Shown here one piece after another: positions 1-64,000 of a stretch of DNA of 64,000 nucleotides. Under the pieces are notes generated by a model. The model made no database searches and was not told the DNA's origin. It saw only the letters and a program-made list of their open reading frames with translations. Made by a program: the position numbers and the translations under genes. Location: positions 62,001-126,000 of the IMG/VR virus record IMGVR_UViG_3300047548_000908; one strand, given 5' to 3'. Source of the DNA: an uncultured virus (IMG/VR IMGVR_UViG_3300047548_000908) (lineage: Duplodnaviria > Heunggongvirae > Uroviricota > Caudoviricetes). Positions within the stretch are counted from its first letter, which is position 1. Every line of letters begins with the position of its first letter.

Positions 1-599
1 GATGAGCATATCTCGTTTACATGTACATAATCTCGGATGCAAGTGCCATCTTTGGTATTATAGTCAGTGCCATAGATAGTAAACTTACCAGTATCTTTAG
101 ATTCTAGTAGCTTGTAGAAAAGACCATCCGGGTTAGTAGGAGGATATCCATCACTCCCTATTACGTTGTAGAATCTAAAGATGGTAAAGTCAACGTCTTT
201 GATTTTTTTGTTGAAGTCCTGTACTAACCCTTCTGCTATCTGTTTAGTTTTTCCGTAAATACCCGGTGATCCTTCAGCAGCACCAGTCGATGCAAAAACA
301 AAGTTTTTAGTTCGGATACTTCCTAGAACATTGGAAGTTCCTGAGACATTGGTTAAGAAGTAATCTAATGGTCTAGTCTCTGCTTCACCTACTCGTACCA
401 ATGCTGCTAGATGTACAACACAATCGTATTCATGTTGTACATCTAATCTACTTGTGATATCACTAAGATAGAAGGTTCTTACCGAAACATTAGGCATCTT
501 TCTGTCCATCCCATCTACATGATAGCCATGTTTTATTAACATATCACATAGATGAGACCCTATGTACCCTGAACAACCTGTAACTAATACTCTTTTCAT
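1..599 (-). CDS. NAD-dependent epimerase/dehydratase (extended SDR, GalE-like), 3' end outside the window
   Basis: Not in the ORF track. Manual translation from ATG at 599 gives MKRVLVTGCSGYIGSHL (TGxxGxIG), VHLAA, FASTG, YGKTK (YxxxK) and FRFYNV. Confidence 0.85.
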   Translation of the reverse strand, partial: MKRVLVTGCSGYIGSHLCDMLIKHGYHVDGMDRKMPNVSVRTFYLSDITSRLDVQHEYDCVVHLAALVRVGEAETRPLDYFLTNVSGTSNVLGSIRTKNFVFASTGAAEGSPGIYGKTKQIAEGLVQDFNKKIKDVDFTIFRFYNVIGSDGYPPTNPDGLFYKLLESKDTGKFTIYGTDYNTKDGTCIRDYVHVNEICS

Positions 600-1930
600 T
601 CGAATAGATCGTCAATCAAATTTTCTTTCGGGGTGAAAGACGGGTCTTTGCTTAGGTAAGAGTTGTTATCAGTATAGATGACATTGAACTTATGTTTGTT
701 CCCCAATACAGACTTTACATCATCAATACATATTAGTTTTCGATTCAATGACTCGATGTATTCATCATATCTTACTTCATGTAAAGAACAAATTTTGGCT
801 GTGTTTCCGTTAGACTGCCTAGATTTAAATTCGTTGAAGCAAGTATTCCATTTGTGAAAGACGCCTTCTTCTTTCTTTTTTACATGCTCTAGATGTCCCA
901 TAGCATACCAGGATTCGGCTGTAGGGAATCTTTCATATGCCCCTTTTATGTCTTCAGCCATATCCTTCTTGTCAGTCTCAAAGAAGAATTCACTATTAAA
1001 GTTCTTAGTCCATCTTTGGTTTGCCAAAACAAATGTAGGTAATTGAGTGATCTGTTCATAAAAGGCAATACCATAACTCTCCACTGTACTTGGATTGAAA
1101 GCAACTCTACAGCTAGTAATAAAATCTACCTTTTCTTTGCCGATAATGCCTGTTGCAATCTTATAATCTGCACTTATCTTCTTCAACCGTTCTTCGAATT
1201 TCTTTGCACCGTTCGCGTTAGTCATCACACGGGCAGGTAATCCAGTTTGTTCAATAAGAGTTAGGTATGTTTCTGGACCTTTTCCCTCTTCCCATCGACC
1301 GATAAAGAGTACCCCCTCACGAGGCTTAATATGTTTTTCTAGCAACCCAAGTTCAGTAAATGGAATCGGAAGTTCGTATGCTGCGTCAAATTGCAATTCA
1401 TTAAATTTACTTTGAGTTCCGATATAGATGCCACTGATTTCAAGTTGTTTACGCATCATTTCGTTTACCCTTGGTAAGAAGGGATTCTTAGAGTCTTTGA
1501 ATATCTGACTCTCTAAATGGGTATAGGCAATAATTTGAATATAGTCATCTAATCCTAATGTCTCTGCGACCTGAACAGTCTCGTAAGTATTGCACACGAA
1601 AATGTCATACAGGTTATGAGATAGTGCTTTAATAATGGAGTTTCTAAAGTTAACCATTCTTTCATAACAGAAACTATCACCAAACATAAAGATAGCACTG
1701 TGATCAGAGTACGGCAAAGACTGATTAGGATAGATAATGTTCACTCCTTGCTCCTTCAAGTAGGAGATGAACTCTGAATTTGCAGGAGCTTTATCAGTAA
1801 TGATGTCCACTTTAACGTTGTGTAAGGACATCAATTCTATAAAACTTTTTGTAAATTGCCCGATGCCTCCGTGTGGAATAAGAGTCTGGTAACTTACTAA
1901 AAATCCAATTCGTTTATCGTATGTTCTCAT
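596..1930 (-). CDS. GT-B fold glycosyltransferase (GT4-like)
   Basis: PHGGIGQF N-terminal loop, LFIGRWEEGKG, PSTVESYGIAFYE (ExxGxxxxE). Confidence 0.8.
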   Translation of the reverse strand: MRTYDKRIGFLVSYQTLIPHGGIGQFTKSFIELMSLHNVKVDIITDKAPANSEFISYLKEQGVNIIYPNQSLPYSDHSAIFMFGDSFCYERMVNFRNSIIKALSHNLYDIFVCNTYETVQVAETLGLDDYIQIIAYTHLESQIFKDSKNPFLPRVNEMMRKQLEISGIYIGTQSKFNELQFDAAYELPIPFTELGLLEKHIKPREGVLFIGRWEEGKGPETYLTLIEQTGLPARVMTNANGAKKFEERLKKISADYKIATGIIGKEKVDFITSCRVAFNPSTVESYGIAFYEQITQLPTFVLANQRWTKNFNSEFFFETDKKDMAEDIKGAYERFPTAESWYAMGHLEHVKKKEEGVFHKWNTCFNEFKSRQSNGNTAKICSLHEVRYDEYIESLNRKLICIDDVKSVLGNKHKFNVIYTDNNSYLSKDPSFTPKENLIDDLFE

Positions 1931-2055
1931 TGTTTTGTGTCATCTTTCTTATTAATTCGACGTTTAATTGCGCCCCAAATGGGGCACCAAATGAAGCCAG
2001 AAACAAACCCAAATGCAAAAATGTTAAGCATGTCGAGTATAGAATTATAATCCAT
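1927..2055 (-). CDS. small hypothetical membrane protein (42 aa)
   Basis: Manual translation MDYNSILDMLNIFAFGFVSGFIWCPIWGAIKRRINKKDDTKQ; overlaps both neighbours at start/stop codons and fills the gap. Confidence 0.6.
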   Translation of the reverse strand: MDYNSILDMLNIFAFGFVSGFIWCPIWGAIKRRINKKDDTKQ

Positions 2056-2927
2056 CAAGTACCCCATTCATTCTTAAAAAGCGGCACTTGAAGTCTATCA
2101 CTATAACGTAATCCATGCTTCATTGCAAGCTCCGCCACTCGGCGATTATTTAATGAGTAAACAGTTTCCACGCCACCCACAGGCATAAGATATACAGGCC
2201 CACGAAAGCCGACATTACGATAAAGAAGGGTAGCTTCAAGAGCCTCATTGGCATCGTCTTCGGTAGCGACCACAAACTTGAGATAAGTGTATCCAATTTC
2301 TTCATATTCTAAAACAACCTCAGGTTTAATTGCGTCCTCCCTCGTTTCGCCACTACAACTTAGCTTAGGGCTAACACTAAATGTAATCTCCCCTCCATTA
2401 CCATTCGGAAATCTTTCTTGATTCCAAGACTTTAAATACTCTTTAAACTCTGTTGTGAGTCGTTGAGTGCCATTAGTTTCGAACGTTAGTTCTTTTAATG
2501 AACGCATCTTAGGATGCTTTAGTAGTTCAGGATATGCTCTCTGCCACCCTAGTAGTGGCTCACCACCTGTAATAACAAGATGCTCATCTTGCCATTCCTT
2601 ATTGGGCAATAGTCCTATGATAGACTCTGCGATGTCATCGGTGTCATATGAATCTGACAAATGTTTAAACGAAGGATGCCAGCTAGCATAGCTGTCACAT
2701 CCAGTAGATACTAGCGGTAGCTCATGGTAGAACTTGAATTCATGAATGCGTTCTGCTACCTTGTCTGCCTCAGTTGACTTCTTTCCCTTAGGCATGCCAA
2801 ATCCAGCACACTTGAAGTTGCATCCAAACGTTCGTAAGAACACGGATGGCACGCCCATAAAACGACCTTCTCCTTGAATCGAATAAAACAGTTCAGCTAC
2901 TTTTATTTTTGCCATTGATTTTTCCAT
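2055..2927 (-). CDS. queE: 7-carboxy-7-deazaguanine synthase, radical SAM
   Basis: ELFYSIQGEG, FLRTFGCNFKC...CDS, VITGGEPLL, ETNGT, SVSPK. Confidence 0.92.
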   Translation of the reverse strand: MEKSMAKIKVAELFYSIQGEGRFMGVPSVFLRTFGCNFKCAGFGMPKGKKSTEADKVAERIHEFKFYHELPLVSTGCDSYASWHPSFKHLSDSYDTDDIAESIIGLLPNKEWQDEHLVITGGEPLLGWQRAYPELLKHPKMRSLKELTFETNGTQRLTTEFKEYLKSWNQERFPNGNGGEITFSVSPKLSCSGETREDAIKPEVVLEYEEIGYTYLKFVVATEDDANEALEATLLYRNVGFRGPVYLMPVGGVETVYSLNNRRVAELAMKHGLRYSDRLQVPLFKNEWGT

Positions 2928-3430
2928 TAATTAAAAAGGTCTTCGTTCCATTCTCGATGACCTTCTCTGAACGCCATGTTGCTTTGAGTTTCACGAACTT
3001 CTACACGGTAGCACCAAAGGCGCTCTGCTTCGCCCGGGCCCCAGTATTGAGGAATGTAAACTCCGTTGACAAATTTGTATAACATATCAGCGAGTCCTTC
3101 GCAGCCTAGTCGAGGCAAGATGGTTAGCTTAGCCAATTTCTTGACCTGAAGATGCTTGAATAGCTCAAGCTCGGGATCATCTTCAGCCACTAGCAATGTG
3201 TGATCGAACTGATCCTCAAGTATTTTCTTTAGTTCTTTCAGTCCACCATAATCGGCGGCCCAATTGCGAACGTCTAGATCGTTAGTTCCAAAGTAAAACT
3301 TCATGCTGAAACTGTAACCATGGATCAAATTACAATGACTGTCTGCTCTCCATTGGCGATAAGCACAGGGAAATGCATCGTGATATTCCTTTGTGCTTGT
3401 AAATTTATATGTGGTTGGTTGATGTTGCAT
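2927..3430 (-). CDS. queD: 6-carboxy-5,6,7,8-tetrahydropterin synthase
   Basis: HCNLIHGYS, FDHTLL, VEVRET; start moved to ATG 3430 behind a purine-rich RBS. Confidence 0.88.
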   Translation of the reverse strand: MQHQPTTYKFTSTKEYHDAFPCAYRQWRADSHCNLIHGYSFSMKFYFGTNDLDVRNWAADYGGLKELKKILEDQFDHTLLVAEDDPELELFKHLQVKKLAKLTILPRLGCEGLADMLYKFVNGVYIPQYWGPGEAERLWCYRVEVRETQSNMAFREGHREWNEDLFN

Positions 3431-3569
3431 CCTTCTTCTCCTCAAGAATCTTTGCTAGTTTATCAGCACTAGAACGAATAGCATAGGTCAAAACTACGTC
3501 ACCTATTTCTTTTTCAACTAGTGCTGATATTCTATAAAGTTCCTCTATCTCTTTTTCAGATAGAGTCAC
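3405..3569 (-). CDS. small hypothetical protein (54 aa)
   Basis: Manual translation from a GTG overlapping the folE stop: MTLSEKEIEELYRISALVEKEIGDVVLTYAIRSSADKLAKILEEKKDATSTNHI. Confidence 0.6.
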   Translation of the reverse strand: MTLSEKEIEELYRISALVEKEIGDVVLTYAIRSSADKLAKILEEKKDATSTNHI

Positions 3570-4246
3570 TTTTTCATTCTCGCAATACTAAGGAACTCGT
3601 TTCTAGCAGCAGGATCGGTCTTAAAACCTCCGCCCAGTCTAACGGTTACTGTAGAGCTACCAGTATCTTCAACACCCCTGCTCTTAACACAATAATGTTG
3701 TGCATCGATCATTACTGCAACATCTTCGGTTTCAAGAATAAAACTGAGAGCATGGAAGATTTGCTCAGTAAGTCGTTCTTGAACTTGTGGACGTTTGCTA
3801 AAGTATTCTACAATACGGTTGATCTTGCTTAGACCAAGCACTTTGTTCTTAGGAACATACGCAACTGTAGCAAGACCATCGATAACGACAAAGTGATGTT
3901 CACAGTTACTTTGAACGTTTACGTTTCGTTCTACGATCATCTCATTGTACGCCATCTTGTTTTCGATAGTAGTACACTTAGGAAATGCATCATAGTCTAG
4001 ACCGTAGAAAATCTCATTGACGTACATCTTTGCAACTCGTTTAGGAGTTTCTGCTAGTGAATCGTCATTAAGGTCTAGACCAAGAGTTTCCATGATTTGA
4101 CGAAATTGGTGCTCTAAGACTTCAATCTTAGATTTGCGATCTAGCCAATTTGTTTTAATAGTTGGGGTTTCTACACCCTTTTGAACTAGATACTCATGTA
4201 CCTTTTGACCCAATTCGGGATCAACTTTATTTTTATTAAATGACAA
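3566..4246 (-). CDS. folE: GTP cyclohydrolase I
   Basis: ETPKRVAKMY, SNCEHHF, LGLSKINRIV, RPQVQERLT, HYCVKSRGV; TTG start. Confidence 0.95.
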   Translation of the reverse strand: MSFNKNKVDPELGQKVHEYLVQKGVETPTIKTNWLDRKSKIEVLEHQFRQIMETLGLDLNDDSLAETPKRVAKMYVNEIFYGLDYDAFPKCTTIENKMAYNEMIVERNVNVQSNCEHHFVVIDGLATVAYVPKNKVLGLSKINRIVEYFSKRPQVQERLTEQIFHALSFILETEDVAVMIDAQHYCVKSRGVEDTGSSTVTVRLGGGFKTDPAARNEFLSIARMKK

Positions 4247-4247
4247 T

Positions 4248-4904
4248 TTATATTTCCTTTTTAAGTTTTAGAGAACCTCTTCCCATATTATATCCCCTGG
4301 CGAGGTAGGATTCAATATCGTCTGGATCAACAAATGCACAGTTAAGACCATTGTTCATCCATTTTTTCTTTTTGAGCGAGGCCGACATTTTTAGTATCTC
4401 TTGTTCGGATTTTTTCTTGCCGTACCTTGGATGTTCTTTTCCTTTAAACGGAGCCTTACCTTTCTTCCCTTTAGAGATATTTTCAGCATGTTCTTTTGTC
4501 TTAGGTATACCTTTAGTCACAGTAGCATGTTTATTACCTTTTAATTTTTCTCCAAACCCAACAGGTTTGGGTTTTCTCATCTTTTCTTTAGTTTCTTCGC
4601 TATGAGCAAACATGGAAGATCCGGGGATATTTCGGTTAATAAAATCTGCTCTCTTAATAACTTTCATTCTCCTAAGTACCCTTTTTTCCCATTCGATTGC
4701 ATGTTTAATATCCGTAAAAGTCTTACGAACTTCAAAAAGAAATGCATCTTTTCCATCTTGCTCTATTAACTTCTTTACATCATACGATGAAGTGAAATAT
4801 GTTGTCCAGAGGTCCGACGGATTACATTTTTTAGCATACCTTAGACCATAGTAAACTTTACCAGTCGGTATGTGTTTTATTAGATAAGTGAATGGTTGAT
4901 GCAT
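4248..4904 (-). mobile_element. free-standing GIY-YIG-like homing endonuclease with NUMOD3-like repeats
   Basis: FTYLIKH..TGKVYYG.R N-terminus; HSEETKEKM, KTKEHAENIS and KSEQEILKMS basic repeats; own TAAATA promoter at 4922-4927. Confidence 0.8.
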
Positions 4905-4956
4905 AATATACTCCTTTGAAGTATTTATGCCAAGACTTTGTTTTGTTATATGCCAT
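4858..4956 (-). pseudogene. orphaned original 5' end of folE (MAYNKTK...)
   Basis: RBS AAGGAAGGA plus ATG GCA TAT AAC AAA ACA AAG resembles the present folE start MSFNKNK; frame closes after 32 codons. Confidence 0.6.
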
Positions 4957-4988
4957 AATAGAATCCTTCCTTACACGGATTAAAAGTA

Positions 4989-5028
4989 AAATAAGATTGT
5001 GACGCCGTTGTGCTTCACAATCTTATTT
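4989..5028 (-). promoter_or_regulatory. 14-bp perfect inverted repeat overlapping a TAAATA promoter, followed by a T-rich tract on the minus strand
   Basis: aaataagattgtga (4989-5002) / tcacaatcttattt (5015-5028), 12-nt loop. Confidence 0.7.
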
Positions 5029-5048
5029 ATCATTACGTCAAGTTAGTA

Positions 5049-6224
5049 TTAAAATTTACTTTCTCTAGTGTGCTTTCGGTAGTCTGTACTCATACGAAGA
5101 TACTGTTCACCTTTTCCTTCTAGGATATCACAGATCCGATCAATAGTCCCATCATTGTAATCGCTAATGCGACCCACGCTAGGATGTGGACGTTCCAAAA
5201 GTCTTTTAAGTTTATCAATCGCATCTTCGATGCTCCAAGGAATATAAAGTCGTTCTTTATCATTTGCAAATGTCTCCGGAAAACTACGATATGCAGGGAA
5301 TAGAACATTGCACCCCAGTGCATCAGCTTCGCTTACAGTGTTACTAACCCAATCTTGTAATGCAGTATTTAACATTACTCGACTGTCAGCTAGAATTTCG
5401 TAGTATTCGTTCTTAGAAAGATTTTCTAGGATGTGAAGTTTACCTTCATTCCTAAGTCGTTCAGTTCGCTGAATGTAACTATCGTTATTTGTTTTGAGCT
5501 TACCTCCGCTCAGAACATAGAACTTTGCACCAGAACCAGGATAGCGATTAAACCATTCTTCAATGATATCCATATAGAAGTCTGGTTGTTTCTCTTGATC
5601 CCATCGACTTCCAAATACTACTCGGAAGCTACGATCTTGAAAGGGCACAATGTTTTTAACTCTAGACTGAACTTCTTTCTTACCAAATGCAAGACCACTG
5701 ATATTATAGATAGGTGCTTCCCATCCAGCAATCTTCATATGAGCTACCATTTCTTCATTAGTAGCAAGCACACCATCTACAAACTCGTTCACCATCTTTT
5801 CGTAGTGGCCCATCCACTTGCTCATGCCCCAAACATGAACAAAGTCATCAGGGTCGATTGTCTGTGCTAGACAACGAACGAAGATTTTCGGACGATGAGC
5901 AGGGTCAACTTGATTGAGAATGTAAGGTAGACTTTCAATGCCAGGCGTGAACATATCTTCAAAGAAGACCACATCCTCACTAGTTACTTCTCCTTCTTGC
6001 ATACTCTTGACTAGAGCAGCCATTTGAGTCATAGAGAAATAAGTACGACCATGTGCATCCAGTACTTGTCCAGTGACGATAGTATTACCATCACCGATCG
6101 TGTGACCAGGGACGATTACATAATCAATGCCTCTACGGTTAAACACTTCTCGATTCCACTCTTGTAGCTGATAAGTGTATCGAGCTTGATAGGGCTCAAG
6201 ACCCATGTACCATAGTTTACGCAT
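5049..6224 (-). CDS. GT-B fold glycosyltransferase
   Basis: VVFGSRWDQEKQP, LSKNEYYEIL, ALQDWVSNTVSEA, PAYRSFPE; start moved to MRKLWY at 6224. Confidence 0.8.
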   Translation of the reverse strand: MRKLWYMGLEPYQARYTYQLQEWNREVFNRRGIDYVIVPGHTIGDGNTIVTGQVLDAHGRTYFSMTQMAALVKSMQEGEVTSEDVVFFEDMFTPGIESLPYILNQVDPAHRPKIFVRCLAQTIDPDDFVHVWGMSKWMGHYEKMVNEFVDGVLATNEEMVAHMKIAGWEAPIYNISGLAFGKKEVQSRVKNIVPFQDRSFRVVFGSRWDQEKQPDFYMDIIEEWFNRYPGSGAKFYVLSGGKLKTNNDSYIQRTERLRNEGKLHILENLSKNEYYEILADSRVMLNTALQDWVSNTVSEADALGCNVLFPAYRSFPETFANDKERLYIPWSIEDAIDKLKRLLERPHPSVGRISDYNDGTIDRICDILEGKGEQYLRMSTDYRKHTRESKF

Positions 6225-6225
6225 T

Positions 6226-6432
6226 TTAGTCAATCTGATCTTCAAGCCAAAAGTCTTTTGCGTTTTTGCCTGCAAGTTGCTTGATATGCTGCCTATAGGC
6301 AAAACTCTTGTTGTCATATAGGGTAGCTTCATCAAACACATACCCGTATTCTACGCAAAAATCGCGGTATTTTTCTAGGTCGTCAAAAATTTGATGTACG
6401 CGAGCATTCGGTTGAAAGTTATATTTTGCCAT
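6226..6432 (-). CDS. hypothetical protein
   Basis: 68-aa ORF with RBS, in operon. Confidence 0.7.
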   Translation of the reverse strand: MAKYNFQPNARVHQIFDDLEKYRDFCVEYGYVFDEATLYDNKSFAYRQHIKQLAGKNAKDFWLEDQID

Positions 6433-6452
6433 GTTAGTTTCCTGATTATGTT

Positions 6453-6878
6453 TTATAGAGTGTAGTAAATAGTTGAACCGTTTTCACCATCTTCTGATAC
6501 AGTGATTTCGATGTTTCGATTTGGATAGCGAGTAGCAATTTGATCATATAGATCATCACAGATCATTTCGCAACTTTTGTGATTCAGTTCCAAAGTATTG
6601 TTTTTGTAAAGGTTTTCCAACCAACGCTTGAATTGAATAAATTCAATATCTCGATCATTATGGAAAACATCGATCCCGACCTTAAAGTGAAAAATGTGAC
6701 GATGTGGTGTACCTAGAAATGATACGTCATATTCGTCACCTGTTGCCAGCGCAGGGTCAGTAGCTGCCGCAGGATACATGTGAATACCTTCTTTGCAAAA
6801 AGTAACCCAAATTGTTCGACGGGCGGTGCTTTGAATCGCCCATCGTTTTTCCTTCAATGCAATTTCTCGTTGATCCAT
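6453..6878 (-). CDS. QueD-like T-fold protein, probable DpdL-type CDG decarboxylase
   Basis: LGTPHRHIF (LxxxHRHxF), DIEFI, SCEM, VSEDGENG; second QueD-like gene in the cluster. Confidence 0.65.
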   Translation of the reverse strand: MDQREIALKEKRWAIQSTARRTIWVTFCKEGIHMYPAAATDPALATGDEYDVSFLGTPHRHIFHFKVGIDVFHNDRDIEFIQFKRWLENLYKNNTLELNHKSCEMICDDLYDQIATRYPNRNIEITVSEDGENGSTIYYTL

Positions 6879-7066
6879 TAGATAGCATCCAAAGAGTTAG
6901 TAAAGGTTTTTAGTTTTTCGATTTCATCTTTCATACGAAGACGTTGTTTTTTCATAGTGGCTAGTTCAGTTTCATCGAAGTTACCATTCCTTTCATAAGA
7001 ATCAATTTCTCGGTTAAGCATGTTGTGCGCTTCTGTCAAATGTTGAATTCGTTCTGTATACTTCAT
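6878..7066 (-). CDS. small coiled-coil protein, DUF465/YdcH-like
   Basis: HLTEAHNMLNREI...MKKQRLRMKDEI pattern. Confidence 0.6.
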   Translation of the reverse strand: MKYTERIQHLTEAHNMLNREIDSYERNGNFDETELATMKKQRLRMKDEIEKLKTFTNSLDAI

Positions 7067-8703
7067 TGTGTCTCCTTCAATGCTTTCATCATTTCGTCAT
7101 CACTATCTTGCATTTCTTCGTCAGTTGAGTTGTTATTATCTTCTACTTCAAATAATTGTTCAAACATATTGGTAAAATTAGTTTTTTTCTTGTTAGATTT
7201 AGCTTTCTTTACAGTGAATATCTCCTCGCCTCCTTCAAAATGCTCGATGTATGAAGAGGTAGAGTTTACAGTTTTTTCACCACTAATTCCCTGACTTCCA
7301 CTCTTAAACTGTTTCCAAAAGAATTTGTACTTCTTGATAATTTCTAATCGTTTTTGGTAATTATGTTCAGAAAATATTTCTTCTACCACGTTTGAGAATA
7401 ATACTGTATCATACTTAACATGCATAAGCATAGAAGGAATTGTCCCAGATTCATACTTGCGATTCGCTTCTTGTACTGCCCACATATGTTGATATACATT
7501 ATGACTTTGGATAAGCGTATAGCTTAAAGTATCCCAAGACGTTTTGGTTTCCTTGCCGTGATTTCCAATGAAACCCTGACCACGATAACAAAGGTCTTTT
7601 AGTACCATCCTATCAGTAACGGGACTGTCTACGAACTTCTTGTGTATCCCGTCTGCTAGTACTGCGTCACTAAACTTTCGGGTATCAGTAGCATATTTCT
7701 TATCCTCAGCAGTCTTTTCCATAGAGTAAGACCATTTTTTATTATGCTCGATACTCGTATTGAAATATGCAAGACCTTTTGCTGCGGAAAAGAATGGGCT
7801 TGCACAGTCAAAGCTGATAGTAAGATTTGGATTATGATACTTTCTTACAGCTTTCTGTACATCCGTAAACAATACTGCCCATTCAAGAATAGATGTTCCT
7901 AGACAATGAATCCAGTCATGTACTCCTGGCTGTAGTAGATCATCCTCTATAATAGTCACAAGCATAGTTAGAAACAGTTCGATATCAGTTTTAGTCTGCC
8001 CACCAAATGCCCATCCATTGAAATGTCTCTCTGGATAAACTTTTGGATCGCAGTACTTTTTCATCTCGCCATACCATTTCTTTGCGTCATTATGATTACG
8101 TCCCTGCAACACATTTAGAAACTTACAATTACCATTTCTGTTGTTAATGAAATATTCATTGTTGATATGTGTAGCTGCGATAGCATCGTCAATCGTTTTA
8201 ATACCGTGCGCTGACTTACCTGTTTTTGGATCAATTACGTCGTAAGTAGTTTGAGACTGAGAAGGAATGTCAAGACACATACCGTAATCGGCATTCGCTT
8301 CCATCCAATTCAAAACTTCCTTACGCTTTTTCATTGCTCTAGAACAATTTGGATTTTTCCAGTCGGCGGGCCACTGACACTTAAGAATTTGAAATCCGCC
8401 TGAATCGGCTAATATAAATGTTCCAGGCTCTCGATCTACAACTATACTTTCACTAGAATTAGTAGCGTAGCCGGTTAAGTCAGCATGTCCTGCACTATAC
8501 AACGCCCACTTATATGGAAATAGTGCCTTTTTGCTATTGAGAAAATTTAGCACTTCCAAATCTTGAATTTGTTGGGGTATCCGCAATTGGTCAAAGTAGT
8601 TTTCTCCTTTTCTTTGCTTACCCAATCCAGCGATATAGAAACTAGAAAGCGCTGGCAAAAAAAGGGCCCATTCTGGATTTTGTTGATTCGTTAAATTTGT
8701 CAT
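7063..8703 (-). CDS. TGT-fold transglycosylase, probable DNA-guanine transglycosylase (DpdA-like)
   Basis: ADSGGFQ, MCLDIP, NVLQG, GWAFGG, IHCLG, SFDCAS; clustered with folE, queD and queE. Confidence 0.82.
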   Translation of the reverse strand: MTNLTNQQNPEWALFLPALSSFYIAGLGKQRKGENYFDQLRIPQQIQDLEVLNFLNSKKALFPYKWALYSAGHADLTGYATNSSESIVVDREPGTFILADSGGFQILKCQWPADWKNPNCSRAMKKRKEVLNWMEANADYGMCLDIPSQSQTTYDVIDPKTGKSAHGIKTIDDAIAATHINNEYFINNRNGNCKFLNVLQGRNHNDAKKWYGEMKKYCDPKVYPERHFNGWAFGGQTKTDIELFLTMLVTIIEDDLLQPGVHDWIHCLGTSILEWAVLFTDVQKAVRKYHNPNLTISFDCASPFFSAAKGLAYFNTSIEHNKKWSYSMEKTAEDKKYATDTRKFSDAVLADGIHKKFVDSPVTDRMVLKDLCYRGQGFIGNHGKETKTSWDTLSYTLIQSHNVYQHMWAVQEANRKYESGTIPSMLMHVKYDTVLFSNVVEEIFSEHNYQKRLEIIKKYKFFWKQFKSGSQGISGEKTVNSTSSYIEHFEGGEEIFTVKKAKSNKKKTNFTNMFEQLFEVEDNNNSTDEEMQDSDDEMMKALKETQ

Positions 8704-8753
8704 ATATTGTATTATAAATGAGGTTGGATGATTTAAAAATTATTGCGGGAACA

Positions 8754-8820
8754 TAAATAGAAGTGTAGTTCGCGGGAGTGCGAATCCCCAACTACTCTAA
8801 CATTGATAAGGAATGTCAGC
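8754..8820 (+). promoter_or_regulatory. TAAATA promoter and structured 5' leader of homing endonuclease
   Basis: GTAGTT (8765-8770)/AACTAC (8790-8795) encloses GGGA/TCCC; second hairpin ACATT/AATGT (8800-8816) around the RBS. Confidence 0.6.
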
Positions 8821-9432
8821 ATGACTATTTACTCTAACGACTTTACGCCCAACGATTTTTATGTTTACGCATATTTGCGTTCCAAAGACTCTGCGACTGC
8901 CAAAAAAGGTACCCCATATTATATAGGAAAAGGCAAAGATGGACGTGCGTTTAAAGAAACTAGAAAATTTAAACCAAAAGATAAAAGGTACATAGTAATA
9001 ATCGAACAAGGTCTAACTGAGCTAGGAGCGTTTGCACTTGAGCGTAGAATGATTCGTTGGTACGGTAGAAAAAACATAGGCACTGGAATTTTACAAAATA
9101 AGACTGACGGCGGCGAAGGTGTGACTGGGATGGTTGTATCATCGTCTGTCCGAGATCAGATTAGTGAAAAATTAAAAGGTAAAAAAAGGCCAAACTATGT
9201 AAAGGACAAAATTAGTAAAAGTAACAAAGGCAAAAAGCATTCAGTTGATGCAATTGAACGCATGAAAAAAACTAAAAAGTTAAACCCTCACTCGCCCTCA
9301 TCTAGCACTAGAACATCTATTAGAAATTCATTGCTAGCACAACCCAAATATTGTTGTTTGGGTTGTGCTAGAATCTTATCTTCTAGTAGAATAAATCTTC
9401 ACCATTGCAGGGTTGGGCAATTACTTTATTAA
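8821..9432 (+). mobile_element. free-standing GIY-YIG-like homing endonuclease with NUMOD3-like repeats
   Basis: FYVYAYLR...[32 protein letters not shown]; antisense to neighbours; ATG 8821 behind AAGGA. Confidence 0.8.
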
Positions 9433-9747
9433 TGTTGTTAATACCTTAAGTTTTTTCTTAGATTCTTCAATCTCACCAATAATACTAGCTACGGAAGGAT
9501 TGGTCTGGGCAAGTTTTTTAATCTCTTCCTCTTCCCGCATCTTTTCTTGCGCCCAGTTGATTATCTTTACCATGTCCTGCGATGCTGACAGATTGACGTT
9601 GTTATCAATATCCTGCCACCCGTAGCCTGTACTAACTTGAAATTTCTTACTATTACCATTCCATTGTACAGCGCCAGAAAAGGAAGGAAGATTACCTGTT
9701 CCCGTTTGATAAACAATAGGAGTATCGTAACTAGTAATGTTAATCAT
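9421..9747 (-). CDS. hypothetical protein
   Basis: 108-aa ORF coupled to the clamp gene. Confidence 0.65.
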
Positions 9748-10478
9748 TTTGTCTGTGCAGGAACAATGTATTCATATTCAATCAAACCACTATCAACTAT
9801 GATCCTAGAAGCACCTTGGTTGTTGATATAGAATGTCTTATCCCCTGCAAGTCCCAAAATAAAGTTAATTTGTTCAACTGGCCAGTGCCACGTGGGGGAT
9901 ACCTTTGCCTTAACGTTTGGTTCAAAAACGAAGTTTCCACTTGTGGTCGCAGCGTCACCAAACATAACTTTTAGAGCACCGTTCTCTGTTGTCATTCGGA
10001 ACGAGGTTTCTTCGCTGTTTGCTTGCGCCTGTCTTTTCAATCGTTGAATACTAGCTACGCTAGGACTAAACTCAACATCCCATGTCTTTAGCTTAAATGA
10101 AAGCTCTTTGAGTTGTGATTCGACTGTGGCTGTACCCATTAGTCTAAAGTCGTTCACGAAATCACCAGCAGGACTCTCAAAGTGAAATGACGTAGGAGTA
10201 AGTTCAGAATCGTCTTCTTTTGATTTTCTGACTTCGAAGATTGCATCTTCGCCATACTCATCAAATCCTATAATAGTTTTAAGTCTATTTAGGTTAGGGA
10301 TACCAAACACACCAGTTAGATCAGCGTTTGGTGTTTTGAACTTTCCGTTAATGATTACACTTCTTGCTTCGTCTTTAGTGAATAGTTTTGTTTCAGTTTC
10401 AGTTCCGGTAATCTTAACCGTATTGATTCCTTTTAACCCATCGATGTGGGTAATGATGTCTAGTAGAATGTCTCTCAT
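9744..10478 (-). CDS. DNA polymerase sliding clamp (T4 gp45-like)
   Basis: 244 aa, adjacent to PolB, beta-rich, C-terminal YEYIVP. Confidence 0.65.
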   Translation of the reverse strand: MRDILLDIITHIDGLKGINTVKITGTETETKLFTKDEARSVIINGKFKTPNADLTGVFGIPNLNRLKTIIGFDEYGEDAIFEVRKSKEDDSELTPTSFHFESPAGDFVNDFRLMGTATVESQLKELSFKLKTWDVEFSPSVASIQRLKRQAQANSEETSFRMTTENGALKVMFGDAATTSGNFVFEPNVKAKVSPTWHWPVEQINFILGLAGDKTFYINNQGASRIIVDSGLIEYEYIVPAQTK

Positions 10479-10506
10479 ATGTTTTCCTTTGTTGTTTATT
10501 TAAAGC

Positions 10507-10548
10507 ATTGAACTACGCATTATAGTGGAATTTATTGCGTAGTTCAAT
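10507..10548 (-). promoter_or_regulatory. sigma70-type promoter TTGAAC-17-TATAAT inside a 13-bp inverted repeat
   Basis: attgaactacgca (10507-10519) / tgcgtagttcaat (10536-10548); -35 at 10542-10547, -10 at 10519-10524. Confidence 0.7.
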
Positions 10549-10554
10549 AGTGTA

Positions 10555-13305
10555 TTAAGCCAGTTCAAAAAGATCGTTAAACGTCGATTTGATGTTTGTC
10601 GCTGCTGCCAAATCCCAGTTCAACACCCCCAACAAGTTACCGATTTTCTTGTCAATAACAGTTGTCTCCATTGCGTCTTCATCAAATGGAAGTTCTTTGA
10701 ACCATTTGGGCAGTCTTGATTCATCAGTTGGATAAGCAATGCTTGTAATTTTCATGAGATTGGGGCGTAGCTTGCAGACTACGATACGCATACCATCAAC
10801 GATCCGCATACTATAGTTATCGTTGTGCATATCTCGCAGTAAATTCCAGTTGATAGCAGCCAATGCGTGTCCCACTCTACATTTACCTGTTTTCTCGTAA
10901 GTTTCAGTATGCTTAGTTAGGTTGTTAACTGACTTTGGACTTCCCTTTGTCCAGGGGTCCATTTCAGATATCAAGTACTTGAACTCCTTTACTAGTTCAA
11001 TAACTGGCTCTCTTCCCTTACCCTGAAGAACATTGATAAGAATGTGCATCAAAAAGTCCTGTACATGCTTAGGCGTGTCTGATCGTTTAAGATCAAGTCC
11101 CATTGCCTTGATCTTTCCCATCCCAAAGATAACACCTTTCTTCTTAGCCTTTTCCTCATCATAGAGGTCTAACCGATCCCCTTCTTTATCAAAGATGTTG
11201 ACTGCATATCTCTTCTTTGTGATAAAGATTCCCCTGTCGGCAATTAGCTCTCTTCCGCTCTTGATGATCGCTCCTTTGGACCTAGGTGCGTGAAATGCCT
11301 GTTCCATAAAAGCTGGGAAGCTATCATTTACTTGTTCACCCAAAGAATCATAAAGTTTTACAATAGTGTCTTTGTCCCAGTTAACTTCCCCATTTTCAAT
11401 GCTCTCTTTCAAAGTTGTATAGGCTGTGAAATAAGTAGAGTCAGTATCACCATAAACAATAGCAGGACCGTCGTGTTTATAGTCACCCGTGATTAACTCA
11501 TTAAGATATGAGCACTGATGTTTAACAATAGTTCTTCCTGTAAGTGTAACACTCTGACCAATACGTTTATCATAGTAACGACAATGTGCGTTAAGAAGAG
11601 CACCATACGCAGAGTTTAGGTTAATCTTACGAACAAGCTGTCGCTTATCCCAATACTCTTGATCTTCTTTAGTAGTCGCTTCTTTGAGGCTCTTCTGCAT
11701 CTTCTTACGATCAGAGTACCATCGAGAAAGTAGTCCAGGAATTACGCCTTCTTTCTCCATAGTAAAGATTGTGCCGTTAGCTGACAACACCCAATTCTTG
11801 TTACTAGCAAACACTAGTTTCCAAATATCTGCGGCGCTCATTTCTACACTTCTACCATCTTCGTAATCAAGAGTAAGCATAGTTCCTTCTTCTTGATTCA
11901 TGATAGAGGTATATTCTAGGCAGGAGAACAAGCCCTCCCATAAAATTGCACCATGATCTAGGTCTTCGTCATCTAGATCAGCTTCTGTCTTGTTTTTATT
12001 GCTGCGCTTCTCCAACGCTAGTTTCATTCCTTTATCGTGAAAGTATTTTTCAGTAAGGGTTTGTCGGACTTGTCCAATGATTGTTTCTGGCGCCATGTTG
12101 AGGGCTCTAATAGCCGAGGGATAGAGCGAGTTGAGGTCGACTGCTCCAATCCATTGATGCATACCTCTTTTGGGTACAGCAACATAGGCACCTGCCGCCG
12201 GGGTTTCGTCTTCTGCATGTTTTTTCCTTTTGTCTGGTACAATTAATCCACGTTCATGTGCTTCGTTAAAGATAGCCTGTTCGATCATTGCCACTGATCC
12301 CATTACCGTAGGCAATAGAACCGTGTTCTCATGTGCAAGATTGTTTGCCAAATCAAGAAACTTTAGCTTATTATGAATCTTGACCATAAGCATGGTATCT
12401 TGTCGATTGTACTCGATAAACTTTTTGAAGTCTTTGTTATACAATTGATCCAGTGTTCCTTCATAAGCAACCTTGTTTTCCCCAACTTCTAACTCACCAA
12501 TCGCATCTAGACTGTAACTATGCCGCCCTTCATAGTTGTACTTTTTATACAATTGAAGGTAGTCCATATGAACACGACCAACTAGGTCAAAGGTAGTTTC
12601 CTCTTTCCCAAACCTTTCGTACTTACGAGGTTTAGGAAGTTGATCCATAAGACAAAATTTCCTAGTGTCATTTTTGCTTAAAACTCGGGTACAACGATTC
12701 ACCATGTAGGGAATATCATAGCCCTCTGAGTTCCAGCCAGTAAGCACATCAGCATCCTCAATGAGTTGGAAAAAGCTTTCAAACAGCGCCTTTTCATCGA
12801 CCAACAAAGTATTTTCAAACTCAGATGTGATCTCCTCTGCTGTCTCCATAGACATGTGAGATGGTTTAACTACAAGAGTTACAAGTTGATCAAGCCAATC
12901 CAAATAAACTGAAACAGCCGTAATTGGATTAAAGGGATCAGAAGTAGGACTAAACCCTTTCTCTTTGTGAAAGCCAACCTCAATATCAAAAAACGCAGTA
13001 TGTAGCTTAGGCGGATCTTGATTCAAGTAGTTTTCGCTTAGGCAACGAAACACTACATTGATGTCACTTTCAAACAACTTTTTGTTGTTATGAATCCGTT
13101 TTTCTTTTTCAAACTCTGCTCTGCTTCTTGCAGTAAATTTAGTTAATGGATCACCAAAGATGCTACGATGCTTACCCCTAGGATCTGTATAATAGAATGT
13201 CCAGTTTGGCGAATATTCTTTGTATTCTCTTTGGCCTTTACTCGTCCGCTCGACAACATAAATCTTGTCAGCATCACGATCATAAATTGCATCCACGTAG
13301 GGCAT
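10555..13305 (-). CDS. family B DNA polymerase with 3'-5' exonuclease
   Basis: FFDIE, GWNSEGYDIPY, YNRQD, DLNSLYPS, KINLNSAYG, YGDTDS, KKRY. Confidence 0.95.
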   Translation of the reverse strand: MPYVDAIYDRDADKIYVVERTSKGQREYKEYSPNWTFYYTDPRGKHRSIFGDPLTKFTARSRAEFEKEKRIHNNKKLFESDINVVFRCLSENYLNQDPPKLHTAFFDIEVGFHKEKGFSPTSDPFNPITAVSVYLDWLDQLVTLVVKPSHMSMETAEEITSEFENTLLVDEKALFESFFQLIEDADVLTGWNSEGYDIPYMVNRCTRVLSKNDTRKFCLMDQLPKPRKYERFGKEETTFDLVGRVHMDYLQLYKKYNYEGRHSYSLDAIGELEVGENKVAYEGTLDQLYNKDFKKFIEYNRQDTMLMVKIHNKLKFLDLANNLAHENTVLLPTVMGSVAMIEQAIFNEAHERGLIVPDKRKKHAEDETPAAGAYVAVPKRGMHQWIGAVDLNSLYPSAIRALNMAPETIIGQVRQTLTEKYFHDKGMKLALEKRSNKNKTEADLDDEDLDHGAILWEGLFSCLEYTSIMNQEEGTMLTLDYEDGRSVEMSAADIWKLVFASNKNWVLSANGTIFTMEKEGVIPGLLSRWYSDRKKMQKSLKEATTKEDQEYWDKRQLVRKINLNSAYGALLNAHCRYYDKRIGQSVTLTGRTIVKHQCSYLNELITGDYKHDGPAIVYGDTDSTYFTAYTTLKESIENGEVNWDKDTIVKLYDSLGEQVNDSFPAFMEQAFHAPRSKGAIIKSGRELIADRGIFITKKRYAVNIFDKEGDRLDLYDEEKAKKKGVIFGMGKIKAMGLDLKRSDTPKHVQDFLMHILINVLQGKGREPVIELVKEFKYLISEMDPWTKGSPKSVNNLTKHTETYEKTGKCRVGHALAAINWNLLRDMHNDNYSMRIVDGMRIVVCKLRPNLMKITSIAYPTDESRLPKWFKELPFDEDAMETTVIDKKIGNLLGVLNWDLAAATNIKSTFNDLFELA

Positions 13306-13306
13306 A

Positions 13307-13567
13307 TTAAAGAGTCTTTCCTGCCATTTCTAGAATTTCGTTTAGCTCTTCATTATCTTTATTAGTTTGAGTAAGCCCAGATTTGTAAGCGATTCTAACC
13401 GCTTTTTTGAGAATGCTGGGTTTGATTTCTAGCTCTTCCGCTATTGCTTTGATAGTGTCGTTGAGTCCTCCTTGTAGCGACTCGACTTCACTAAGAGTGG
13501 AGATACCCTCGTTGATTAGCTGGGTAATTTTGATTTTTGCATCCGCTGAAAAGGTTCTTGTAGTCAT
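13307..13567 (-). CDS. small dsDNA-binding protein (T4 DsbA/GapR-like)
   Basis: 86-aa helical protein, IKAIAEELEIKPSILKKAVRIAYK. Confidence 0.5.
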   Translation of the reverse strand: MTTRTFSADAKIKITQLINEGISTLSEVESLQGGLNDTIKAIAEELEIKPSILKKAVRIAYKSGLTQTNKDNEELNEILEMAGKTL

Positions 13568-13570
13568 AAA

Positions 13571-13617
13571 AACTCCTGTAAAGAATACAGTATATAGTAG
13601 TCAGTACAGGAGTTCAA
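13571..13617 (-). promoter_or_regulatory. sigma70-type promoter TTGAAC-17-TATACT inside a 10-bp inverted repeat that covers the RBS
   Basis: aactcctgta (13571-13580) / tacaggagtt (13605-13614); -35 at 13612-13617, -10 at 13589-13594. Confidence 0.7.
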
Positions 13618-13644
13618 TATTTTGTTTACCTTTTATTAAGTTGT

Positions 13645-15711
13645 TTAGTCGATTGCTGCAAACCCATAACCTGCGGGACTTTCTATACCCATAGCCCTCA
13701 ACTTATTCCTAAATTGCATTCTTGCACCATCCATGTCGCCTGTTCTGGCATAAAATGCGGCTAGAATAGTTTCTGGATTATCAATTGAGTAGACTTTGTA
13801 TAAAGTGCTACCGGATGCTGAATCTGGTGCATATCTTTGGGCCGCTGGGTGTGATCTGCCTTCTTCCTCATATGGGCGAACAGGGGTAGCTTGTAGAGCA
13901 CTTTGAACCCCAGCCCATTCCGGATAGTTCCCCGGCATCACTGCTCTAGCAATAGCTGCTTCTTGACTGTCTGCAACAACTTCAATTCCGGCTGCACTGT
14001 TAGCAGGATTGGTCACACGCCACCAGTACTTTTTGCCATCAGTACCTGGTTTTTGCTTGGAAAAATACATAGACCTTACTTTAGCTAATTTTTCTCGGAA
14101 CTCTGATTTAGATATCTCACCGGTTACCGTCTTATAAAACAGCTCAACTAAGAGTTGGTATTGTACTTGTTTCACAGGAGGATCTACCGAAACTAATTGT
14201 CTTCTTCCTTTACCTGGAACGTCAAACATCTTTTTGGGACCCTTAGCATTTATCGGATCTTCTGGGTCATAATACTGAAATTCTGATGGTTTAAGTAGGT
14301 TATATAACTTTTTACCATATTCATTTTTATATTTGTCAGGGTCTGAGGCAATATCTAGTGCCACTACGAAACGAAGTAAAGTGTTCTTGAGTAACTTGAT
14401 ATCTGCATTAAGCCAATCACCACCTGGACTTCTAAACTCAACATACCCGTCTTTAACATTAATACTAGTATATTTGCTTGTTGCTCTGTTGTGAATAATA
14501 GCACTAGCTTTATATCCTAAATTAGTTCTCATTTGTTCAAAGGCAGTCTTGGCTTTGTCAGGTCTATTAACAATAACCTTTTTAATTATTTTCATAGCCG
14601 ATTCACAATATCGATTAGCTTCTCTGCCAAACTCTTCTAATACATATTCATCACCTAAAAATAATGCTAGTTTAACATAGTCTAGGTCTTTCGTTCCCTT
14701 TCCCTGAACACTAATATTCATGTGCAGTCCAGTGTGATAGTCATCACCAGTGTAGCATCCTTTACTTTTTGCCCATGCAATAACTTTATCTAGATCATCA
14801 AACATTTCATTTATAGGCAAAGGTGGGCTAATGAATTCTAAACCAGAATCGCTATCACTATCTCCTTCAAGGCTAGTATCCTTTTCAACTCTATAGTTAT
14901 CTGTTTGACTAAATTCACCTGAGTGATAGTCACCATAAGTAACAGGTCTTCCTATAATTTTTTCAAACTCTACTGCGACAGAACCCATACTTTGTCCGCT
15001 ACCCCCACTTTCTTCCATTGATGTATAATAAGGCCAGGTTATATCGTACTGATCTACAACATCGGTCATGTAGCGTATTCCTTGATCTGAAAGGAAATTA
15101 CTCTCGTCTAGGTTATTCTCATCGTGCCAGTTTTCTATGAATTGTTTTCTGGCATTTCGATAAACCCAGCCCTTTTCGTTATCCCATTCGTTATCTAGCC
15201 ATTCTTCTTTTTCTTCTGCTAGCTTTGCCATTATTAGATTTTCAATCTCTTCTTCGTCAGCATCATCACCCAATTTGTCTCTGATTCGTTCTTCTATATC
15301 TTCTCTTGTAGTTTCTTCATCGAATTGATCATCTGCCCAGTTATCAAAGAACTCTCTTCCCTCGTCACTTCTCCAAGCATCATCTGCTTTTTTGTTCATC
15401 CAATCATCAAATTGATCATTGAATGTAGATGCAAGACGATTGATCTCATCACGAGAATTATACCCTTCACCGCCCGAAAAAAAATTTAAAATTGAATCAA
15501 AATCAAGTGCTCGCTGATCGTAATCATAGTCTGGCTCTGGCACAAAATCATCGTCATCATATTCTTTAACCGATACATCAGGAACAATCATCTCAAATTC
15601 CATACCAGCTTTAGCAGAGATTGAAGCTGCCATTTTTTTAAGAGCAGAAGGTGACATATTCACCTCATTCAATAGCATCTCTGTTATTAATCCAAATTCT
15701 GTAAATCTCAT
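13645..15711 (-). CDS. putative amidoligase (COOH-NH2 ligase), paralog 1
   Basis: GMEFE, EKDTSL, GLEFISPP, TGLHMNIS, KYTSIN, VEFRSPGG. Confidence 0.8.
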   Translation of the reverse strand: MRFTEFGLITEMLLNEVNMSPSALKKMAASISAKAGMEFEMIVPDVSVKEYDDDDFVPEPDYDYDQRALDFDSILNFFSGGEGYNSRDEINRLASTFNDQFDDWMNKKADDAWRSDEGREFFDNWADDQFDEETTREDIEERIRDKLGDDADEEEIENLIMAKLAEEKEEWLDNEWDNEKGWVYRNARKQFIENWHDENNLDESNFLSDQGIRYMTDVVDQYDITWPYYTSMEESGGSGQSMGSVAVEFEKIIGRPVTYGDYHSGEFSQTDNYRVEKDTSLEGDSDSDSGLEFISPPLPINEMFDDLDKVIAWAKSKGCYTGDDYHTGLHMNISVQGKGTKDLDYVKLALFLGDEYVLEEFGREANRYCESAMKIIKKVIVNRPDKAKTAFEQMRTNLGYKASAIIHNRATSKYTSINVKDGYVEFRSPGGDWLNADIKLLKNTLLRFVVALDIASDPDKYKNEYGKKLYNLLKPSEFQYYDPEDPINAKGPKKMFDVPGKGRRQLVSVDPPVKQVQYQLLVELFYKTVTGEISKSEFREKLAKVRSMYFSKQKPGTDGKKYWWRVTNPANSAAGIEVVADSQEAAIARAVMPGNYPEWAGVQSALQATPVRPYEEEGRSHPAAQRYAPDSASGSTLYKVYSIDNPETILAAFYARTGDMDGARMQFRNKLRAMGIESPAGYGFAAID

Positions 15712-15729
15712 TTACTTTTCCCTAATTTA

Positions 15730-17691
15730 TTAATTTCGAACAGGTTCATACCCAAAATCATCAAGATTAGAATCCCATCCCCAAGTAGCCAATCTACTCT
15801 TAAACTGTCTTTGAGCGTCGCTTATGCTTGTCGTCCTAGCCACAAAAGTTCCTTGTGTTTCTTCAGGATCATCTACTGCAAATATTCTAAACCTAGTGTA
15901 TCCCTCGGGCACTGGAGCATCCTCATCTGGTTGTCTTGATGCAGGCGTGATCTCTGCCGGTTTAATAAACGCTTTAGCACCTTGCATCATTTCATGTGAT
16001 GGTAACACTCCCCATTCTTCTGCTGCTTTATTTAATGCGTCTTCCTTTGATTTAGCCAGTAATTCCATGCTAAAACGTCCGGTAGCATCGGTTACGATCC
16101 AAATAAGGTTAAATTTTGAATTCGGATCATACCCCCTCATTTTTTCAATGCTCCAAGACTGTCGAACTGCTTTAATTGCACTTCTAAATTGATCTTCTGT
16201 AATTTCATTGGCGGTAAACTTTGAAAACAAACTGACTAAGTACAGGTAGTCTTTTATATGTTTGTCGTCAACAACAGGTACTTGTTTTAAACCTTTACCT
16301 GGTGTACTTACGAACTTAGTAGGTTGCTTTAGATTAGCAGGATCTTCAGGGTCGTAATATTGAAATTCAGTAGGCTTAAGTAGATTGTATAATTTTTTAC
16401 CATATTCATTTTTATACTTGTCGGGATCTGAGGCAATATCTAATGCTACCACAAATCTACTGAGAGTATCTTTTAGTTTACCTATGTCTGCTTCTAACCA
16501 ATCACCACCTGGACTTCTAAACTCGACATATCCGCTTTTTACGTTAATGCTAGTATACTTACTAGTAGAGCGTTCATGTATTATAGCACTAGCTCTATAT
16601 CCTAAATTGACTTTCATTTTTGCTAGTGCCTCTTTGGCTCTATTTGGCTGAGTCATGATGATATTTTTGATTTTTTTCATAGCAGCTTCGCAGTAAATAC
16701 TTGCTTCCCTGCCAAACTCCTTCAGTATATATTCGTCACCCAAGAACAACGCTAGTTTAACGTAGTCTAGGTCTTGTGTTCCCTTCCCCTGAACACTAAT
16801 ATTCATGTGCAGTCCGGTGTTGTTTTTGTGACTAGTGTAGCATCCTTTATCTTTTGCCCAGGATATTACTTTTTCTAGATCATCAAACATTTCACTAATC
16901 GGCAATGGAGGACTAATGAACTCCAACCCAGTATCATTCGTGCTACTGGGTTCTAAACTACCATCTTTTTCAACTCTATAGTTATCTGTTTGAGAACGTT
17001 CTCCTGAATGATAGTCGCCATGAGTAACAGGTCTTCCTATAACCTGTTCAAACTCTGCTGCTACCGTCCCTATTCCATCGTTATTGGATATCCAATAAGG
17101 CCAAGTTATATTATAACTTCTCTCCACATCCGACATGTATCTATAATTTTCTCTCAACCAAATCCTTTGAAAATCTTCCCAATATTGGGATTGATAATCT
17201 TCAAGAAACTCATCATAAACGTTTTGATAGTTATGGTCTTGTTTTTTGATGGCTCGTTCAATCATGGAATCTATAGCCTCATCAACTGAATCAAATCCAG
17301 CGTCATTAGCCATTTCTTCAGTCATTTCCCCTTCAAAACGTTCTCTTAAAAGATCCTCTTTCTCTTCATTCCATTTTTCGTCCAGTTGCTCCATAAACCA
17401 ATCAGAATAATCAGTTACTAGGCTTTCGATGAGTAACTGGACATCTCTTCTTGAGTTATAATTTCCATCATCAAAAAAGTCTTCTATTTGAGAAAAGCTG
17501 GTAGCTCGTTCATCAGGATCGTAATCTTGTTCTAAATCGTCACCAGTGTCTTCAACATCAGGAACTATCATCTCAAATTCCATGCCTGCCATAGCATCAA
17601 TTGACTTGACCGCTTGTGCTAGAATGGTCGGCTTCATGCTTGCTTCGCCCAACGTCATCTCTGTCAATAATCCAAAATCTACAAATCTCAT
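15730..17691 (-). CDS. putative amidoligase, paralog 2
   Basis: GMEFE, EKDGSL, GLEFISPP, TGLHMNIS, KYTSIN, VEFRSPGG; closely similar to paralog 1. Confidence 0.8.
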   Translation of the reverse strand: MRFVDFGLLTEMTLGEASMKPTILAQAVKSIDAMAGMEFEMIVPDVEDTGDDLEQDYDPDERATSFSQIEDFFDDGNYNSRRDVQLLIESLVTDYSDWFMEQLDEKWNEEKEDLLRERFEGEMTEEMANDAGFDSVDEAIDSMIERAIKKQDHNYQNVYDEFLEDYQSQYWEDFQRIWLRENYRYMSDVERSYNITWPYWISNNDGIGTVAAEFEQVIGRPVTHGDYHSGERSQTDNYRVEKDGSLEPSSTNDTGLEFISPPLPISEMFDDLEKVISWAKDKGCYTSHKNNTGLHMNISVQGKGTQDLDYVKLALFLGDEYILKEFGREASIYCEAAMKKIKNIIMTQPNRAKEALAKMKVNLGYRASAIIHERSTSKYTSINVKSGYVEFRSPGGDWLEADIGKLKDTLSRFVVALDIASDPDKYKNEYGKKLYNLLKPTEFQYYDPEDPANLKQPTKFVSTPGKGLKQVPVVDDKHIKDYLYLVSLFSKFTANEITEDQFRSAIKAVRQSWSIEKMRGYDPNSKFNLIWIVTDATGRFSMELLAKSKEDALNKAAEEWGVLPSHEMMQGAKAFIKPAEITPASRQPDEDAPVPEGYTRFRIFAVDDPEETQGTFVARTTSISDAQRQFKSRLATWGWDSNLDDFGYEPVRN

Positions 17692-19295
17692 TTACTTGTC
17701 TCCGATGCGAACCATGGGTCAATGATTACTAGTGTACCATCTTTTCTTTGCATTACGTTCTCTGTATGTAAATCCCATCCTAGTTTATTTATACGTCCGG
17801 TGTGATATAACAATCTCATCATAGAGTACAATACTGCATACTCTTGAACTTCTTTTCTAGACAACATGCTTAGATCATGCAAAATTTCTCCATACATTAA
17901 TCCTGTCCAATGTTCCCATGTTTCCTCTTTTCTCACAGTCAGTAGTGCCTGTCTCCAAGTCATTCCATTAGAAGCACAGTCACTAAGAATCCAAACCATT
18001 GCCTCTTTAAAAGTATCCTCAGGAATTGGATGAAGTTTTTCCATTGCTATTTGAATGAACTGCCTACCATCTAACATAAAGGTAGTGTGATGTCTGCCTC
18101 CTATCGACACGAATTTTGGTAGGCAATCAAAATTATCAAACTTTTGACAAAACTCATAGAATTTATAAAAGGTTCTTGCCGCAAAAGTAATGTCGTCGCT
18201 ACTATCCGGCATTATAATCTTTATGACGGTAGATTCATCTTTAGTCCAAACGCTTGCATCAGCGCCTCGCCCTAACATAGTATATCCTGCATCCTGCAAT
18301 GTATCAACTATCTTTTGCTCTGGTGTATCGGATGCAACTTCAAGTATTTCTTCTTCGTCGTCAAGGTCACTTAAATCAACATAGTTAATGGGGACTCGTT
18401 TGAATACTGCTGCCAATGCACGATGATTTCCATCAACTATCCTGTTATTTGCTATTAAAATAATACTACTAGATAACCCAGGATTGTTCTCATAGTCTCT
18501 AACGATATCTATTTGCTCTGGCTTCATGATATCAAGAATTTCATCTTCGTGTTCTACACGATACTGATTTGTTATCAGTATCTTAAGCTTAAACGGGGAG
18601 ATTTGATTAACAGTAAGAGGTTTATCTAAATCACTTGGTCTAACATAATCCCAAAAGGCTTCATATTCATCAGGTAAATCACCGTGATATAAGTTATTGA
18701 GCGTAGTTTGATTAACTGATTCAGTTACCAATCCACGCTTGTCTCTCCAATCACTTGGATCTCTATCGTAGTTTATATTACTGAACGTAAGTACTGATCC
18801 TCCGTCCGATCTTTGATATGGTTTATTCTTAACCCAACCTGGATTCACTTCGTGCAGTGCTGCTAATATTCTATCCATGTATCTTATGTAAATGCTTGCT
18901 CGTCTTCCAAATGCAATCATTTTAACACTGCTTGTATCGTACTCTGAGACAAACGCAGGGAGTTCTTTTATAACTAGATTCATCCAAGTTCGAACTAATG
19001 GAGTTGCATCTTTGGCATACTCTGCATCGTCATACTTAGTGTATGAATCATCTACAGTAGCTAGCAATTCTACCTTACTGCCATATCTTTTGAATATCAC
19101 TTGTGAAGGAGGTAATCCAGGCTTTCTTATAACCTGCCAAGTTTTGCTACTTGGTTGTTGATCAACCAGTTTAGTATCAAGTTCAGCTAGCAACTTCTGT
19201 CGTGATCGCTGCGATTTTGAAAAGTGCCTTCCTTTTGTCATATTTTTTTCTGTTATCTTAATTTCTGCTAGGTTATCAGCGAGTTCATCTAACAT
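17688..19295 (-). CDS. multidomain protein: unknown + ParB/Srx-like + protein-kinase-like
   Basis: IVDGNHRALAA (ParB); LGRGADASVW, VIKI, MEKL, DLHTENVM, IIDP (kinase). Confidence 0.72.
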   Translation of the reverse strand: MLDELADNLAEIKITEKNMTKGRHFSKSQRSRQKLLAELDTKLVDQQPSSKTWQVIRKPGLPPSQVIFKRYGSKVELLATVDDSYTKYDDAEYAKDATPLVRTWMNLVIKELPAFVSEYDTSSVKMIAFGRRASIYIRYMDRILAALHEVNPGWVKNKPYQRSDGGSVLTFSNINYDRDPSDWRDKRGLVTESVNQTTLNNLYHGDLPDEYEAFWDYVRPSDLDKPLTVNQISPFKLKILITNQYRVEHEDEILDIMKPEQIDIVRDYENNPGLSSSIILIANNRIVDGNHRALAAVFKRVPINYVDLSDLDDEEEILEVASDTPEQKIVDTLQDAGYTMLGRGADASVWTKDESTVIKIIMPDSSDDITFAARTFYKFYEFCQKFDNFDCLPKFVSIGGRHHTTFMLDGRQFIQIAMEKLHPIPEDTFKEAMVWILSDCASNGMTWRQALLTVRKEETWEHWTGLMYGEILHDLSMLSRKEVQEYAVLYSMMRLLYHTGRINKLGWDLHTENVMQRKDGTLVIIDPWFASETSK

Positions 19296-21462
19296 CGGAA
19301 CTCACCACTGCATAATGCTTAGGGGCAATCATTTTTATTTTATACTCATCATCTCTAGTATCATTAGGCATAGATAAGAAGTACGTTTTTTTGCTACGAG
19401 GCCTTCCCCATGGCTTCATACTTACCCCATCGTCTTCTACATGAACTACATGCCCCATTTGCCCTGGTACTTTCCAATCGACACGGTTGCCTGAGGCAAG
19501 CAACTGTTTAACTGTTTGAATTATCTTACTTCTATCATCGTCGCCCCATGGCTCATTGTTTTTACTCTTAGGAGGCTTTGGCGGCTTTATGAATCCATCG
19601 TTGGCGAATTCTTTAATAGCCGATGAGGAAGATTGTTGTGTGTTTGCTCTTTTTTGTTGCTGTATTAAATTAACATACCAAGTATGCTCTGGTGTTCCTG
19701 GAGACAATGTAATCGTAGTGAATATCTGAACTCCTAGTTTGTTTTTTCTGTTAGATCCGTAAACCACTGGATAGAGTACATCCTTTTTTAACCCTCCCCA
19801 AATAGGCAGCTTTGCGTTAAACAATACAGCATTGACGGACTTACCAAACTTTTCTAAACCTGCTTTAGTAACGGTAGATGATACTTGAGAAATTTTATCG
19901 AACTCTTTACTTGTGATAGAGGTTGCAACATTATTTGGAGCTTTAACAATATTAGGATTATACTTATCAAAAAACAAGCTACGCCTCAGTAAATTATCAG
20001 AGGTACTCTTATAAGAAGTTCCATAGTACAACACCGCGTCAACTTTTATAGGTGATTGTTTTGCAGAAAGCATATCGGTTATTCCAGTAGTATTATTTGC
20101 CCCGCTAACTAAATTAGAAAGTTTTGTCAGATACTCCTTTCTATACATATTAGGGTCGTTTGCAATCACCATAGCCCGAACAAATCTGCCAACTGAATCT
20201 ATAACATCATTTAGGTTAGATAAGTAATCTCCACCAGCGTGCCTGAAACTTATCCATTTTCCATTATTGCTTATACTTGCTTTATGATTGTTAGATACGT
20301 TTAATGCAATATCTTGAAGTATTGCTATTCCGTTTTCATCAAAAACAGTTAGAGGGGTTTTGTTGGTTGTTATGCCTTGCTTTATTGAGGACATCACACC
20401 CTGAGCAAAATCATTCGCTGCTCTTCCCCATTTTTGCAAAACATATTGATCACCGGAGAACACTGCTAATTTAAGAACATCTAGTCCATTTGGTATACTG
20501 ATGTTAATGTGAATACCAGTAGAGCTATTTGTGTAAGCACCAGCTTGCTTTGCTATCTGATAGAACTTCTTCAAAGCATTTACAGCTTCAATTGCAGGTA
20601 AGGGTGGAGTAACTACTTCTGCTGCACCATCATTTGGATTGTTTGGTCTGACGGAAACGTCAGGTTCAATATACCATTGATCTGCTGTTTTTTCTTCCCC
20701 GTGATATGCTTTTAGTACCTTAACATTTTGAAAAGTTTTTGCAACTAACGGTTCTAGAATTGACGCAGCACCCATATAGTCATAACTAACTGGGTATATG
20801 TCATAACTATCTCCTCTTGGCATATAACCAAAAACTTCATGTTTAAGTTTGTAAAAGTTTAGTTTGGGATTCTGTACTAATTTTGCGATATCATCAGTGC
20901 CAAACACATCTTGGAAAAACGATGTATTAGCATAGGTTTCTATTCTGTTTACTTTTTCAGCTAGGTCTTTAAAATCTCCGTTTTCCTTATTTTCAAAAAA
21001 TGACTTAGTTACTCGCATGAAGTCAAACGTACTATTCTTATCGTATCTTCCACGCCTATCTCGCTCTATAGTTTGCTTCCACCTAGTCTTCACTGCGTTT
21101 TGTATTTCACTAGGAAGGCTATCAAGTAAAGGAATAAACATCTGTTGAGCAACTTGTTCATTGTATGCTTTGACCAAACTAGTAGAAGTCTTAACTGGCT
21201 TTCCATTAAAATTAAAAGGGGCTAGTAAGTCAAAAAGAAGATGAGGTCCATAGTACTTCCCCAGTAACTGCCAATCGGCTGGTACTTCTTTTATCCAATC
21301 AAGATCGTTTCCGCTTGTTTGTTTTATTTGTTTCCTAGGTACACAGACTTCGAATTCAAATCCCATCAAAACACCCTTTGCATTTGCCTGTTCAAGTGAT
21401 TGCCCAAATGCTTTAGGATTCATTGCAACTTCTGATACTGCACTAAACTCATTAAATCTCAT
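19285..21462 (-). CDS. putative amidoligase, divergent paralog 3, with C-terminal extra domains
   Basis: GFEFE, IEPDVS, AEVVTPP, STGIHINIS, ISFRHAGG. Confidence 0.75.
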   Translation of the reverse strand: MRFNEFSAVSEVAMNPKAFGQSLEQANAKGVLMGFEFEVCVPRKQIKQTSGNDLDWIKEVPADWQLLGKYYGPHLLFDLLAPFNFNGKPVKTSTSLVKAYNEQVAQQMFIPLLDSLPSEIQNAVKTRWKQTIERDRRGRYDKNSTFDFMRVTKSFFENKENGDFKDLAEKVNRIETYANTSFFQDVFGTDDIAKLVQNPKLNFYKLKHEVFGYMPRGDSYDIYPVSYDYMGAASILEPLVAKTFQNVKVLKAYHGEEKTADQWYIEPDVSVRPNNPNDGAAEVVTPPLPAIEAVNALKKFYQIAKQAGAYTNSSTGIHINISIPNGLDVLKLAVFSGDQYVLQKWGRAANDFAQGVMSSIKQGITTNKTPLTVFDENGIAILQDIALNVSNNHKASISNNGKWISFRHAGGDYLSNLNDVIDSVGRFVRAMVIANDPNMYRKEYLTKLSNLVSGANNTTGITDMLSAKQSPIKVDAVLYYGTSYKSTSDNLLRRSLFFDKYNPNIVKAPNNVATSITSKEFDKISQVSSTVTKAGLEKFGKSVNAVLFNAKLPIWGGLKKDVLYPVVYGSNRKNKLGVQIFTTITLSPGTPEHTWYVNLIQQQKRANTQQSSSSAIKEFANDGFIKPPKPPKSKNNEPWGDDDRSKIIQTVKQLLASGNRVDWKVPGQMGHVVHVEDDGVSMKPWGRPRSKKTYFLSMPNDTRDDEYKIKMIAPKHYAVVSSDVR

Positions 21463-22249
21463 TCTGCTGTGTTCCTTTACTGTTCTTCAATGCGGCTTTT
21501 AACGGCTCCCACATATCTTTATTTATCAACAAACAAGGACCACCAATCCAAAACTCAAATATCTCATTCATTATAGGAGCTATATTCTTCGTAGTGTAAT
21601 ATGTGAACCCAGTTTTTTTAGGGCTATATGCGACCTCGACAAGTTTAGCAATTTCTTCTCCGGATACACCAGTTACTCCAATAACGGAAAAAATTTCTTC
21701 AGGAGTCTTAGACTTAAGCGAAGCAGTAAACTCTTCATACGAAGACACAGGAAGATCCAGTCTGCTCCAATAGTAATTCCAAAATTCTATAGGCTTTCTT
21801 ACTCCAGCAATAGTTATTTTAGTATCCCACATATCTTGTCTATTAACAGATCCTATTTTTACACCATCGAATGGAATTACTATTAAAGGATCACCAGATG
21901 CATATCCGTTAGCAGTAGCATAATGAGTAGTGGCAATGAATGATCTTGATCGTTTCGGGAATCTTGACATCGATGGCAGACCATCTAGTATTATCGTGTA
22001 GTAATTCCTAGTGTTTTGACTAACTCGTACAGTCAACGCGGGATTTGCTGAAGCGAACCCGGTTTTTGCTACTTTCATAACTTCATTCGAAGAAAATCCT
22101 CGCCAAATCGGGGAATTGTTCTGTAGCATCCAAGCAGCGTCTTTGCAATCATTTCGTGCAACGTTAACTGCCTCTTCTAATGTAAGCTGCACAAATTGAA
22201 TTTCTTGACCAGGTGCCGCAGCCTCAGTAATTATTTCGTTTATCCGCAT
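21452..22249 (-). CDS. ADP-ribosyltransferase-like protein, paralog 1
   Basis: IWRG...RSRSFIATT...EFWIGG (R-S/T-E pattern). Confidence 0.5.
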   Translation of the reverse strand: MRINEIITEAAAPGQEIQFVQLTLEEAVNVARNDCKDAAWMLQNNSPIWRGFSSNEVMKVAKTGFASANPALTVRVSQNTRNYYTIILDGLPSMSRFPKRSRSFIATTHYATANGYASGDPLIVIPFDGVKIGSVNRQDMWDTKITIAGVRKPIEFWNYYWSRLDLPVSSYEEFTASLKSKTPEEIFSVIGVTGVSGEEIAKLVEVAYSPKKTGFTYYTTKNIAPIMNEIFEFWIGGPCLLINKDMWEPLKAALKNSKGTQQNEI

Positions 22250-22251
22250 GA

Positions 22252-23076
22252 TTAACTCTGTTTTTTCTTTGATTTCTTACTTGCTGCTAACGCGGCTCTT
22301 AATTGATCCCACATTGTCAATGAGATAAGCATACAAGGCCCACCTATCCAAAGTTCTTTTCTACTACCTTTCATTAAAGGCATTAGATTTTGAGTAGTAT
22401 GTACAGTAAACCCTGTTTGCTCAGGGCCGTAAATAGTGTTAAGCATCTTAGCAAGCTGTTTCCCGTCTAAGTCATTAACTAACATCGCATCCCTAATTTC
22501 TTCGGCGGTTTTAGTTTTGAGTGCAGCAATGAAGTTTTTATATTTTACTTCTGATGGCTGGTTATTAGATTCAGGTAGTCCAAGATTTTCCCAAGCATAA
22601 TTCCATTTGTGAATGTTTTTTGTAACATCACCTATCGTTATTTTAGTGAACCACATATCTTGTCTGTTAACAGACCCAATCTTGACACCATCATATGGAA
22701 TGATTGCGGTTGGTCGATGATAAGCATAACCATATGCACCATTGAACTCAGTAGATGCTATAAAGGATCTTGATCTCTTGGGGAAGCCCTTCATTGAAGG
22801 AATGTTGTCTAGAATTATAGTGTAGTAGTTAGTGGTATTCTGACTTATTCGTTCTGTCTGAGAAGGGTCAACATCAGAAAACCCGGTTTGATTAATTAAA
22901 GCGTTCGTATCTTTAGATGGGAATCCTCTCCATATAGGAGTACCCTTCTGCAACATCCAAATAGCATCTCTGCAATGAGTGTTTAGAGTATTTACTGCTT
23001 CTTCGACAGAGGGCTGCCCATACTGAATTTCTTGTCCAGGTGCAGCCGCTTCGTTGATTATCTCGTTTATTCGCAT
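22252..23076 (-). CDS. ADP-ribosyltransferase-like protein, paralog 2
   Basis: IWRG...RSRSFIAST...ELWIGG; N-terminus nearly identical to paralog 1. Confidence 0.5.
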   Translation of the reverse strand: MRINEIINEAAAPGQEIQYGQPSVEEAVNTLNTHCRDAIWMLQKGTPIWRGFPSKDTNALINQTGFSDVDPSQTERISQNTTNYYTIILDNIPSMKGFPKRSRSFIASTEFNGAYGYAYHRPTAIIPYDGVKIGSVNRQDMWFTKITIGDVTKNIHKWNYAWENLGLPESNNQPSEVKYKNFIAALKTKTAEEIRDAMLVNDLDGKQLAKMLNTIYGPEQTGFTVHTTQNLMPLMKGSRKELWIGGPCMLISLTMWDQLRAALAASKKSKKKQS

Positions 23077-23104
23077 AATTAGTATTTATCGTATGCGAAC
23101 ATTA

Positions 23105-23204
23105 AGTAGACATCCAGCTTACTTTATACTGGGCCAAGTGCGCCTGGCAGTGAAATTTCGCGGACGCCTTATACCGTAGCGACAAACGGCCCTAAGGTGG
23201 GTTC
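23105..23204 (-). ncRNA. candidate structured non-coding RNA
   Basis: GC-rich intergenic island with three hairpins whose G-U pairs favour the minus strand. Confidence 0.5.
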
Positions 23205-24074
23205 TTACGTTGAGCTTGATCTCTTATAAATGCTATATGCTTCTTTTTCCTTCCATTCTTCGCGCTCTGGGTCATATATTTCTATGTCATGGGAGGGTTG
23301 AACACCCATAAATGGTGTCATCTTAACGAAGTTTTTTCTTGTCAAATACACGCATTGGCCGCCTATCCAAAGTTCGTTACCTTCTTCTTCGTGAACCATA
23401 ACACTGGATAAGGTCGCGGAAGTGTGCAGAGTCATGCCTGTCTTTTGCGGGCTGTAAGCCTCAGGAATTTGTTTCGCTAACTCTTCACAAGTAATTGAGA
23501 ACGTCGATTCAATCTGTTGTCTTACCTCATCATTAGGAGGATTGCTAATGTATCGAATGATATCATTGTACGAGGAATCCGGAACGCCTAGTTTCTGAAA
23601 GACATCATTTATATCTTTTACTGAAGCTGTTTGTGACCCTAGTGTTACTTCGATGTTCCAAATATCAGGTGTATTTGTACAACCTATTTTAACTCCATCG
23701 AATGGAATGACAGCGATAGTAAGATCCTCTCTCCAAAATAATGCTTCTGATCTGTTTCGTGAGGTTGTGGCTATTATTGAATTTTGTCTTTTAGGGAACG
23801 CAGACATTGACGGTATACTATCAAATATTTGAGTATAGTGGTTGCTTGTACTCGTACTGGCCCTGGTAGAACCAGTAGGATCAACTATTGCACCTGTAAC
23901 CTTAGGGTTCCTCAACATGTCATATTCTCGCCACCCGACTGATCTCCATATTGGAGTACCATTTTCAAACATCCAAAGTGAATCCTTGCAGTTGTTTTTA
24001 AGAGCATCTTTAATCATATAAAAAATCTTGGTATTGATTTTTAGTTCTTCGGTTACAAACTCTCTAGCTCTCAT
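23205..24074 (-). CDS. ADP-ribosyltransferase-like protein, paralog 3
   Basis: IWRS...RQNSIIATT...ELWIGG. Confidence 0.5.
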   Translation of the reverse strand: MRAREFVTEELKINTKIFYMIKDALKNNCKDSLWMFENGTPIWRSVGWREYDMLRNPKVTGAIVDPTGSTRASTSTSNHYTQIFDSIPSMSAFPKRQNSIIATTSRNRSEALFWREDLTIAVIPFDGVKIGCTNTPDIWNIEVTLGSQTASVKDINDVFQKLGVPDSSYNDIIRYISNPPNDEVRQQIESTFSITCEELAKQIPEAYSPQKTGMTLHTSATLSSVMVHEEEGNELWIGGQCVYLTRKNFVKMTPFMGVQPSHDIEIYDPEREEWKEKEAYSIYKRSSST

Positions 24075-24091
24075 TTTTCTTCCACAATAGA

Positions 24092-24550
24092 TTAATATGG
24101 TTCTGTTATTGATTCAAACTCTGATGGATCGCCAGATATCTTATATACGGTAAAATCGTTAGGTTCAAACTCTACATTTGGTATCTTTTTCCAAGTAAAT
24201 CCACCACCAGTTTCGTATATACTATGATGAATATCAATCATGTAGACTCCCTCTTGTACTTGAATGACCGAGTATACATGCTGCTCATGATCTGAACTTA
24301 CGGTAGTAGAGGGTACTTCTGGTTTCAGTGACCAAAAGAAACTAACAAGAGCATCTGCGATAAGATGACAAATGCCTCCTCCTGCATATGTATCTCTATC
24401 GTCCTCATCCCAATCATTATAAACTTCTTGTGCGACTGAAGCAAGTTTAGGAAGCATTTGTTTTATTTCGTCAATGCTTCTAAGGTGAGAGTAGTCTTGT
24501 TCTTCATCTTCGTACTCTTCAAATAGATTAATAAATTCGCTTGCTCTCAT
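24092..24550 (-). CDS. hypothetical protein with possible Cys-His-Asp triad (papain/transglutaminase-like)
   Basis: GGICHLIA...QHVY...MIDI. Confidence 0.4.
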   Translation of the reverse strand: MRASEFINLFEEYEDEEQDYSHLRSIDEIKQMLPKLASVAQEVYNDWDEDDRDTYAGGGICHLIADALVSFFWSLKPEVPSTTVSSDHEQHVYSVIQVQEGVYMIDIHHSIYETGGGFTWKKIPNVEFEPNDFTVYKISGDPSEFESITEPY

Positions 24551-24927
24551 TCAATGATCTCCGGATGCTTTTTTACATAAATCTTGATATACATTCCAGC
24601 CATCATATCTGCTTCTGCTTCAATAGGAGATCCCGGATAACTATCACCTGGTTTTATCTTTCCATCTTGGTGTTGCTTTGCGTGAGTTAGTTCATGGAAA
24701 ATAGTTCTGAAGATATCGATAAGATTTCTGTTACCGATATAAATCCAAATGTGATTTTCGTCTGGCTTGTTTACGCCAGTGTGATGCCCTTCTTGAGCTT
24801 TATTTGAGTCTGAGCTAAAAGTTATCTTAGGATAAGGTTTTTCTAATCCAAGTACGTTTATAGACCATTTAACAAAGTCCAATATCTGTTGGTTTCTCTT
24901 GGCATTAACGAATTCGTCTGATTTCAT
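24547..24927 (-). CDS. HEXXH zinc metallopeptidase-like protein
   Basis: TIFHELTHAKQ...IEAEAD. Confidence 0.7.
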   Translation of the reverse strand: MKSDEFVNAKRNQQILDFVKWSINVLGLEKPYPKITFSSDSNKAQEGHHTGVNKPDENHIWIYIGNRNLIDIFRTIFHELTHAKQHQDGKIKPGDSYPGSPIEAEADMMAGMYIKIYVKKHPEIIE

Positions 24928-24937
24928 GATTAGATAT

Positions 24938-25519
24938 TTATCTACTTTGTTGATATAGTTGATTATGAATGATCCCGAGTACCTGTTTACTTACAACAAC
25001 TTCATAGTGATTTAAAGGAACTTCAACGATAGGAACACCTGCAATTGCCTTCATACTTGCAATAGTCACAACACTGTCATTTGGTTCATGCATCCAAGGA
25101 TTACTACCCTTCGTTGAAACCACGTTTAACCAATTTTTTGGTACGTTAAGAGATGAGAGATTTGCAATAGGAGAACTGTTTGGTCCTATGTCTCTGTAAA
25201 GAGTAATCAAGGGAAAAACCATACGCATCCAATCTGCATGTCTACTTCCCCCGTATGGAGTTGAGATGGTTACACCACCAATGGTTTTTTCGGCGAACTC
25301 GTTAGCAAGATAGTAAGCATAAATCCCACCTAAACTATGTGCTATAAAAAATATTTCTTCAGTGGATTCATTTAAACGTTCCTTCATTGACTTTAGGTTA
25401 TTCTTGAATCCATTTGAACTAGCATAATCAAACAGTATTTCTTTTTCAGGAAGGTGATCTCTTATATATGTGAATGTCTCTGAGCTTGCATTTGCTCCAT
25501 GTATGTAAACGATTTCCAT
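24938..25519 (-). CDS. alpha/beta hydrolase
   Basis: YIHG, AHSLGG nucleophile elbow, STPYGGS, NDSVV, NHYE. Confidence 0.85.
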   Translation of the reverse strand: MEIVYIHGANASSETFTYIRDHLPEKEILFDYASSNGFKNNLKSMKERLNESTEEIFFIAHSLGGIYAYYLANEFAEKTIGGVTISTPYGGSRHADWMRMVFPLITLYRDIGPNSSPIANLSSLNVPKNWLNVVSTKGSNPWMHEPNDSVVTIASMKAIAGVPIVEVPLNHYEVVVSKQVLGIIHNQLYQQSR

Positions 25520-25525
25520 ATCAAC

Positions 25526-26278
25526 TTACTTTTGAAAATACTCTGTATAACTTTCGCTAGTTATACCAATGCATGGTCCGCTAAACCAAACTTCTTTATC
25601 CTTCGGACGTTCGCTCACATATTCAGACATTGTTAACAATCTCAACCCAGTACGTGCAGGAGCTAACCTTTCCCATATTAACGGAATAAATTGATGAGGC
25701 TTGATTTCATCTGTTATTTCTTCTAGCCTTTCTTTGAACTCTGGAGTTCTTGTCCAGAGAATCATCGAGTCAAAGCTATCGCTTTTGAATCCAAGATGTG
25801 TTTTTAGAAAGTAGTTAAACCCCTCCATACCATTGCCGGGCCTGGTTTCAAAACCTATCTCAGGAATCGAAAGCGGAGTATCCCAAAAGTCTCTTTCTGG
25901 GCATACTGCAATTTTAGTTCCATTGTATGGAATTAGTATAAAAAGCTCCCCGAACCCTCCGGAGTATACTTTTGTACTTGAGCATATAAAACTATTGCTT
26001 CTTTTTGGCCAACCATTCATAAACGGAGAATTATCTAATAAAAGAGTATAATGGTTAGAAGTGTTTTGAGACTTTCGTATACCCGTACTAGGATCGAGTG
26101 TGTCGTAATATGGTTCACTTAGGTCACGAAACCCTCTCCATATTGGAAAGTCTAAGAAATTAATAGATAGTGCTTCACTACAATACTTTTGTAAGTCTTG
26201 AGGAAAATTTTTAATGTCTCCGGCGAACGCTGTGTAAGGAGTTATTTGCGCTTCCGATAAAATTTCACTAATTTTCAT
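25526..26278 (-). CDS. ADP-ribosyltransferase-like protein, paralog 4
   Basis: IWRG...RSNSFICSS...EVWFSG. Confidence 0.5.
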   Translation of the reverse strand: MKISEILSEAQITPYTAFAGDIKNFPQDLQKYCSEALSINFLDFPIWRGFRDLSEPYYDTLDPSTGIRKSQNTSNHYTLLLDNSPFMNGWPKRSNSFICSSTKVYSGGFGELFILIPYNGTKIAVCPERDFWDTPLSIPEIGFETRPGNGMEGFNYFLKTHLGFKSDSFDSMILWTRTPEFKERLEEITDEIKPHQFIPLIWERLAPARTGLRLLTMSEYVSERPKDKEVWFSGPCIGITSESYTEYFQK

Positions 26279-26697
26279 TTTTGGTAACTCATCGCATTTA
26301 CTAGTTGAGACATAGGTATACCTGCATTGTCATATCCTTGTCTGATTGTTTGAATATATTTCTTAGATGGGTGTGTATGTTTAAGGACGGTCCTAGTGTT
26401 ACTAGTCATCACATAAACAAATGCAGACTCAGGTTTACCTTTAGTTGAAACATCAACTAGTATCCTATCGTATAGATCAGGGTACCCTTCTATTTGATCT
26501 AACTCATTTAGTTTGCCTTCGTCAATATCCCAAAGACATCCTATCACACGATCACCACTTGACGATACAACATTGGCAAATCGCAGCATTTCAAAACGGT
26601 AATCCTTTAAGGTAGCAACACCCACAAATGACTCTTCATCGAAGTAATCCTTATGGGTGAGCATCCCGTATGCAAAGTATTTTATTGACTTGTTCAA
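26275..26697 (-). CDS. gamma-glutamylcyclotransferase (AIG2-like)
   Basis: YFAYG, LDQIEGYP.LY.R, AFVYVM, PSKKY. Confidence 0.85.
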   Translation of the reverse strand: MNKSIKYFAYGMLTHKDYFDEESFVGVATLKDYRFEMLRFANVVSSSGDRVIGCLWDIDEGKLNELDQIEGYPDLYDRILVDVSTKGKPESAFVYVMTSNTRTVLKHTHPSKKYIQTIRQGYDNAGIPMSQLVNAMSYQK

Positions 26698-26709
26698 AAT
26701 CTTATGTCT

Positions 26710-27168
26710 TTATATGGTTTCTTCTGGACCAACAACCGGCATCTTCATAACGCTTCGCAAGAACCATTTATGTTTACCATGTGCATCTATTCTACCAGCA
26801 ATAAAATCTGCGATTCCTTGTTCGTTTTCTCTATCCGCCACTTCAAAGATAGTGTTCAAAACCTTTATCATTTTTAGGTTATCTTCATACAGTTCTGAAA
26901 CCATTTCGTATGAGGTTAGTATTTCTGTTTGGTCTTTGATAACACTAAGTTTTGCAAAGGGCATAAATCCTGCTGGAACATAGTCATTTAGAATACGAAT
27001 ATATTCTGCGGTCTTGTCAATGGAGCCCTCAACATCTTCAATAATTTCATCAAACATTTTATGAAGCTGAGGGAAATCCGGTCCTTCTACGTTCCAGTGA
27101 AAGTTTTGAGCTTTGAAAAGAAAGCCGTATGTTGATCCTAATAATATTTTTAAGCTATCACTTAGCAT
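26710..27168 (-). CDS. dps: Dps/ferritin-like protein
   Basis: NFHWNVEGPDFPQLH, DKTAEYIR, KHKWFL. Confidence 0.9.
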   Translation of the reverse strand: MLSDSLKILLGSTYGFLFKAQNFHWNVEGPDFPQLHKMFDEIIEDVEGSIDKTAEYIRILNDYVPAGFMPFAKLSVIKDQTEILTSYEMVSELYEDNLKMIKVLNTIFEVADRENEQGIADFIAGRIDAHGKHKWFLRSVMKMPVVGPEETI

Positions 27169-27196
27169 TATGAATTCCTTTAATTTAAATTGTTTT

Positions 27197-30100
27197 TCAA
27201 TGGAACATTAGATAACTGTCAATCACATCTTTGCGATTAGCAGCCCTGTCTCCTGCACCTGGTTGCACTATTACATTCCACTTTGGAACATTACTAGGTG
27301 GAATAGAAAGCATTTCATCATAAGATATAATCGTATTTACATCCACATCGTACTTATCTGCTAGACGCTGCTTAAATAAATCTAATGCTTCTTGGTTCTT
27401 GAATTGAGTCCTGCCTTGTTCATCTTTGATAAGCTTTGTTCCTTCCCTAGCGATCAAGTCAAAGAACATACTTTTAGGAACAGTGATTCCCTGTTTCACT
27501 ACATTACCTTGCTTCTTATGAAACTCAATCTTCTTAACTTCAGATGACTTTGATCCACTGCTAAAATTAATAATGAAGTTATCTGGTTTGTCGTCAGTGG
27601 CTACGTCTGCGATTTTAGTGTAAGCATAGAATTCAACCGCTGGATTCTTTTTTGCTACTTCGTATGCCATATTCAAGTATTCTTTACTGAAGAAGTCACC
27701 TGCATCGTGCCAACGAACTACCAACTTTATTCCTTTCTTATCCATCTTCTTTTTGATATCATGAATTTCTTGATTTACCATATTCATGTATCCTTCAGGA
27801 TCATTTACTAAAAAGTTTAAAGCTTGTGCTGCACTCATACTAGAATTAGGGAACATAATGTATCCTCCTTTTCTAGCGTAACAAAACAATTGACACTCGC
27901 CTGCTTTTGGACAAGTAGTTATTTCTACAAACTCACCGGTCTCTTCATCAATTACAAGCCCTTTCAATGCAGGGAGAGTTAGATCATATATGATCTCTCC
28001 TTCCTTCGCAGATTTCTTCATCTTGGCGTTTGTCCCTAGGATAGAAGATGGTCTCTTAGTAATCTTATTGGCCAAGTCTTCCAAATCCCACACATCTTCG
28101 CCGTCGTCGCTTTTTGTTATTTTTACATTACTTGCATGTATAATAGGGCCAGTCACTTTTTCTTTCTTTGACTTCGTTCCCTTCATAGTGCGATCAACGT
28201 AACCATAGATTTCTTCGTGCCCTAGTCTACGATGAGGTGCGTTAAGGCCGATTGCTTCATCGACAACCTTAGTGATTGGCTTTACCTGAAATCCGCCTAG
28301 TGTTTTTTCATTTAGCTTAGACTGTACCTCTCTATCTTTGGGTCGATTGCCAAGTTCACGATCTTTTGCTTCTTTATAATCAATGAAGTCTCTTCCTAGT
28401 TTTTTAGCTAAGATTTGCTCTTCGTCTAACGCAGCTTCAGATACTGACTTTGATGAACTTTTTTTCTTTTTTACGCAATTGTTTACTCTTACTCCACCTT
28501 TAATTTTAGTGCCAGATTTTCTGTACCCTTTCCAACATTTTGGATCTAGTCTTTGTTTAATCTTTTTTGCTTCTGCGACCTCACTCTCTTTTAGAGTGAG
28601 TCCCTCTGACATATTCGTCAAACTTTTCCTAACTGCTCTAGCAACGTCTTGAGCTAGCGCAGTCGGGTCACCTTCACCATAATTTAATACACTAGTGATT
28701 GCAGCTTGAATAACTCTATCACCTGCTTTTCTAGCTAAGTTGGGATAGGATTGTTCAAATGCTGTATAGATTTCGTCAGCACGGGTTTCGTCATCTTCAT
28801 TTACAAACTTTTTGCTTGTTCTAATTCCACCAAAGATACTACCTTTTCCTTTTGTTCTAGAATGAGTAACGCCAATTGGAAATGCCATTGGTGCAACGCT
28901 ACTTGCAGATGTCATTTCGGTTAACCATCCCAAGTCTCTATTACTATCCCATGCTCCGATTCTTATTCCATTTTCATTTAGAGCTTCATACTTCCCTGAT
29001 TTTACATGAGAAATCTTTCCCTCTAGTACTTTTACTGCCGACACCCAAACTTTTTGATCAGTAAATTTTTTCTTTGATTCTAGGAACGTACTGCTTCTCC
29101 CAAACTTTGGTGCTTGACTATCTGCGCCATATGGATTACTTGCAGGAGTGACTACGCTTTCTGTTTTTCTGCTAGCTTTCATTTCACTTAACCCCATGTT
29201 TTTCTTCGCAATATCCATTAGCTGTTTTATCCATTCTGAGTCAAGTTTCTTTGCACCAAAGTCTCCGCTGTTATACGCTTTTTGCCATGCTGCAAATTGT
29301 TGCTCAGGTGAAGCATTTGGGTCTTTTAGTATGTTTCTCAAATATGTCCCACTGACCCCTGTTCCTCCCTTTTCAGACTCTCTTGGAGTAACATAAGGCA
29401 TTGCTTTAACATGCTCGTATCCAGCAAACTTATTGACTGCTCTCATCAGAGACTTGCTCCAGTTAGCTGCCATACTCTCACGATCAGTACCAACTGTTAT
29501 GATAACATTATCAAATCTAGGAGGCTGACCGGGTCTAGGATTTATAAGTTCGTGTTTAATTTTTTGTAATAGGTTGCCACCCTCTTGAGTTACAGTTGAA
29601 ATATTGTTTGCATATTGAGGGTACAACTTTTGCCATGTTTGTACTTTGACGCTAGGTGGAATAGGATCATCTTTTCCTTCTGCTGGTCCAATGAACATGA
29701 AGGGTTCTCCACCGACTTCGTTTGCTTTGTCAATTGCATACTTAAACAGTTGTTGATGTCCAACATGACCTATTGCGCTACCTACTGCAACTACTGCTGT
29801 CTTGTTCGATCTTGGCCCAGAGGAAACTGGAGTAGCTTTCTTTGCAGCCATAATATCCTTCATTTCTTGGCTAGTTACCTTTAACACCATTCCACTAGGC
29901 ATGTTGATAACTAAACCTTCTATGACTTTGCCGAGTTGATCTTTTCCTTTGATAGCAGGGCTATTTATAATTGCATCTGATACTTGTTTCTTTGCAGACG
30001 ATAAGAATTTTCTAACCTGTTCCTTTTCTGGAGTCAATCCCTTTGTCTTTAACGTCGCAGTAATCTCGTTTTCATTTTCTAATACTTTATCAACTATAGG

Positions 30101-31906
30101 ACCTAACTGAACTCCCTTTTGTTTCAAAGCATTGTTCACTACTTTTATATTGGGACTGCTCAGTGAAAGTAACTTTTTCTTTATCTCCATTCCATCAGGT
30201 CTATCTTCACCTGTGCTGAATGATTTGATAAAGATAGGAACGAGGGTCATTACTTTTCCTAACTTCTTTGGATCGTATGTGATGTTAACAAACTTGTATC
30301 CGCCATCAGATTTCTGAGCCATTGCGTTGAACATCATCTCTGCTTGAACAATAGTATCGGATGGAAGACTTTTCACAAGATCGCTAGTTAGGATAATCTT
30401 CAATGCCTTGTCATAGTTCTTTGTGAATTCTAAACGCTCTGCATCTTGACCTACGCTGATTCCGTATTTTTCAAAATCACCATAGTTCTCAATATACTTA
30501 GGCTCTGTTACCCTCGAAGTCATGAAGAAAGGTTTTCCAGACTCATCTTTTCCAAAGCGAATTCCTGCACCATCTGCTTTTAAGTTAATTTGAACATTGT
30601 CTAATGTTCCACCATTCTCTGCGATTTCTTTGCAGAATGCAATAAAATCAAGGTCTTGTATTTCTGTACTTGAACCTGGATTGTATATATGCTGAACACC
30701 CTTTCTCTTAAAGTTCGGCTTAATTGTGGCCTCTCTTAAAGACTCAGTTGGAGTCATCTTATAGTTATCTTTGTATTGCTTTATCATAGGAAGCAAGTCG
30801 CTTGGTTTTTCTAGACCTAGCACTTCCATTGCCTTGTTGATAGCTACGGTCTTTTCTGTTATGTCACGATCGGGATCATTCTTGTAAATACCTTGTGCAC
30901 CAGGTCCTACTGTTTTTTCTAAAAATGTTCTAAAAACAGTCTCCTTTTCTTCCTGTGATAAAACAGAACTCATAATTTCAAGTAACCCAACAAAAGACCA
31001 AAGCTTATTAGAAACTTTCTTTAGACTTGCAGGAGACAATCTTTTTCCAAACAGACTTAAAAATATTTTGCCTACATTTTGTTCGTAGCCTGCCGCAGGT
31101 GCAGCAGACATAACTGGAAGACCATCTTTTACTAATGGCGTATTTCCATCCATAACTGGAACATATTTTATTCTTAATCCGCCCCCTTCTTTGGAGGAAA
31201 CTGCAAACGAAAACATATTGTCTACAGTGGGTACATCCTCTTCTTTTCTTTTCTTCCCTTTGCCTACCATTTTTCTCAAAAGAAATTCTCTTTTGGTTAA
31301 TGAGGCTAATGACTGAATTAAGAATTTATGGAAAACTCCTTTGATAGAGTTTTGCATATCGTCCCAAGAAGAAGAGTGAGAAAATCTTGACCATTCAGTA
31401 GGAAGACCTTGATCGAAAGATACAAACTCAAAATCGATTTGAATAGTTATCGGTAAATCTTCAAATCTCCAAAGACTTGAGTACTGTTCATTACCACGCT
31501 GATATCCAATGAATATAGCTGGTCCAACTTGTTTACCTTTAACGTCATTGAGGAATGCAGCGAGTGTGGTTTCTTTCTCTTTATCAACCATTGTGTCGAT
31601 ATCACCGACCTTTGGTTTTACTTTAGTAAAAGTCTCATCAGAGATATTCACATCATTAAAGAAGTGCAATGATGATCCACTTAGGAACGTTCTATTCTTT
31701 AGTAAGGTGGGTTCCCATAGATTTGAGCCTGCATGTTGTCTGTATGCTTTGTCGATGCTCAATAGCAAGGTATTCAAAAGGGGAACCATAAAGCTTCTTT
31801 TGTGAACTAGCAGATTGATTTGTTCAGCTTCATGTCCATCTAGTGATAGATTTCCTCCCTCCATTATAGGGGTGCGTATTCTAGTAGAAAGTTCAAATAT
31901 TTTCAT
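27197..31906 (-). CDS. 1569-aa multidomain protein: Pol-beta NTase-like, ATP-dependent ligase-like, HxGH nucleotidyltransferase, short modules, gp88-like Fe-S domain
   Basis: SGSS...GDID...QIDF; NLKADG, QAEM, IEGLV, LKV; GHVGH...VSGTYLR; CWKGY...NCV; TCPKAGECQLFCYA, RWHDAGDF, YAYTK. Confidence 0.7.
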   Translation of the reverse strand: MKIFELSTRIRTPIMEGGNLSLDGHEAEQINLLVHKRSFMVPLLNTLLLSIDKAYRQHAGSNLWEPTLLKNRTFLSGSSLHFFNDVNISDETFTKVKPKVGDIDTMVDKEKETTLAAFLNDVKGKQVGPAIFIGYQRGNEQYSSLWRFEDLPITIQIDFEFVSFDQGLPTEWSRFSHSSSWDDMQNSIKGVFHKFLIQSLASLTKREFLLRKMVGKGKKRKEEDVPTVDNMFSFAVSSKEGGGLRIKYVPVMDGNTPLVKDGLPVMSAAPAAGYEQNVGKIFLSLFGKRLSPASLKKVSNKLWSFVGLLEIMSSVLSQEEKETVFRTFLEKTVGPGAQGIYKNDPDRDITEKTVAINKAMEVLGLEKPSDLLPMIKQYKDNYKMTPTESLREATIKPNFKRKGVQHIYNPGSSTEIQDLDFIAFCKEIAENGGTLDNVQINLKADGAGIRFGKDESGKPFFMTSRVTEPKYIENYGDFEKYGISVGQDAERLEFTKNYDKALKIILTSDLVKSLPSDTIVQAEMMFNAMAQKSDGGYKFVNITYDPKKLGKVMTLVPIFIKSFSTGEDRPDGMEIKKKLLSLSSPNIKVVNNALKQKGVQLGPIVDKVLENENEITATLKTKGLTPEKEQVRKFLSSAKKQVSDAIINSPAIKGKDQLGKVIEGLVINMPSGMVLKVTSQEMKDIMAAKKATPVSSGPRSNKTAVVAVGSAIGHVGHQQLFKYAIDKANEVGGEPFMFIGPAEGKDDPIPPSVKVQTWQKLYPQYANNISTVTQEGGNLLQKIKHELINPRPGQPPRFDNVIITVGTDRESMAANWSKSLMRAVNKFAGYEHVKAMPYVTPRESEKGGTGVSGTYLRNILKDPNASPEQQFAAWQKAYNSGDFGAKKLDSEWIKQLMDIAKKNMGLSEMKASRKTESVVTPASNPYGADSQAPKFGRSSTFLESKKKFTDQKVWVSAVKVLEGKISHVKSGKYEALNENGIRIGAWDSNRDLGWLTEMTSASSVAPMAFPIGVTHSRTKGKGSIFGGIRTSKKFVNEDDETRADEIYTAFEQSYPNLARKAGDRVIQAAITSVLNYGEGDPTALAQDVARAVRKSLTNMSEGLTLKESEVAEAKKIKQRLDPKCWKGYRKSGTKIKGGVRVNNCVKKKKSSSKSVSEAALDEEQILAKKLGRDFIDYKEAKDRELGNRPKDREVQSKLNEKTLGGFQVKPITKVVDEAIGLNAPHRRLGHEEIYGYVDRTMKGTKSKKEKVTGPIIHASNVKITKSDDGEDVWDLEDLANKITKRPSSILGTNAKMKKSAKEGEIIYDLTLPALKGLVIDEETGEFVEITTCPKAGECQLFCYARKGGYIMFPNSSMSAAQALNFLVNDPEGYMNMVNQEIHDIKKKMDKKGIKLVVRWHDAGDFFSKEYLNMAYEVAKKNPAVEFYAYTKIADVATDDKPDNFIINFSSGSKSSEVKKIEFHKKQGNVVKQGITVPKSMFFDLIAREGTKLIKDEQGRTQFKNQEALDLFKQRLADKYDVDVNTIISYDEMLSIPPSNVPKWNVIVQPGAGDRAANRKDVIDSYLMFH

Positions 31907-31966
31907 AGTTGTCTCAAGTGATGTTTATGTATTTAGCGAATTTACATTGAAGTCCAGTCTTCTCAA

Positions 31967-34900
31967 TTACCTGCGTAACAAAGTTTTCATATCATACCAA
32001 TTAGTATGGAATGCATAATATTCTCCGTTAATTAGAATTTCATGACCTGACTGCAAGGCTCGGTGCATTTTATCATTTCTAAGCCCATGTCGATCTATTA
32101 GTTCTTTTACGTCAATCGAACTCCAATCAATTTTCACGTTTGAGTTAACCCATCTCCAAAGATCCAACAGTATTGCTTTGGAATACTTACTTATAAACAT
32201 GCCATCAGTTTTGCTATTCAAATGAGAACCAGTGATGTCTACGATACTGTTAATTCTAGGTTCTAGCCAATCTTTGTTACTAGAATCCATACGATTGCCA
32301 CTTTCTAAAAATTGATGTACTTCTTCAATGAACATAATAGCTTTCTTTTTTTCTTCATCGGAAATAGAAAGTGCGTTTGACTGAATGTCTCTCTTCAATA
32401 ACCTAAGACATCTAAGAATCATACTCTTTCTTGCAGGTAAAGGTACACCCTTTTCCCCGGTAAGGAATGAATCCAGCCCGGGGTATTGAGAAACAAATTC
32501 TTCATAAAAGTCTTTATATTTCTCGCTCCATGTAAAGGTGAATCCGTTCTTAGGAAAAATGTAATATACATTGTCCTTTCCGTATATTTCTGCAAACGAA
32601 AAGCTTGAAGTGCAGTACAAAGAATTACCACGTAACGCTGTAAAACCAGCCGATTTTAGTACAGTATCAACGACAGTTTGTATTTCGACAGGTGTATCCA
32701 TTGGCTTTTTTCTAGGCTTCGTGTAGTCCCAAAACGCAACAGGTATGTTTTTCTCTAGTGCTCCTTTTATTCCTCGATATAAAAAGGTGTCACTAGATCC
32801 AAGCATTTTCAAAAATTCACTGCATTCAGTTCGTATAAGTTCCGCTGGATCAACATCTTCGGGAATGGGAACTAAAGTCAATTTAGGAGCCTCATCCTCT
32901 TCTCTTAGCAGAGGGGGAACACCGTTCCTCTTAATCTTTGAACCTAACTTAGCTGCATTCTTCTGCATTGTGTCTGGTTTTATATCCACAGTCAGAGCAG
33001 TTTTAAATCTTGGATCGTTGGCTTCTTTTTTGCTTGGAATGTATCCTGACGCTGATTCATTAACACTACGAGGTATCAACAACTCGGGCATTCTATAGTC
33101 ATCTACATTAGCTTGGTCGTACGGCTTAAGAGACTTCTTATACTTCAATGCTGCTGCTTCTTTTTCTTCGTCAGTTTTTGCTCTGTAGAACTTATTAGCA
33201 AATACCATATCTCCCACTAATGTGCCAGGAACAATTTCTACCTTAGCTGGTTTATAGTATCGTAGTTTTTCTGGATCTTTACCTGTGAGGCTATAAAATG
33301 TTGATATCCATTTGTCAGGGTGTAGCGCAAAAGTATGAGTTTTTCTTTCTGGAACTAACTCTGCAAGTGGATCGTTACCTTTGAAAAACTTAGGTAATTT
33401 TTGTAAGTGTGTAGCTGTTTTTTCTTCATTAACTTGGCCTTCGTGTTCACCTCGGATTGCTCTGTCTACATAGTCACTTGATACTTCTTGTTCAAGGTCT
33501 ATTTGAACCCCTAATTTTTTTGCCAATTTAATAATTGCATTTCGTGCCGATTGGTCTTTGTAGATCGCAGAAAGACTTCTTTGCCCTTCATCATATTCAT
33601 CCCAGTCTTGCATTAATGGGATAACATTGGGTATCTTTTTTAGTTCATTGAAGAGGTGTTGTTGAAGTTCGGCATCCGTAGCATCGGGGAAGTTTGGATT
33701 AACACATACAAATTCTATTTCTTTGTAGCTTGTTTTACTTTCACTCAGTTGCTGATAGTCATGCGTCTCATATTCCACTAAGATGCTTTCTAATAAATCA
33801 GAAACTACTTTGATATTTGATGGAGGTATCCTAGAAGTGATTGCGATTTCATAGTCTGCTCCATCGATTGTTTTAACTGGTAGACCAAATGTACTGATTG
33901 CTAGCAATGCGAGTTCTTCATTTTCTTCTAGTTCGTCCCCTAGCCAATTCATTAATGCATCGTGTACTGAATCCTTATCCTTAAAGCAGTAGATTGCAGG
34001 AGTGTCTTCTCCTATTTTTTTCGATCTATCACCGATCTTAGGAATTAATCCCCTAGCCAAAATAGGATTCAGATTTTTCTTCAGAGTGACATGATAAACA
34101 GTTTTTGGAATACCAGTTGATTCTTCAAGATTGGCTTTGTTCAATTTAGTGTAATAGTTAGGATCTTCCTTAAGGTGATCCAATGCAATTTGCATAGCAA
34201 TCTTTTTGTCATAAGTATGCTCTAATTCTACTTGAATGCCTTTTTTTAATTGTGCTTTTATTTGCTGAACAGTTACTTTATGTCGTTTGGCAAGTTGATC
34301 AACAGACAAAGTTTTTTTGTTTAACGGTGATGATTCTGGTAAACTTAGTCGTATATCGTGTAGATCATTTTTTGTTTGATGTAGTTTATCAATGACACCT
34401 TGTGTTCTAAGCACTTTGAATGCAAGATTTTCAGGACCAAACTCACCGTGTTTGTCTAATCCAGCTTGGCGATATCTCTTTATAACTCTGAGTAGTTCAT
34501 CTATCTTCTTTTCATCTTTGGCTTTGATTGCAGCATCTGCGATATCTGCGAGCTTTTCATACTTTAACCTTGCTGCGGTTTCATCTACACCTGATCTTCT
34601 TTTCTTTGGTATGTGCAACCATTTATCATGCAAAACACTATACTCACCTAAACTAATTACAGGCTCAGCCGCATCCTGTACATATAATTCAACTTCGTAC
34701 CCTCGAATGAATATGTCATGATATTCGTTGTACAGATTCTTTTTCTCTTTGAATAGCTCTTTATAAATTTCATCATTGGAAAGTTTTGTCATATCCACTA
34801 GGATATGCAAATCGATGTCACTATGCTTAGTGTAGGAGTAAGCTGCATTTGATCCAGATATAGTTATATCTTCGATATCTAAATCAGAAATACCCAAATA

Positions 34901-35044
34901 TTCTATGAAGTCTTCAGCAATGAGTAACAGTCTATCTCTTACTTCTGCCCGTAGCTCTTCGTTTTTAAACAATGCAGGATTTAGCTCATCATGAAATTTG
35001 ATCGCATCATCAAGTCGAAATTTATCTAGTTCAGTTAGTTTCAT
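31967..35044 (-). CDS. 1025-aa multidomain protein: Pol-beta NTase, small helical domain, H-Y-E ART-like, unknown modules, R-S-E ART-like
   Basis: ISGSNA...SDIDLH; GIQVELEHT...IALDHL; YHVT...GLIP...AIYCF; LYRG...RGNSLYCTS...GHEILING. Confidence 0.68.
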   Translation of the reverse strand: MKLTELDKFRLDDAIKFHDELNPALFKNEELRAEVRDRLLLIAEDFIEYLGISDLDIEDITISGSNAAYSYTKHSDIDLHILVDMTKLSNDEIYKELFKEKKNLYNEYHDIFIRGYEVELYVQDAAEPVISLGEYSVLHDKWLHIPKKRRSGVDETAARLKYEKLADIADAAIKAKDEKKIDELLRVIKRYRQAGLDKHGEFGPENLAFKVLRTQGVIDKLHQTKNDLHDIRLSLPESSPLNKKTLSVDQLAKRHKVTVQQIKAQLKKGIQVELEHTYDKKIAMQIALDHLKEDPNYYTKLNKANLEESTGIPKTVYHVTLKKNLNPILARGLIPKIGDRSKKIGEDTPAIYCFKDKDSVHDALMNWLGDELEENEELALLAISTFGLPVKTIDGADYEIAITSRIPPSNIKVVSDLLESILVEYETHDYQQLSESKTSYKEIEFVCVNPNFPDATDAELQQHLFNELKKIPNVIPLMQDWDEYDEGQRSLSAIYKDQSARNAIIKLAKKLGVQIDLEQEVSSDYVDRAIRGEHEGQVNEEKTATHLQKLPKFFKGNDPLAELVPERKTHTFALHPDKWISTFYSLTGKDPEKLRYYKPAKVEIVPGTLVGDMVFANKFYRAKTDEEKEAAALKYKKSLKPYDQANVDDYRMPELLIPRSVNESASGYIPSKKEANDPRFKTALTVDIKPDTMQKNAAKLGSKIKRNGVPPLLREEDEAPKLTLVPIPEDVDPAELIRTECSEFLKMLGSSDTFLYRGIKGALEKNIPVAFWDYTKPRKKPMDTPVEIQTVVDTVLKSAGFTALRGNSLYCTSSFSFAEIYGKDNVYYIFPKNGFTFTWSEKYKDFYEEFVSQYPGLDSFLTGEKGVPLPARKSMILRCLRLLKRDIQSNALSISDEEKKKAIMFIEEVHQFLESGNRMDSSNKDWLEPRINSIVDITGSHLNSKTDGMFISKYSKAILLDLWRWVNSNVKIDWSSIDVKELIDRHGLRNDKMHRALQSGHEILINGEYYAFHTNWYDMKTLLRR

Positions 35045-35074
35045 TGTTCATACCATTTTATAGAATATTTATGC

Positions 35075-35105
35075 AAAAAAGGCTACTTGAGTTAAGTAGC
35101 CTTTT
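35075..35105. terminator. intrinsic terminator
   Basis: aaaaaaggctactt-gagtt-aagtagcctttt. Confidence 0.8.
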
Positions 35106-35123
35106 GAGTTAAGCGAGTAAGAA

Positions 35124-36017
35124 TTAAGACTTCTTAACTTTTGCGTTTTTGTGTGGTTTTTCTTCCTCTGCCGTATCAACAACTTGAACCTGAGCTTGAT
35201 TTTGATTTCGAAGTTCCTCTACATACATTGGACCTATTGTATTCATCAAGTGCTGTTGATTCTCCATACAGAAAGTATACGTTCCCGTATGTCGTAGAAG
35301 CACTCGCTTATCTACATAAATTTTGCCACCTAAATCACGCCAGTTTTCACAGAAGGTCCAATCTTCAGAATAATATCTCGCTTGACGAACTGCGGTATCG
35401 AAGTAAGTTTTTAAATACTTATCAAACTTTGGATCAAGTCCAATGTCATTCTTGTAAGGCTTTACCGCTGGATGCGCGTTTAGTTTGTCAAACACATGAC
35501 GTTTCATCAGTAAGAATCCAGTGCCTGCTTTACTAACTTCCTGCAACCCATCTGGTCCTTCTTCTGCTCCATCAAAGCCGTTTACTACCCAGCGAATGGG
35601 CATAGTTTTCATGGGATACAAACCACCAATTACATCTTTATCGTGATTTAGCAGAACCAGTAAATGCCAAGGTTCCCAGCCAATATCTGCATCGACAAAG
35701 AATAAATGAGTAGCATCGGTGTTATCTAAAAACTTTGCAGTCAATGTATTTCTGGCCCTGCTAATCAGAGACTCATTGGTCATCGTCTCCAAAGTCCAAT
35801 CAATTCCAAGTTGTCTTGCAGTGTTTGCCCACTTAATAAAACTCATGAAAGTAGATTCTGTAAGCATACCACCGTAACATGGCATTGCAATATGAACTCT
35901 AGTAGTTCTTAAATAATCAACGTTCACTTGTACTTGATTTTGTGGTTGAGCTTCTTGTTCAGGAGCAGCTTGAGTTGGTTCTACCTGAGTGGATTGTTCT
36001 TCGTTTGGTGTTGTCAT
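35124..36017 (-). CDS. GT-A fold glycosyltransferase-like protein
   Basis: IAMPCYGG, SLISRARN, FVDAD (DxD), GTGFLL, SEDWTFC. Confidence 0.8.
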   Translation of the reverse strand: MTTPNEEQSTQVEPTQAAPEQEAQPQNQVQVNVDYLRTTRVHIAMPCYGGMLTESTFMSFIKWANTARQLGIDWTLETMTNESLISRARNTLTAKFLDNTDATHLFFVDADIGWEPWHLLVLLNHDKDVIGGLYPMKTMPIRWVVNGFDGAEEGPDGLQEVSKAGTGFLLMKRHVFDKLNAHPAVKPYKNDIGLDPKFDKYLKTYFDTAVRQARYYSEDWTFCENWRDLGGKIYVDKRVLLRHTGTYTFCMENQQHLMNTIGPMYVEELRNQNQAQVQVVDTAEEEKPHKNAKVKKS

Positions 36018-36060
36018 AGTTTCCTCTAAGATTTATGATACTATTTAAGAGGAAACTATG
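36015..36060 (-). promoter_or_regulatory. RBS- and AUG-sequestering hairpin with a late promoter in the loop
   Basis: catagtttcctct (36015-36027) / agaggaaactatg (36048-36060); TAAATA at 36042-36047. Confidence 0.8.
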
Positions 36061-36075
36061 TGTGTGATTTTTTTC

Positions 36076-36423
36076 TTAGTAACTAATTTTGATACTGTGG
36101 ATTAAACCTGAAGTCATTCCCACCATTTTTGCTCTAACCCAAACATAATTGCCGTAAAGGTTAGCAAAACTGTTTTGTGTCAATGACGAACAGGGCAAGG
36201 TCATTATAGTGAACCAATCTGTGTCATTGGAAGATGGATCATCTGCCAGTGAAGCTTGAATCGTTATCAGCCCTGTTACGTTAGTTAAGTTCCAAGTAAT
36301 AGTTTGAAGATTGTTGCCACTTACATAATAAGAAGCGGCAGGTTGTTTAGTTCCTATATGATTGGGGTTATCCCCTTCATATGCAACCTGCGAAAATAAT
36401 GGGATTACAGTTGGCTGAGACAT
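36076..36423 (-). CDS. hypothetical beta-rich protein, possibly structural
   Basis: 115-aa ORF in a late-promoter unit. Confidence 0.65.
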   Translation of the reverse strand: MSQPTVIPLFSQVAYEGDNPNHIGTKQPAASYYVSGNNLQTITWNLTNVTGLITIQASLADDPSSNDTDWFTIMTLPCSSLTQNSFANLYGNYVWVRAKMVGMTSGLIHSIKISY

Positions 36424-36599
36424 TAGTGCGTGCCTGCGTCAACAGCCTCAACTACTACGCCATCACCTATTAGTTCTTCTACTACCTGTTCTATTGAAGA
36501 TAACAAGGCTTCGTTAATAACACTTTCTTTAGAAGAGGTGTGTTCTTTTTCTAGTCTACTAATAGAAACTATAATGTTTTCAGTTACAATCTTGGCCAT
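36423..36599 (-). CDS. small hypothetical protein (58 aa)
   Basis: Not in track; MAKIVTENIIVSISRLEKEH...GDGVVVEAVDAGTH; GGAG RBS and TAAATA at 36618-36623. Confidence 0.7.
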   Translation of the reverse strand: MAKIVTENIIVSISRLEKEHTSSKESVINEALLSSIEQVVEELIGDGVVVEAVDAGTH

Positions 36600-36620
36600 A
36601 AAAACTCCGTATAAGAGTAT

Positions 36621-37304
36621 TTATTCCACTTCTGGTCTTTGCTCCAGTTTAAAGTGTTTCCCGATTATATTACCATACTTCAATCTCATGAAGAAGATTT
36701 CCTTTTCGTCATCCAGGTCAACGAATAGACTGCTATGCACCCAATATATTGAACCATGTTTTTGTCTATCCATCCATCTAGATAGTGCATAACTCGGTTT
36801 AAACTCAGGTTTACTTTTTATAAACCGAATGAAGCTTTTGCCCTCATCCGCAGTGATTTTTGTATACTGTAAGTAAACCCTAAAGTTATTTTTAGGTTCA
36901 CGTTTAAAGTACATGACATCCGCAGAATGAAGTACATCTGCAATCACGAATGTTTGATTGCAGTCATCAAACAATTTACCTACTTCTTTCAGATAATCTA
37001 AGTCATTACTGAAAACGCAAGCCGTGTTTCTCTCGATCCTAACTAAGCATTTGTTTTTTCGATTTTCATCGAACTTCCATTCGATGAATTTCTCAAGATT
37101 AGATTGGCCCTGTTGTAATCTATTATTGATTTTTAAGGAGTTATTTACACCTAGTTTCCTTCTGAACGAAGAAACGTCGGGTGTGTCCCATAAGATTCCA
37201 ACTCCATACAACTCAATCCTTACTTTATAGGTATATCTGTTGTAATAGAGTTTATTCCTGGATTCTACGAAATCCACCCCTGAGATACCAGCAGCCTTTC
37301 TCAT
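36621..37304 (-). CDS. hypothetical protein
   Basis: 227-aa ORF following clpA. Confidence 0.7.
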   Translation of the reverse strand: MRKAAGISGVDFVESRNKLYYNRYTYKVRIELYGVGILWDTPDVSSFRRKLGVNNSLKINNRLQQGQSNLEKFIEWKFDENRKNKCLVRIERNTACVFSNDLDYLKEVGKLFDDCNQTFVIADVLHSADVMYFKREPKNNFRVYLQYTKITADEGKSFIRFIKSKPEFKPSYALSRWMDRQKHGSIYWVHSSLFVDLDDEKEIFFMRLKYGNIIGKHFKLEQRPEVE

Positions 37305-37307
37305 TGA

Positions 37308-39584
37308 TTATGCCTTTACTTCAATTGTGCCGTCTTCAGAAACAGCAGCAGTAATTTTTTTCTTAACATCAAAAACGATTTCTTTCTTCTTGTTAAGTTT
37401 AACAGTAATGGTAGCGTTTTTCAGTTGCTCAAAGAGAATCTTTTTAGAAAGCGGAACACGAATCAATTCATCCATTTTTCTTGATAGTGGTCGTGCGCCC
37501 ATTTTGCTATCATATCCCACTTCAGCTAGATACTCGACCACTGGTTCAGAGAGATTCAAAATAATCTCATGCGTGTCTTTGAGTGACTTTTTCAGTTCAT
37601 TTGCAAACTTAACTACGATCTTCTTAATAGCCAAGTCATTCAACTTGTCAAATGTACAGATCATGTCCAGACGATTTCGGAACTCAGGTTTGAAGAATTC
37701 TTTCAGAGCCTTTTCTTGATCCCCGGTACGAGTTTGACTACCAAACCCAATGACGTTTCGTTCACTATCACTAGCGCCCAAGTTGCTCGTCATGATAACA
37801 ATAGTATTTTTTGCATTGACTACTTTACCATTACTACCAGTAACTCGCCCATCGTCTAGTAACTGCAAGAATACGTTGAAGATGTCCGGATGAGCTTTTT
37901 CGACCTCATCGAAAAGAAGGATACTGTGAGGATTCTTACTTAGGTCGTTAATGAGCCTGCCCCCACCTAGATTACCTTCGCCGAAACCAACGTACCCCGG
38001 AGGAGCACCTAGCAGAGAAGAAACACTGTGCTTTTCGCTGTATTCTGACATGTCATACTTAACCAGAGGCATATCTAGATTTTTGCTTAGTTGTCTTGCA
38101 AACTCTGTTTTACCTGTTCCAGTCGGCCCTAGAAATAAGAAACTTCCCATTGGTTTGTTTGAGTTTCCAATTCCAGTAAAGCTGACATATAGCCTATCTA
38201 GCACTTTGTTAACTACATCCTCTTGACCAAACAGATTGTCTTTGATGTTAGCTTCTAAGTTTTGCACTAAGTTAATAGAGTTATCGTTGAGTTTGTTTGC
38301 AGGGATGCCAGTCAACTTTTCTACCTGAGCATTAATAAGTTCCTTAGTGATGAGGGCATTTTCCACTCCCTTTGCTCGTTGTCTTGCACATGCTCCGTCT
38401 AGCAAGTCAATCGACTTATCAGGGTTTTTCCGATCGTGAATATAGCGCGAAGAACTTTCTACCGCTGCTACGATTGCTTCGTCCGTAATAGTAACATTGT
38501 GGAAATCATTAAGACGCTGACTCAATCCTCTTAGGATACGAATGGTGCTGTCATGTGAAGGTTCATCCACATTAATTTTGTAGAATCTACGCATTAGAGC
38601 GCGATCCTTTTCAAATGATTCGTAGTAATCTTCCCAAGTAGTACTTGCAATTACTTTAAGTGTACCTTTAGTAATTGCGGGTTTGATCATGTTAGCGAAG
38701 TCAACGCTACTGCCATTTGATGCACCAGATCCCTTCATAGTGTGTGCTTCATCGATGAATAGGATTGCGTTTTTCTTTGAATTCAGAGCATCCAAAACTG
38801 CTTTGATTTTTTCCTCAAAATCACCTCGATACTTTGAGCCTGCAAGAAGAGATCCAATTTCAAGAGAATAAACTTCATGCCCTTTAAGAAATTCAGGAAC
38901 GTTATTATCATTGATTAGTTGTGCAAGACCCTCAACGATAGAAGTCTTACCTACACCAGGATCCCCGATCATCAGACAGTTGGATTTATATTTCTTTGCT
39001 AAAACGTTGACAATATCATCAAGTTCCGTGCTGCGACCAATTAGTGGTTCAAGCTTTCCTGCTTTTGCCATCTTAGACAAATTGATTGTAAACTCAGACA
39101 AAATTCTCTCTGCTTGCTTTTCACTGATAAGATTGTCTTCGTCATTACTTTGATAATTTTCTTGCCAAAAAACAGCAAACTCATGTTTTTTGATTCCGTA
39201 CTTCAGCAGGAAATAATGAGCGTGAGAAGTCGATTCATTTGAGATGCTGAGATAGAGATCCAAGGTAGTTACAGCTTGACGGCCAGTAAATAGAACTTGA
39301 GTGACGCACCTATTCATCACTCGTTCTAGGCTATTAGTTTTCTTAGGTTGTGCCGATGATTTGGGATCTTTTCGTACAATAGAATTTAGACCATCAACAT
39401 AGGCAGATACTTCAGCCGTAAGTGCGTTAACATCAGCACCAAACTCCTCAAGACAAGTCTTGAATGAACTTTGGGTAATCAAAGATAGCAGCAGATGCTC
39501 GATGGTGCAATATTCATGGTTGCGTTCCTTTGCAAATTCTACTGCTCGTTCAATGATGTTTTCAATTTCGGGTGAGTTATTCAA
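37308..39584 (-). CDS. clpA: ATP-dependent Clp protease ATP-binding subunit (ClpA-like)
   Basis: Clp N-domain [15 protein letters not shown] and [14 protein letters not shown] and [11 protein letters not shown] ClpP-docking loop. Confidence 0.92.
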
Positions 39585-40366
39585 TTTAAAGTTCCTTTAT
39601 TATAGGTGTTTATAGCATCAACAATACGCTGATCAATGATATCAGGCATAGTAGGTTTAATCAATACAAATTGGTCACCTACTTGATTTCTAGTGACAAT
39701 TCCTTCCTTTGGGATTCTAAGTAGGCTTCCAGGTTGAGTTTTGGGTTTTATATTAATCTCTAGCGTTTTACCAGATAACGTAGTAGTTCGGATCGAACCA
39801 CCAGTGATCAAATCTAGAACACTAACCTCTTCAGAGGTATAAAGATCCAATCCTTTCCTCTCAAATTTAGGATGAGGGAGAATTCTAAATTCTACCATCA
39901 AGGTTACATCTTTGATGAGATTGTTGAATCTATATTGCTGTCCGTTTTCTACTCCGTCGGGGACATCTATTTTGACCGTGTGCAATTGCCCATTAATGTT
40001 CAAGTTTAATATTCTTTGAGAACCAGAAGAGATTTCCTCTAGTGTAAGAGGTAGTACAGTCTTGCATATAACCTCTCTTCGTTGATGTTCTTTGTGTTGA
40101 CGTAAAATCTGATCGAACAGATTTTCCATGTTGCTTGTGCCAAAATTGAAGTTAAATCCTTCAGGAAAATTGTTCGTGTTCGGGGCGTCGTACCTTTGCC
40201 TCTTTGCAGGGTCGGAAAGTGTATCGTATGCTTCTTGAATTTGCTGGAACTTTGCAGTATCACCCCCTTTGTCGGGATGATGCTGACTGGCTAATTTTCT
40301 GTAAGCCTTTTTTAGTTCCTCGGATGATGCAGTTTTAGATACGCCTAGTATATTGTAATAATCCAT
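39581..40366 (-). CDS. DnaJ-class chaperone (CbpA-like, no zinc finger)
   Basis: [24 protein letters not shown]-terminal DnaJ domain. Confidence 0.9.
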
Positions 40367-40393
40367 ATATGATTCTAGCAATAAGTGCTAATA

Positions 40394-40831
40394 TCAATAT
40401 TTATTGGTTATAGACGACTCAATCTTTTCTTTCGTTCTACCATATGCTGCGATACCAAGAACTGCACCCATTGCTAAATGAAATAGTCCTGCACCCTGCA
40501 ATGTAAGTGGCTGCCATTGATTTGTTACCTGTCCTGAACTATATGCTTGTAACAAAGACCAAAGTATAGGGAATATGATAAAATCAGTCACACAAACTAC
40601 CATGTACATCCATCCCATAAATGGGCGCCATTTTCTATTTAACCAATCTTGATTAGTATTAGCAACCAAAACTTCCGCACCTTGAGCAGCATTTATTCCT
40701 GCTTCAGTTAACACAGTTTGTTGCGAACTAACGTTAAATTGATTCATTGTAGGATCTGCACATAGCAACTCATATGCAATATCATTTGTTGCTATTGGCA
40801 TCTCGGTAGTAACTCGTGTAGCTAATCTCAT
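40394..40831 (-). CDS. membrane protein, holin-like
   Basis: WRPFMGW, two hydrophobic helices, GIAAYGRTKEK. Confidence 0.55.
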   Translation of the reverse strand: MRLATRVTTEMPIATNDIAYELLCADPTMNQFNVSSQQTVLTEAGINAAQGAEVLVANTNQDWLNRKWRPFMGWMYMVVCVTDFIIFPILWSLLQAYSSGQVTNQWQPLTLQGAGLFHLAMGAVLGIAAYGRTKEKIESSITNKY

Positions 40832-40832
40832 T

Positions 40833-41369
40833 TTAAATCCCCGAGTTGATAATAAAATTTCTTAACTCATCATCCATTTTTTTACTGGGTAGTACTGACA
40901 AACCTGCAATGTTACGCATTTCATTGAGTTCGCCTTCTTTTGCTTCTCTATATTCATGAGGACTGCATTTGATAACTTGTTTTAGTATGTCTTCGTCTGC
41001 ATCATAGTCCTCGTCTTCTACTGTAACCGACCAGTCATCCAATGCCATTCCAGTTAGTGTTTCTAAGTCAGACAACAAGGTAATGATTCTTTTTGGTGTA
41101 GTTGATCTTCTGTCCATCTCGACAAAAACTACATACTTATTTGTGTCTAATTCACCATCTGATACCTTAGCATCAAGAACCCAATCATACCCACGTTCAA
41201 ACCAGTTTGCCAAATCTGCTCCTGCTTGTCGACCTCTAACTACAAAAGCTACTGTTACGATGTCATCATCGTCGCCTGTTTTTGCCACATATTCATCAAC
41301 AGAAATATTAGGTTCTATTTGACCGTCAAAATCAAGATAATCTAGACCTTCTTTTACTATTTTACGCAT
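40833..41369 (-). CDS. hypothetical acidic protein, possibly head-associated
   Basis: MRKIVKE leader and LNEMRNIAGL motif. Confidence 0.6.
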   Translation of the reverse strand: MRKIVKEGLDYLDFDGQIEPNISVDEYVAKTGDDDDIVTVAFVVRGRQAGADLANWFERGYDWVLDAKVSDGELDTNKYVVFVEMDRRSTTPKRIITLLSDLETLTGMALDDWSVTVEDEDYDADEDILKQVIKCSPHEYREAKEGELNEMRNIAGLSVLPSKKMDDELRNFIINSGI

Positions 41370-42001
41370 TACATCATTCCCCCCATTGGGTTTGGACCTG
41401 CCGCCGGGCTCGGGAATGGTTCTGCTCCTGGCATTTGTCCTGGCATTTCTTGTTGATTATCTTTCTTAGAATCGTCATTCTCTAACTCTTCTTTGTTCAA
41501 GTCTTGTTCGTAAGCATCATCCAAGTCTGAAAGATCAACTGTTTGACCTGCCAAATCTACGCTACCATCTCTGATTTCATCCATCAAGTCTTTTGGCATT
41601 TCTATTCTTATCAACCAAACATGTTTCTCAGTAAGCTTAGGATAATGTGTCCCAGGCCTATAATCATCTGGCGTTTTTATGACAACTGGAACTTTGATCG
41701 TTGTCTTCTTAAACTGAACGTTGCATCCTAGCTCAAGCAATCTAATTGCTCCCTTCGGATTAGGCATAAGTTTCTTTGGATACATAAATGTACAAGAAAC
41801 AGTGTATCGCTTGATTACTGGACCTTCTACTAGCTCACCCAGTTCCCAGTTTCTAAAAGCGTACAGATTTGCCTCATCTAGACAACGTTCAAAGTCTAAT
41901 AAAGTATTAATAGACCCATCACTAGTGTAAATGTTTTTGATATTGTTAACAATATCATTGTGTTCAATTGAATTGAAAAACTTTTCGGTGCTTTTGCTCA
42001 T
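41369..42001 (-). CDS. hypothetical protein, possibly virion-associated
   Basis: Start moved to ATG 42001, 7 nt downstream of TAAATA (42009-42014). Confidence 0.65.
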   Translation of the reverse strand: MSKSTEKFFNSIEHNDIVNNIKNIYTSDGSINTLLDFERCLDEANLYAFRNWELGELVEGPVIKRYTVSCTFMYPKKLMPNPKGAIRLLELGCNVQFKKTTIKVPVVIKTPDDYRPGTHYPKLTEKHVWLIRIEMPKDLMDEIRDGSVDLAGQTVDLSDLDDAYEQDLNKEELENDDSKKDNQQEMPGQMPGAEPFPSPAAGPNPMGGMM

Positions 42002-42171
42002 GATGAAGTATTTATCACCGCAGCACAAGATTGCTCGGAACAACTTTTATTACCCGGAGCCTAATATTTATGTAAAATTCTTACACAATAAATGCACTAG
42101 TTGTCGCATGTTGAGTACCCTTAAATAGTCATGTAGCTCAAGCTATAAGTTAAACGACAGGAGAAATAACT

Positions 42172-42948
42172 TTGGGAAAACGCAAGACTAGTGAGCTTAG
42201 AAAAGATGACGCTTTCTTAGCCCACAAAAAACAACAAACAAAAACGTTCTACATGAGTGATTCGAAAACTATTCCGTTTGAAAGACCAAGTAAATATCAA
42301 GCACGTTCTCAATCAGTAGACTTAGTACCCAAAACACTTAATCAAGAAAAATACATTCTTTCTCTGTTAGACCAAGAAAATGATATAGTAGTGGTCACCG
42401 GTCCTGCAGGCACAGGGAAAACGTATTTAGCAATGAAAGCAGCAATCAAAGCACTTAAATCAGGAGAATGCAAAAAGATTGTACTCACTAGACCAATGGT
42501 AGAAGTAGAAGATGAGAAACTAGGATTTCTACCAGGGGATGTTAATCAAAAAATGGAACCTTGGATGTTACCATTATATGACGTTTTTCATGAGTTCTAT
42601 TCTGTTGAAGAAGTTCAATCTATGATTGAACACAAGATCATAGAAATTGCTCCACTTGCATTTATGCGAGGAAGAAACTTAAAGAACTGCTGGATTATAC
42701 TAGATGAGGCACAGAACACGACACCTAATCAGTTAAAGATGCTTCTAACTAGGATAAGCGAAAATAGCAAAATTGTTATCACTGGTGACATAGAGCAAAC
42801 CGATAGACGCAACGCACAAAACGGGCTGCTCGATTTACAAGAGAGAGTAGAAAGACACGCCGTGCCTGGATTGAAGTTATGTAAGTTTGAATTGAAGGAT
42901 GTTCAAAGACATCGAATTATTGAACATATCTTGAAAATGTACGCATGA
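42172..42948 (+). CDS. phoH: PhoH-family ATPase
   Basis: GPAGTGKT, LGFLPGD, FMRGR, LDEAQN, TGDIEQ. Confidence 0.93.
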   Translation: MGKRKTSELRKDDAFLAHKKQQTKTFYMSDSKTIPFERPSKYQARSQSVDLVPKTLNQEKYILSLLDQENDIVVVTGPAGTGKTYLAMKAAIKALKSGECKKIVLTRPMVEVEDEKLGFLPGDVNQKMEPWMLPLYDVFHEFYSVEEVQSMIEHKIIEIAPLAFMRGRNLKNCWIILDEAQNTTPNQLKMLLTRISENSKIVITGDIEQTDRRNAQNGLLDLQERVERHAVPGLKLCKFELKDVQRHRIIEHILKMYA

Positions 42949-42972
42949 AAAAAGGGGCAAAGCCCCTTTTTT
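42948..42972. terminator. bidirectional intrinsic terminator between convergent genes
   Basis: aaaaaaggggc-aaa-gcccctttttt. Confidence 0.85.
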
Positions 42973-43220
42973 CATGCTGCTTCCTGTAAGAGTCTTTGCA
43001 TCACGGTTGGATAATGCTGATTATAATAGCCAAATAGACTATCCCAATCAGTATCGAGTTTTTTCCCATCGACTGTGCATTGCATTACCTTCTTTTCTTT
43101 GAAGTCCATAATGACACTTGCAGTCTGCTGATCGCTGACCTTTACCTTCTTTGCAATTGAGACTGCTTCATCAATCTGACCATTTGGTTTTTTGTAATAT
43201 GTTACAATAAAATATCTCAT
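42972..43220 (-). CDS. hypothetical protein
   Basis: 82-aa ORF with RBS. Confidence 0.65.
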   Translation of the reverse strand: MRYFIVTYYKKPNGQIDEAVSIAKKVKVSDQQTASVIMDFKEKKVMQCTVDGKKLDTDWDSLFGYYNQHYPTVMQRLLQEAA

Positions 43221-43242
43221 TCTTCATATCCTTTAGTTTGTT

Positions 43243-44175
43243 TTATAGGGACGTAAGTTCAACCAAAGAAGCACTCAACGCAATTTCAGGGATACCAACA
43301 AGAGTCAGATTAACTAGTCCATTACGAATTACCAAAATCGCAGCATCTCTTTTTTCGTTAGTATCTCCCCATAGATTTAGATTGTTATACATCCACATGT
43401 AGATACTTTCGATTCTAGAAGGATATAAGGATAAGTATTGAAGAATTTGTTTTCTACCGTCAATGACCTTACCTTTTTTGAACAGTTCCACTGCTTCTAC
43501 TAACATTGCATCATCTGAAGTTGTTGCCCCGCTAGCGACAAGCAGTTTTCCAGTCTTGCTTTTTTCTTGCAGTTGATTTAGGCATCTCCTTAGATCAGGA
43601 TATGTTGCCTTAACATACTCATCCAAGACTTCCAAATCAAAATCAATTCCTTCTTTTACAAGGATAGTAGCGGCTCTTGCTGTAAACTCAGTAATATCAG
43701 GTTTGGCTGCTTCAAAAGAAAAGCATCGACTGGACCTGATTGCAGGGATTACCTTGTTAGGATAATTACATGTCATGATGAAACGTACGGTGTCAGCGTA
43801 AGTTTCCATATCACTTCGAAGTGCAGCTTGAAACGCAGTAGAGGTGTAGTCAACCTCATCAAGGAGTACAATTTTAAATTTACCAAATGGTACTGTTTGA
43901 ATAAAGTTGATCAGTTTATTGCGGACAATATCAACGCTATTCTCGCGGCTAGCATTGATCTCAAGTACATCGAGAGATTCTACCCCAAGTTCATTGATGA
44001 GGACTTTTGCTAGTGTGGTTTTGCCCACACCAGCTTCTCCCCAGAGCAATAGATGCGGAATAGATCCCTCTTTGATCCATGCTTGAACTTGGCTTCGTTG
44101 TCCTTCATCAGTGAAGACGTATTCATCAAGCGTTTTAGGCCTATAACGTTCGACCCATAGTTTATTGTCTAGCAT
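43243..44175 (-). CDS. clamp loader AAA+ subunit (T4 gp44/RFC-like)
   Basis: WVERYRP, GEAGVGKT, INAS, LLDEVD, SRC, DLRR. Confidence 0.92.
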   Translation of the reverse strand: MLDNKLWVERYRPKTLDEYVFTDEGQRSQVQAWIKEGSIPHLLLWGEAGVGKTTLAKVLINELGVESLDVLEINASRENSVDIVRNKLINFIQTVPFGKFKIVLLDEVDYTSTAFQAALRSDMETYADTVRFIMTCNYPNKVIPAIRSSRCFSFEAAKPDITEFTARAATILVKEGIDFDLEVLDEYVKATYPDLRRCLNQLQEKSKTGKLLVASGATTSDDAMLVEAVELFKKGKVIDGRKQILQYLSLYPSRIESIYMWMYNNLNLWGDTNEKRDAAILVIRNGLVNLTLVGIPEIALSASLVELTSL

Positions 44176-44484
44176 TTATACCTTCAGAGTTTCAATAGTG
44201 ATGATTTTGCTCAGTGCTTCACCCAGTTCTTGTTCTGACGGGATGATATGCAATGTGGTATTAGTATTTCCGGTCTTCTTGCAGAAGGTTCGAACTTCGC
44301 TCACATAGCCGCCACTAGCAGGATATACTTGGAAATGAATCATTGGACGCATATCTGGAGTCTGCATAGGCGCACTCAACGTCAACCTATCTGAGTCACA
44401 GATTAATCTATCCTCACCTTGATATTTTGTCTTTTCCAATGCTTTGCGAATTTTTTTCTTAAGCTGTTTCTTAGTTATCTTCAT
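44176..44484 (-). CDS. hypothetical protein
   Basis: 102-aa ORF in operon. Confidence 0.65.
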   Translation of the reverse strand: MKITKKQLKKKIRKALEKTKYQGEDRLICDSDRLTLSAPMQTPDMRPMIHFQVYPASGGYVSEVRTFCKKTGNTNTTLHIIPSEQELGEALSKIITIETLKV

Positions 44485-44493
44485 TTGTACCTC

Positions 44494-44859
44494 TTATAGT
44501 GCTTTATCACTTATAGTGTCATCATGCACTGGTTTGTCAGAAACTAATAATATATCCTTAGGATCAACTTTCCTAATAGTTTTTTTCCCTTCTGAGTTTT
44601 CAATATCAATTCCTCTAGACCATCTACCGTGATTGACTAGAATATATTGACCCACTTTGACATCTTGTTGTTCTGGTCCGATCGCATAGACCTTTGCCCA
44701 TCTAGGGCGAATACCAGAGCTTTTCATGTCATCACTTAGTAAGTAAATACCACCGTTTGTGATTCTCTCATCAAACGACATATCACAAACTAAAATCGTA
44801 TCGTGGAGTGGTTTTAGTTTAGAAACCTTATTTGGTTCAAATGCTAACTTGCTTTGCAT
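44494..44859 (-). CDS. GroES-like co-chaperonin
   Basis: LKPLHDTILV, TNGGIYL, VYAIGP, VKVGQ, KDILL; start at 44859 behind AAAGGA. Confidence 0.8.
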   Translation of the reverse strand: MQSKLAFEPNKVSKLKPLHDTILVCDMSFDERITNGGIYLLSDDMKSSGIRPRWAKVYAIGPEQQDVKVGQYILVNHGRWSRGIDIENSEGKKTIRKVDPKDILLVSDKPVHDDTISDKAL

Positions 44860-44860
44860 G

Positions 44861-45181
44861 TTATTCCTTTTTGAAATCTTCGTCTTCCATTTCAAGTTCA
44901 AGCTCTTCTGGACGCAACTCAATAGGTTTGATAGTATTAACGACTGGGCCTTTTGCTGTTGCAACCGGAATAGGTGATCTGTTTGGAGAAGAAGGCTGTA
45001 CTGTTTTGTTATAGGTTTTGCTTATTCGTTGAGTATTTTCCTTGATAACTCGATTGTGACTATCGAGTGTGTCACCCCTCGCATTCACATTCATGTTACC
45101 AACTGCTCTTACCTTTTCGTGCTTGGTTGACATTGCACCCATATCAATAACACGACCTTGTGCTGTTCTATACTTACTCAT
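44861..45181 (-). CDS. hypothetical protein
   Basis: 106-aa ORF behind TAAATA (45204-45209) and AGGAG. Confidence 0.7.
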   Translation of the reverse strand: MSKYRTAQGRVIDMGAMSTKHEKVRAVGNMNVNARGDTLDSHNRVIKENTQRISKTYNKTVQPSSPNRSPIPVATAKGPVVNTIKPIELRPEELELEMEDEDFKKE

Positions 45182-45236
45182 TTGTTTCTCCTAATAGAAA
45201 TAGTATTTAACAATAAACAAGTATTTGGATACCTTT

Positions 45237-45743
45237 TTATTTAAGAAATTCATGGACATCTAGTCCATACTGTAACGAGTTTATTTTATGAACTCCAATA
45301 AGAAATAGGACAAAACTAGAAACGCTACTTCCCCTGCCCACGCCCCAAACTATCTTGTTCTTACGCATGGTATCAACCAAATACTTCATATATTGAAGCA
45401 TAGGAAACAAATCTCTTTCTTGATACAAAATTAGTTCTTTGCCTGCCCTGTTTAGTTCTTCATTAGAAGAACACTGATCTAATACCCATTCCGCGATATC
45501 CAATTCCTGATATTCTTTTGGCATTAGCCATTTGCTCTGAGCAGAGTTATCAAACTCCTCCAAAGAGCAATCAATTGGCTCATACTTATTTTGTTTAGGT
45601 AACCATTCTAGCTCAAGATCCTCATCAAATTTAATAGGTTCTTTGAGTAAAAAGGTGCCATACTTAGCATTTGGATCTTTGAGGTATAACCTACAAAGAT
45701 CATTCTCGTCTAGTATCTGTCGACCATAAATATCGGTATTCAT
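45237..45743 (-). CDS. DNA polymerase III alpha (DnaE)-like fragment
   Basis: R...EL....ER.LFP, IVWGVGRGSSVSSFVLFLIG; only 168 aa. Confidence 0.7.
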   Translation of the reverse strand: MNTDIYGRQILDENDLCRLYLKDPNAKYGTFLLKEPIKFDEDLELEWLPKQNKYEPIDCSLEEFDNSAQSKWLMPKEYQELDIAEWVLDQCSSNEELNRAGKELILYQERDLFPMLQYMKYLVDTMRKNKIVWGVGRGSSVSSFVLFLIGVHKINSLQYGLDVHEFLK

Positions 45744-45773
45744 ACCTTATTATATAGGCCTTGATTACATGAA

Positions 45774-46010
45774 TCAAGAGTTCTTGGTAATATTGATGTG
45801 CCCATCAATATTTTGCTTCTTGTACATTTCCTGTGTCTTTCGGTAATACTCAGACTTGTAGCTTTCCAATACCATTTGAATCTGTTGTGCTAATCCTACG
45901 TTTTGCATTCTTGATGCAAAGATAAGTTTACTGGTCAAGTTTACAATCGCAGTTTGCAGTTCCTCAAGCGTTTTGTCAGAAAGATCATTGATAAATGGAT
46001 GCTGCATCAT
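45774..46010 (-). CDS. hypothetical protein
   Basis: 78-aa ORF. Confidence 0.65.
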   Translation of the reverse strand: MMQHPFINDLSDKTLEELQTAIVNLTSKLIFASRMQNVGLAQQIQMVLESYKSEYYRKTQEMYKKQNIDGHINITKNS

Positions 46011-46011
46011 T

Positions 46012-46995
46012 TTAATACCTATCTAAGGGAATTCGTTTCCATATAGGAGAAGATCCATCATAGTCATCAAAACATGCATACAAATAGTCAGTACTTACTT
46101 TAATGTGACCCGGTTTGTCAGAAGGGTCACCGATTGGAACTTGTTTTCCATATGCAGCGCCTGATACTATTGCGGAAGTGCTTGTTTGTAATGTCAATGA
46201 AACATTATTTGCGATTACATCTACTATTCCCACAAACACATTAGCCGAGTCTATTAATGTAGTGCCTGGTGCTAACTGTGTAGTAAATTGAGTTCCAGAG
46301 CCACTAACTAAATTACTACCTGAACTCTTAGTGATATTGCCAGTTAGTACTACATTAGCGACAGTAGGGATATCAAAATGTTTTTCAACTTTTGGTTTGT
46401 TGATTGGTTCAATAGTAATTGTCTTACCGCAATCAATAGTACTAAATCTAAGCTTTACCTCTTCTGCACCTGACGCAAAGGATAGTACTTTATTACTACC
46501 AGAAACATAATAGTTTTCGATAAAATTTGCAGAAGAATCAACACTTGAACCTATACTATTTGGTAAGTTGATGAACGTGTTAGCATCAACTGCTGTCAAG
46601 TATACTTGAACATTACTTTGTGTTCCCGCAGGTGCCCAGTTTATAAATTGTAAGTTTACCGAACTATTTCCTGCTATTGTTCCATACTGAACGTCACCTT
46701 TTGAAAGATCAATTGTCGTGATGCCTGAGATAGAGTTGCCTAAGTTATAAGTAGTAGCTCTAAAACCTTTTACTAGAGCATTACTTATTAAAGTGTTTCC
46801 CATATCATTGTTAATTGGGATACCAGCTAGCGGAGATTTGACTATAGCTTTAGTTTGGATATCCGTAATCTCTGTGTATGCAGTATCCAAGTTAGTTTTT
46901 ATGGAGGTGAAGTTATCTCTAAAACCCTGAGAGGAGTTATTGACTCCTGGTACAGGATAGTTAGGATTGATTCCGTTTGTATTGATTGAACTCAT
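46012..46995 (-). CDS. virion structural protein (tail fibre/baseplate-associated)
   Basis: NSSQGFRDNF N-terminus, YLYAC...WKRI C-terminus, N/S/T/G-rich. Confidence 0.6.
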   Translation of the reverse strand: MSSINTNGINPNYPVPGVNNSSQGFRDNFTSIKTNLDTAYTEITDIQTKAIVKSPLAGIPINNDMGNTLISNALVKGFRATTYNLGNSISGITTIDLSKGDVQYGTIAGNSSVNLQFINWAPAGTQSNVQVYLTAVDANTFINLPNSIGSSVDSSANFIENYYVSGSNKVLSFASGAEEVKLRFSTIDCGKTITIEPINKPKVEKHFDIPTVANVVLTGNITKSSGSNLVSGSGTQFTTQLAPGTTLIDSANVFVGIVDVIANNVSLTLQTSTSAIVSGAAYGKQVPIGDPSDKPGHIKVSTDYLYACFDDYDGSSPIWKRIPLDRY

Positions 46996-47027
46996 TTATT
47001 TTAACCCTATAGCGTATTTATTGTGTG

Positions 47028-49583
47028 TCAGTTTGGCAAAATTGTTTGTCTTGGGAATAGCACATATTGATCAGTACTGTTCAATGGATCAGGGACAGGA
47101 GATGCACTTGGGATTTCGGTCCACGTTGGGAAATAAAGGTCAGTATCATAGTTGTATGTGCTGCTCTTGTCAATCGTATACCTGTCTATTTCAAAGTTTA
47201 TTTGATTTAATTTATACTGCCACTGCGTTTCAATGTTGTTCTTTATCTGAGCGGCAAATCCAGGCTTCGTATAACAAATTACCCATGCTTTGACAAATCC
47301 AAGTGTACTTCCGTTTTCTTGCTGACTAGTCATCCATAACGGAAGTAGCTTACTGCTTGAGTTTTGCGGGATATAAGTTTTTACTTGCTCCAACATATTA
47401 TCAAAACTATTGGGATACAATCTTCTGGTCGTGTTTGATGTCAAAGAAGTATAATACTTTTGATCAACTGTGTTTTCATAGCTAGTGTATATGTTGGTGG
47501 TACTAGTAAACCAAGGACTACTGCTATAAATTAATGTAGGCCACAAAATACTTTGGCTTATACTTTTTCCTGCGTTGTTCACTTGATCATCAATTATCAC
47601 ACTATAAACAACCTCATAGATAACATTGTTGTTCTCATCCCTTGCTTGTGCAGTTCTTAGCTCTCCTAATGTCACACTTTTTTTGTAATGATTCCTGTCT
47701 ACTGATCGAATATAGTCTTCAACTGAAGATGCTGTCATCCCGTATGCAAATGGATAAATTACTTCTCTTGATTTTCCAAAGTAGATATCAGTTGGTCTAT
47801 ACAAGTAAGAAGTAGGTATAATATCCTCAGTGTCTAATAGAGAAGAAAGAATCGCTCTATCTTCTAAATTAGGGGATGCTTTAAAATAGATAGTATCGAC
47901 CGGGCTTTCGATATCTTGGCTCACAGTCAAATTAAATGTTTTCTTAGAGGCAAGCAATGGATATTCTTCTGAATAGGCTTCTATCGTAAACGTATATGTC
48001 GTTGTATCTCCTAAACTCATAGGAGAATTATTTGGTTGAAATGCAACTTTGCCGTATATCTCTCCTGATGGAAGCAAAAATAAGTTAGGCGGCAAAGCAC
48101 TGTTTGTACCATTTGGATTTGCCGCCATTCTGTACACTAAAGGTTCTGAAGATGCTGCTTGTACATATAACGTGCTTAGTGTACCATTTGAAATAACACC
48201 CAAATCTGATTCTGTTATCCAAGTAACAGACGGCTGAATATCGTTTGTTATATTGAAGTAGAAGGATTCTGTACTACTGACTATGTTTTCACCTAACGCA
48301 ACATTGATATTTGCATCTGAAGAAAAAGTTGTTGAACCATAAACGTATCGTATTGGAACTGTAAACCAAGATGCGTTTGGTTGAATACTTCCCATTACTT
48401 CAAACAAAACATAATGGTTTACGTCTGAATTTAGAGAAACTTTTATATAGTTAATTTTTCCGTAGATTAGATTCATTATCCCTGTTATACTTCTTCCGTA
48501 TATGGGCGGATCTATAGAAATTATTTCATTGTCAATGTTTTTCAAATACAGTTGAGTAGCCTGTGACAAATCTTCTGCATTGAATCTTGCTTTGTTGTTA
48601 GGCAATGGCTGAACATTGGGTGCTACTAGCACAGAGGTATCATTTAAGTAATTAAATGTTACTACCGGTTTCATTGGCTTGAGTGCTTTTACTGAGAAAG
48701 AAAACCTGTTTATGCCCTTTTCATTCGTAGCAGGTGTACCTGTAATCCAACCTGTAAATGGGTCTCCGTTTAACTGAGGCGGTAAGTTTATGAACTGATA
48801 TGTTATAGGTTGATTGTCAAAGTCGTATCCAATAACCTTAAATTGAAATTCATCCCCGCTCGTTATTTCACCTAAGAAGTTGTCGCTGCCAATCGCATAG
48901 TAGCTGAAGTATGGATCGTCTCTAGGAATAGTAAAACTAAGTGGTTTAGCGTTTAATATTGCTGGTTTTCTATTTGCGTTAGAAAAGAATAATGTAAAGT
49001 TTCTTACAGTAATTGAGTATCTTGCTGTAGCTCTTCCTAAATCACTCAACAAAACTAGAATAAAATCATATGTAACGGAGGTCGGAGCTCCACTAATAGG
49101 ATCTACTGGGGCTAACGGATATCCTCTTATTAACCCATTAGAATTGATCTCTAAGCCTGGTGGAAGTTTTCCATTAAGCAAATAAATCTTAACATTGCTG
49201 TCAGTTGGGTTAGTAAACTCTATTTGTTTTTCTACCCAAATGCTATCATATACAGTGAATATTTCGCCTTCTTCTGTTAAAAATTTTGGAATCTCAACGC
49301 CTGCTATTTCTATAAAGAAACTTCTATCTCTTATAGTACCTAAGTTATCAGTCACTCTAATCGTAAAATCATAACGTGTGGTCAACCCAGTCAATGTAGT
49401 AGAACCGAATATTTTTCCATTCTTGTCAATCTTAATACCACTAGGGAGTTGACCGCTCAACAGTTTGTATGTTACAAATGTTGCGGGGAATACAGGCACT
49501 GCGTTCATTTGAAACAAAAACTCACTACCAGAAGGATATGTTCCTAAGCTTCCTGCAGGTGTAATCCATTTTGGTTGATTCAT
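47028..49583 (-). CDS. baseplate wedge-like structural protein with Ig-like repeats
   Basis: Repeated W.T..G.L / G.LP.G....G.I.G units. Confidence 0.6.
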   Translation of the reverse strand: MNQPKWITPAGSLGTYPSGSEFLFQMNAVPVFPATFVTYKLLSGQLPSGIKIDKNGKIFGSTTLTGLTTRYDFTIRVTDNLGTIRDRSFFIEIAGVEIPKFLTEEGEIFTVYDSIWVEKQIEFTNPTDSNVKIYLLNGKLPPGLEINSNGLIRGYPLAPVDPISGAPTSVTYDFILVLLSDLGRATARYSITVRNFTLFFSNANRKPAILNAKPLSFTIPRDDPYFSYYAIGSDNFLGEITSGDEFQFKVIGYDFDNQPITYQFINLPPQLNGDPFTGWITGTPATNEKGINRFSFSVKALKPMKPVVTFNYLNDTSVLVAPNVQPLPNNKARFNAEDLSQATQLYLKNIDNEIISIDPPIYGRSITGIMNLIYGKINYIKVSLNSDVNHYVLFEVMGSIQPNASWFTVPIRYVYGSTTFSSDANINVALGENIVSSTESFYFNITNDIQPSVTWITESDLGVISNGTLSTLYVQAASSEPLVYRMAANPNGTNSALPPNLFLLPSGEIYGKVAFQPNNSPMSLGDTTTYTFTIEAYSEEYPLLASKKTFNLTVSQDIESPVDTIYFKASPNLEDRAILSSLLDTEDIIPTSYLYRPTDIYFGKSREVIYPFAYGMTASSVEDYIRSVDRNHYKKSVTLGELRTAQARDENNNVIYEVVYSVIIDDQVNNAGKSISQSILWPTLIYSSSPWFTSTTNIYTSYENTVDQKYYTSLTSNTTRRLYPNSFDNMLEQVKTYIPQNSSSKLLPLWMTSQQENGSTLGFVKAWVICYTKPGFAAQIKNNIETQWQYKLNQINFEIDRYTIDKSSTYNYDTDLYFPTWTEIPSASPVPDPLNSTDQYVLFPRQTILPN

Positions 49584-49584
49584 A

Positions 49585-50208
49585 TTAATCCTTCAATAAA
49601 CTTAACGCAAGCGAATAATGGTGTTGCCTATCTGCTAACCCATTTGTACCGCCGTTAATTCGTTTAGTTAGTCCAACAAAGTCTCCCTTGTCACAGTAAT
49701 TATTCAACTTGTTAGTATCCCAAAACCATCCTGCACTTGCACATGCACCTTCTGGAGTTTCCATATAAGCTACGCATTCTTGTAGGCTTATACCTAGCCC
49801 ATTGGCGAATGCAGCATAGTTATTTTTTCCAGTTAGTTGGATGAGACCTCTTCCCCTATATCTCCAACCATCACCTGATTCTTCTGAGCCATTGCCCATT
49901 CTGTTTGCATAAACTTTGTTTGCTATTTTTTCTGGTTTTCGTTCGTAGGTCTTAGCTAATGCTTCAGATGGAAAATACTTTCTAAATACTCTCATCAAAC
50001 CCGCAGCATTGTAATTAAGATTTTCTACAACCAAGTTGAATCCGCCTGATTCGTGTGCGATTTGTGCTAAAAACCCAGCACATCTTTCAGGAGTTTGATC
50101 AATCTCATAGTAACGAACTACTTCATTCAGTGGCTCACAATACCTTTGCAACTTTTCGTTATTTGTACTCGGGCATAGAGCCTTGAGTAACTTCAAAGTT
50201 ATTTCCAT
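49585..50208 (-). CDS. glycoside hydrolase family 19 lysin
   Basis: FLAQIAHESG, ENLNY, YRGRGLIQLTG, INGG.NG. Confidence 0.9.
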   Translation of the reverse strand: MEITLKLLKALCPSTNNEKLQRYCEPLNEVVRYYEIDQTPERCAGFLAQIAHESGGFNLVVENLNYNAAGLMRVFRKYFPSEALAKTYERKPEKIANKVYANRMGNGSEESGDGWRYRGRGLIQLTGKNNYAAFANGLGISLQECVAYMETPEGACASAGWFWDTNKLNNYCDKGDFVGLTKRINGGTNGLADRQHHYSLALSLLKD

Positions 50209-50218
50209 AATCTACTCC

Positions 50219-50914
50219 TTAGAAAGTATACCATTTATTTGCAGTAGTTGCTTTAACAACTACCATAGTATTATTTGATGCAAGGGTAACAGCCGCATTC
50301 GCAATACCAGTGTTAATAGTGCCTGTCAGTGGGGGATAGACACTTATTGTATTCGCGCTTTGATTCACAATATAAACTGAAGTTCCTGCAGGAACTGTAC
50401 TTGGTAACTTTAATCCTGTGCCTGCATTTGCAGATGTGACTACATTCAACGATGATCCAATGTCAAAAGCAGTCGCTTGATTTGTTCCAGTTGCAGTAAC
50501 TGTTTGAGCGGCGGACATTGTAATCCATCCTGACACACTTAAATTTGCACCTATATTTGCGGTATCTACATTAATAGAATCAGCAACAATATCAGGATCA
50601 ATATCAATAACTAAAGGAGCGTCACTATTTGTAATAGTGACGTTGTTATTTCCTGCAAGATTGTTGTTTAAACCCATTATCAAGGAAGTAGATTGAATCT
50701 CTACCTGAGGGATATTCGCTGTTATAACTACGTTTCCAGTAGTTCCGTTTTGTGTTAAACCTTCGCCTGCAACAATATTAGTAATTGCTGTATTAACTGA
50801 TATTGCAGAATATAACTCATCAAAATTGTCTTTAGTTTTTTGGAATGCAGTATATAAAGAATCTGCCCCTGCTGCATTTGGTGCGTCACCGTAGTTTATA
50901 ATTTTCTTTGCCAT
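50219..50914 (-). CDS. baseplate/tail-fibre connector-like structural protein (gp9/gp10-like N-terminus)
   Basis: IINYG..PN...ADSLYTAFQK..DNFDELY. Confidence 0.6.
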   Translation of the reverse strand: MAKKIINYGDAPNAAGADSLYTAFQKTKDNFDELYSAISVNTAITNIVAGEGLTQNGTTGNVVITANIPQVEIQSTSLIMGLNNNLAGNNNVTITNSDAPLVIDIDPDIVADSINVDTANIGANLSVSGWITMSAAQTVTATGTNQATAFDIGSSLNVVTSANAGTGLKLPSTVPAGTSVYIVNQSANTISVYPPLTGTINTGIANAAVTLASNNTMVVVKATTANKWYTF

Positions 50915-50954
50915 TGCTGTTAGCCCTTATCATATATTTATTCGATAGTTAGCC

Positions 50955-50987
50955 AAAAAAATAGCTCGGTGTTACCCGAGCTATTTT
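50955..50987. terminator. intrinsic terminator
   Basis: aaaatagctcgg-tgttac-ccgagctatttt. Confidence 0.8.
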
Positions 50988-51004
50988 AAGTTAAGAAAAT
51001 GTTG

Positions 51005-54000
51005 TTACTTTCTCAATCCTGCAAGTTTTAACATTGCTTCCATAGCGAGAGGATTATCTCCGTTTTGATATCCATGTGGATGCTGTCTTGCTGGCCCATT
51101 TATACCACCAGCCAATTGATCAACATAACCTGAATCCATTGTTTGAGAATCGACTTCATTATCGAACGCTTCTTCAACTTGCTCCGAATCGCATTGACAT
51201 TCTGTCTCAGTCAATCCGCATTCATTGCAAGTAGCATTTCCTTCATCAACTTTTTCTTCATCATCTTCGGAGTCATCTGATTCTTCATCATGCTCTTCGG
51301 AGTCATCTGATTCTTCATCATGCTCTTCGGCTTCTTCGTCTGATTCCTCTGAGGAATCTATTTCAGTTTCTTCAGTATCACCACCTGCCATTCGTTTGAT
51401 TAGAGAAAGCATGTCATCAGCATCATCAACTACATCAGGAGATGGAGATGCTTCTGAACCTTGTCCTAGTCCGTCGTCATCTGCATTAACGCTTAAAAGC
51501 ATTCCTGCATCCCCAGTGTGATCGCCTTCTTCAGAATCACTTGCACCTTCTTCAGAACCACCAAACACTCCTAAACCTGAATTTTTCAGTAGTGCTAACA
51601 TTTCACCTGCATCTTCTTCAGTTGCATTGATGCTTACACTATCAGGAGTATTTTCTTGTCCTGAATTGAACGAAACAGTTAGTCCTTCATTTAGAAGATT
51701 GTTTAGTTCACGATCCCAGCTTTCAAATTGAGCATCACCTGGTTTACCAAACCCAAATGGATCATCATCCTCTGGTATTAAATTGCGTAAGTCACTCATG
51801 ATACCTGGTTTAGGTTCACGGAACGTATCTAATGTCGCACGGTTACCACGAGGCCCTAATTCACCATGAATTCTGTGAACGGTTGGGCGCTCTGGGGAAT
51901 GTGTCATTAGGCCTGGGCCTGGGCCTCTATTTACGTCTAAATTATCCAAAGAAAGTGGTTGACGACCAGGTCTCTTGTATGCTGGAAAATCCGGATCAGA
52001 GTATGCATCATAGGCATCTTCATCGATGTCAGCATCATAGCTACTTCTATCAGTAAATCTATTTCCGCCTACTGAAAAAGAATCACCTTTTCTTGTTCTA
52101 GCTAACGCACCAGTGAATGCGTTACCTTCTCCCATTAAGACATCATCATTGCAATTATCCAATCCTTCTTTGTAGCCTTCATGATAAGCGCGGGCTTCTT
52201 CAAGATCGTCGGGTCTTGAATATCCATGTCCCTCCATTGCGTGTGATATTCCTCTATACTTTGCTGCTTTCAGTCTGTCAAAGCTTTCATTTAATTCAGG
52301 TGTTACAGATTTCTTCGGAAATTTCTCAGGAATAAGAGCGATATCTTTTCCTAATGCTTTTCTTATTTGAACATCACTATATCCAGAACTTTTAAGATTG
52401 TCGTAAAGTCTTAACGCTTTTCTTCTTGCTTCTTCCTTAGGCCACTGTTTATCGGAATAGTCACTAAATCTTTTTGACCTTTTACGTTGGGAGATTACAA
52501 AAGGATCTTGGTCTACTCCAGCTTTCCAGTTTTCATATCCAGGATTATCTATCACTTGGTCTGGAGTCGAATACCCATCACCATAATGGTTACCAGAGAT
52601 TCTGGTTTTTTTTGTTTGATCACCATGATGGGCAGTTATATAATCTCTTAATCTTTGGTCTGACTTTTTGCGAGCACTCTGCGCTGTACCCCAAGAAAGT
52701 TCGTTGATTTGTTCAGACTTTTTAGTGTTCTTTTTCTCAGGTAAGCCTTTGTGCTTAGTGCTAGCAAAGTCCTCAACATCACCTTTCTTCATTGATTTAG
52801 CAACGTCACCTACTTTCTTTGATGCAGGCTTTTTGCCCTTCTGAGCGGCATGAACCATTCCCATAAACTCTTGTTGTTTCTTGCTTACTGCCTTTTTACC
52901 TTCATACATCCTACTCTCTTTTTTACCAGTGTAAACTAACGTAACTATTTTGTGACCGGCAGGTTTATAGATGTAGTAATCGGGACTATCGGGGAATTCG
53001 ATTGTAAATTCTCCACCAGAACCAGGTACTCTCTCATAATCACCTAGATTCTTACTTTCTGCGTAATCCAAGATCATATCTAAACCATGTACCCCAATTG
53101 CCTCAAATTCACCAGTTTGTCTTAATGCTTTATCAATCACACTAAAGGCTGAATCGGCACTTTCATGCATTCCAATTAGTCTTCTTGCCTTGGTTAGGAG
53201 TCCTTTATTTCGTTTTGCAGTTCTATAATTTTCAGATGCGTCCGAGGAAGCCTTGCCCCAATTCACACCTGGGTAACGCCTTTTGAATTCAGCTATTGCA
53301 GCATCTAGTTCTTCTTCAGTCCTCATGAGTTCTGCGTGTTGGCGAGAGAACTTTTGTTGTAATTCAGGAGACAGTTCTCGTCCGGTTAGTCTTGCTTCAT
53401 ATTCTGCCTGCCCTATTTCTGCGGTTAGATAGGAGTCCTCTGTTCGAGCCTGCCTTGCAAGGCTAGCAATCTGCATCGCCAATTGACCCATTTCTTGATC
53501 TGAACCCATATCTTCATTGGTCTGATTGGCAGGTGTAAAAGTTACTTTATTGTTAGCCTGATCTTGATTGATTCTGGCAAGAGTCTGCGTATCACCTGTC
53601 GCTATTACTTTTTGATTTTTATCAACAAGTTGACCAGTAGGAACTTGTTTTAATGTATAGGGAGAAGGATCTTCACTTAATAGTCGATGACTTCTAAGTT
53701 GCTTATCTATATGAGTTACCCAATCTGCAAGTTTCTTTGCCTTGGCGGTCTTGGATGTCTTAGTCGCTTTAGTAGCCTTCGCTCCAGCTTTTTTCTTTTC
53801 AGGAGCATCCTTAGATTTTTTAGGCTCTTTGGTTGAGTGTACTTTACTAGGTAAACTTTTTAGTTCCTTACTATCCGGATTTGACCCAACTATATAACGT
53901 TGCAGAGTAGCTGCGTTTGCATAAGGTTCTTTTCCGTCTTTAGAAGCACCTTTGGGCGGTCTACCTGCTTTCTTCTTGGTTGTTTTAGCCGTATCTTTAT

Positions 54001-54145
54001 CATCACCCTCTTCATCTGAAAAAGTGGATGATTTTCTAGTGTACCTTGTACCAGTACTTGTCTTTTTGGCATCAAACTTTCCTGTAGTTTCGCTGTCAGC
54101 CTCGTTTAGTTGGCTTAATTTTTCTAGCATATCTTTCATGTTCAT
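51005..54145 (-). CDS. large low-complexity protein, probable prohead core/internal protein
   Basis: Many hydrophobic-x-E motifs, KAVSKKQQEFMG...FASTKHKGLP module, acidic C-terminus ending MLKLAGLRK. Confidence 0.55.
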   Translation of the reverse strand: MNMKDMLEKLSQLNEADSETTGKFDAKKTSTGTRYTRKSSTFSDEEGDDKDTAKTTKKKAGRPPKGASKDGKEPYANAATLQRYIVGSNPDSKELKSLPSKVHSTKEPKKSKDAPEKKKAGAKATKATKTSKTAKAKKLADWVTHIDKQLRSHRLLSEDPSPYTLKQVPTGQLVDKNQKVIATGDTQTLARINQDQANNKVTFTPANQTNEDMGSDQEMGQLAMQIASLARQARTEDSYLTAEIGQAEYEARLTGRELSPELQQKFSRQHAELMRTEEELDAAIAEFKRRYPGVNWGKASSDASENYRTAKRNKGLLTKARRLIGMHESADSAFSVIDKALRQTGEFEAIGVHGLDMILDYAESKNLGDYERVPGSGGEFTIEFPDSPDYYIYKPAGHKIVTLVYTGKKESRMYEGKKAVSKKQQEFMGMVHAAQKGKKPASKKVGDVAKSMKKGDVEDFASTKHKGLPEKKNTKKSEQINELSWGTAQSARKKSDQRLRDYITAHHGDQTKKTRISGNHYGDGYSTPDQVIDNPGYENWKAGVDQDPFVISQRKRSKRFSDYSDKQWPKEEARRKALRLYDNLKSSGYSDVQIRKALGKDIALIPEKFPKKSVTPELNESFDRLKAAKYRGISHAMEGHGYSRPDDLEEARAYHEGYKEGLDNCNDDVLMGEGNAFTGALARTRKGDSFSVGGNRFTDRSSYDADIDEDAYDAYSDPDFPAYKRPGRQPLSLDNLDVNRGPGPGLMTHSPERPTVHRIHGELGPRGNRATLDTFREPKPGIMSDLRNLIPEDDDPFGFGKPGDAQFESWDRELNNLLNEGLTVSFNSGQENTPDSVSINATEEDAGEMLALLKNSGLGVFGGSEEGASDSEEGDHTGDAGMLLSVNADDDGLGQGSEASPSPDVVDDADDMLSLIKRMAGGDTEETEIDSSEESDEEAEEHDEESDDSEEHDEESDDSEDDEEKVDEGNATCNECGLTETECQCDSEQVEEAFDNEVDSQTMDSGYVDQLAGGINGPARQHPHGYQNGDNPLAMEAMLKLAGLRK
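51264..51330. repeat. 30-bp in-frame tandem repeat (about 2.2 copies)
   Basis: tcttcggagtcatctgattcttcatcatgc twice; encodes EEHDEESDDS. Confidence 0.9.
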
Positions 54146-54369
54146 TTTTGTGATCCTTGTTGTGACTTATACATTTTGTCTTCGATTCTAAGTAGCGCCG
54201 CCTTGATTTCTTTCATTTCATCTTTGGTATTATCGGTACTTACTTTTACTATTTCTACTTTCTTGTCAATATCTTCGAATTTAGAGTTTATAGAAATGTA
54301 CCCAGTACCTCCTATACTACATGCCCCGATGACAATCCAAGTCAATTGTGAAGGTGTAAAATCGATCAT
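54142..54369 (-). CDS. small membrane-anchored coiled-coil protein
   Basis: N-terminal hydrophobic helix followed by heptads. Confidence 0.6.
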   Translation of the reverse strand: MIDFTPSQLTWIVIGACSIGGTGYISINSKFEDIDKKVEIVKVSTDNTKDEMKEIKAALLRIEDKMYKSQQGSQK

Positions 54370-54956
54370 TTTCTAGCTCCTGTTTGTGGTTTAGGAGGAA
54401 GTTTAATCTTTGACATTGGGCTTTGAGTCCCTACCTTATCTTTACTAGTATTAGCGACAGTAGGTGTCTTTTTAGCTGCATAAGGTATATCAATACTCGA
54501 TTTCTTTGGCATTACCCTATCCAAATATTGATTTGCATACTCTTTGCTCGCTTGCTTTCCGTTATCTTCTAGATCAGGTTCTCCTAAAGCAGGAGATGCT
54601 TGATTTGCATACTTATCAGATTCATTATTGATGCTGTCATCAAAATCAGATGTTACCACTCTTATTCTGTTAACGTTGTGTCCAAGTAACTGAGCCATTT
54701 GTATGATCTGTGGTTCAGTTGCAGGATACTTGAATTCAGCTTTTATGATTGTAACTGATTCATTCTCCAAATCAGGAAACCCATATGGAGATTGTTGCAC
54801 CGGAGTGGTTTTTGGTTCATCTATCTTAACAGGGTCAAACTTTTTAAGATTGTGCTTAAACAATTCTAAAAAGTTCTTATCTAGTTCCCCTGCTATCTTT
54901 ATAGTGTATCGATAAGTTCTTGCGCTCTCGATAAGAAAATGTCGTAGTGATTTCAT
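54366..54956 (-). CDS. hypothetical protein with capsid-targeting-like leader
   Basis: Start at 54956 gives MKSLRHFLIES; TAAATA at 54975-54980. Confidence 0.65.
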   Translation of the reverse strand: MKSLRHFLIESARTYRYTIKIAGELDKNFLELFKHNLKKFDPVKIDEPKTTPVQQSPYGFPDLENESVTIIKAEFKYPATEPQIIQMAQLLGHNVNRIRVVTSDFDDSINNESDKYANQASPALGEPDLEDNGKQASKEYANQYLDRVMPKKSSIDIPYAAKKTPTVANTSKDKVGTQSPMSKIKLPPKPQTGARK

Positions 54957-54989
54957 AATAGCTTCCATTAATATTATTTATCTCGGTTG

Positions 54990-55472
54990 TTATTTTTTGT
55001 TCGCCACGATGGCTTTCAAGAGTTCATTTCTATCTAACAACGTGCCTTCTCCAACAGGAGAAGCTTCAATTTCTTTTGCATTAGCAGCTTCTTTTTGATC
55101 AAGGGAAGCTTTTTTAAGTTGTAGCTCTATCATCTTCAGTTTTTTGTTGATCTTCGCAGTCTTAGCGGTGATAGCATGTCCTAGCATTGTCCCTGCGGCA
55201 CTAAAAATCTCACTTGCAAATCTGCTATCTACTTGCATACCTAAATCAGATAAATCTTTGTATCCTTCTACTGCTAACTGAGCCAGTTCGTCTAGTTCAA
55301 TGTCACTAGTTTCTAATCCACGTACTTGTGGGAGTGCGTTTTCTATCTTTTCTAGGTTAGAATAAGACTCTTGTGTAATGTTTTGAATTTCATCCTTCGT
55401 TAACGGTTTAGGAAACGGATCTGCATTTTCAGATTCCTCTAATTCAAACAAGTCGATAAGCTTTTTGTTCAT
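54990..55472 (-). CDS. hypothetical helical protein (possibly terminase small subunit-like)
   Basis: 160-aa coiled-coil protein ending LDRNELLK; function is a guess. Confidence 0.45.
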   Translation of the reverse strand: MNKKLIDLFELEESENADPFPKPLTKDEIQNITQESYSNLEKIENALPQVRGLETSDIELDELAQLAVEGYKDLSDLGMQVDSRFASEIFSAAGTMLGHAITAKTAKINKKLKMIELQLKKASLDQKEAANAKEIEASPVGEGTLLDRNELLKAIVANKK

Positions 55473-55520
55473 GTAAATACCCAATATGTATGATATTTAT
55501 ACCGAATATATTGACTTATT

Positions 55521-55958
55521 TTACTTTCTAGACCCCTGATGAAATAGGTTCTCTTCAGTTAAAACTCTAAACGTCATTCCCATTCTCTTGCAGTATGCTG
55601 TGGCACTAGCCCACTTGGCTTGATTTATTGCCACAATCATTCTGTCTTTCATTGAAGCCTTTTTACTCTCGATCAAACTTTGTTTTTTAGGTTTGATTTC
55701 TACTACTTCAGCTATTTGCTGCCCAAACTTATTTTGATATAGGACAAAGAAATCCGGAATGTACATCGTTGTTTTTCCCGTCATCGGGTGCTTGTAAGGT
55801 ATTGATATAGATTCACTTGCCCACTTTAAAATGTTGTCGTTATTGTCAAGAAACATCATAAAGGACATTTCCCAACCTGACCGAAATCTAGGTTTATGAT
55901 TACCTAAATACTTTTCTGGATGTTTTGGAGTATAGATTCCCTGTGCAAAGTTTGCCAT
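55521..55958 (-). CDS. head completion nuclease (T4 gp4/TnsA-like)
   Basis: P.KY.G, RSGWE, WASE, YIPDF, EIKP, NQAKW, LTE. Confidence 0.85.
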   Translation of the reverse strand: MANFAQGIYTPKHPEKYLGNHKPRFRSGWEMSFMMFLDNNDNILKWASESISIPYKHPMTGKTTMYIPDFFVLYQNKFGQQIAEVVEIKPKKQSLIESKKASMKDRMIVAINQAKWASATAYCKRMGMTFRVLTEENLFHQGSRK

Positions 55959-56323
55959 TATACCACCACATTACGTTGTACTGTTTGATTAGGCTTAGGT
56001 TGAGAACTTAATCCATATAGAGTAGTTTTAGATTTAAAGCTATTCAAGTAATAAGCTATAAACGTATTAATTTCTAACTTAGTTTTACCTTTAATTTCAT
56101 CTAGTAGAGTTAACACAGGAATCTGAGTTAAGTTTGATATTCTAAAAAGAAAGACTGTAAATGTTTTAGCTGCGGTTAGGTTAGTTGAAACGCTTTTGAA
56201 GTAAGAAAACACAATGTCAAACTCAGAGGCATTTACAATAACATCAAATTGAAAGAATTGATCAACAATCCTAGTTGAAACTGAAGAATTGTTGAACGTG
56301 TCGATTATACTTTTTTCTGCCAT
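55958..56323 (-). CDS. hypothetical protein in tail operon
   Basis: 121-aa ORF. Confidence 0.65.
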   Translation of the reverse strand: MAEKSIIDTFNNSSVSTRIVDQFFQFDVIVNASEFDIVFSYFKSVSTNLTAAKTFTVFLFRISNLTQIPVLTLLDEIKGKTKLEINTFIAYYLNSFKSKTTLYGLSSQPKPNQTVQRNVVV

Positions 56324-56332
56324 ATAGAATCC

Positions 56333-57502
56333 TTAGTCTACCCTAGGCGGGGATTTTATTATGCGTGTCGCGCCTTCTACTGCGCTACCAATTGCACTAT
56401 CCACTGTCCTAGTAATTGCAGTAGTATTTAATGTCGGGAAGCTGAATGGTGTGTTTCTATTTGGAGTGCCTTTTATTGCATCATTAACTCCCGCTAGTAC
56501 TTCAGACTGAGCAATCTTTAGTATATTTTGTGGGTTTTTAAATGTTTGAGCGGCTGCTCCTGTTTTTTGAATCGCAGCAAGAAAGTTTCCATCTTTTATG
56601 TCGCCCATAATTCCACCTGCTGCCGCAACCAATCCACCTTGTCCAAGTATGTTTGATTGTGAACCGGGTCTTGCGATCGGACTTAGTGTTCTGTCGTAAG
56701 TCGATGAATTACCAAATGTCTTTATGATTGCATCTGGGCTCTTACCGTCGATTGCACCCTCATAGTATTTTACAGTTTCATATTGCAATGTCATTTGGTT
56801 TTCCATTGTGCCATTGCCTTGTGAGTAGTCATAAGTATCATGACTGAAACTTTCAATAAGAGGATTGATTAAACTGTACATAACAAAGTTATGTTGATTA
56901 AATCCGTATACATCTACCGATCTAAAGAAAGGTGGTTTAGCATTACCTTCTCTTCCACCCGATACGTTCGCAGGGGCTTCACCAGTATAACCCCAATCGA
57001 GTTCTTTTTCTATTCCAGTAGTATACGGAGTTCTTTTATTGTAATCAATTGCAAATCCTGAGCTTGCCCCGGTTTGCTTTGTATGATCAATCGCATCTCT
57101 TTGAGATGGATCTTTATAGTAATAGGAATAATATGAATACCACAAGTGACGAATTAAGTTTGCATTGTCGTCATGAAATGTGATGTTTACTGGATCATAT
57201 TTTATTTTAGTCTGAACCAATCTTTTTCTATTGTACTGGTTCATTTCTGCAATGTTAAAACTAAACTTAGGTAGTTGAACTGTCTTAACTGCTAATCCAA
57301 AGTTTGAATTATCTTTGAATACTTTACTAACAACATCAGAATTAAGCTTGAATTCTACATGAAATAAGAACTTAAACTTTGGACTGTATGCGTACCCATT
57401 GGGCCTAAACGTCTTTGATGCATGGGTAAAATCACGAAGGTATTCGCTGCCAAAGAATCCTTTGGCAGCGTCCCTAAAGAAGGTTTGAAAAAATCCAGCC
57501 AT
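56333..57502 (-). CDS. tail-tube-fold baseplate protein (gp19/gp48/gp54-like)
   Basis: PKFKFLFHV, VQLPKF, YDPVNITFHDD, MTLQYE; follows the tube gene. Confidence 0.65.
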   Translation of the reverse strand: MAGFFQTFFRDAAKGFFGSEYLRDFTHASKTFRPNGYAYSPKFKFLFHVEFKLNSDVVSKVFKDNSNFGLAVKTVQLPKFSFNIAEMNQYNRKRLVQTKIKYDPVNITFHDDNANLIRHLWYSYYSYYYKDPSQRDAIDHTKQTGASSGFAIDYNKRTPYTTGIEKELDWGYTGEAPANVSGGREGNAKPPFFRSVDVYGFNQHNFVMYSLINPLIESFSHDTYDYSQGNGTMENQMTLQYETVKYYEGAIDGKSPDAIIKTFGNSSTYDRTLSPIARPGSQSNILGQGGLVAAAGGIMGDIKDGNFLAAIQKTGAAAQTFKNPQNILKIAQSEVLAGVNDAIKGTPNRNTPFSFPTLNTTAITRTVDSAIGSAVEGATRIIKSPPRVD

Positions 57503-57526
57503 TTACTAGATTTCTTATACCTTTGA

Positions 57527-58153
57527 TTAACCAATACCTGTTGCTGAACCGCCACCGAACGCACGACCAACGTTTTGACCAATACCAGAAGTAAGTGGTG
57601 CCTGAATTGCGTTGTCGAAACGAACTGATAGCTGAATTGAAGCAACTTCGCTTGTCTTGTAATCTAAGTTGTTGTAGTTAACAGACTTAACAAAGCAACC
57701 ATACAATTCCCAAGTTTCTAGAATGTTTGGTAGAAGTGTACCGTTACCACCATCTAGAATTTCGTAATTGATTTGGAACTTGTAGTCTTGACCAGTTGCA
57801 GCAGAAGCCTGCTCAACAAAGTCTAACTGCTTCTGTAACTGTTGACCAACTAGCTTACTGACATTACCAGCAGCGTCATCACGAAGATTGATTGTGATTT
57901 CTTGCCAAGAATGCTTACCTGCTAGATAGACTTTACTGTTGTAAATATCCATCGTGATTTCATCGAACTGAACTTGAGGACGAGTAATGTCCATAACTTG
58001 TTTAGTCAATTCAACCGTTGAGCCACCAGTACCAAAATTCAAAAATAGAACTCGGAAGCGATATTGTAATTTTGGCATCAACATACCTTGGGAGCTTGGT
58101 GTGTTATCTGCTCCTACGGTCATGTTGTATAACGATTGTGAGGCTGTTGCCAT
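57527..58153 (-). CDS. tail tube protein (T4 gp19-like)
   Basis: PKLQYRFRV, LAGKHSW, WELYGCF, RFDNA; directly after the sheath gene. Confidence 0.85.
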   Translation of the reverse strand: MATASQSLYNMTVGADNTPSSQGMLMPKLQYRFRVLFLNFGTGGSTVELTKQVMDITRPQVQFDEITMDIYNSKVYLAGKHSWQEITINLRDDAAGNVSKLVGQQLQKQLDFVEQASAATGQDYKFQINYEILDGGNGTLLPNILETWELYGCFVKSVNYNNLDYKTSEVASIQLSVRFDNAIQAPLTSGIGQNVGRAFGGGSATGIG

Positions 58154-58189
58154 TTTTTATCTCCTATATTTTTATTTATCTCTTTAAGA

Positions 58190-58209
58190 GGCCCCCATTT
58201 AAGGGGGCC
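58190..58209 (-). terminator. GC-rich hairpin after the sheath gene
   Basis: ggccccc-atttaa-gggggcc; weak U tract. Confidence 0.55.
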
Positions 58210-58215
58210 ACTTAA

Positions 58216-61200
58216 TTAACCGCCAATTTCACCTGTGTTCAAGATGCGAACTGGGATGTAGATAAATTCAGCAGCCTTAACTGGCTCAATTGCTACATCA
58301 ACCCACAACTCGTTTCTATCGATACGAGCAGGGGTGTTATTGCTCTCATCACAAACTACTAAGTAGTCGTAAACACCACGCTTTGCAACTAGATCAACTA
58401 ACAACGACTGAACAACGCCAGTCATCTCTTGACGAGTGATTGCATCATTTGGTTCGAACACGAATGGTCTAGCAAGAACTTGTAGACGTTCACGCAAGTA
58501 GCAAACTAAACGAGCAACGTTAGTTCTATCCATTGCAGATTGTGTGTCTTTAGAGTTCTTGTTACCCCAGTTCAACAAGCCTACGTTCGTGAAGTAAGCA
58601 AGTGGGTTCAACTGGTTGGTATAGAGAACGTCACGAATTCCCATGCGGTTCTTGATAGACACGAACTCACCGGTAGTCTTTTCGATATAACCAATGTTAG
58701 TGGCGTTATCAATTGTACCACGACGAGTACCTGCTGCTGCGAACCAAGGATAAGCAACCTGATCGTTACGCAAGAATGTACGCAACATCATGTGTGATGC
58801 AGGAACAACTACGCTTGCACCAGTCAAATCAGTTGCAATTCCGCTTGGATAGAATATACCCATGTATTCATCTCTAGTAACAAGACCATCTTCACCTGTT
58901 GATGCAGCGCCTGCTTCGTTTCTTGCCCAAGCTTGAATTTCAGAAGCTTGATCACTCAAACGTAATGGTGTGTCACCAACGATGTAAGCAGTGTTATTAC
59001 GATCATTGTTAAGAGCAACCATGTCTGGTTGTAGCTCAGGATAACCAGGAGAAGCCATTAGATTGAAGAAAGTATCTTCCTCACGAATTCCCATGTTAGT
59101 TGTTATTGCTGCTTTAAGTGCCTGAACAACCATGTTACGCTGTGCCTTACGACCCATGTATGGAGAACCATCATTTTTTGTTCCGCTAGCAGAAACCCAT
59201 GCGTTCTTAACTGCTGGTAAAGATCCTTCGAAGTCTAAACCATTGAAATAGTTAGTCTTGAAAGTCTTGACATTGTAGCCTGAACGACGAGTGTTGAACA
59301 ATAACATTCCTTGTGGATATGAGTTTGCATCAGGTGCATCTAAATCTAGGTAGTTACTTGTCAACAAGTTGCTGATTGCTGGAATTGGATCATCGATTGG
59401 ATCAGTTGTTCCGTTAGGTGCCCAACGTGCGTCAGCAAAAACGATACCAGTTGAACTAGTTTGATCGGTCTTGTCGATTAAAACCCACTGATCAACGGTG
59501 TCAACTGACTGCCAACGATAGATCATTGGATAGTTTTCTAGATCGCTAGAGTCTAACCACAAGTCACCATATGCCAATTGAGTAACACCGTCTGACTGAG
59601 TAGAAGGCTCACTTGCGCTTACAATAACCCCATTTGGATCAGTTGAATTAACACCAGTGGCAGCTGGATGACCTGAACTGTCAAATGCCACGTTACCGTA
59701 ACCTTTCCAAACGTTGTTAACGTTAACTAGAATGTCAACTTCATCAACCACGCTATAGTACCATGGAGTACCTGTTGCTGGATCTGCCATCGGGGCACCT
59801 TCGTTAGCAGTATAAGAAACTGCAATCCAGTTTGAAAGAGCAGTTGAATATGTTACTGCTGGTGTACCGCTTACGATACCTACTGACTCGACTGCACCTG
59901 CATTTACAGAAATTACAACAAGTGTTAAGTCATTTGTAGTATCAACACCGCCTAAGTTTGAGCCTAGGATTGTTAGAGTGTCACCCACAGAGTAACCTGA
60001 TCCACCGGACGTAATTCCGTTGACAACATAGTGAGTTCCTAAGTTGCTTACATTGAATATTGCATCGCCTGTTTCTTCTACAGGAGCAGTTGTATTTTGA
60101 TAAGTGATAATAGAACCGTTCTTAGCACCAGTAACAGTACCTGCGGTGAATCCAGCAGAAGCAATGATACCATCAACTGGATCAGAAATGCCATCAACTG
60201 TATCATCAAGTTCAATTACACCACCTGCAGTGTGAACAATTTGTATTGCACCTGAGGTTGTATTATTGGTGATTGAGGTGTAAGGAATATTTCTTGCTTT
60301 CCATGAATTTACGAAAGCGTCAGAGTCATTACCAGCAACTTGGAATGCGTAAACATCGCTCATTGCGGAAGATCCTGGAACAGAAACACGAACCTTCAAA
60401 ACAGATCCGCTAATGAATGTTGGATCAACAACACTTCCGGTTACTACTGTTTCACCAGAGACTGCTCTTTCCCAGAAATAAAGAGGCGAAGTGTTAACTG
60501 AACCTCCCCACTGATACTGTGCAAAGACAGTACCAACTGGAATTGCTGCGCCACCAGTTGAGTCTAAGGTTGCGTTTGCTGCTGCATCGCTAACAAACTG
60601 ATTTACGGTTTGAACTACGAATGATGCGGCTGCACTGTTATACTTTGTTAAGATTGGTGTTAATCCATCTCTAGCAGAACCAACTTTAATCCAAACAGAA
60701 CCAGTTGGTCTTGGCTTCAACTGACTTGCAGTCCATAGTGGCATCTGTGAAGAAGTGCCATATGTAACTTCTGGTTGATAGAATGTACCCTCATCAATTC
60801 CCAAACTAGCTAAAGAGCCAGCAACGACATCAGTTAGTGTCAAGTAAGCATCCTTAGCAGGATGTGAAGAGTAAATTACAAGCTTACCGTTAACTGCTTC
60901 TGCATAAACGTTTGTAATACCAAATGCATTGATTGCATCGACTACGCCTGAGATCGAAGTGCTACCAAATACGATATCAAGTGTGTATTCTCCGTTTACG
61001 TTGATTGTGAACTCATGTGATGGGTTCAATGAATTGTTTGGATCGATACTTCCTGCAACAGTTGCTAGACTTCTCTTCCACTGTGTGCTTCCAACAGGAA
61101 CCCAAACGTTACTCTTGTTCTTATAGAAATACTCAGAAACAGCAGCAGGTGTTTCTGCTGGTTCAATTGCTACTACTGCGTAGTCGCCAATGTTTCCTAA

Positions 61201-61734
61201 CGTAGAAACTGGTGCACCATTGTTGATTTGTGCGGCATCAGTAATTACAAATGGAACTTTGTTAGTAAATTTGCCATTAGTTGCATTAAATTCAAAGATG
61301 CCCCATAACGAGTTAGTTGTATCTAACCAATAAGTACCGTTTGCAGGTGCGCCTGATGGGCGTGAAACCTGTCCCACTAAAGTAGCCAAATCCACATCAG
61401 CTCTTAAAACATATGCAGTATTGGTAACACCCAACAATGAATAAGCAGCCAATAGACCATACTCATTCAACTCATAACCTTGGATAGGTGTTCCGTTGCT
61501 AGTTTTATAGAAGAATGGATTACCGAATAGATTAACCAAATCACGTTGGCTAGTAACTTGATATAGCTTGTTAGCATTTCCTTTTGTTGTTGCGATTGCT
61601 ACTCCTGTTCCAGCAGCATTAGCCTTGTTTTGAGCAGTAGCTAATACTATCAACGGAACGGAGGCTGCGGCTGTAGTAACGTATTGACTTTGATCAATTA
61701 CTGTTACCTCTACGCCTGGTGACACTAGTGCCAT
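58216..61734 (-). CDS. contractile tail sheath protein (T4 gp18-like) with large insertion domains
   Basis: MALVSPGV, PWFAAAGTRRG, NVARL, FVFEPND, CDESNNTP, IEPVKAAEFI; start 61734 behind AGGAG. Confidence 0.92.
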   Translation of the reverse strand: MALVSPGVEVTVIDQSQYVTTAAASVPLIVLATAQNKANAAGTGVAIATTKGNANKLYQVTSQRDLVNLFGNPFFYKTSNGTPIQGYELNEYGLLAAYSLLGVTNTAYVLRADVDLATLVGQVSRPSGAPANGTYWLDTTNSLWGIFEFNATNGKFTNKVPFVITDAAQINNGAPVSTLGNIGDYAVVAIEPAETPAAVSEYFYKNKSNVWVPVGSTQWKRSLATVAGSIDPNNSLNPSHEFTINVNGEYTLDIVFGSTSISGVVDAINAFGITNVYAEAVNGKLVIYSSHPAKDAYLTLTDVVAGSLASLGIDEGTFYQPEVTYGTSSQMPLWTASQLKPRPTGSVWIKVGSARDGLTPILTKYNSAAASFVVQTVNQFVSDAAANATLDSTGGAAIPVGTVFAQYQWGGSVNTSPLYFWERAVSGETVVTGSVVDPTFISGSVLKVRVSVPGSSAMSDVYAFQVAGNDSDAFVNSWKARNIPYTSITNNTTSGAIQIVHTAGGVIELDDTVDGISDPVDGIIASAGFTAGTVTGAKNGSIITYQNTTAPVEETGDAIFNVSNLGTHYVVNGITSGGSGYSVGDTLTILGSNLGGVDTTNDLTLVVISVNAGAVESVGIVSGTPAVTYSTALSNWIAVSYTANEGAPMADPATGTPWYYSVVDEVDILVNVNNVWKGYGNVAFDSSGHPAATGVNSTDPNGVIVSASEPSTQSDGVTQLAYGDLWLDSSDLENYPMIYRWQSVDTVDQWVLIDKTDQTSSTGIVFADARWAPNGTTDPIDDPIPAISNLLTSNYLDLDAPDANSYPQGMLLFNTRRSGYNVKTFKTNYFNGLDFEGSLPAVKNAWVSASGTKNDGSPYMGRKAQRNMVVQALKAAITTNMGIREEDTFFNLMASPGYPELQPDMVALNNDRNNTAYIVGDTPLRLSDQASEIQAWARNEAGAASTGEDGLVTRDEYMGIFYPSGIATDLTGASVVVPASHMMLRTFLRNDQVAYPWFAAAGTRRGTIDNATNIGYIEKTTGEFVSIKNRMGIRDVLYTNQLNPLAYFTNVGLLNWGNKNSKDTQSAMDRTNVARLVCYLRERLQVLARPFVFEPNDAITRQEMTGVVQSLLVDLVAKRGVYDYLVVCDESNNTPARIDRNELWVDVAIEPVKAAEFIYIPVRILNTGEIGG

Positions 61735-61903
61735 TTTTATATCTCCTAATAAGTTTGTTTCTCTAATCATAGAATCAGAGGAGTCCCCGATTCACGAATC
61801 TTGATAGCTATACCCTTTTATATCTATCATATGGGTATTTATGATATATTCGTAAAAATAGCCATTTTACCGCACCTTTAAAGGTTATTTGATAAATATT
61901 TTT

Positions 61904-62251
61904 ATGATCAGACCTATATGCAAACTATGTAATAGGAATCACAGGGCTGTAAATTACCACCGAAACGGCAAGACTTACTACCGAAGTTGTTGCGATTCAT
62001 GCGGAAGAAAGAAATCCAAAAAGTCCCCATGGAAACCCACTTGGGAAAAAAGCGGATATAAGAAAAAAGCCACATGTGACTTATGTGGCTTTAGAAGTGT
62101 TTACTCCTCACAGATTACCGTGTTTCATATTGACGGCAAATTAGAGAATACTGAGTTCTCTAATCTTCGGAGCGTATGTTTGAATTGTGTAGAAGTTATA
62201 AAAAGAAAAGACCTTAATTGGAAACGAGGCGATTTAGAAGTCGATTATTGA
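61904..62251 (+). CDS. zinc-finger/HNH-like protein
   Basis: Four CxxC pairs; HIDG...N...NLRSVCLNC; ATG 5 nt after TAAATA. Confidence 0.65.
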   Translation: MIRPICKLCNRNHRAVNYHRNGKTYYRSCCDSCGRKKSKKSPWKPTWEKSGYKKKATCDLCGFRSVYSSQITVFHIDGKLENTEFSNLRSVCLNCVEVIKRKDLNWKRGDLEVDY

Positions 62252-62881
62252 TTCTATTTTGGACCGTAGTTCATCGATTGTTCCATTGTTGTCGATGATA
62301 TGATCATAGTTTAGCCCTACACTAGAATATTCACTAGGATGAATGTTCATCTTATTGAGTGCTTCTTTACTGATAGCCCAACCAATATTAGTAGGACCTT
62401 TATTTACTGCGATTGCATGTTCATACCATTCAGGGTTAGGTCCTCTGGTCACTCTTAACGTAATTCCTCCTGCCCGTTTAACTGCATCAAGTTCGTTGAC
62501 GAACCTAGAATCAGTGATTACGATGTTATCTTTAGATGATAGTAACTTGTGTTCAACGCTTGCAATCCAAATGCTATCATGAAAATGATTACGACAAACA
62601 TCAGTTCCCCAGTATTGAAGAATCCATCTCGGTGTTAAATGAGGCATATCTAGTCTCGCTGCCCACCAAGGATCAACTTGTTCTCGCCATTCTCTACTAG
62701 ATTTAGTTGTGCCTTCAAGCATCTCCCTATCCCAACCAAAAACAGCCGAGACCGCATCTTTTAATGAGGAGGCGAAACTAAGACGTTTAAACCCATGATA
62801 AGTTACAAGCAAGTCGGCAATGGTATCTTTTCCTGATCCAATAAGCCCACTGATACTGATTATCTTCTTTGACTCTTGCAT
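62234..62881 (-). CDS. deoxynucleoside monophosphate kinase (T4 gp1-like)
   Basis: GLIGSGKDT, FASSLK, PRWILQYWGTD, ITDSRFVNE, HPSE. Confidence 0.9.
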   Translation of the reverse strand: MQESKKIISISGLIGSGKDTIADLLVTYHGFKRLSFASSLKDAVSAVFGWDREMLEGTTKSSREWREQVDPWWAARLDMPHLTPRWILQYWGTDVCRNHFHDSIWIASVEHKLLSSKDNIVITDSRFVNELDAVKRAGGITLRVTRGPNPEWYEHAIAVNKGPTNIGWAISKEALNKMNIHPSEYSSVGLNYDHIIDNNGTIDELRSKIESIIDF

Positions 62882-62937
62882 GTTCTACCTTAAAAATAGA
62901 AGCATAACAAAATTCTAAAGAAAATGCTATATATTTT

Positions 62938-63702
62938 TTATCCAATTACCCAAGTCAAAGGTTGTGAATGGTCAGTATAAAGTTGCAGATCCTTAAGTAA
63001 CTTTTCTTGCATATCTTTTGCTTCAGCTTTTAATGCAGCCCCGTTCAACGAGCTACCGCCACTCGGTCCTGCAATTGTTGCAAATTTTTCTCTTGCTTCA
63101 CCTATTGTATATTTGATTTGAGAGAAAACCCAATCTCCTATCCAAATTCCAGAACCTGGATCTTGTAGAAGCTCAGATTCAGACCTTTCTAAGTCTCCCC
63201 AAATTAATATTTGCTCACCTTGACCTTTTGGATCACGAACCATTTTTAATTCTTTGGTAACTGGGTTAAAAGTAAAAATTACATACCCACCAAACATTCT
63301 AGCAGCCAACTCAATGTACTGAGCATAGAAGTCATATGTAGCCAAACCGCCAGCGTAGTTATAGTTCAACAGGTAAGTGTTAAGAATAGCACTACTGAAT
63401 GGGTCGAATGAAGACGCGGCAGGCCCCGTTTCTAGTCCAACTGTACGTCTGAACACTTGTCTTACATTTATAAACTCTGAAGGGAGAATATATGAGTTTT
63501 GATGTTTGTTTATTGTCATCAAGGTGTATGATTCGTTCGTGGCGTTTTGCGCTCTCTGACGATATACCTTTAAAGCATACTTATAAGCAGCCTCAAAATG
63601 CTCTGGATCTGCCTCGATGTCCACGATCCCTGAGCCTAACCGGTATCGAATGTTTTCGAACAGTTCTTCTTTTAGTTGATCCAATGTCATTGCCGTAGCC
63701 AT
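62938..63702 (-). CDS. neck protein (T4 gp13-like)
   Basis: RLG..IVDIE, GEAREKF...GP.GG.SLNG. Confidence 0.75.
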   Translation of the reverse strand: MATAMTLDQLKEELFENIRYRLGSGIVDIEADPEHFEAAYKYALKVYRQRAQNATNESYTLMTINKHQNSYILPSEFINVRQVFRRTVGLETGPAASSFDPFSSAILNTYLLNYNYAGGLATYDFYAQYIELAARMFGGYVIFTFNPVTKELKMVRDPKGQGEQILIWGDLERSESELLQDPGSGIWIGDWVFSQIKYTIGEAREKFATIAGPSGGSSLNGAALKAEAKDMQEKLLKDLQLYTDHSQPLTWVIG

Positions 63703-63707
63703 AAAAA

Positions 63708-63739
63708 ATCTCCAGATGACGTATTTATCATCAGGAGAT
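63708..63739 (-). promoter_or_regulatory. RBS-sequestering hairpin with a late promoter in the loop
   Basis: atctccagatga (63708-63719) / tcatcaggagat (63728-63739), one mismatch; TAAATA at 63722-63727. Confidence 0.72.
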
Positions 63740-63760
63740 CTATCAGACGTTAGCTAAGAC

Positions 63761-63967
63761 TTATTTCTTAGCGGATTCCTTCTCTGCTTTTCTTGCGTTT
63801 TTCTCAGCAGTAATTTCATTACGGCGTGCTTTAATTAGCTTTCCGATTTCAGCAAGTGCTTTCCTAGCTCTCGTGCCGGCAGCTGCATTGCCTTTACTAA
63901 ATTTTTCGTCTTCTTTAACCCACGCCTCAACTGCGGCTTTGATTTGTTCCACTGTAGTGTTATCCAT
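63761..63967 (-). CDS. small basic histone H1/Hc1-like protein
   Basis: KFSKGNAAAGTRARKAL.EI.K..K.RR.EI. Confidence 0.7.
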   Translation of the reverse strand: MDNTTVEQIKAAVEAWVKEDEKFSKGNAAAGTRARKALAEIGKLIKARRNEITAEKNARKAEKESAKK

Positions 63968-64000
63968 TTTTTTATTTCCTTAAATAAGACTGAATGTTAA

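Follow-up and report, generated by a model that had tools for sequence, protein, structure and literature searches.

A short leader is shared by the N-termini of proteins encoded along a 21-kb block of the window, by which we mean the whole 64,000-nucleotide stretch that was analysed (positions 62,001 to 126,000 of IMG/VR record IMGVR_UViG_3300047548_000908). By analogy with phage T4 and with cultured relatives, we judge it probable, at roughly 70%, that this leader is a T4-type capsid-targeting propeptide that would mark proteins for packaging. We infer a route in which the cargo genes would be expressed late, alongside the structural proteins; during assembly the leader would dock each cargo protein on the prohead's scaffolding core; a prohead protease of the gp21 type (Peptidase_S77) would cut after the Glu of a hydrophobic-x-Glu triplet, freeing the enzyme in the head; and at infection the cargo would leave with the DNA, be injected and act on host targets before phage gene expression.

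The source is a jumbo myovirus of the T4 superfamily, related to Agrobacterium phage Atu_ph07, and about 35% of its genome lies on the contig (137,127 bp). The block at 13645–35044 comprises 15 ORFs, 11 with the leader and four, namely the kinase-like, alpha/beta-hydrolase-like, GGACT and Dps/ferritin genes, without it (Table 1). All 11 N-termini quoted by the first-pass annotation are present on the minus strand, each beginning at the upper coordinate of its ORF in Table 1, and we confirm that the leader shared by these ORFs is real. As that annotation had also stated, replication and chaperone genes (DNA polymerase, clamp loader, ClpA-like protein and DnaJ) lack it.

Table 1. Genes and promoter-like elements of the block.
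Feature	Coordinates	Strand	Basis or remark
688-aa leader protein, MRFTEFGLITE	13645..15711	-	Amidoligase_2 at residues 252-441; PF12224, E 4.2e-07, 30.5 bits, cut-off 22
653-aa leader amidoligase paralogue, MRFVDFGLLTE	15730..17691	-	Amidoligase_2, 38.7 bits; Atu_ph07 homologue gp196 in virion proteome
535-aa kinase-like protein, no canonical leader, N-terminus MLDELADNLAEIKITE	17688..19295	-	Kinase-PolyVal 0.0014, below cut-off; phrog_15752, 2.7e-08
725-aa leader amidoligase paralogue, MRFNEFSAVSE	19285..21462	-	Amidoligase_2, 27.4 bits
265-aa leader ART-like paralogue, MRINEIITE then AAAPG	21452..22249	-	phrog_12810
274-aa leader ART-like paralogue, MRINEIINE then AAAPG	22252..23076	-	Paralogue alignment, AF2 model
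ATAAATA promoter-like motif, 13 nt upstream of 23076 start	23083..23089	-	Motif scan
289-aa leader ART-like paralogue, MRAREFVTE	23205..24074	-	Paralogue alignment
152-aa leader protein, MRASEFINLFE, no fold assigned	24092..24550	-	Pfam including weak threshold
126-aa protein, weakest leader, MKSDEFV	24547..24927	-	No hydrophobic-x-Glu in residues 3-16
ATAAATA motif, 14 nt upstream of 24927 start	24935..24941	-	Motif scan
193-aa alpha/beta-hydrolase-like protein, no leader	24938..25519	-	Pfam matches all below cut-offs
250-aa leader ART-like paralogue, MKISEILSE then AQ	25526..26278	-	Paralogue alignment
140-aa gamma-glutamyl cyclotransferase-like (GGACT/AIG2) protein, no leader	26275..26697	-	Domain matches
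152-aa ferritin/Dps-like protein, no leader	26710..27168	-	Adjoins cargo genes in relatives too (conserved)
1569-aa leader multidomain protein, MKIFEL...PIME then GG	27197..31906	-	GP88 at 1292-1469 and four further PHROG regions
TAAATA 6-mer only, context CTAAATAC, upstream of 31906 start	31930..31935	-	Not the 7-mer ATAAATA
1025-aa leader multidomain protein, MKLTEL	31967..35044	-	N-terminal NTase-like region, DUF5661 at 249-303, ART-like domain ~714-995
ATAAATA promoter-like motif, 28 nt upstream of 35044 start	35066..35072	-	Motif scan; hairpin then T-run immediately before

The whole contig was scanned as a set of 194 greedy ORFs. The pattern ^M[RK]..[ED][FILVM] opens 21 of them where about one is expected (binomial P ~1.5e-20), which rules out a chance origin. 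Within the contig ORFs two of 856 internal Met residues are followed by the same pattern, which has 231 occurrences among all 41,172 positions. Of the 21 leader ORFs, 18 have a hydrophobic-x-Glu triplet in residues 3–16, compared with 40 of 157 other ORFs of at least 60 residues. Of the three regex matches that have no such triplet nearby, at least one, an HD phosphohydrolase (MKKGEM start), may be a chance match. The consensus, 9–11 residues long, reads M-[RK]-hydrophobic-x-E-[FI]-[ILV]-x-E and is usually followed by Ala, Glu or Gly. The candidate payload extends beyond the 21-kb block, as 14 more leader-bearing ORFs are found elsewhere on the contig; those outside the window encode, amongst others, a zeta-toxin-like kinase, a NUDIX hydrolase, an SOD-like protein and a ParB-like protein.

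Virion proteomes from two cultured relatives connect leaders of this type with the particle. In Atu_ph07 virion ESI-MS/MS hits were reported for 131 of 714 proteins (Supplementary Table S5; PMC6102473), a list in which some contamination is likely because the virions were PEG-purified and RecA-like, ssDNA-binding and RNR proteins also appear in it. All 23 annotated CDS whose starts match the leader regex are on that list (hypergeometric P ~2e-18). These 23 include gp53–gp63, which are homologues of the ART-like array of the window, and gp196, the amidoligase homologue. In PA5oct four of the six annotated-start leader matches carry an ESI-MS/MS note in the record, compared with 93 of 461 proteins overall (P 0.017), and two do not; leaders are far fewer in PA5oct and in the uncultured relative G002. 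These data show leader-type proteins to be virion-associated in both cultured phages and, by analogy, packaging of the leader proteins of the present phage into its virion is well supported. The transfer from Atu_ph07 is one of analogy because its leader, M-[RK]-W-x-Q-L-T-E, is similar but not identical to that of the window. The idea of a T4-like packaging mark is partly borne out, on the side of virion association, by published tables that give coverage from bulk virions and no N-terminal peptides.

The closest known counterpart is the capsid-targeting sequence (CTS) of IPI, IPII and IPIII, which are internal proteins of T4, and of Alt, likewise a leader of about ten residues at the extreme N-terminus of otherwise unrelated proteins. 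According to a review (PMC9026906), the T4 CTS has ten residues, of which 4 and 7 target and 8 and 10 govern processing, and gp21 cuts after Glu; for T4 only, it also reports that the leader alone loads a foreign protein and that the cargo is ejected into the host. IPII and IPIII start MKTYQEFIAE followed by A (read from NC_000866). The E-F-I-x-E core recurs here and in the relatives (for example MRAREFVTE and MRANEFINE), and in several leaders it is identical. In addition, the window leader ends in hydrophobic-x-Glu followed by Ala and has hydrophobic residues as the counterparts of T4 residues 4 and 7. It differs in being one residue shorter and in starting M-R/K-hydrophobic. The scale also differs. 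About 25 tagged proteins occur here in one third of a genome, whereas T4 has a handful, and the proteins so tagged include expanded paralogue arrays and enzymes as long as 1569 residues, in a clade whose experimental record consists of bulk virion proteomes.

An address that leads elsewhere in the particle has to be considered. The leader might route proteins to the tail or to the outside of the particle, for instance to the baseplate or to the hair-like whiskers of Atu_ph07-type phages, for a structural or adhesion role with no injection. Atu_ph07 has been described as hairy and has many unexplained virion proteins, and its proteome, in which head and tail were not separated, does not resolve the two. 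We nevertheless consider this unlikely, since the nearest analogue of the leader belongs to the T4 head, enzymes (amidoligase, NUDIX, kinase, SOD-like) and not fibre-like proteins make up the cargo, and in Atu_ph07, PA5oct and G002 a leader of the same type is found on a small core-protein-like gene that lies between those for portal and protease. The protease in question, of the T4 gp21 type (Peptidase_S77), is encoded by Atu_ph07, PA5oct and the near-complete uncultured relatives G001 and G002. In G001 and G002 it lies within a head module that resembles that of T4 (genes for portal, small core protein, protease, scaffold and capsid protein). No Peptidase_S77, scaffold, portal or capsid gene was found among the ORFs of the present contig, itself about 35% complete.

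The shared N-terminus could alternatively be no address at all but the product of paralogue descent or of a 5' coding sequence favoured for late-mRNA translation. Lys or Arg at position 2 is frequent in bacterial and phage proteins, and by BLAST 11 of the 25 leader ORFs (21 strict and four relaxed matches) share one ART-like domain family and three are amidoligase paralogues. The wording of the first-pass annotation, unrelated catalytic folds, is only partly right: the 11 window ORFs represent five BLAST families, in which three are the amidoligase paralogues, five share the ART-like domain and three are singletons. Against descent, the full set of 25 falls into 13 BLAST-unrelated families when the first 20 residues are removed. 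The leader is also independent of the fold that follows, as shown by the 1025-aa protein, where it stands at residue 1 though the ART-like domain is C-terminal. In an AF2 model of the 22252–23076 protein residues 1–14 are disordered (pLDDT <50) and the remainder is folded (mean pLDDT 84.9, pTM 0.82). A second contig, of about 338.6 kb, encodes an identical copy of this protein. Against a translation signal, the paralogues at 21452 and 22252 keep MRINEII(T/N)EA despite five synonymous codon differences and, because the peptide is constant across these, selection is, to judge from the codons, on the peptide and not on the RNA. Among 20 homologues of the ART-like protein the wording varies by lineage (for example MITFKTFLE then AAV), and 17 of the 20, read by eye, retain hydrophobic-x-Glu with Ala, Ser or Glu next to it. 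Genes that are clearly late and structural (tail tube, sheath and adaptor) have no leader, and in Atu_ph07 the leader predicts virion presence without exception. Descent or translation alone is thus quite improbable as an explanation.

Clp unfoldases read N-terminal motifs, and ClpX-like, ClpS-like, ClpA-like, DnaJ and Hsp20 proteins are all encoded on the contig, but a degron or adaptor-binding tag that times destruction or unfolding by phage Clp machinery in the infected cell is very improbable, given that leader-type proteins persist and accumulate in the virions of relatives and that the motif ends in a hydrophobic-x-Glu of prohead-protease type. On this evidence the Clp-degron, translation-signal and paralogy readings are all ranked low.

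Late expression of the cargo, as proposed in the packaging reading, would be consistent with the promoter-like motifs. All three TAAATA elements named by the first-pass annotation as late-type promoters are present (35066, 31930 and 23083), though the sharper motif is the 7-mer ATAAATA, which is found at 35066 and 23083 and not at 31930. The contig has 57 ATAAATA sites, of which 30 lie no more than 60 nt upstream of a start on their own strand (4.2% expected). Seven leader genes are preceded by the motif, as are the tail-tube, adaptor and other virion genes. Its late character is only assumed from T4, because it also lies upstream of ClpX and endonuclease genes. The strict T4 octamer TATAAATA is rare, with nine sites, two of them upstream of starts. 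Between 16500 and 36400, scans gave no enrichment of sigma-70-type promoters (46 sites compared with 57.9 +/- 6.9 in shuffles) and ten terminators compared with 11.7 +/- 3.0 in shuffles.

Two further systems invite comparison. In three sources (PMC9026906, PMC7411985 and PMC10052503), many head-internal and ejected proteins of the giant phages phiKZ, 201phi2-1 and SPN3US are described as cut on the C-terminal side of Glu by gp175 or gp245, a divergent homologue of gp21. The proposed processing after Glu and the gp21-type protease of the relatives are points of likeness; these phages differ in forming another jumbo lineage, with the inner body and a virion RNA polymerase, and in having longer propeptides and apparently no single short portable N-terminal tag. 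The second system is that of the polyvalent proteins, which are large, combine disparate enzymatic domains and are predicted to be packaged and delivered with DNA (Iyer et al., 2017; PMC5512222). Pfam families from that work match here (Kinase-PolyVal weakly, GP88 and DUF5661), and two giants that may be of this type, of 1569 and 1025 residues, are among the cargo. The former combines GP88 with four PHROG regions and the latter a weak NTase-like region with DUF5661 and the ART-like domain; to most of these domains no activity is assigned. Most of the cargo here is, in contrast, single-domain, and what its proteins share is the tag rather than fusion into one polypeptide.

The polyvalent-protein paper (PMC5512222) describes no N-terminal packaging tag, since the word 'leader' is absent from its text. 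Text searches of this paper, the Atu_ph07 paper, a jumbo-phage genomics paper and a 2026 jumbo-phage review gave no such leader. Nor was a description of a leader of this type in this clade found in the literature on capsid targeting, prohead protease, ejected proteins, propeptides and jumbo phages, with subscription-only papers and the PA5oct supplements outside that scope. A megablast search with 12 kb of the block returned no match in the phage collection.

A wider proposition, which we put forward tentatively and at slightly under even odds, is that jumbo phages of the Atu_ph07 and aquatic T4-superfamily clade may use a portable address tag of about nine residues, co-evolving with the prohead core and protease of each lineage, to load the capsid with a large and fast-diversifying arsenal that is delivered with the DNA and includes ART-like arrays, amidoligases, kinases and nucleotide-modifying enzymes. 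In that case the tag alone would suffice to read, from the genome of any such phage, whether cultured or not, which effectors it injects. A tag that serves as a packaging address would be a sequence-only predictor of the proteins that a giant phage carries into the cell. Dozens of 'hypothetical' virion proteins of Atu_ph07-type and uncultured jumbo phages would acquire a function-level context, the amidoligases and the large ART-like family would become candidate first-minute host-modifying or anti-defence enzymes, and T4-style tools for protein packaging could be extended, through a short portable tag, to much larger capsids. Raw mass-spectrometry data on virions already exist for two relatives, so that a test would cost little.

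The list of activities proposed earlier for the cargo stands in part. ORFs 13645, 15730 and 19285 are confirmed by Pfam as predicted amidoligases, each scoring above the Amidoligase_2 gathering score of 22. Ligase and peptidase cargo finds no support in Pfam, PHROG or NCBIfam searches, NCBIfam giving nothing for the cargo proteins of the window, and for NTase and kinase activity the matches are weak, with Pfam relaxed to E <= 1 adding nothing beyond weak NTase-type matches. No meaningful match came from PDB sequence searches in which the paralogue profile and the two giants of 1569 and 1025 residues served as queries. The ART-like domain has no Pfam or PDB sequence match, and Foldseek found none in the PDB at E <= 0.001. 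A wide VIA-align search placed an unknown-function protein at the top (Z 5.7), and by title 27 of the best 36 matches listed are ARTs, PARPs, DarT or ART toxins, with Z only 2.8–5.2. Across nine aligned paralogues an Arg, a Ser and a Glu column are invariant. An ART-like fold is, from the model, plausible but weakly supported.

Gene neighbourhoods that join Amidoligase_2 and gamma-glutamyl cyclotransferases were reportedly described by Iyer et al. in 2009, and here too the amidoligases are encoded near a GGACT/AIG2-like gene. Since the leader is on the amidoligases but not on the GGACT protein, the ligase and cyclotransferase activities would be separated in place or in time. The kinase-like ORF of the block likewise has no canonical leader; it starts with an acidic stretch reminiscent of the N-terminus of T4 Alt (MELITELFDE).

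The leader, a short N-terminal peptide of the type M-[RK]-x-x-[ED]-[FILVM] often accompanied by hydrophobic-x-Glu, is real, non-random and modular. All eleven N-termini quoted in the first-pass annotation were found in the sequence, on 11 of the 15 ORFs of the flagged gene array, and the leader also occurs outside this block. Over the whole contig the expression ^M[RK]..[ED][FILVM] is matched by 21 of 194 greedy ORFs, compared with two of 856 stretches after an internal Met and 231 of 41,172 positions overall (binomial P of about 1.5e-20). Hydrophobic-x-Glu lies within residues 3-16 in 18 of these 21 ORFs versus 40 of 157 others. A relaxed reading adds four ORFs (an internal start MRAREFITE, two MVKAYEI... 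and MREFIDLLED). When grouped by BLAST with the first 20 residues cut off each ORF, the resulting 25 form 13 families, of sizes 11 and three plus 11 singletons. The leader thus crosses family boundaries, but the earlier description of unrelated folds is only partly right since the 11 window ORFs represent just five families.

The 1025-residue protein has its leader at residue 1, far from the domain common with the small paralogues (residues 714-995); the leader therefore acts as a separate module. Between the closest paralogues, ORFs 21452-22249 and 22252-23076, MRINEII(T/N)EA is kept although five of the ten codons differ synonymously; the signal is the peptide. An AlphaFold2 model of the latter, calculated from an alignment of nine paralogues, has a mean pLDDT of 84.9 and a pTM of 0.82. 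Residues 1-14 fall below 50, so that a flexible N-terminal extension is predicted ahead of the folded domain. Among 20 database homologues of this protein the wording of the leader varies from one lineage to another (one version is MITFKTFLE then AAV), and hydrophobic-x-Glu with Ala, Ser or Glu next to it, read by eye, is kept in 17, ambiguous in one and absent in two.

The N-termini of T4 IPIII and IPII, translated from NC_000866, read MKTYQEFIAE then Ala. Leaders from the window (MRAREFVTE, MRINEIITE, MKISEILSE) and from uncultured relatives (MRANEFINE, MRALEFLNE, MRAREFISE) share with these the core E-[FI]-[ILV]-x-E but are one residue shorter. According to a review (PMC9026906), residues 1-10 of IPIII are enough for head incorporation; targeting by the T4 capsid-targeting sequence depends on residues 4 and 7 and processing on residues 8 and 10, with gp21 cleaving after Glu. 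Foreign proteins fused to this sequence are loaded and then delivered into cells, and the same source considers it perhaps a general loading route for varied proteins in T4-like phages. The kinase-like ORF of the block lacks a basic leader; its acidic N-terminus, rich in hydrophobic-x-Glu, resembles the MELITELFDE of T4 Alt and, judged from sequence, may be a second leader type.

The leader predicts virion association in two cultured relatives with published virion proteomes, Agrobacterium phage Atu_ph07 and Pseudomonas phage PA5oct. Atu_ph07 gp053-gp066 form an array homologous to the small paralogues of the window, with N-termini of the type M-[RK]-W-x-[QD]-L-[TN]-E. A scan of all ATG-initiated frames of at least 50 codons in this phage with ^M[RK][WFLIYVMA].[EDQ][LIFVM] gave 28 matches, 23 of them at annotated starts (gp43, 46, 47, 53-63, 196, 199, 381, 408, 482, 487, 548, 561 and 672). 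The five dropped lie inside a gyrase-like gene, inside gp343 and upstream of the annotated gp704 start, or are unannotated (two) and therefore missing from the authors' search database. In Attai et al. (2018; PMC6102473), Supplementary Table S5 holds 131 virion-associated proteins and includes all 23; set against the 714 features of the record this gives a hypergeometric P of 2e-18, and when paralogues are collapsed about ten independent families remain, every one virion-positive. Among them gp196, the homologue of the window's amidoligases (MRWQDI...LTE), has its gene beside that of the portal protein and is listed in Table S5 with 14 unique peptides. The same expression gave ten matches in PA5oct, six at annotated starts, of which four (gp333, gp279, gp254 and gp104) carry an 'ESI-MS/MS' note in the record and two (gp103 and gp408) do not. 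Against 93 virion-associated proteins in 461 coding regions, as given in the abstract of the publication (PMC7318152), P = 0.017. The words 'N-terminal', 'prohead' and 'paralog' are absent from the text of the Atu_ph07 paper (PMC6102473), and searches of the openly accessible literature found no account of a tag of this kind for the clade.

A Peptidase_S77 of the T4 gp21 family is encoded in Atu_ph07, PA5oct and two uncultured relatives, G001 (340 kb, rated 98% complete) and G002 (335 kb, 95%). In the latter two it lies inside a T4-like head module ordered portal, small core-like protein, acidic protein, protease, scaffold and capsid protein. The small core-like protein of G002 has 75 residues and begins MKLLEMF, and L-x-E or I-x-E triplets are abundant at the capsid and scaffold N-termini. 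No Peptidase_S77 gene was found on the window's contig, which represents about one third of the genome. G002 has 14 leader-type ORFs in 364 (13 families), so the payload of the window's phage appears enlarged.

The most likely mechanism is of the T4 type: leader proteins would be loaded onto the prohead core, the S77 protease would trim the leader after Glu and the cargo would be delivered together with the DNA. Of the packaged payload originally proposed, the packaging is supported by analogy, from the virion association of leader proteins in Atu_ph07 (23/23) and PA5oct (4/6); we infer the cleavage, head location, ejection and targets.

The three TAAATA sites noted at the outset are all present, two as full ATAAATA, a motif which we take to be a late promoter from its likeness to that of T4. 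Of its 57 occurrences on the contig, 30 are found no more than 60 nt ahead of a start on the same strand, against 4.2% expected (P = 3e-26). Seven leader genes have it in front of them, as do the tail-tube, adaptor and other virion genes and also ClpX and endonuclease genes. Directly upstream of the ATAAATA of the 1025-residue protein gene, a hairpin is followed by T residues. This looks like a terminator-promoter junction; the hairpin is not among the terminator-scan predictions.

Amidoligase_2 scores above the Pfam cut-off in three proteins. In the largest family Arg, Ser and Glu columns are invariant across nine aligned paralogues, and a structural search other than Foldseek with the small-paralogue model returned mainly ADP-ribosyltransferase-fold proteins (27 of the best 36 rows by title; Z of 5.2 for Arr, 4.4 for diphtheria toxin, 4.3 for cholix toxin, 4.1 for PARP16 and 3.4 for DarT). 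The label ART-like is plausible rather than established, because all Z values are below 6, the best row is a protein of unknown function and Foldseek, Pfam and PDB sequence searches gave no match. In the 1025-residue protein a weak NTase-like region and DUF5661 are joined to the ART-like domain; the 1569-residue protein combines GP88 with several PHROG regions of unknown function. Leader cargo outside the window comprises zeta-toxin-like P-loop kinase, NUDIX hydrolase, SOD-like and ParB-like proteins, and block proteins without the canonical leader are GGACT, Dps-like, alpha/beta-hydrolase-like and kinase-like. The Atu_ph07 virion list includes an ADP-ribose pyrophosphatase and a NUDIX hydrolase with one peptide each (PMC6102473).

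Features of the window and of the contig around it (L002 and L003 are sub-regions of the contig outside the window)
Feature	Coordinates	Strand	Remarks
Leader gene array	window 13645-35044	-	
Kinase-like ORF	window 17688-19295		N-terminus MLDELADNLAEIKITE
Small ART-like paralogue	window 22252-23076		AlphaFold2 model
1569-residue protein	window 27197-31906		
1025-residue protein	window 31967-35044		
Hairpin	window 35073-35105		AAAAGGCTACTT / AAGTAGCCTTTT
QueE-like, QueD-like, GTP cyclohydrolase genes	window 2055-4246		in tandem
Homing-endonuclease-like genes	window 4248-4904, 8803-9432		
ClpA/ClpB-like ATPase	window 37308-39584		758 aa
DnaJ	window 39581-40381		
Zeta-toxin-like P-loop kinase	contig 23749-24462 (L002:3749-4462)	-	MRIDEV...; Pfam 31.4 versus cut-off 22.3 bits; ATAAATA 23 nt upstream
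ClpX-like	contig 34343-35551 (L002)		
Ribosomal protein S21 homologue	contig 35545-35766 (L002:15545-15766)		adjoins ClpX-like gene
Hsp20	contig 35873-36313 (L002)		
ClpS-like adaptor	contig 36374-36682 (L002)		
ORF	contig 39715-40308		possible ClpP, by N-terminal likeness
SOD-like	contig 43863-44417 (L003)		leader-type N-terminus
NUDIX/ADP-ribose-pyrophosphatase-like	contig 44974-45567 (L003)		leader-type N-terminus

The 64 kb window spans positions 62001-126000 of a single virus contig of 137,127 bp (about 35% complete by CheckV), with almost all genes on the minus strand. PHROG and Pfam scans identified a family-B DNA polymerase and clamp loader, a T4-type tail sheath (1184 aa), tail tube, head-closure and adaptor proteins, endolysin, PhoH, 7-deazaguanine synthesis genes, ClpA-like, ClpX-like and ClpS-like proteins, DnaJ and Hsp20. 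The nearest tail sheaths are those of Atu_ph07, the Pseudomonas PA5oct group, Sinorhizobium phage Phosso and Salicola phage SCTP-2 (42-48% identity across the aligned segments). From gene content and tail-sheath relatives, the contig represents part of a jumbo myovirus of the T4 superfamily. The phage collection holds no near-identical record; the protein collection lists, on a 338,587 bp contig, a protein identical to that of window 22252-23076, and a near-complete genome of the window's phage is probably in public data. The row of QueE-like, QueD-like and cyclohydrolase genes suggests a 7-deazaguanine pathway modifying DNA or tRNA. One of the two homing-endonuclease-like genes runs along the plus strand, counter to the general minus-strand orientation, and similar insertions occur near the DNA polymerase gene in relatives.

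Follow-up and report, generated by a model that had tools for sequence, protein, structure and literature searches.

In bacteriophage T4, head proteins are cleaved by an L/I-X-E rule, a 10-residue capsid targeting sequence (CTS) has been described, and Alt is trimmed at both ends (accessible text of PMC9026906). The T4 records read MKTYQEFIAE^A for IPII and IPIII and MELITE^L for Alt (^ marks a cut or candidate cut). T4 removes only terminal propeptides, and from single-domain cargo. In phiKZ, 201phi2-1 and SPN3US (gp175/gp245, S/A-X-E), many head cargo proteins are cut after Glu by a gp21 homologue, and head proteins form paralogue families (accessible parts of PMC9026906, PMC5694885 and PMC10052503). 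According to the same parts of these sources, all identified cuts in SPN3US save the self-cleavage of the protease give N-terminal propeptides, and there is no multi-enzyme release.

A separate line of work has described polyvalent proteins, polypeptides of phages and conjugative elements that each carry many unrelated effector domains (Iyer, Burroughs, Anand, de Souza and Aravind, 2017; PMC5512222). Their repertoire includes Pol-beta nucleotidyltransferase (NTase) and ADP-ribosyltransferase (ART) domains, and their delivery with the DNA has been predicted. As far as the accessible text of that paper goes, release is attributed to built-in metallopeptidase domains and no seam motif is described; "prohead protease" appears in the reference list only, and the chassis reported below is unmentioned. 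A search of the literature outside subscription journals found no prohead-protease seam code in polyvalent proteins. The polyproteins of RNA viruses and retroviruses offer a further likeness: in them a viral protease divides one translation product into its functional units at short linear motifs. No evolutionary link connects them to the protein described here, in which the cargo is accessory and varies between phages and the enzyme would be that of capsid maturation, at work within the prohead.

The locus lies in a window of 64,000 nucleotides, positions 62,001 to 126,000 of an uncultured Caudoviricetes record (IMG/VR IMGVR_UViG_3300047548_000908), on a contig that carries tail sheath, tail tube and neck genes together with T4-type replication genes. 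Its 1025-codon ORF is open from the first possible start and is spanned in one piece, with 0 differences, by a Logan contig that represents a second assembly of the same freshwater sample and not an independent sample. Seven modules follow one another in this single polypeptide, bounded by homology breaks and including matches to NTase, DUF5661 and phrog_11975 (Table 1). We consider it probable, judging from the comparisons below, that the ORF encodes a modular cargo polyprotein of a T4-related jumbo phage, an enzyme kit that would be loaded into the head, cut by a protease and injected. Its architecture may be read as an NTase head, five swappable cassettes and a conserved module of ~55 residues, joined by hydrophobic-x-Glu seams. 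The chain would be produced together with the virion genes and enter the prohead core, where a head protease of the gp21 type would cut the exposed seams. The pieces, predicted to be a nucleotidyltransferase, one or two ADP-ribosyltransferase-like enzymes and modules of unknown function, would then exit with the DNA and act on the host.

Table 1. Features of the polyprotein locus in window coordinates.
Feature	Position	Strand	Support
Whole ORF, 1025 aa (P0001), including stop codon	31967..35044	-	ORF call and identical second assembly
N-terminus MKLTE, with L-T-E at residues 3-5, like T4 Alt MELITE	35030..35044	-	
Module 1, residues 1-237: putative NTase head of Pol-beta type (GS...DID), LPE-237 at end	34334..35044	-	phrog_36119, E 1e-42
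Module 2, residues 238-308: DUF5661 small helical module, LEE-308 at end	34121..34333	-	Pfam PF18905, E 8e-17
Module 3, residues 309-435: H..Y..E module	33740..34120	-	Limits from matches to relatives
Module 4, residues 436-540: VNE-540 at end	33425..33739	-	Cassette in P0150 between VTE and VAE
Module 5, residues 541-663: VNE-663 at end	33056..33424	-	Cassette in 5 relatives
Module 6, residues 664-715: conserved ~55-aa module, LRE-715 at end	32900..33055	-	137 copies in 151 family proteins
Module 7, residues 716-1025: domain with near-invariant R757, S808, E1002	31970..32899	-	phrog_11975, E 9e-26
Four stand-alone remote paralogs of module 7	21452-22249, 22252-23076, 23205-24074, 25526-26278	-	Leader on each, e.g. 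MRINEIITE^A
Leader-bearing stand-alone genes (688, 653, 725 aa) and 535-aa gene	13645..21462	-	Recur as family cassettes
Neighbouring 1569-aa multi-domain gene, start MKIFEL	27197..31906	-	Profile matches and leader scan
ATAAATA element, begins 28 nt before start codon	35066..35072	-	Sequence
Hairpin and T-run ending the upstream gene's transcript (predicted)	35075..35105	-	RNA fold

The initial annotation had read the ORF as a polyprotein with [LIV]-x-E motifs at its domain boundaries. The 1025-aa ORF and all six quoted sites are present: SLPE^S (residues 234-238), NLEE^S (305-309), QLSE^S (432-436), QVNE^E (537-541), SVNE^S (660-664) and LLRE^E (712-716). The overall count of the motif is at background, with 21 [LIV]xE in the whole ORF against 19.1 expected from composition, and it is the placement that exceeds chance. 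Seam zones set independently of the motif, as the limits of BLAST matches to relatives (235-241, 308-316, 418-438, 537-543, 659-665 and 714-717; 55 residues in total), hold 8 of the 21 motif Glu where 1.13 are expected (binomial P = 7e-6), and each of the six zones has at least one. At the end of module 3, homology stops at 418-420, and LLE-419 and LVE-424 are further sites beside LSE-435. The remaining 13 sites fall inside modules, so that folding would have to shield them if the seams are cut. Polarity around the seam motifs exceeds that around the other motifs only modestly (61% vs 54%). In T4 the corresponding sites are terminal, whereas here the motif recurs inside the chain, at no fewer than six seams that separate unrelated modules, with L/I/V at P3 in place of the S/A reported in the accessible phiKZ-type literature.

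A family search returned 10,719 metagenomic matches at E <= 0.001; family counts given here rest on the best 150 of these, or 151 proteins with the ORF included. The NTase domain is N-terminal in 149 of the best 150. Five related phage records contain orthologues of 316-806 aa in which the cargo differs between the same two end modules. Module gain and loss occur exactly at the seams in these orthologues, as the initial annotation had anticipated, and the comparison with relatives identifies the seams as real module borders. These related loci were found with a family alignment, whereas a search with the single protein gave no relative. Isolated phages gave no match to the locus by megablast or to the 55-residue module by tblastn, and a pattern scan of 185,579 species genomes found no relative.

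Homology breaks across the best 150 relatives carry the same signature. The last aligned residue is Glu at 32% of 848 break ends, 4.5 times background, and 201 of the 848 (23.7%) coincide with the Glu of an [LIVM]xE, whereas nine control motifs, [LIVM]x{D,K,Q,N,S,R,T,A,G}, reach 0.5-3.5%. With the two core modules set aside, 91 of 451 ends (20.2%) fall on the motif, and the controls reach 0.2-4.9%. Another distance window gives weak contrasts (16.9% against 12.5% for starts, 31.4% against 15.2% for ends), and the distances from break point to motif spike at -2 for starts and 0 for ends. About three quarters of the break peaks do not coincide with the motif; we assume that these are mostly BLAST noise. 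At the level of single modules, the motif precedes the H-Y-E module in 11 of 11 copies in the family, module 5 in 5 of 5 cassette copies (and follows it in 4 of 5), and DUF5661 in 10 of its 12 foreign contexts, with Glu there in all 12. DUF5661 is placed variously in relatives; an L-[ED]-E ending is seen in 22 of its 26 internal copies, and the lone terminal copy ends ...AADL. The NTase seam has a strict [LIVMF]xE in 93 of 150 relatives and S/T-x-E in 52, and a stand-alone cyanophage NTase ends ...LSL, without Glu.

The ~55-residue module provides the most direct comparison, as it occurs both inside the chain and at its end. Its consensus is SGYIP...DPRFKTALTVD...G-x-P, and [LIVMF]xE lies just upstream in 126 of the 137 copies. 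The module forms the C-terminus of the protein in 78 copies. The motif follows 47 of 51 internal copies and none of the 78 terminal ones (Fisher P 6e-31): terminal copies end ...GKI or ...LLRK, where internal copies read ...GKIAE^ or ...LLRE^. Among 54 other IMG/VR ORFs this was replicated, with the motif upstream in 52 of 52 cases and downstream in 3 of 3 internal but 1 of 49 terminal copies. The seam motif depends on a following module.

Modules of the family are also found as single genes. The initial annotation had described the last domain as occurring both free with its own leader and as a cassette after an LxE site, and both forms were found for modules of the family, the free ones with a T4-CTS-like leader and the cassettes preceded by [LIV]xE. 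Family cassettes are matched by 15 of 179 other contig ORFs (E <= 1e-8); 11 of the 15 lie at 13.6-26.7 kb of the window, and nine of these 11 have the leader. The genes of 688, 653, 725 and 535 aa have 26, 26, 25 and 6 family matches, respectively, at the same threshold. The end of a leader can be aligned with a seam, e.g. ...LLNE^VNMSPSAL with ...ELLE^VKMSPGAL and ITE^AAA with IKE^AAV. The four stand-alone genes at 21.4-26.3 kb are homologous to module 7, as claimed, but only remotely (12% identity; hhalign 96.7%, E 3e-10, 112 columns). Their domain is also a cassette in the family protein P0116, behind IKE^A. Seven closer stand-alone paralogs of module 7 (24-33% identity) lie outside the window, at 14-24 kb of the contig. 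Other leader-bearing genes are interspersed among the four, and the neighbouring gene of 1569 aa is probably a second polyprotein.

The leader pattern M-[KR]-x-x-[ED]-[FILV] starts 20 of 180 contig ORFs where 0.88 are expected. A complete relative has it in 9 of its 428 ORFs, against an expectation of 1.4, and among 44 free-standing metagenomic homologues of module 7 it occurs in 14. The neighbours' leader, M-[KR]-x-x-E-F-[IV]-x-E^, has the same pattern as the MKTYQEFIAE^ of T4 IPII and IPIII, and the start of the ORF, MKLTE^L, resembles the MELITE^L of Alt; a difference from T4 is that some 20 genes within 137 kb bear the leader. MKLTEL fits the contig-wide pattern, yet it lies inside the conserved NTase domain and is without the second Glu of the neighbours' leader. 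The suggestion that one leader delivers many domains is doubtful, because homology to relatives begins at residue 1 and 120 of the 151 family proteins retain Glu5, making MKLTEL an integral part of the NTase.

In module 1 the G-S...D-I-D motif, which spans residues 64-78 (GS 64-65, DID 76-78), is invariant in the family; the match to Pfam NTP_transf_2 (16.7 bits, E 0.0096) is below the cut-off of 21, and that to MntA has E 0.09. Module 3, annotated as an H-Y-E ART/Tpt1-like domain, conserves the H, Y and E columns. Two weak leads point that way: a profile search of the PDB gave solely Tpt1/KptA chains (E 0.004-0.18, only the start of the lobe covered), and protein-language-model features were nearest to Arr-ms ART clusters (24/30, score 0.91). 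Pfam gave no match to module 3 at E <= 1, and a search for its stand-alone relatives returned only seven matches, all family members. Family profile searches with module 4 were without match, DUF5661 appeared in none of the papers searched, and PADLOC had 0 matches among seven proteins of the cluster. As to module 7, an alignment of 46 sequences shows R, S and E columns with no or almost no variation, and this pattern is the one argument for its annotation as an R-S-E ART. Comparison with T4 Alt gave no similarity (hhalign probability 0.1%), two profile searches of the PDB retrieved no ART chain, Pfam no ART family across the 46 members, and language-model features only unnamed viral clusters and no ART. 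Module 7 may still use an ART-like mechanism.

A prohead protease (PF03420) was not found in the contig itself, which is 35% complete and in which a control search was also matchless, so that this absence carries little weight. Peptidase_S77 is present in four of five related records, including all three complete ones; the tail sheath of these relatives is 56-61% identical, their peptidase is 36% identical to T4 gp21, and they also encode a gp23-type capsid protein, as in T4. In one of them a scaffold-like protein has 26 [LIV]xE where 11.2 are expected, and four of the five motifs of the capsid protein lie within residues 1-43, the last of these, ...LLAE^SS, corresponding to the ...FLTE^AE site of T4.

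Upstream of the ORF, an ATAAATA element belongs to a set found <=45 nt before 24 of 153 contig ORFs (1.24 expected) and before 71 of 79 family genes in other contigs. An exact octamer, TATAAATA, showed no enrichment (3 vs 5.8 expected). ATAAATA precedes one of seven starts in the head cluster of one relative and none of three further capsid genes, and it also precedes ClpX-like and DnaJ-like genes. As it is absent directly before head genes and present before the latter, late timing is not established. The predicted hairpin of the upstream gene (-14.8 kcal/mol, z -5.3; equalled by 0 of 200 shuffled sequences) was not flagged by a simple terminator scan.

Other readings of the seams have to be weighed against cleavage in the prohead. 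The chain might work uncut as one polyvalent multi-enzyme, its seams being passive leader remains or a favoured linker. The polyvalent proteins N4 vRNAP, ArdC and TraC1 are transferred uncut according to the accessible text of PMC5512222, some seams do resemble leader remnants (...ELLE^VKMSP beside ...LLNE^VNMSP), and the total motif count does not exceed background. We nevertheless regard this as unlikely. Many minimal seams reuse the last hydrophobic residue of the module (GKI-stop becomes GKIAE^, LLRK-stop becomes LLRE^), which passive leader remains do not predict, and 78 of 78 terminal tails are without the motif. Single genes carry this motif at the end of a leader like the T4 CTS, of a kind that is cut in T4, and a retained site, if exposed, would still be a substrate.

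It is very improbable that the seams are cut by a different protease, be it a peptidase cassette of the family, a phage ClpXP or a host enzyme after injection: the ORF has no peptidase module, a Pfam peptidase match occurs in one of 59 members scanned, and the motif fits gp21-type specificity, as do the motif patterns of scaffold and capsid propeptide in the relatives. Such a protease would be in keeping with the HExxH or M48 cassettes of some family members, with the autoproteolysis by metallopeptidase domains proposed for polyvalent proteins (Iyer et al.; accessible text of PMC5512222), and with the ClpX-like and ClpP-like proteins encoded on the contig. An array of enzymes that stays unpackaged in the cytoplasm, with leader-like N-termini that serve e.g. 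translation or localisation, would fit the occurrence of ATAAATA beyond structural genes and an N-terminus that belongs to the NTase domain. It seems improbable, given that the leader closely resembles the T4 CTS both in its pattern and in ending on I/V-x-Glu, that a seam code based on Glu would serve no obvious purpose in the cytoplasm, and that the family carries cargo typical of virion-delivered proteins (accessible text of PMC5512222), namely ART-PolyVal (PF18760; 9 of 59 members scanned, not in this ORF) and, in one member, the cell-wall-cutting SLT with LysM.

Extending the favoured reading, that of a head-loaded and protease-cut polyprotein, one tentative possibility is a general plug-and-play loading grammar in T4-related jumbo phages of fresh and marine waters. 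Any module behind a hydrophobic-x-Glu site, either after a leader or inside the chassis of NTase head and 55-residue tail, would be carried into the prohead and freed by the maturation protease. Both chassis ends would be needed in cis for loading, and this would account for the position of the cargo between the two. One gene would then deliver a changeable set of counter-defence enzymes. The result would be a cassette system at the level of proteins, >10,000 members strong, for which the searchable literature has no description.

If the seams are cut, the hydrophobic-x-Glu rule would provide a guide to cargo design in phage-based protein delivery, where the T4 CTS is already in use. The rule would also allow mature products to be read off for thousands of metagenomic proteins that lack annotation, and would help to find injected counter-defence enzymes, most cassettes here being without known family. 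In that case, polyvalent effectors and the capsid targeting and gp21 processing of T4 would merge into one mechanism, by which a single gene would let a giant phage load many enzymes and set them free.

The 1025-aa ORF is built of modules joined at [LV]-x-Glu motifs, as the initial annotation had noticed, and a very large family shares this architecture. The gene product is probably a polyvalent protein as defined by Iyer et al. (2017; PMC5512222). All 1025 codons are open, counted from the first possible start. A second assembly of the same freshwater sample, a Logan contig, carries the ORF with 0 differences; the two assemblies are not independent samples. The six proposed sites were all recovered (residues 234-238, 305-309, 432-436, 537-541, 660-664 and 712-716; positions of the main features are collected in the table). 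Across the whole protein the motif is no commoner than chance, with 21 [LIV]xE versus 19.1 expected from composition. At this density, about one per 49 residues, chance alone puts a motif near any border, and borders were therefore set without reference to the motif, by where BLAST matches to relatives begin and end. These limits define six seam zones of 55 residues in total. Eight of the 21 motif Glu residues lie inside them (1.13 expected, P = 7e-6), and every one of the six zones contains at least one.

Module 1 is a probable nucleotidyltransferase (NTase) of the Pol-beta type, judging from an invariant motif, although its Pfam score is under the cut-off. Module 2 is DUF5661, and modules 4 and 5 were assigned no family. 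For module 3, labelled an H-Y-E ART domain, two leads point towards that clade, both of them weak. In module 7, labelled R-S-E ART-like, R757, S808 and E1002 are strictly or almost strictly conserved across 46 sequences, but sequence methods link the domain to no ART.

A full HMMER search returned 10,719 relatives with E <= 0.001, of which 1,179 reached E <= 1e-30; the best 150, of 301-2288 aa, were examined. The NTase domain (residues 1-235 in the ORF) opens 149 of these 150 from residue 1. A module of about 55 residues (664-715 in the ORF) is present in 137 copies among the 151 proteins that include the ORF, and forms the C-terminus in 78 of these copies. The cargo between and behind these two elements varies from protein to protein. 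A Pfam scan of 59 members found DUF5661 (16 members), DUF6934 (10), ART-PolyVal (9), GNAT (8), ParB_N (3), cytidine deaminase (2) and, in one member each, GGACT, NUDIX, M48 peptidase, HD and methyltransferase; one family member combines SLT, LysM and two amidoligases. The anticipated gain and loss of modules is borne out by the orthologues in five related records (316, 362, 581, 680 and 806 aa, the last size occurring twice), which differ in cargo. The metagenomic protein P0150 (676 aa), the sole one of the best 150 without the NTase head, begins MQVSEL, has a HAD-like motif (DMDGVLADF) after it and contains modules 4 and 5, and cassettes (swappable modules) can therefore ride behind a different head domain.

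The same seam code is seen across the family. At 848 ends of homology breaks, defined without assuming a motif, the last aligned residue is Glu in 32%, 4.5 times background, with no other residue near this value. The Glu of [LIVM]xE coincides with 201 of the 848 ends (23.7%) versus 0.5-3.5% for nine control motifs in which another residue replaces Glu, and outside the two core modules with 91 of 451 (20.2%; controls 0.2-4.9%). About three quarters of the break peaks coincide with no such Glu; we assume that these are mostly imprecise BLAST ends. Individual modules follow the pattern: a motif stands ahead of the H-Y-E module in 11 of 11 relatives and ahead of DUF5661 in 10 of the 12 foreign contexts (all 12 have Glu), closes 22 of 26 internal DUF5661 copies, and lies before module 5 in five of five relatives and after it in four of five. 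In the family member P0096, residues 225-720 hold just five motif Glu, all at cassette borders, and the 233-residue SLT and LysM stretch between the motifs at 398 and 631 holds none. The flanks of seam-coincident motifs are 61% polar or small residues versus 54% at other motifs (P 9e-25), a weak proxy for linkers.

The motif is seen only where another module follows, as would not be expected of part of a module's own fold. Of the internal copies of the 55-residue module, 47 of 51 have it within the next 16 residues, versus none of the 78 tails of terminal copies (Fisher P 6e-31); terminal tails read ...GKI, ...GKF or ...LLRK, and internal ones ...GKIAE/, ...GKITE/ or ...LLRE/ (the slash marks the presumed cut after Glu). 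Replication on 54 further family ORFs from IMG/VR loci gave the upstream motif in 52 of 52 and the downstream motif in 1 of 49 terminal and 3 of 3 internal copies. Likewise, cyanophage S-CRM01 has a stand-alone NTase whose last residues are ...LSL, precisely where fused forms go on with x-Glu, and the only C-terminal DUF5661 copy stops short of the Glu pair.

Free genes and cassettes draw on a common pool of modules. M-[KR]-x-x-[ED]-[FILV] opens 20 of 180 ORFs in the contig (0.88 expected) and 9 of 428 in a complete relative (1.4 expected); most of the contig leaders go on to [IVL]-x-Glu at residues 7-9, e.g. MRINEIITE/A, MRAREFVTE/E and MKISEILSE/A. T4 counterparts are MKTYQEFIAE/A (IPII, IPIII), MKTFKEF... 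(IPI) and MELITE/L (Alt). According to passages of PMC9026906, the ten N-terminal residues are the T4 capsid targeting sequence (CTS), the prohead protease gp21 cleaves after L/I-X-Glu, and Alt is trimmed at both ends. At E <= 1e-8, 15 of the remaining 179 ORFs of the contig have a counterpart among the cassettes of family polyproteins; 11 of these ORFs lie at 13.6-26.7 kb of the window, and nine of the 11 carry leaders. In matches that reach the N-terminus, the leader end is aligned to a seam: a 688-aa gene (...LLNE/VNMSPSAL) aligns with P0096 (...ELLE/VKMSPGAL; 33% identity, E 2e-61), and ITE/AAA of the four stand-alone genes named in the initial annotation with IKE/AAV of a cassette. The claimed homology of these four genes to the last domain of the ORF holds, as a remote one (12% identity, hhalign 96.7%, E 3e-10). 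Module 7 has seven closer paralogues (24-33% identity), encoded upstream of the window, whose leaders (...EILRE/DD) align with the ORF seam ...PPLLRE/ED. The same domain does occur both free with a leader and as a cassette. Among 44 stand-alone homologues of module 7 from metagenomes, 14 have a strict leader. Whether or not a leader is present, many of these homologues (P0165-P0208) share a second recurrent N-terminal feature, L-[KE]-P-G-[EQ]-K-K, at 6-20 residues from the start. Leaderless genes (GGACT, ferritin/Dps-like and alpha/beta-hydrolase-like) are scattered in the leader-gene cluster, and its GGACT gene recurs as a cassette behind QLDE/ in the family protein P0013. The 1569-aa neighbour of the ORF has a run of [LIVM]xE sites within a Lys/Ser-rich stretch and probably represents another cargo polyprotein, from a different family.

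Positions of the ORF and associated features (window coordinates unless stated)
Feature	Position	Strand	Remarks
Que-type row: QueE-like, QueD-like, GTP cyclohydrolase, QueC/NAD-synthetase-like	2055-4904	-	
Leader-gene cluster	13645-26697	-	two 650-690-aa paralogues, amidoligase, four paralogues labelled ART-like, two small genes
1569-aa gene	27197-31906	-	N-terminus MKIFEL; matches several unrelated PHROGs and Pfam GP88
1025-aa ORF	31967-35044	-	
ATAAATA element	35066-35072		starts 28 nt before the ORF start codon
Chaperone/protease genes	37308-40381	-	
Chaperone/protease genes	contig 34343-36313 and 39715-40308		outside the window

The window covers bases 62001-126000 of the IMG/VR record (137,127 bases; CheckV completeness 35%), which belongs to a T4-related jumbo myovirus. 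Among its genes are those for a gp43-type DNA polymerase, clamp loader, tail sheath, tail tube and neck proteins. In the tail sheath it shares 42-44% identity with Agrobacterium phage Atu_ph07 and Pseudomonas phage PA5oct and 56-61% with five uncultured records that are 171-525 kb long. In the related records G001, G002, G004 and G005 (e.g. G001:C1 near 127342), open frames of 5440-5894 aa surfaced as weak secondary tail-sheath matches. The phage encodes ClpB-like, DnaJ-like, ClpX-like, ClpP-like and Hsp20 proteins; the ClpP-like gene is labelled "head maturation protease" in PHROGs, yet a ClpX-like gene is nearby. The Que-type row suggests 7-deazaguanine modification of the phage DNA.

Expression of the ORF is likely to be late. 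The gene upstream ends in a hairpin with a T-run (folding at -14.8 kcal/mol, z -5.3), and the ORF is preceded by ATAAATA, a promoter-like element that resembles the T4 late promoter minus its first T. Of 153 contig ORFs, 24 carry it no more than 45 nt upstream (1.24 expected), including the genes for the tail tube, the neck adaptor and a virion structural protein; in other contigs it precedes 71 of 79 family genes, where about 1% would be expected. The contig has 57 copies on both strands, including those upstream of 57527-58153 and 62938-63702. However, the element also precedes ClpX-like and DnaJ-like genes, and in relatives it was not found immediately ahead of the head genes.

No Peptidase_S77 was found in the 35% complete contig. 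Four of five related records, including all three complete ones, encode this protease, which is 36% identical to T4 gp21 over conserved blocks and whose gene adjoins a gp23-type capsid gene. In one relative a scaffold-like protein has 26 [LIV]xE versus 11.2 expected, and four of five motifs in the capsid protein fall within its first 43 residues, the last, ...LLAE/SS, at the position of the T4 ...FLTE/AE cut; L-[AS]-E is kept there in four relatives. This is the pattern expected if the protease of the lineage has T4-like specificity, and from these relatives we infer such a protease in the phage of the window.

In the accessible part of Iyer et al. (2017; PMC5512222), release of polyvalent proteins by built-in metallopeptidases is proposed and no seam motif is mentioned. 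In the account of SPN3US, as far as it is accessible, all identified cuts except protease self-cleavage give N-terminal propeptides. The open literature, as far as searched and with subscription journals outside this coverage, yielded no account of a seam code for the prohead protease in polyvalent proteins. In conclusion, the polyprotein reading passes every comparative test run, but its steps of loading, cutting and injection are inferred. By analogy, the ORF would work like the CTS and gp21 system of T4.
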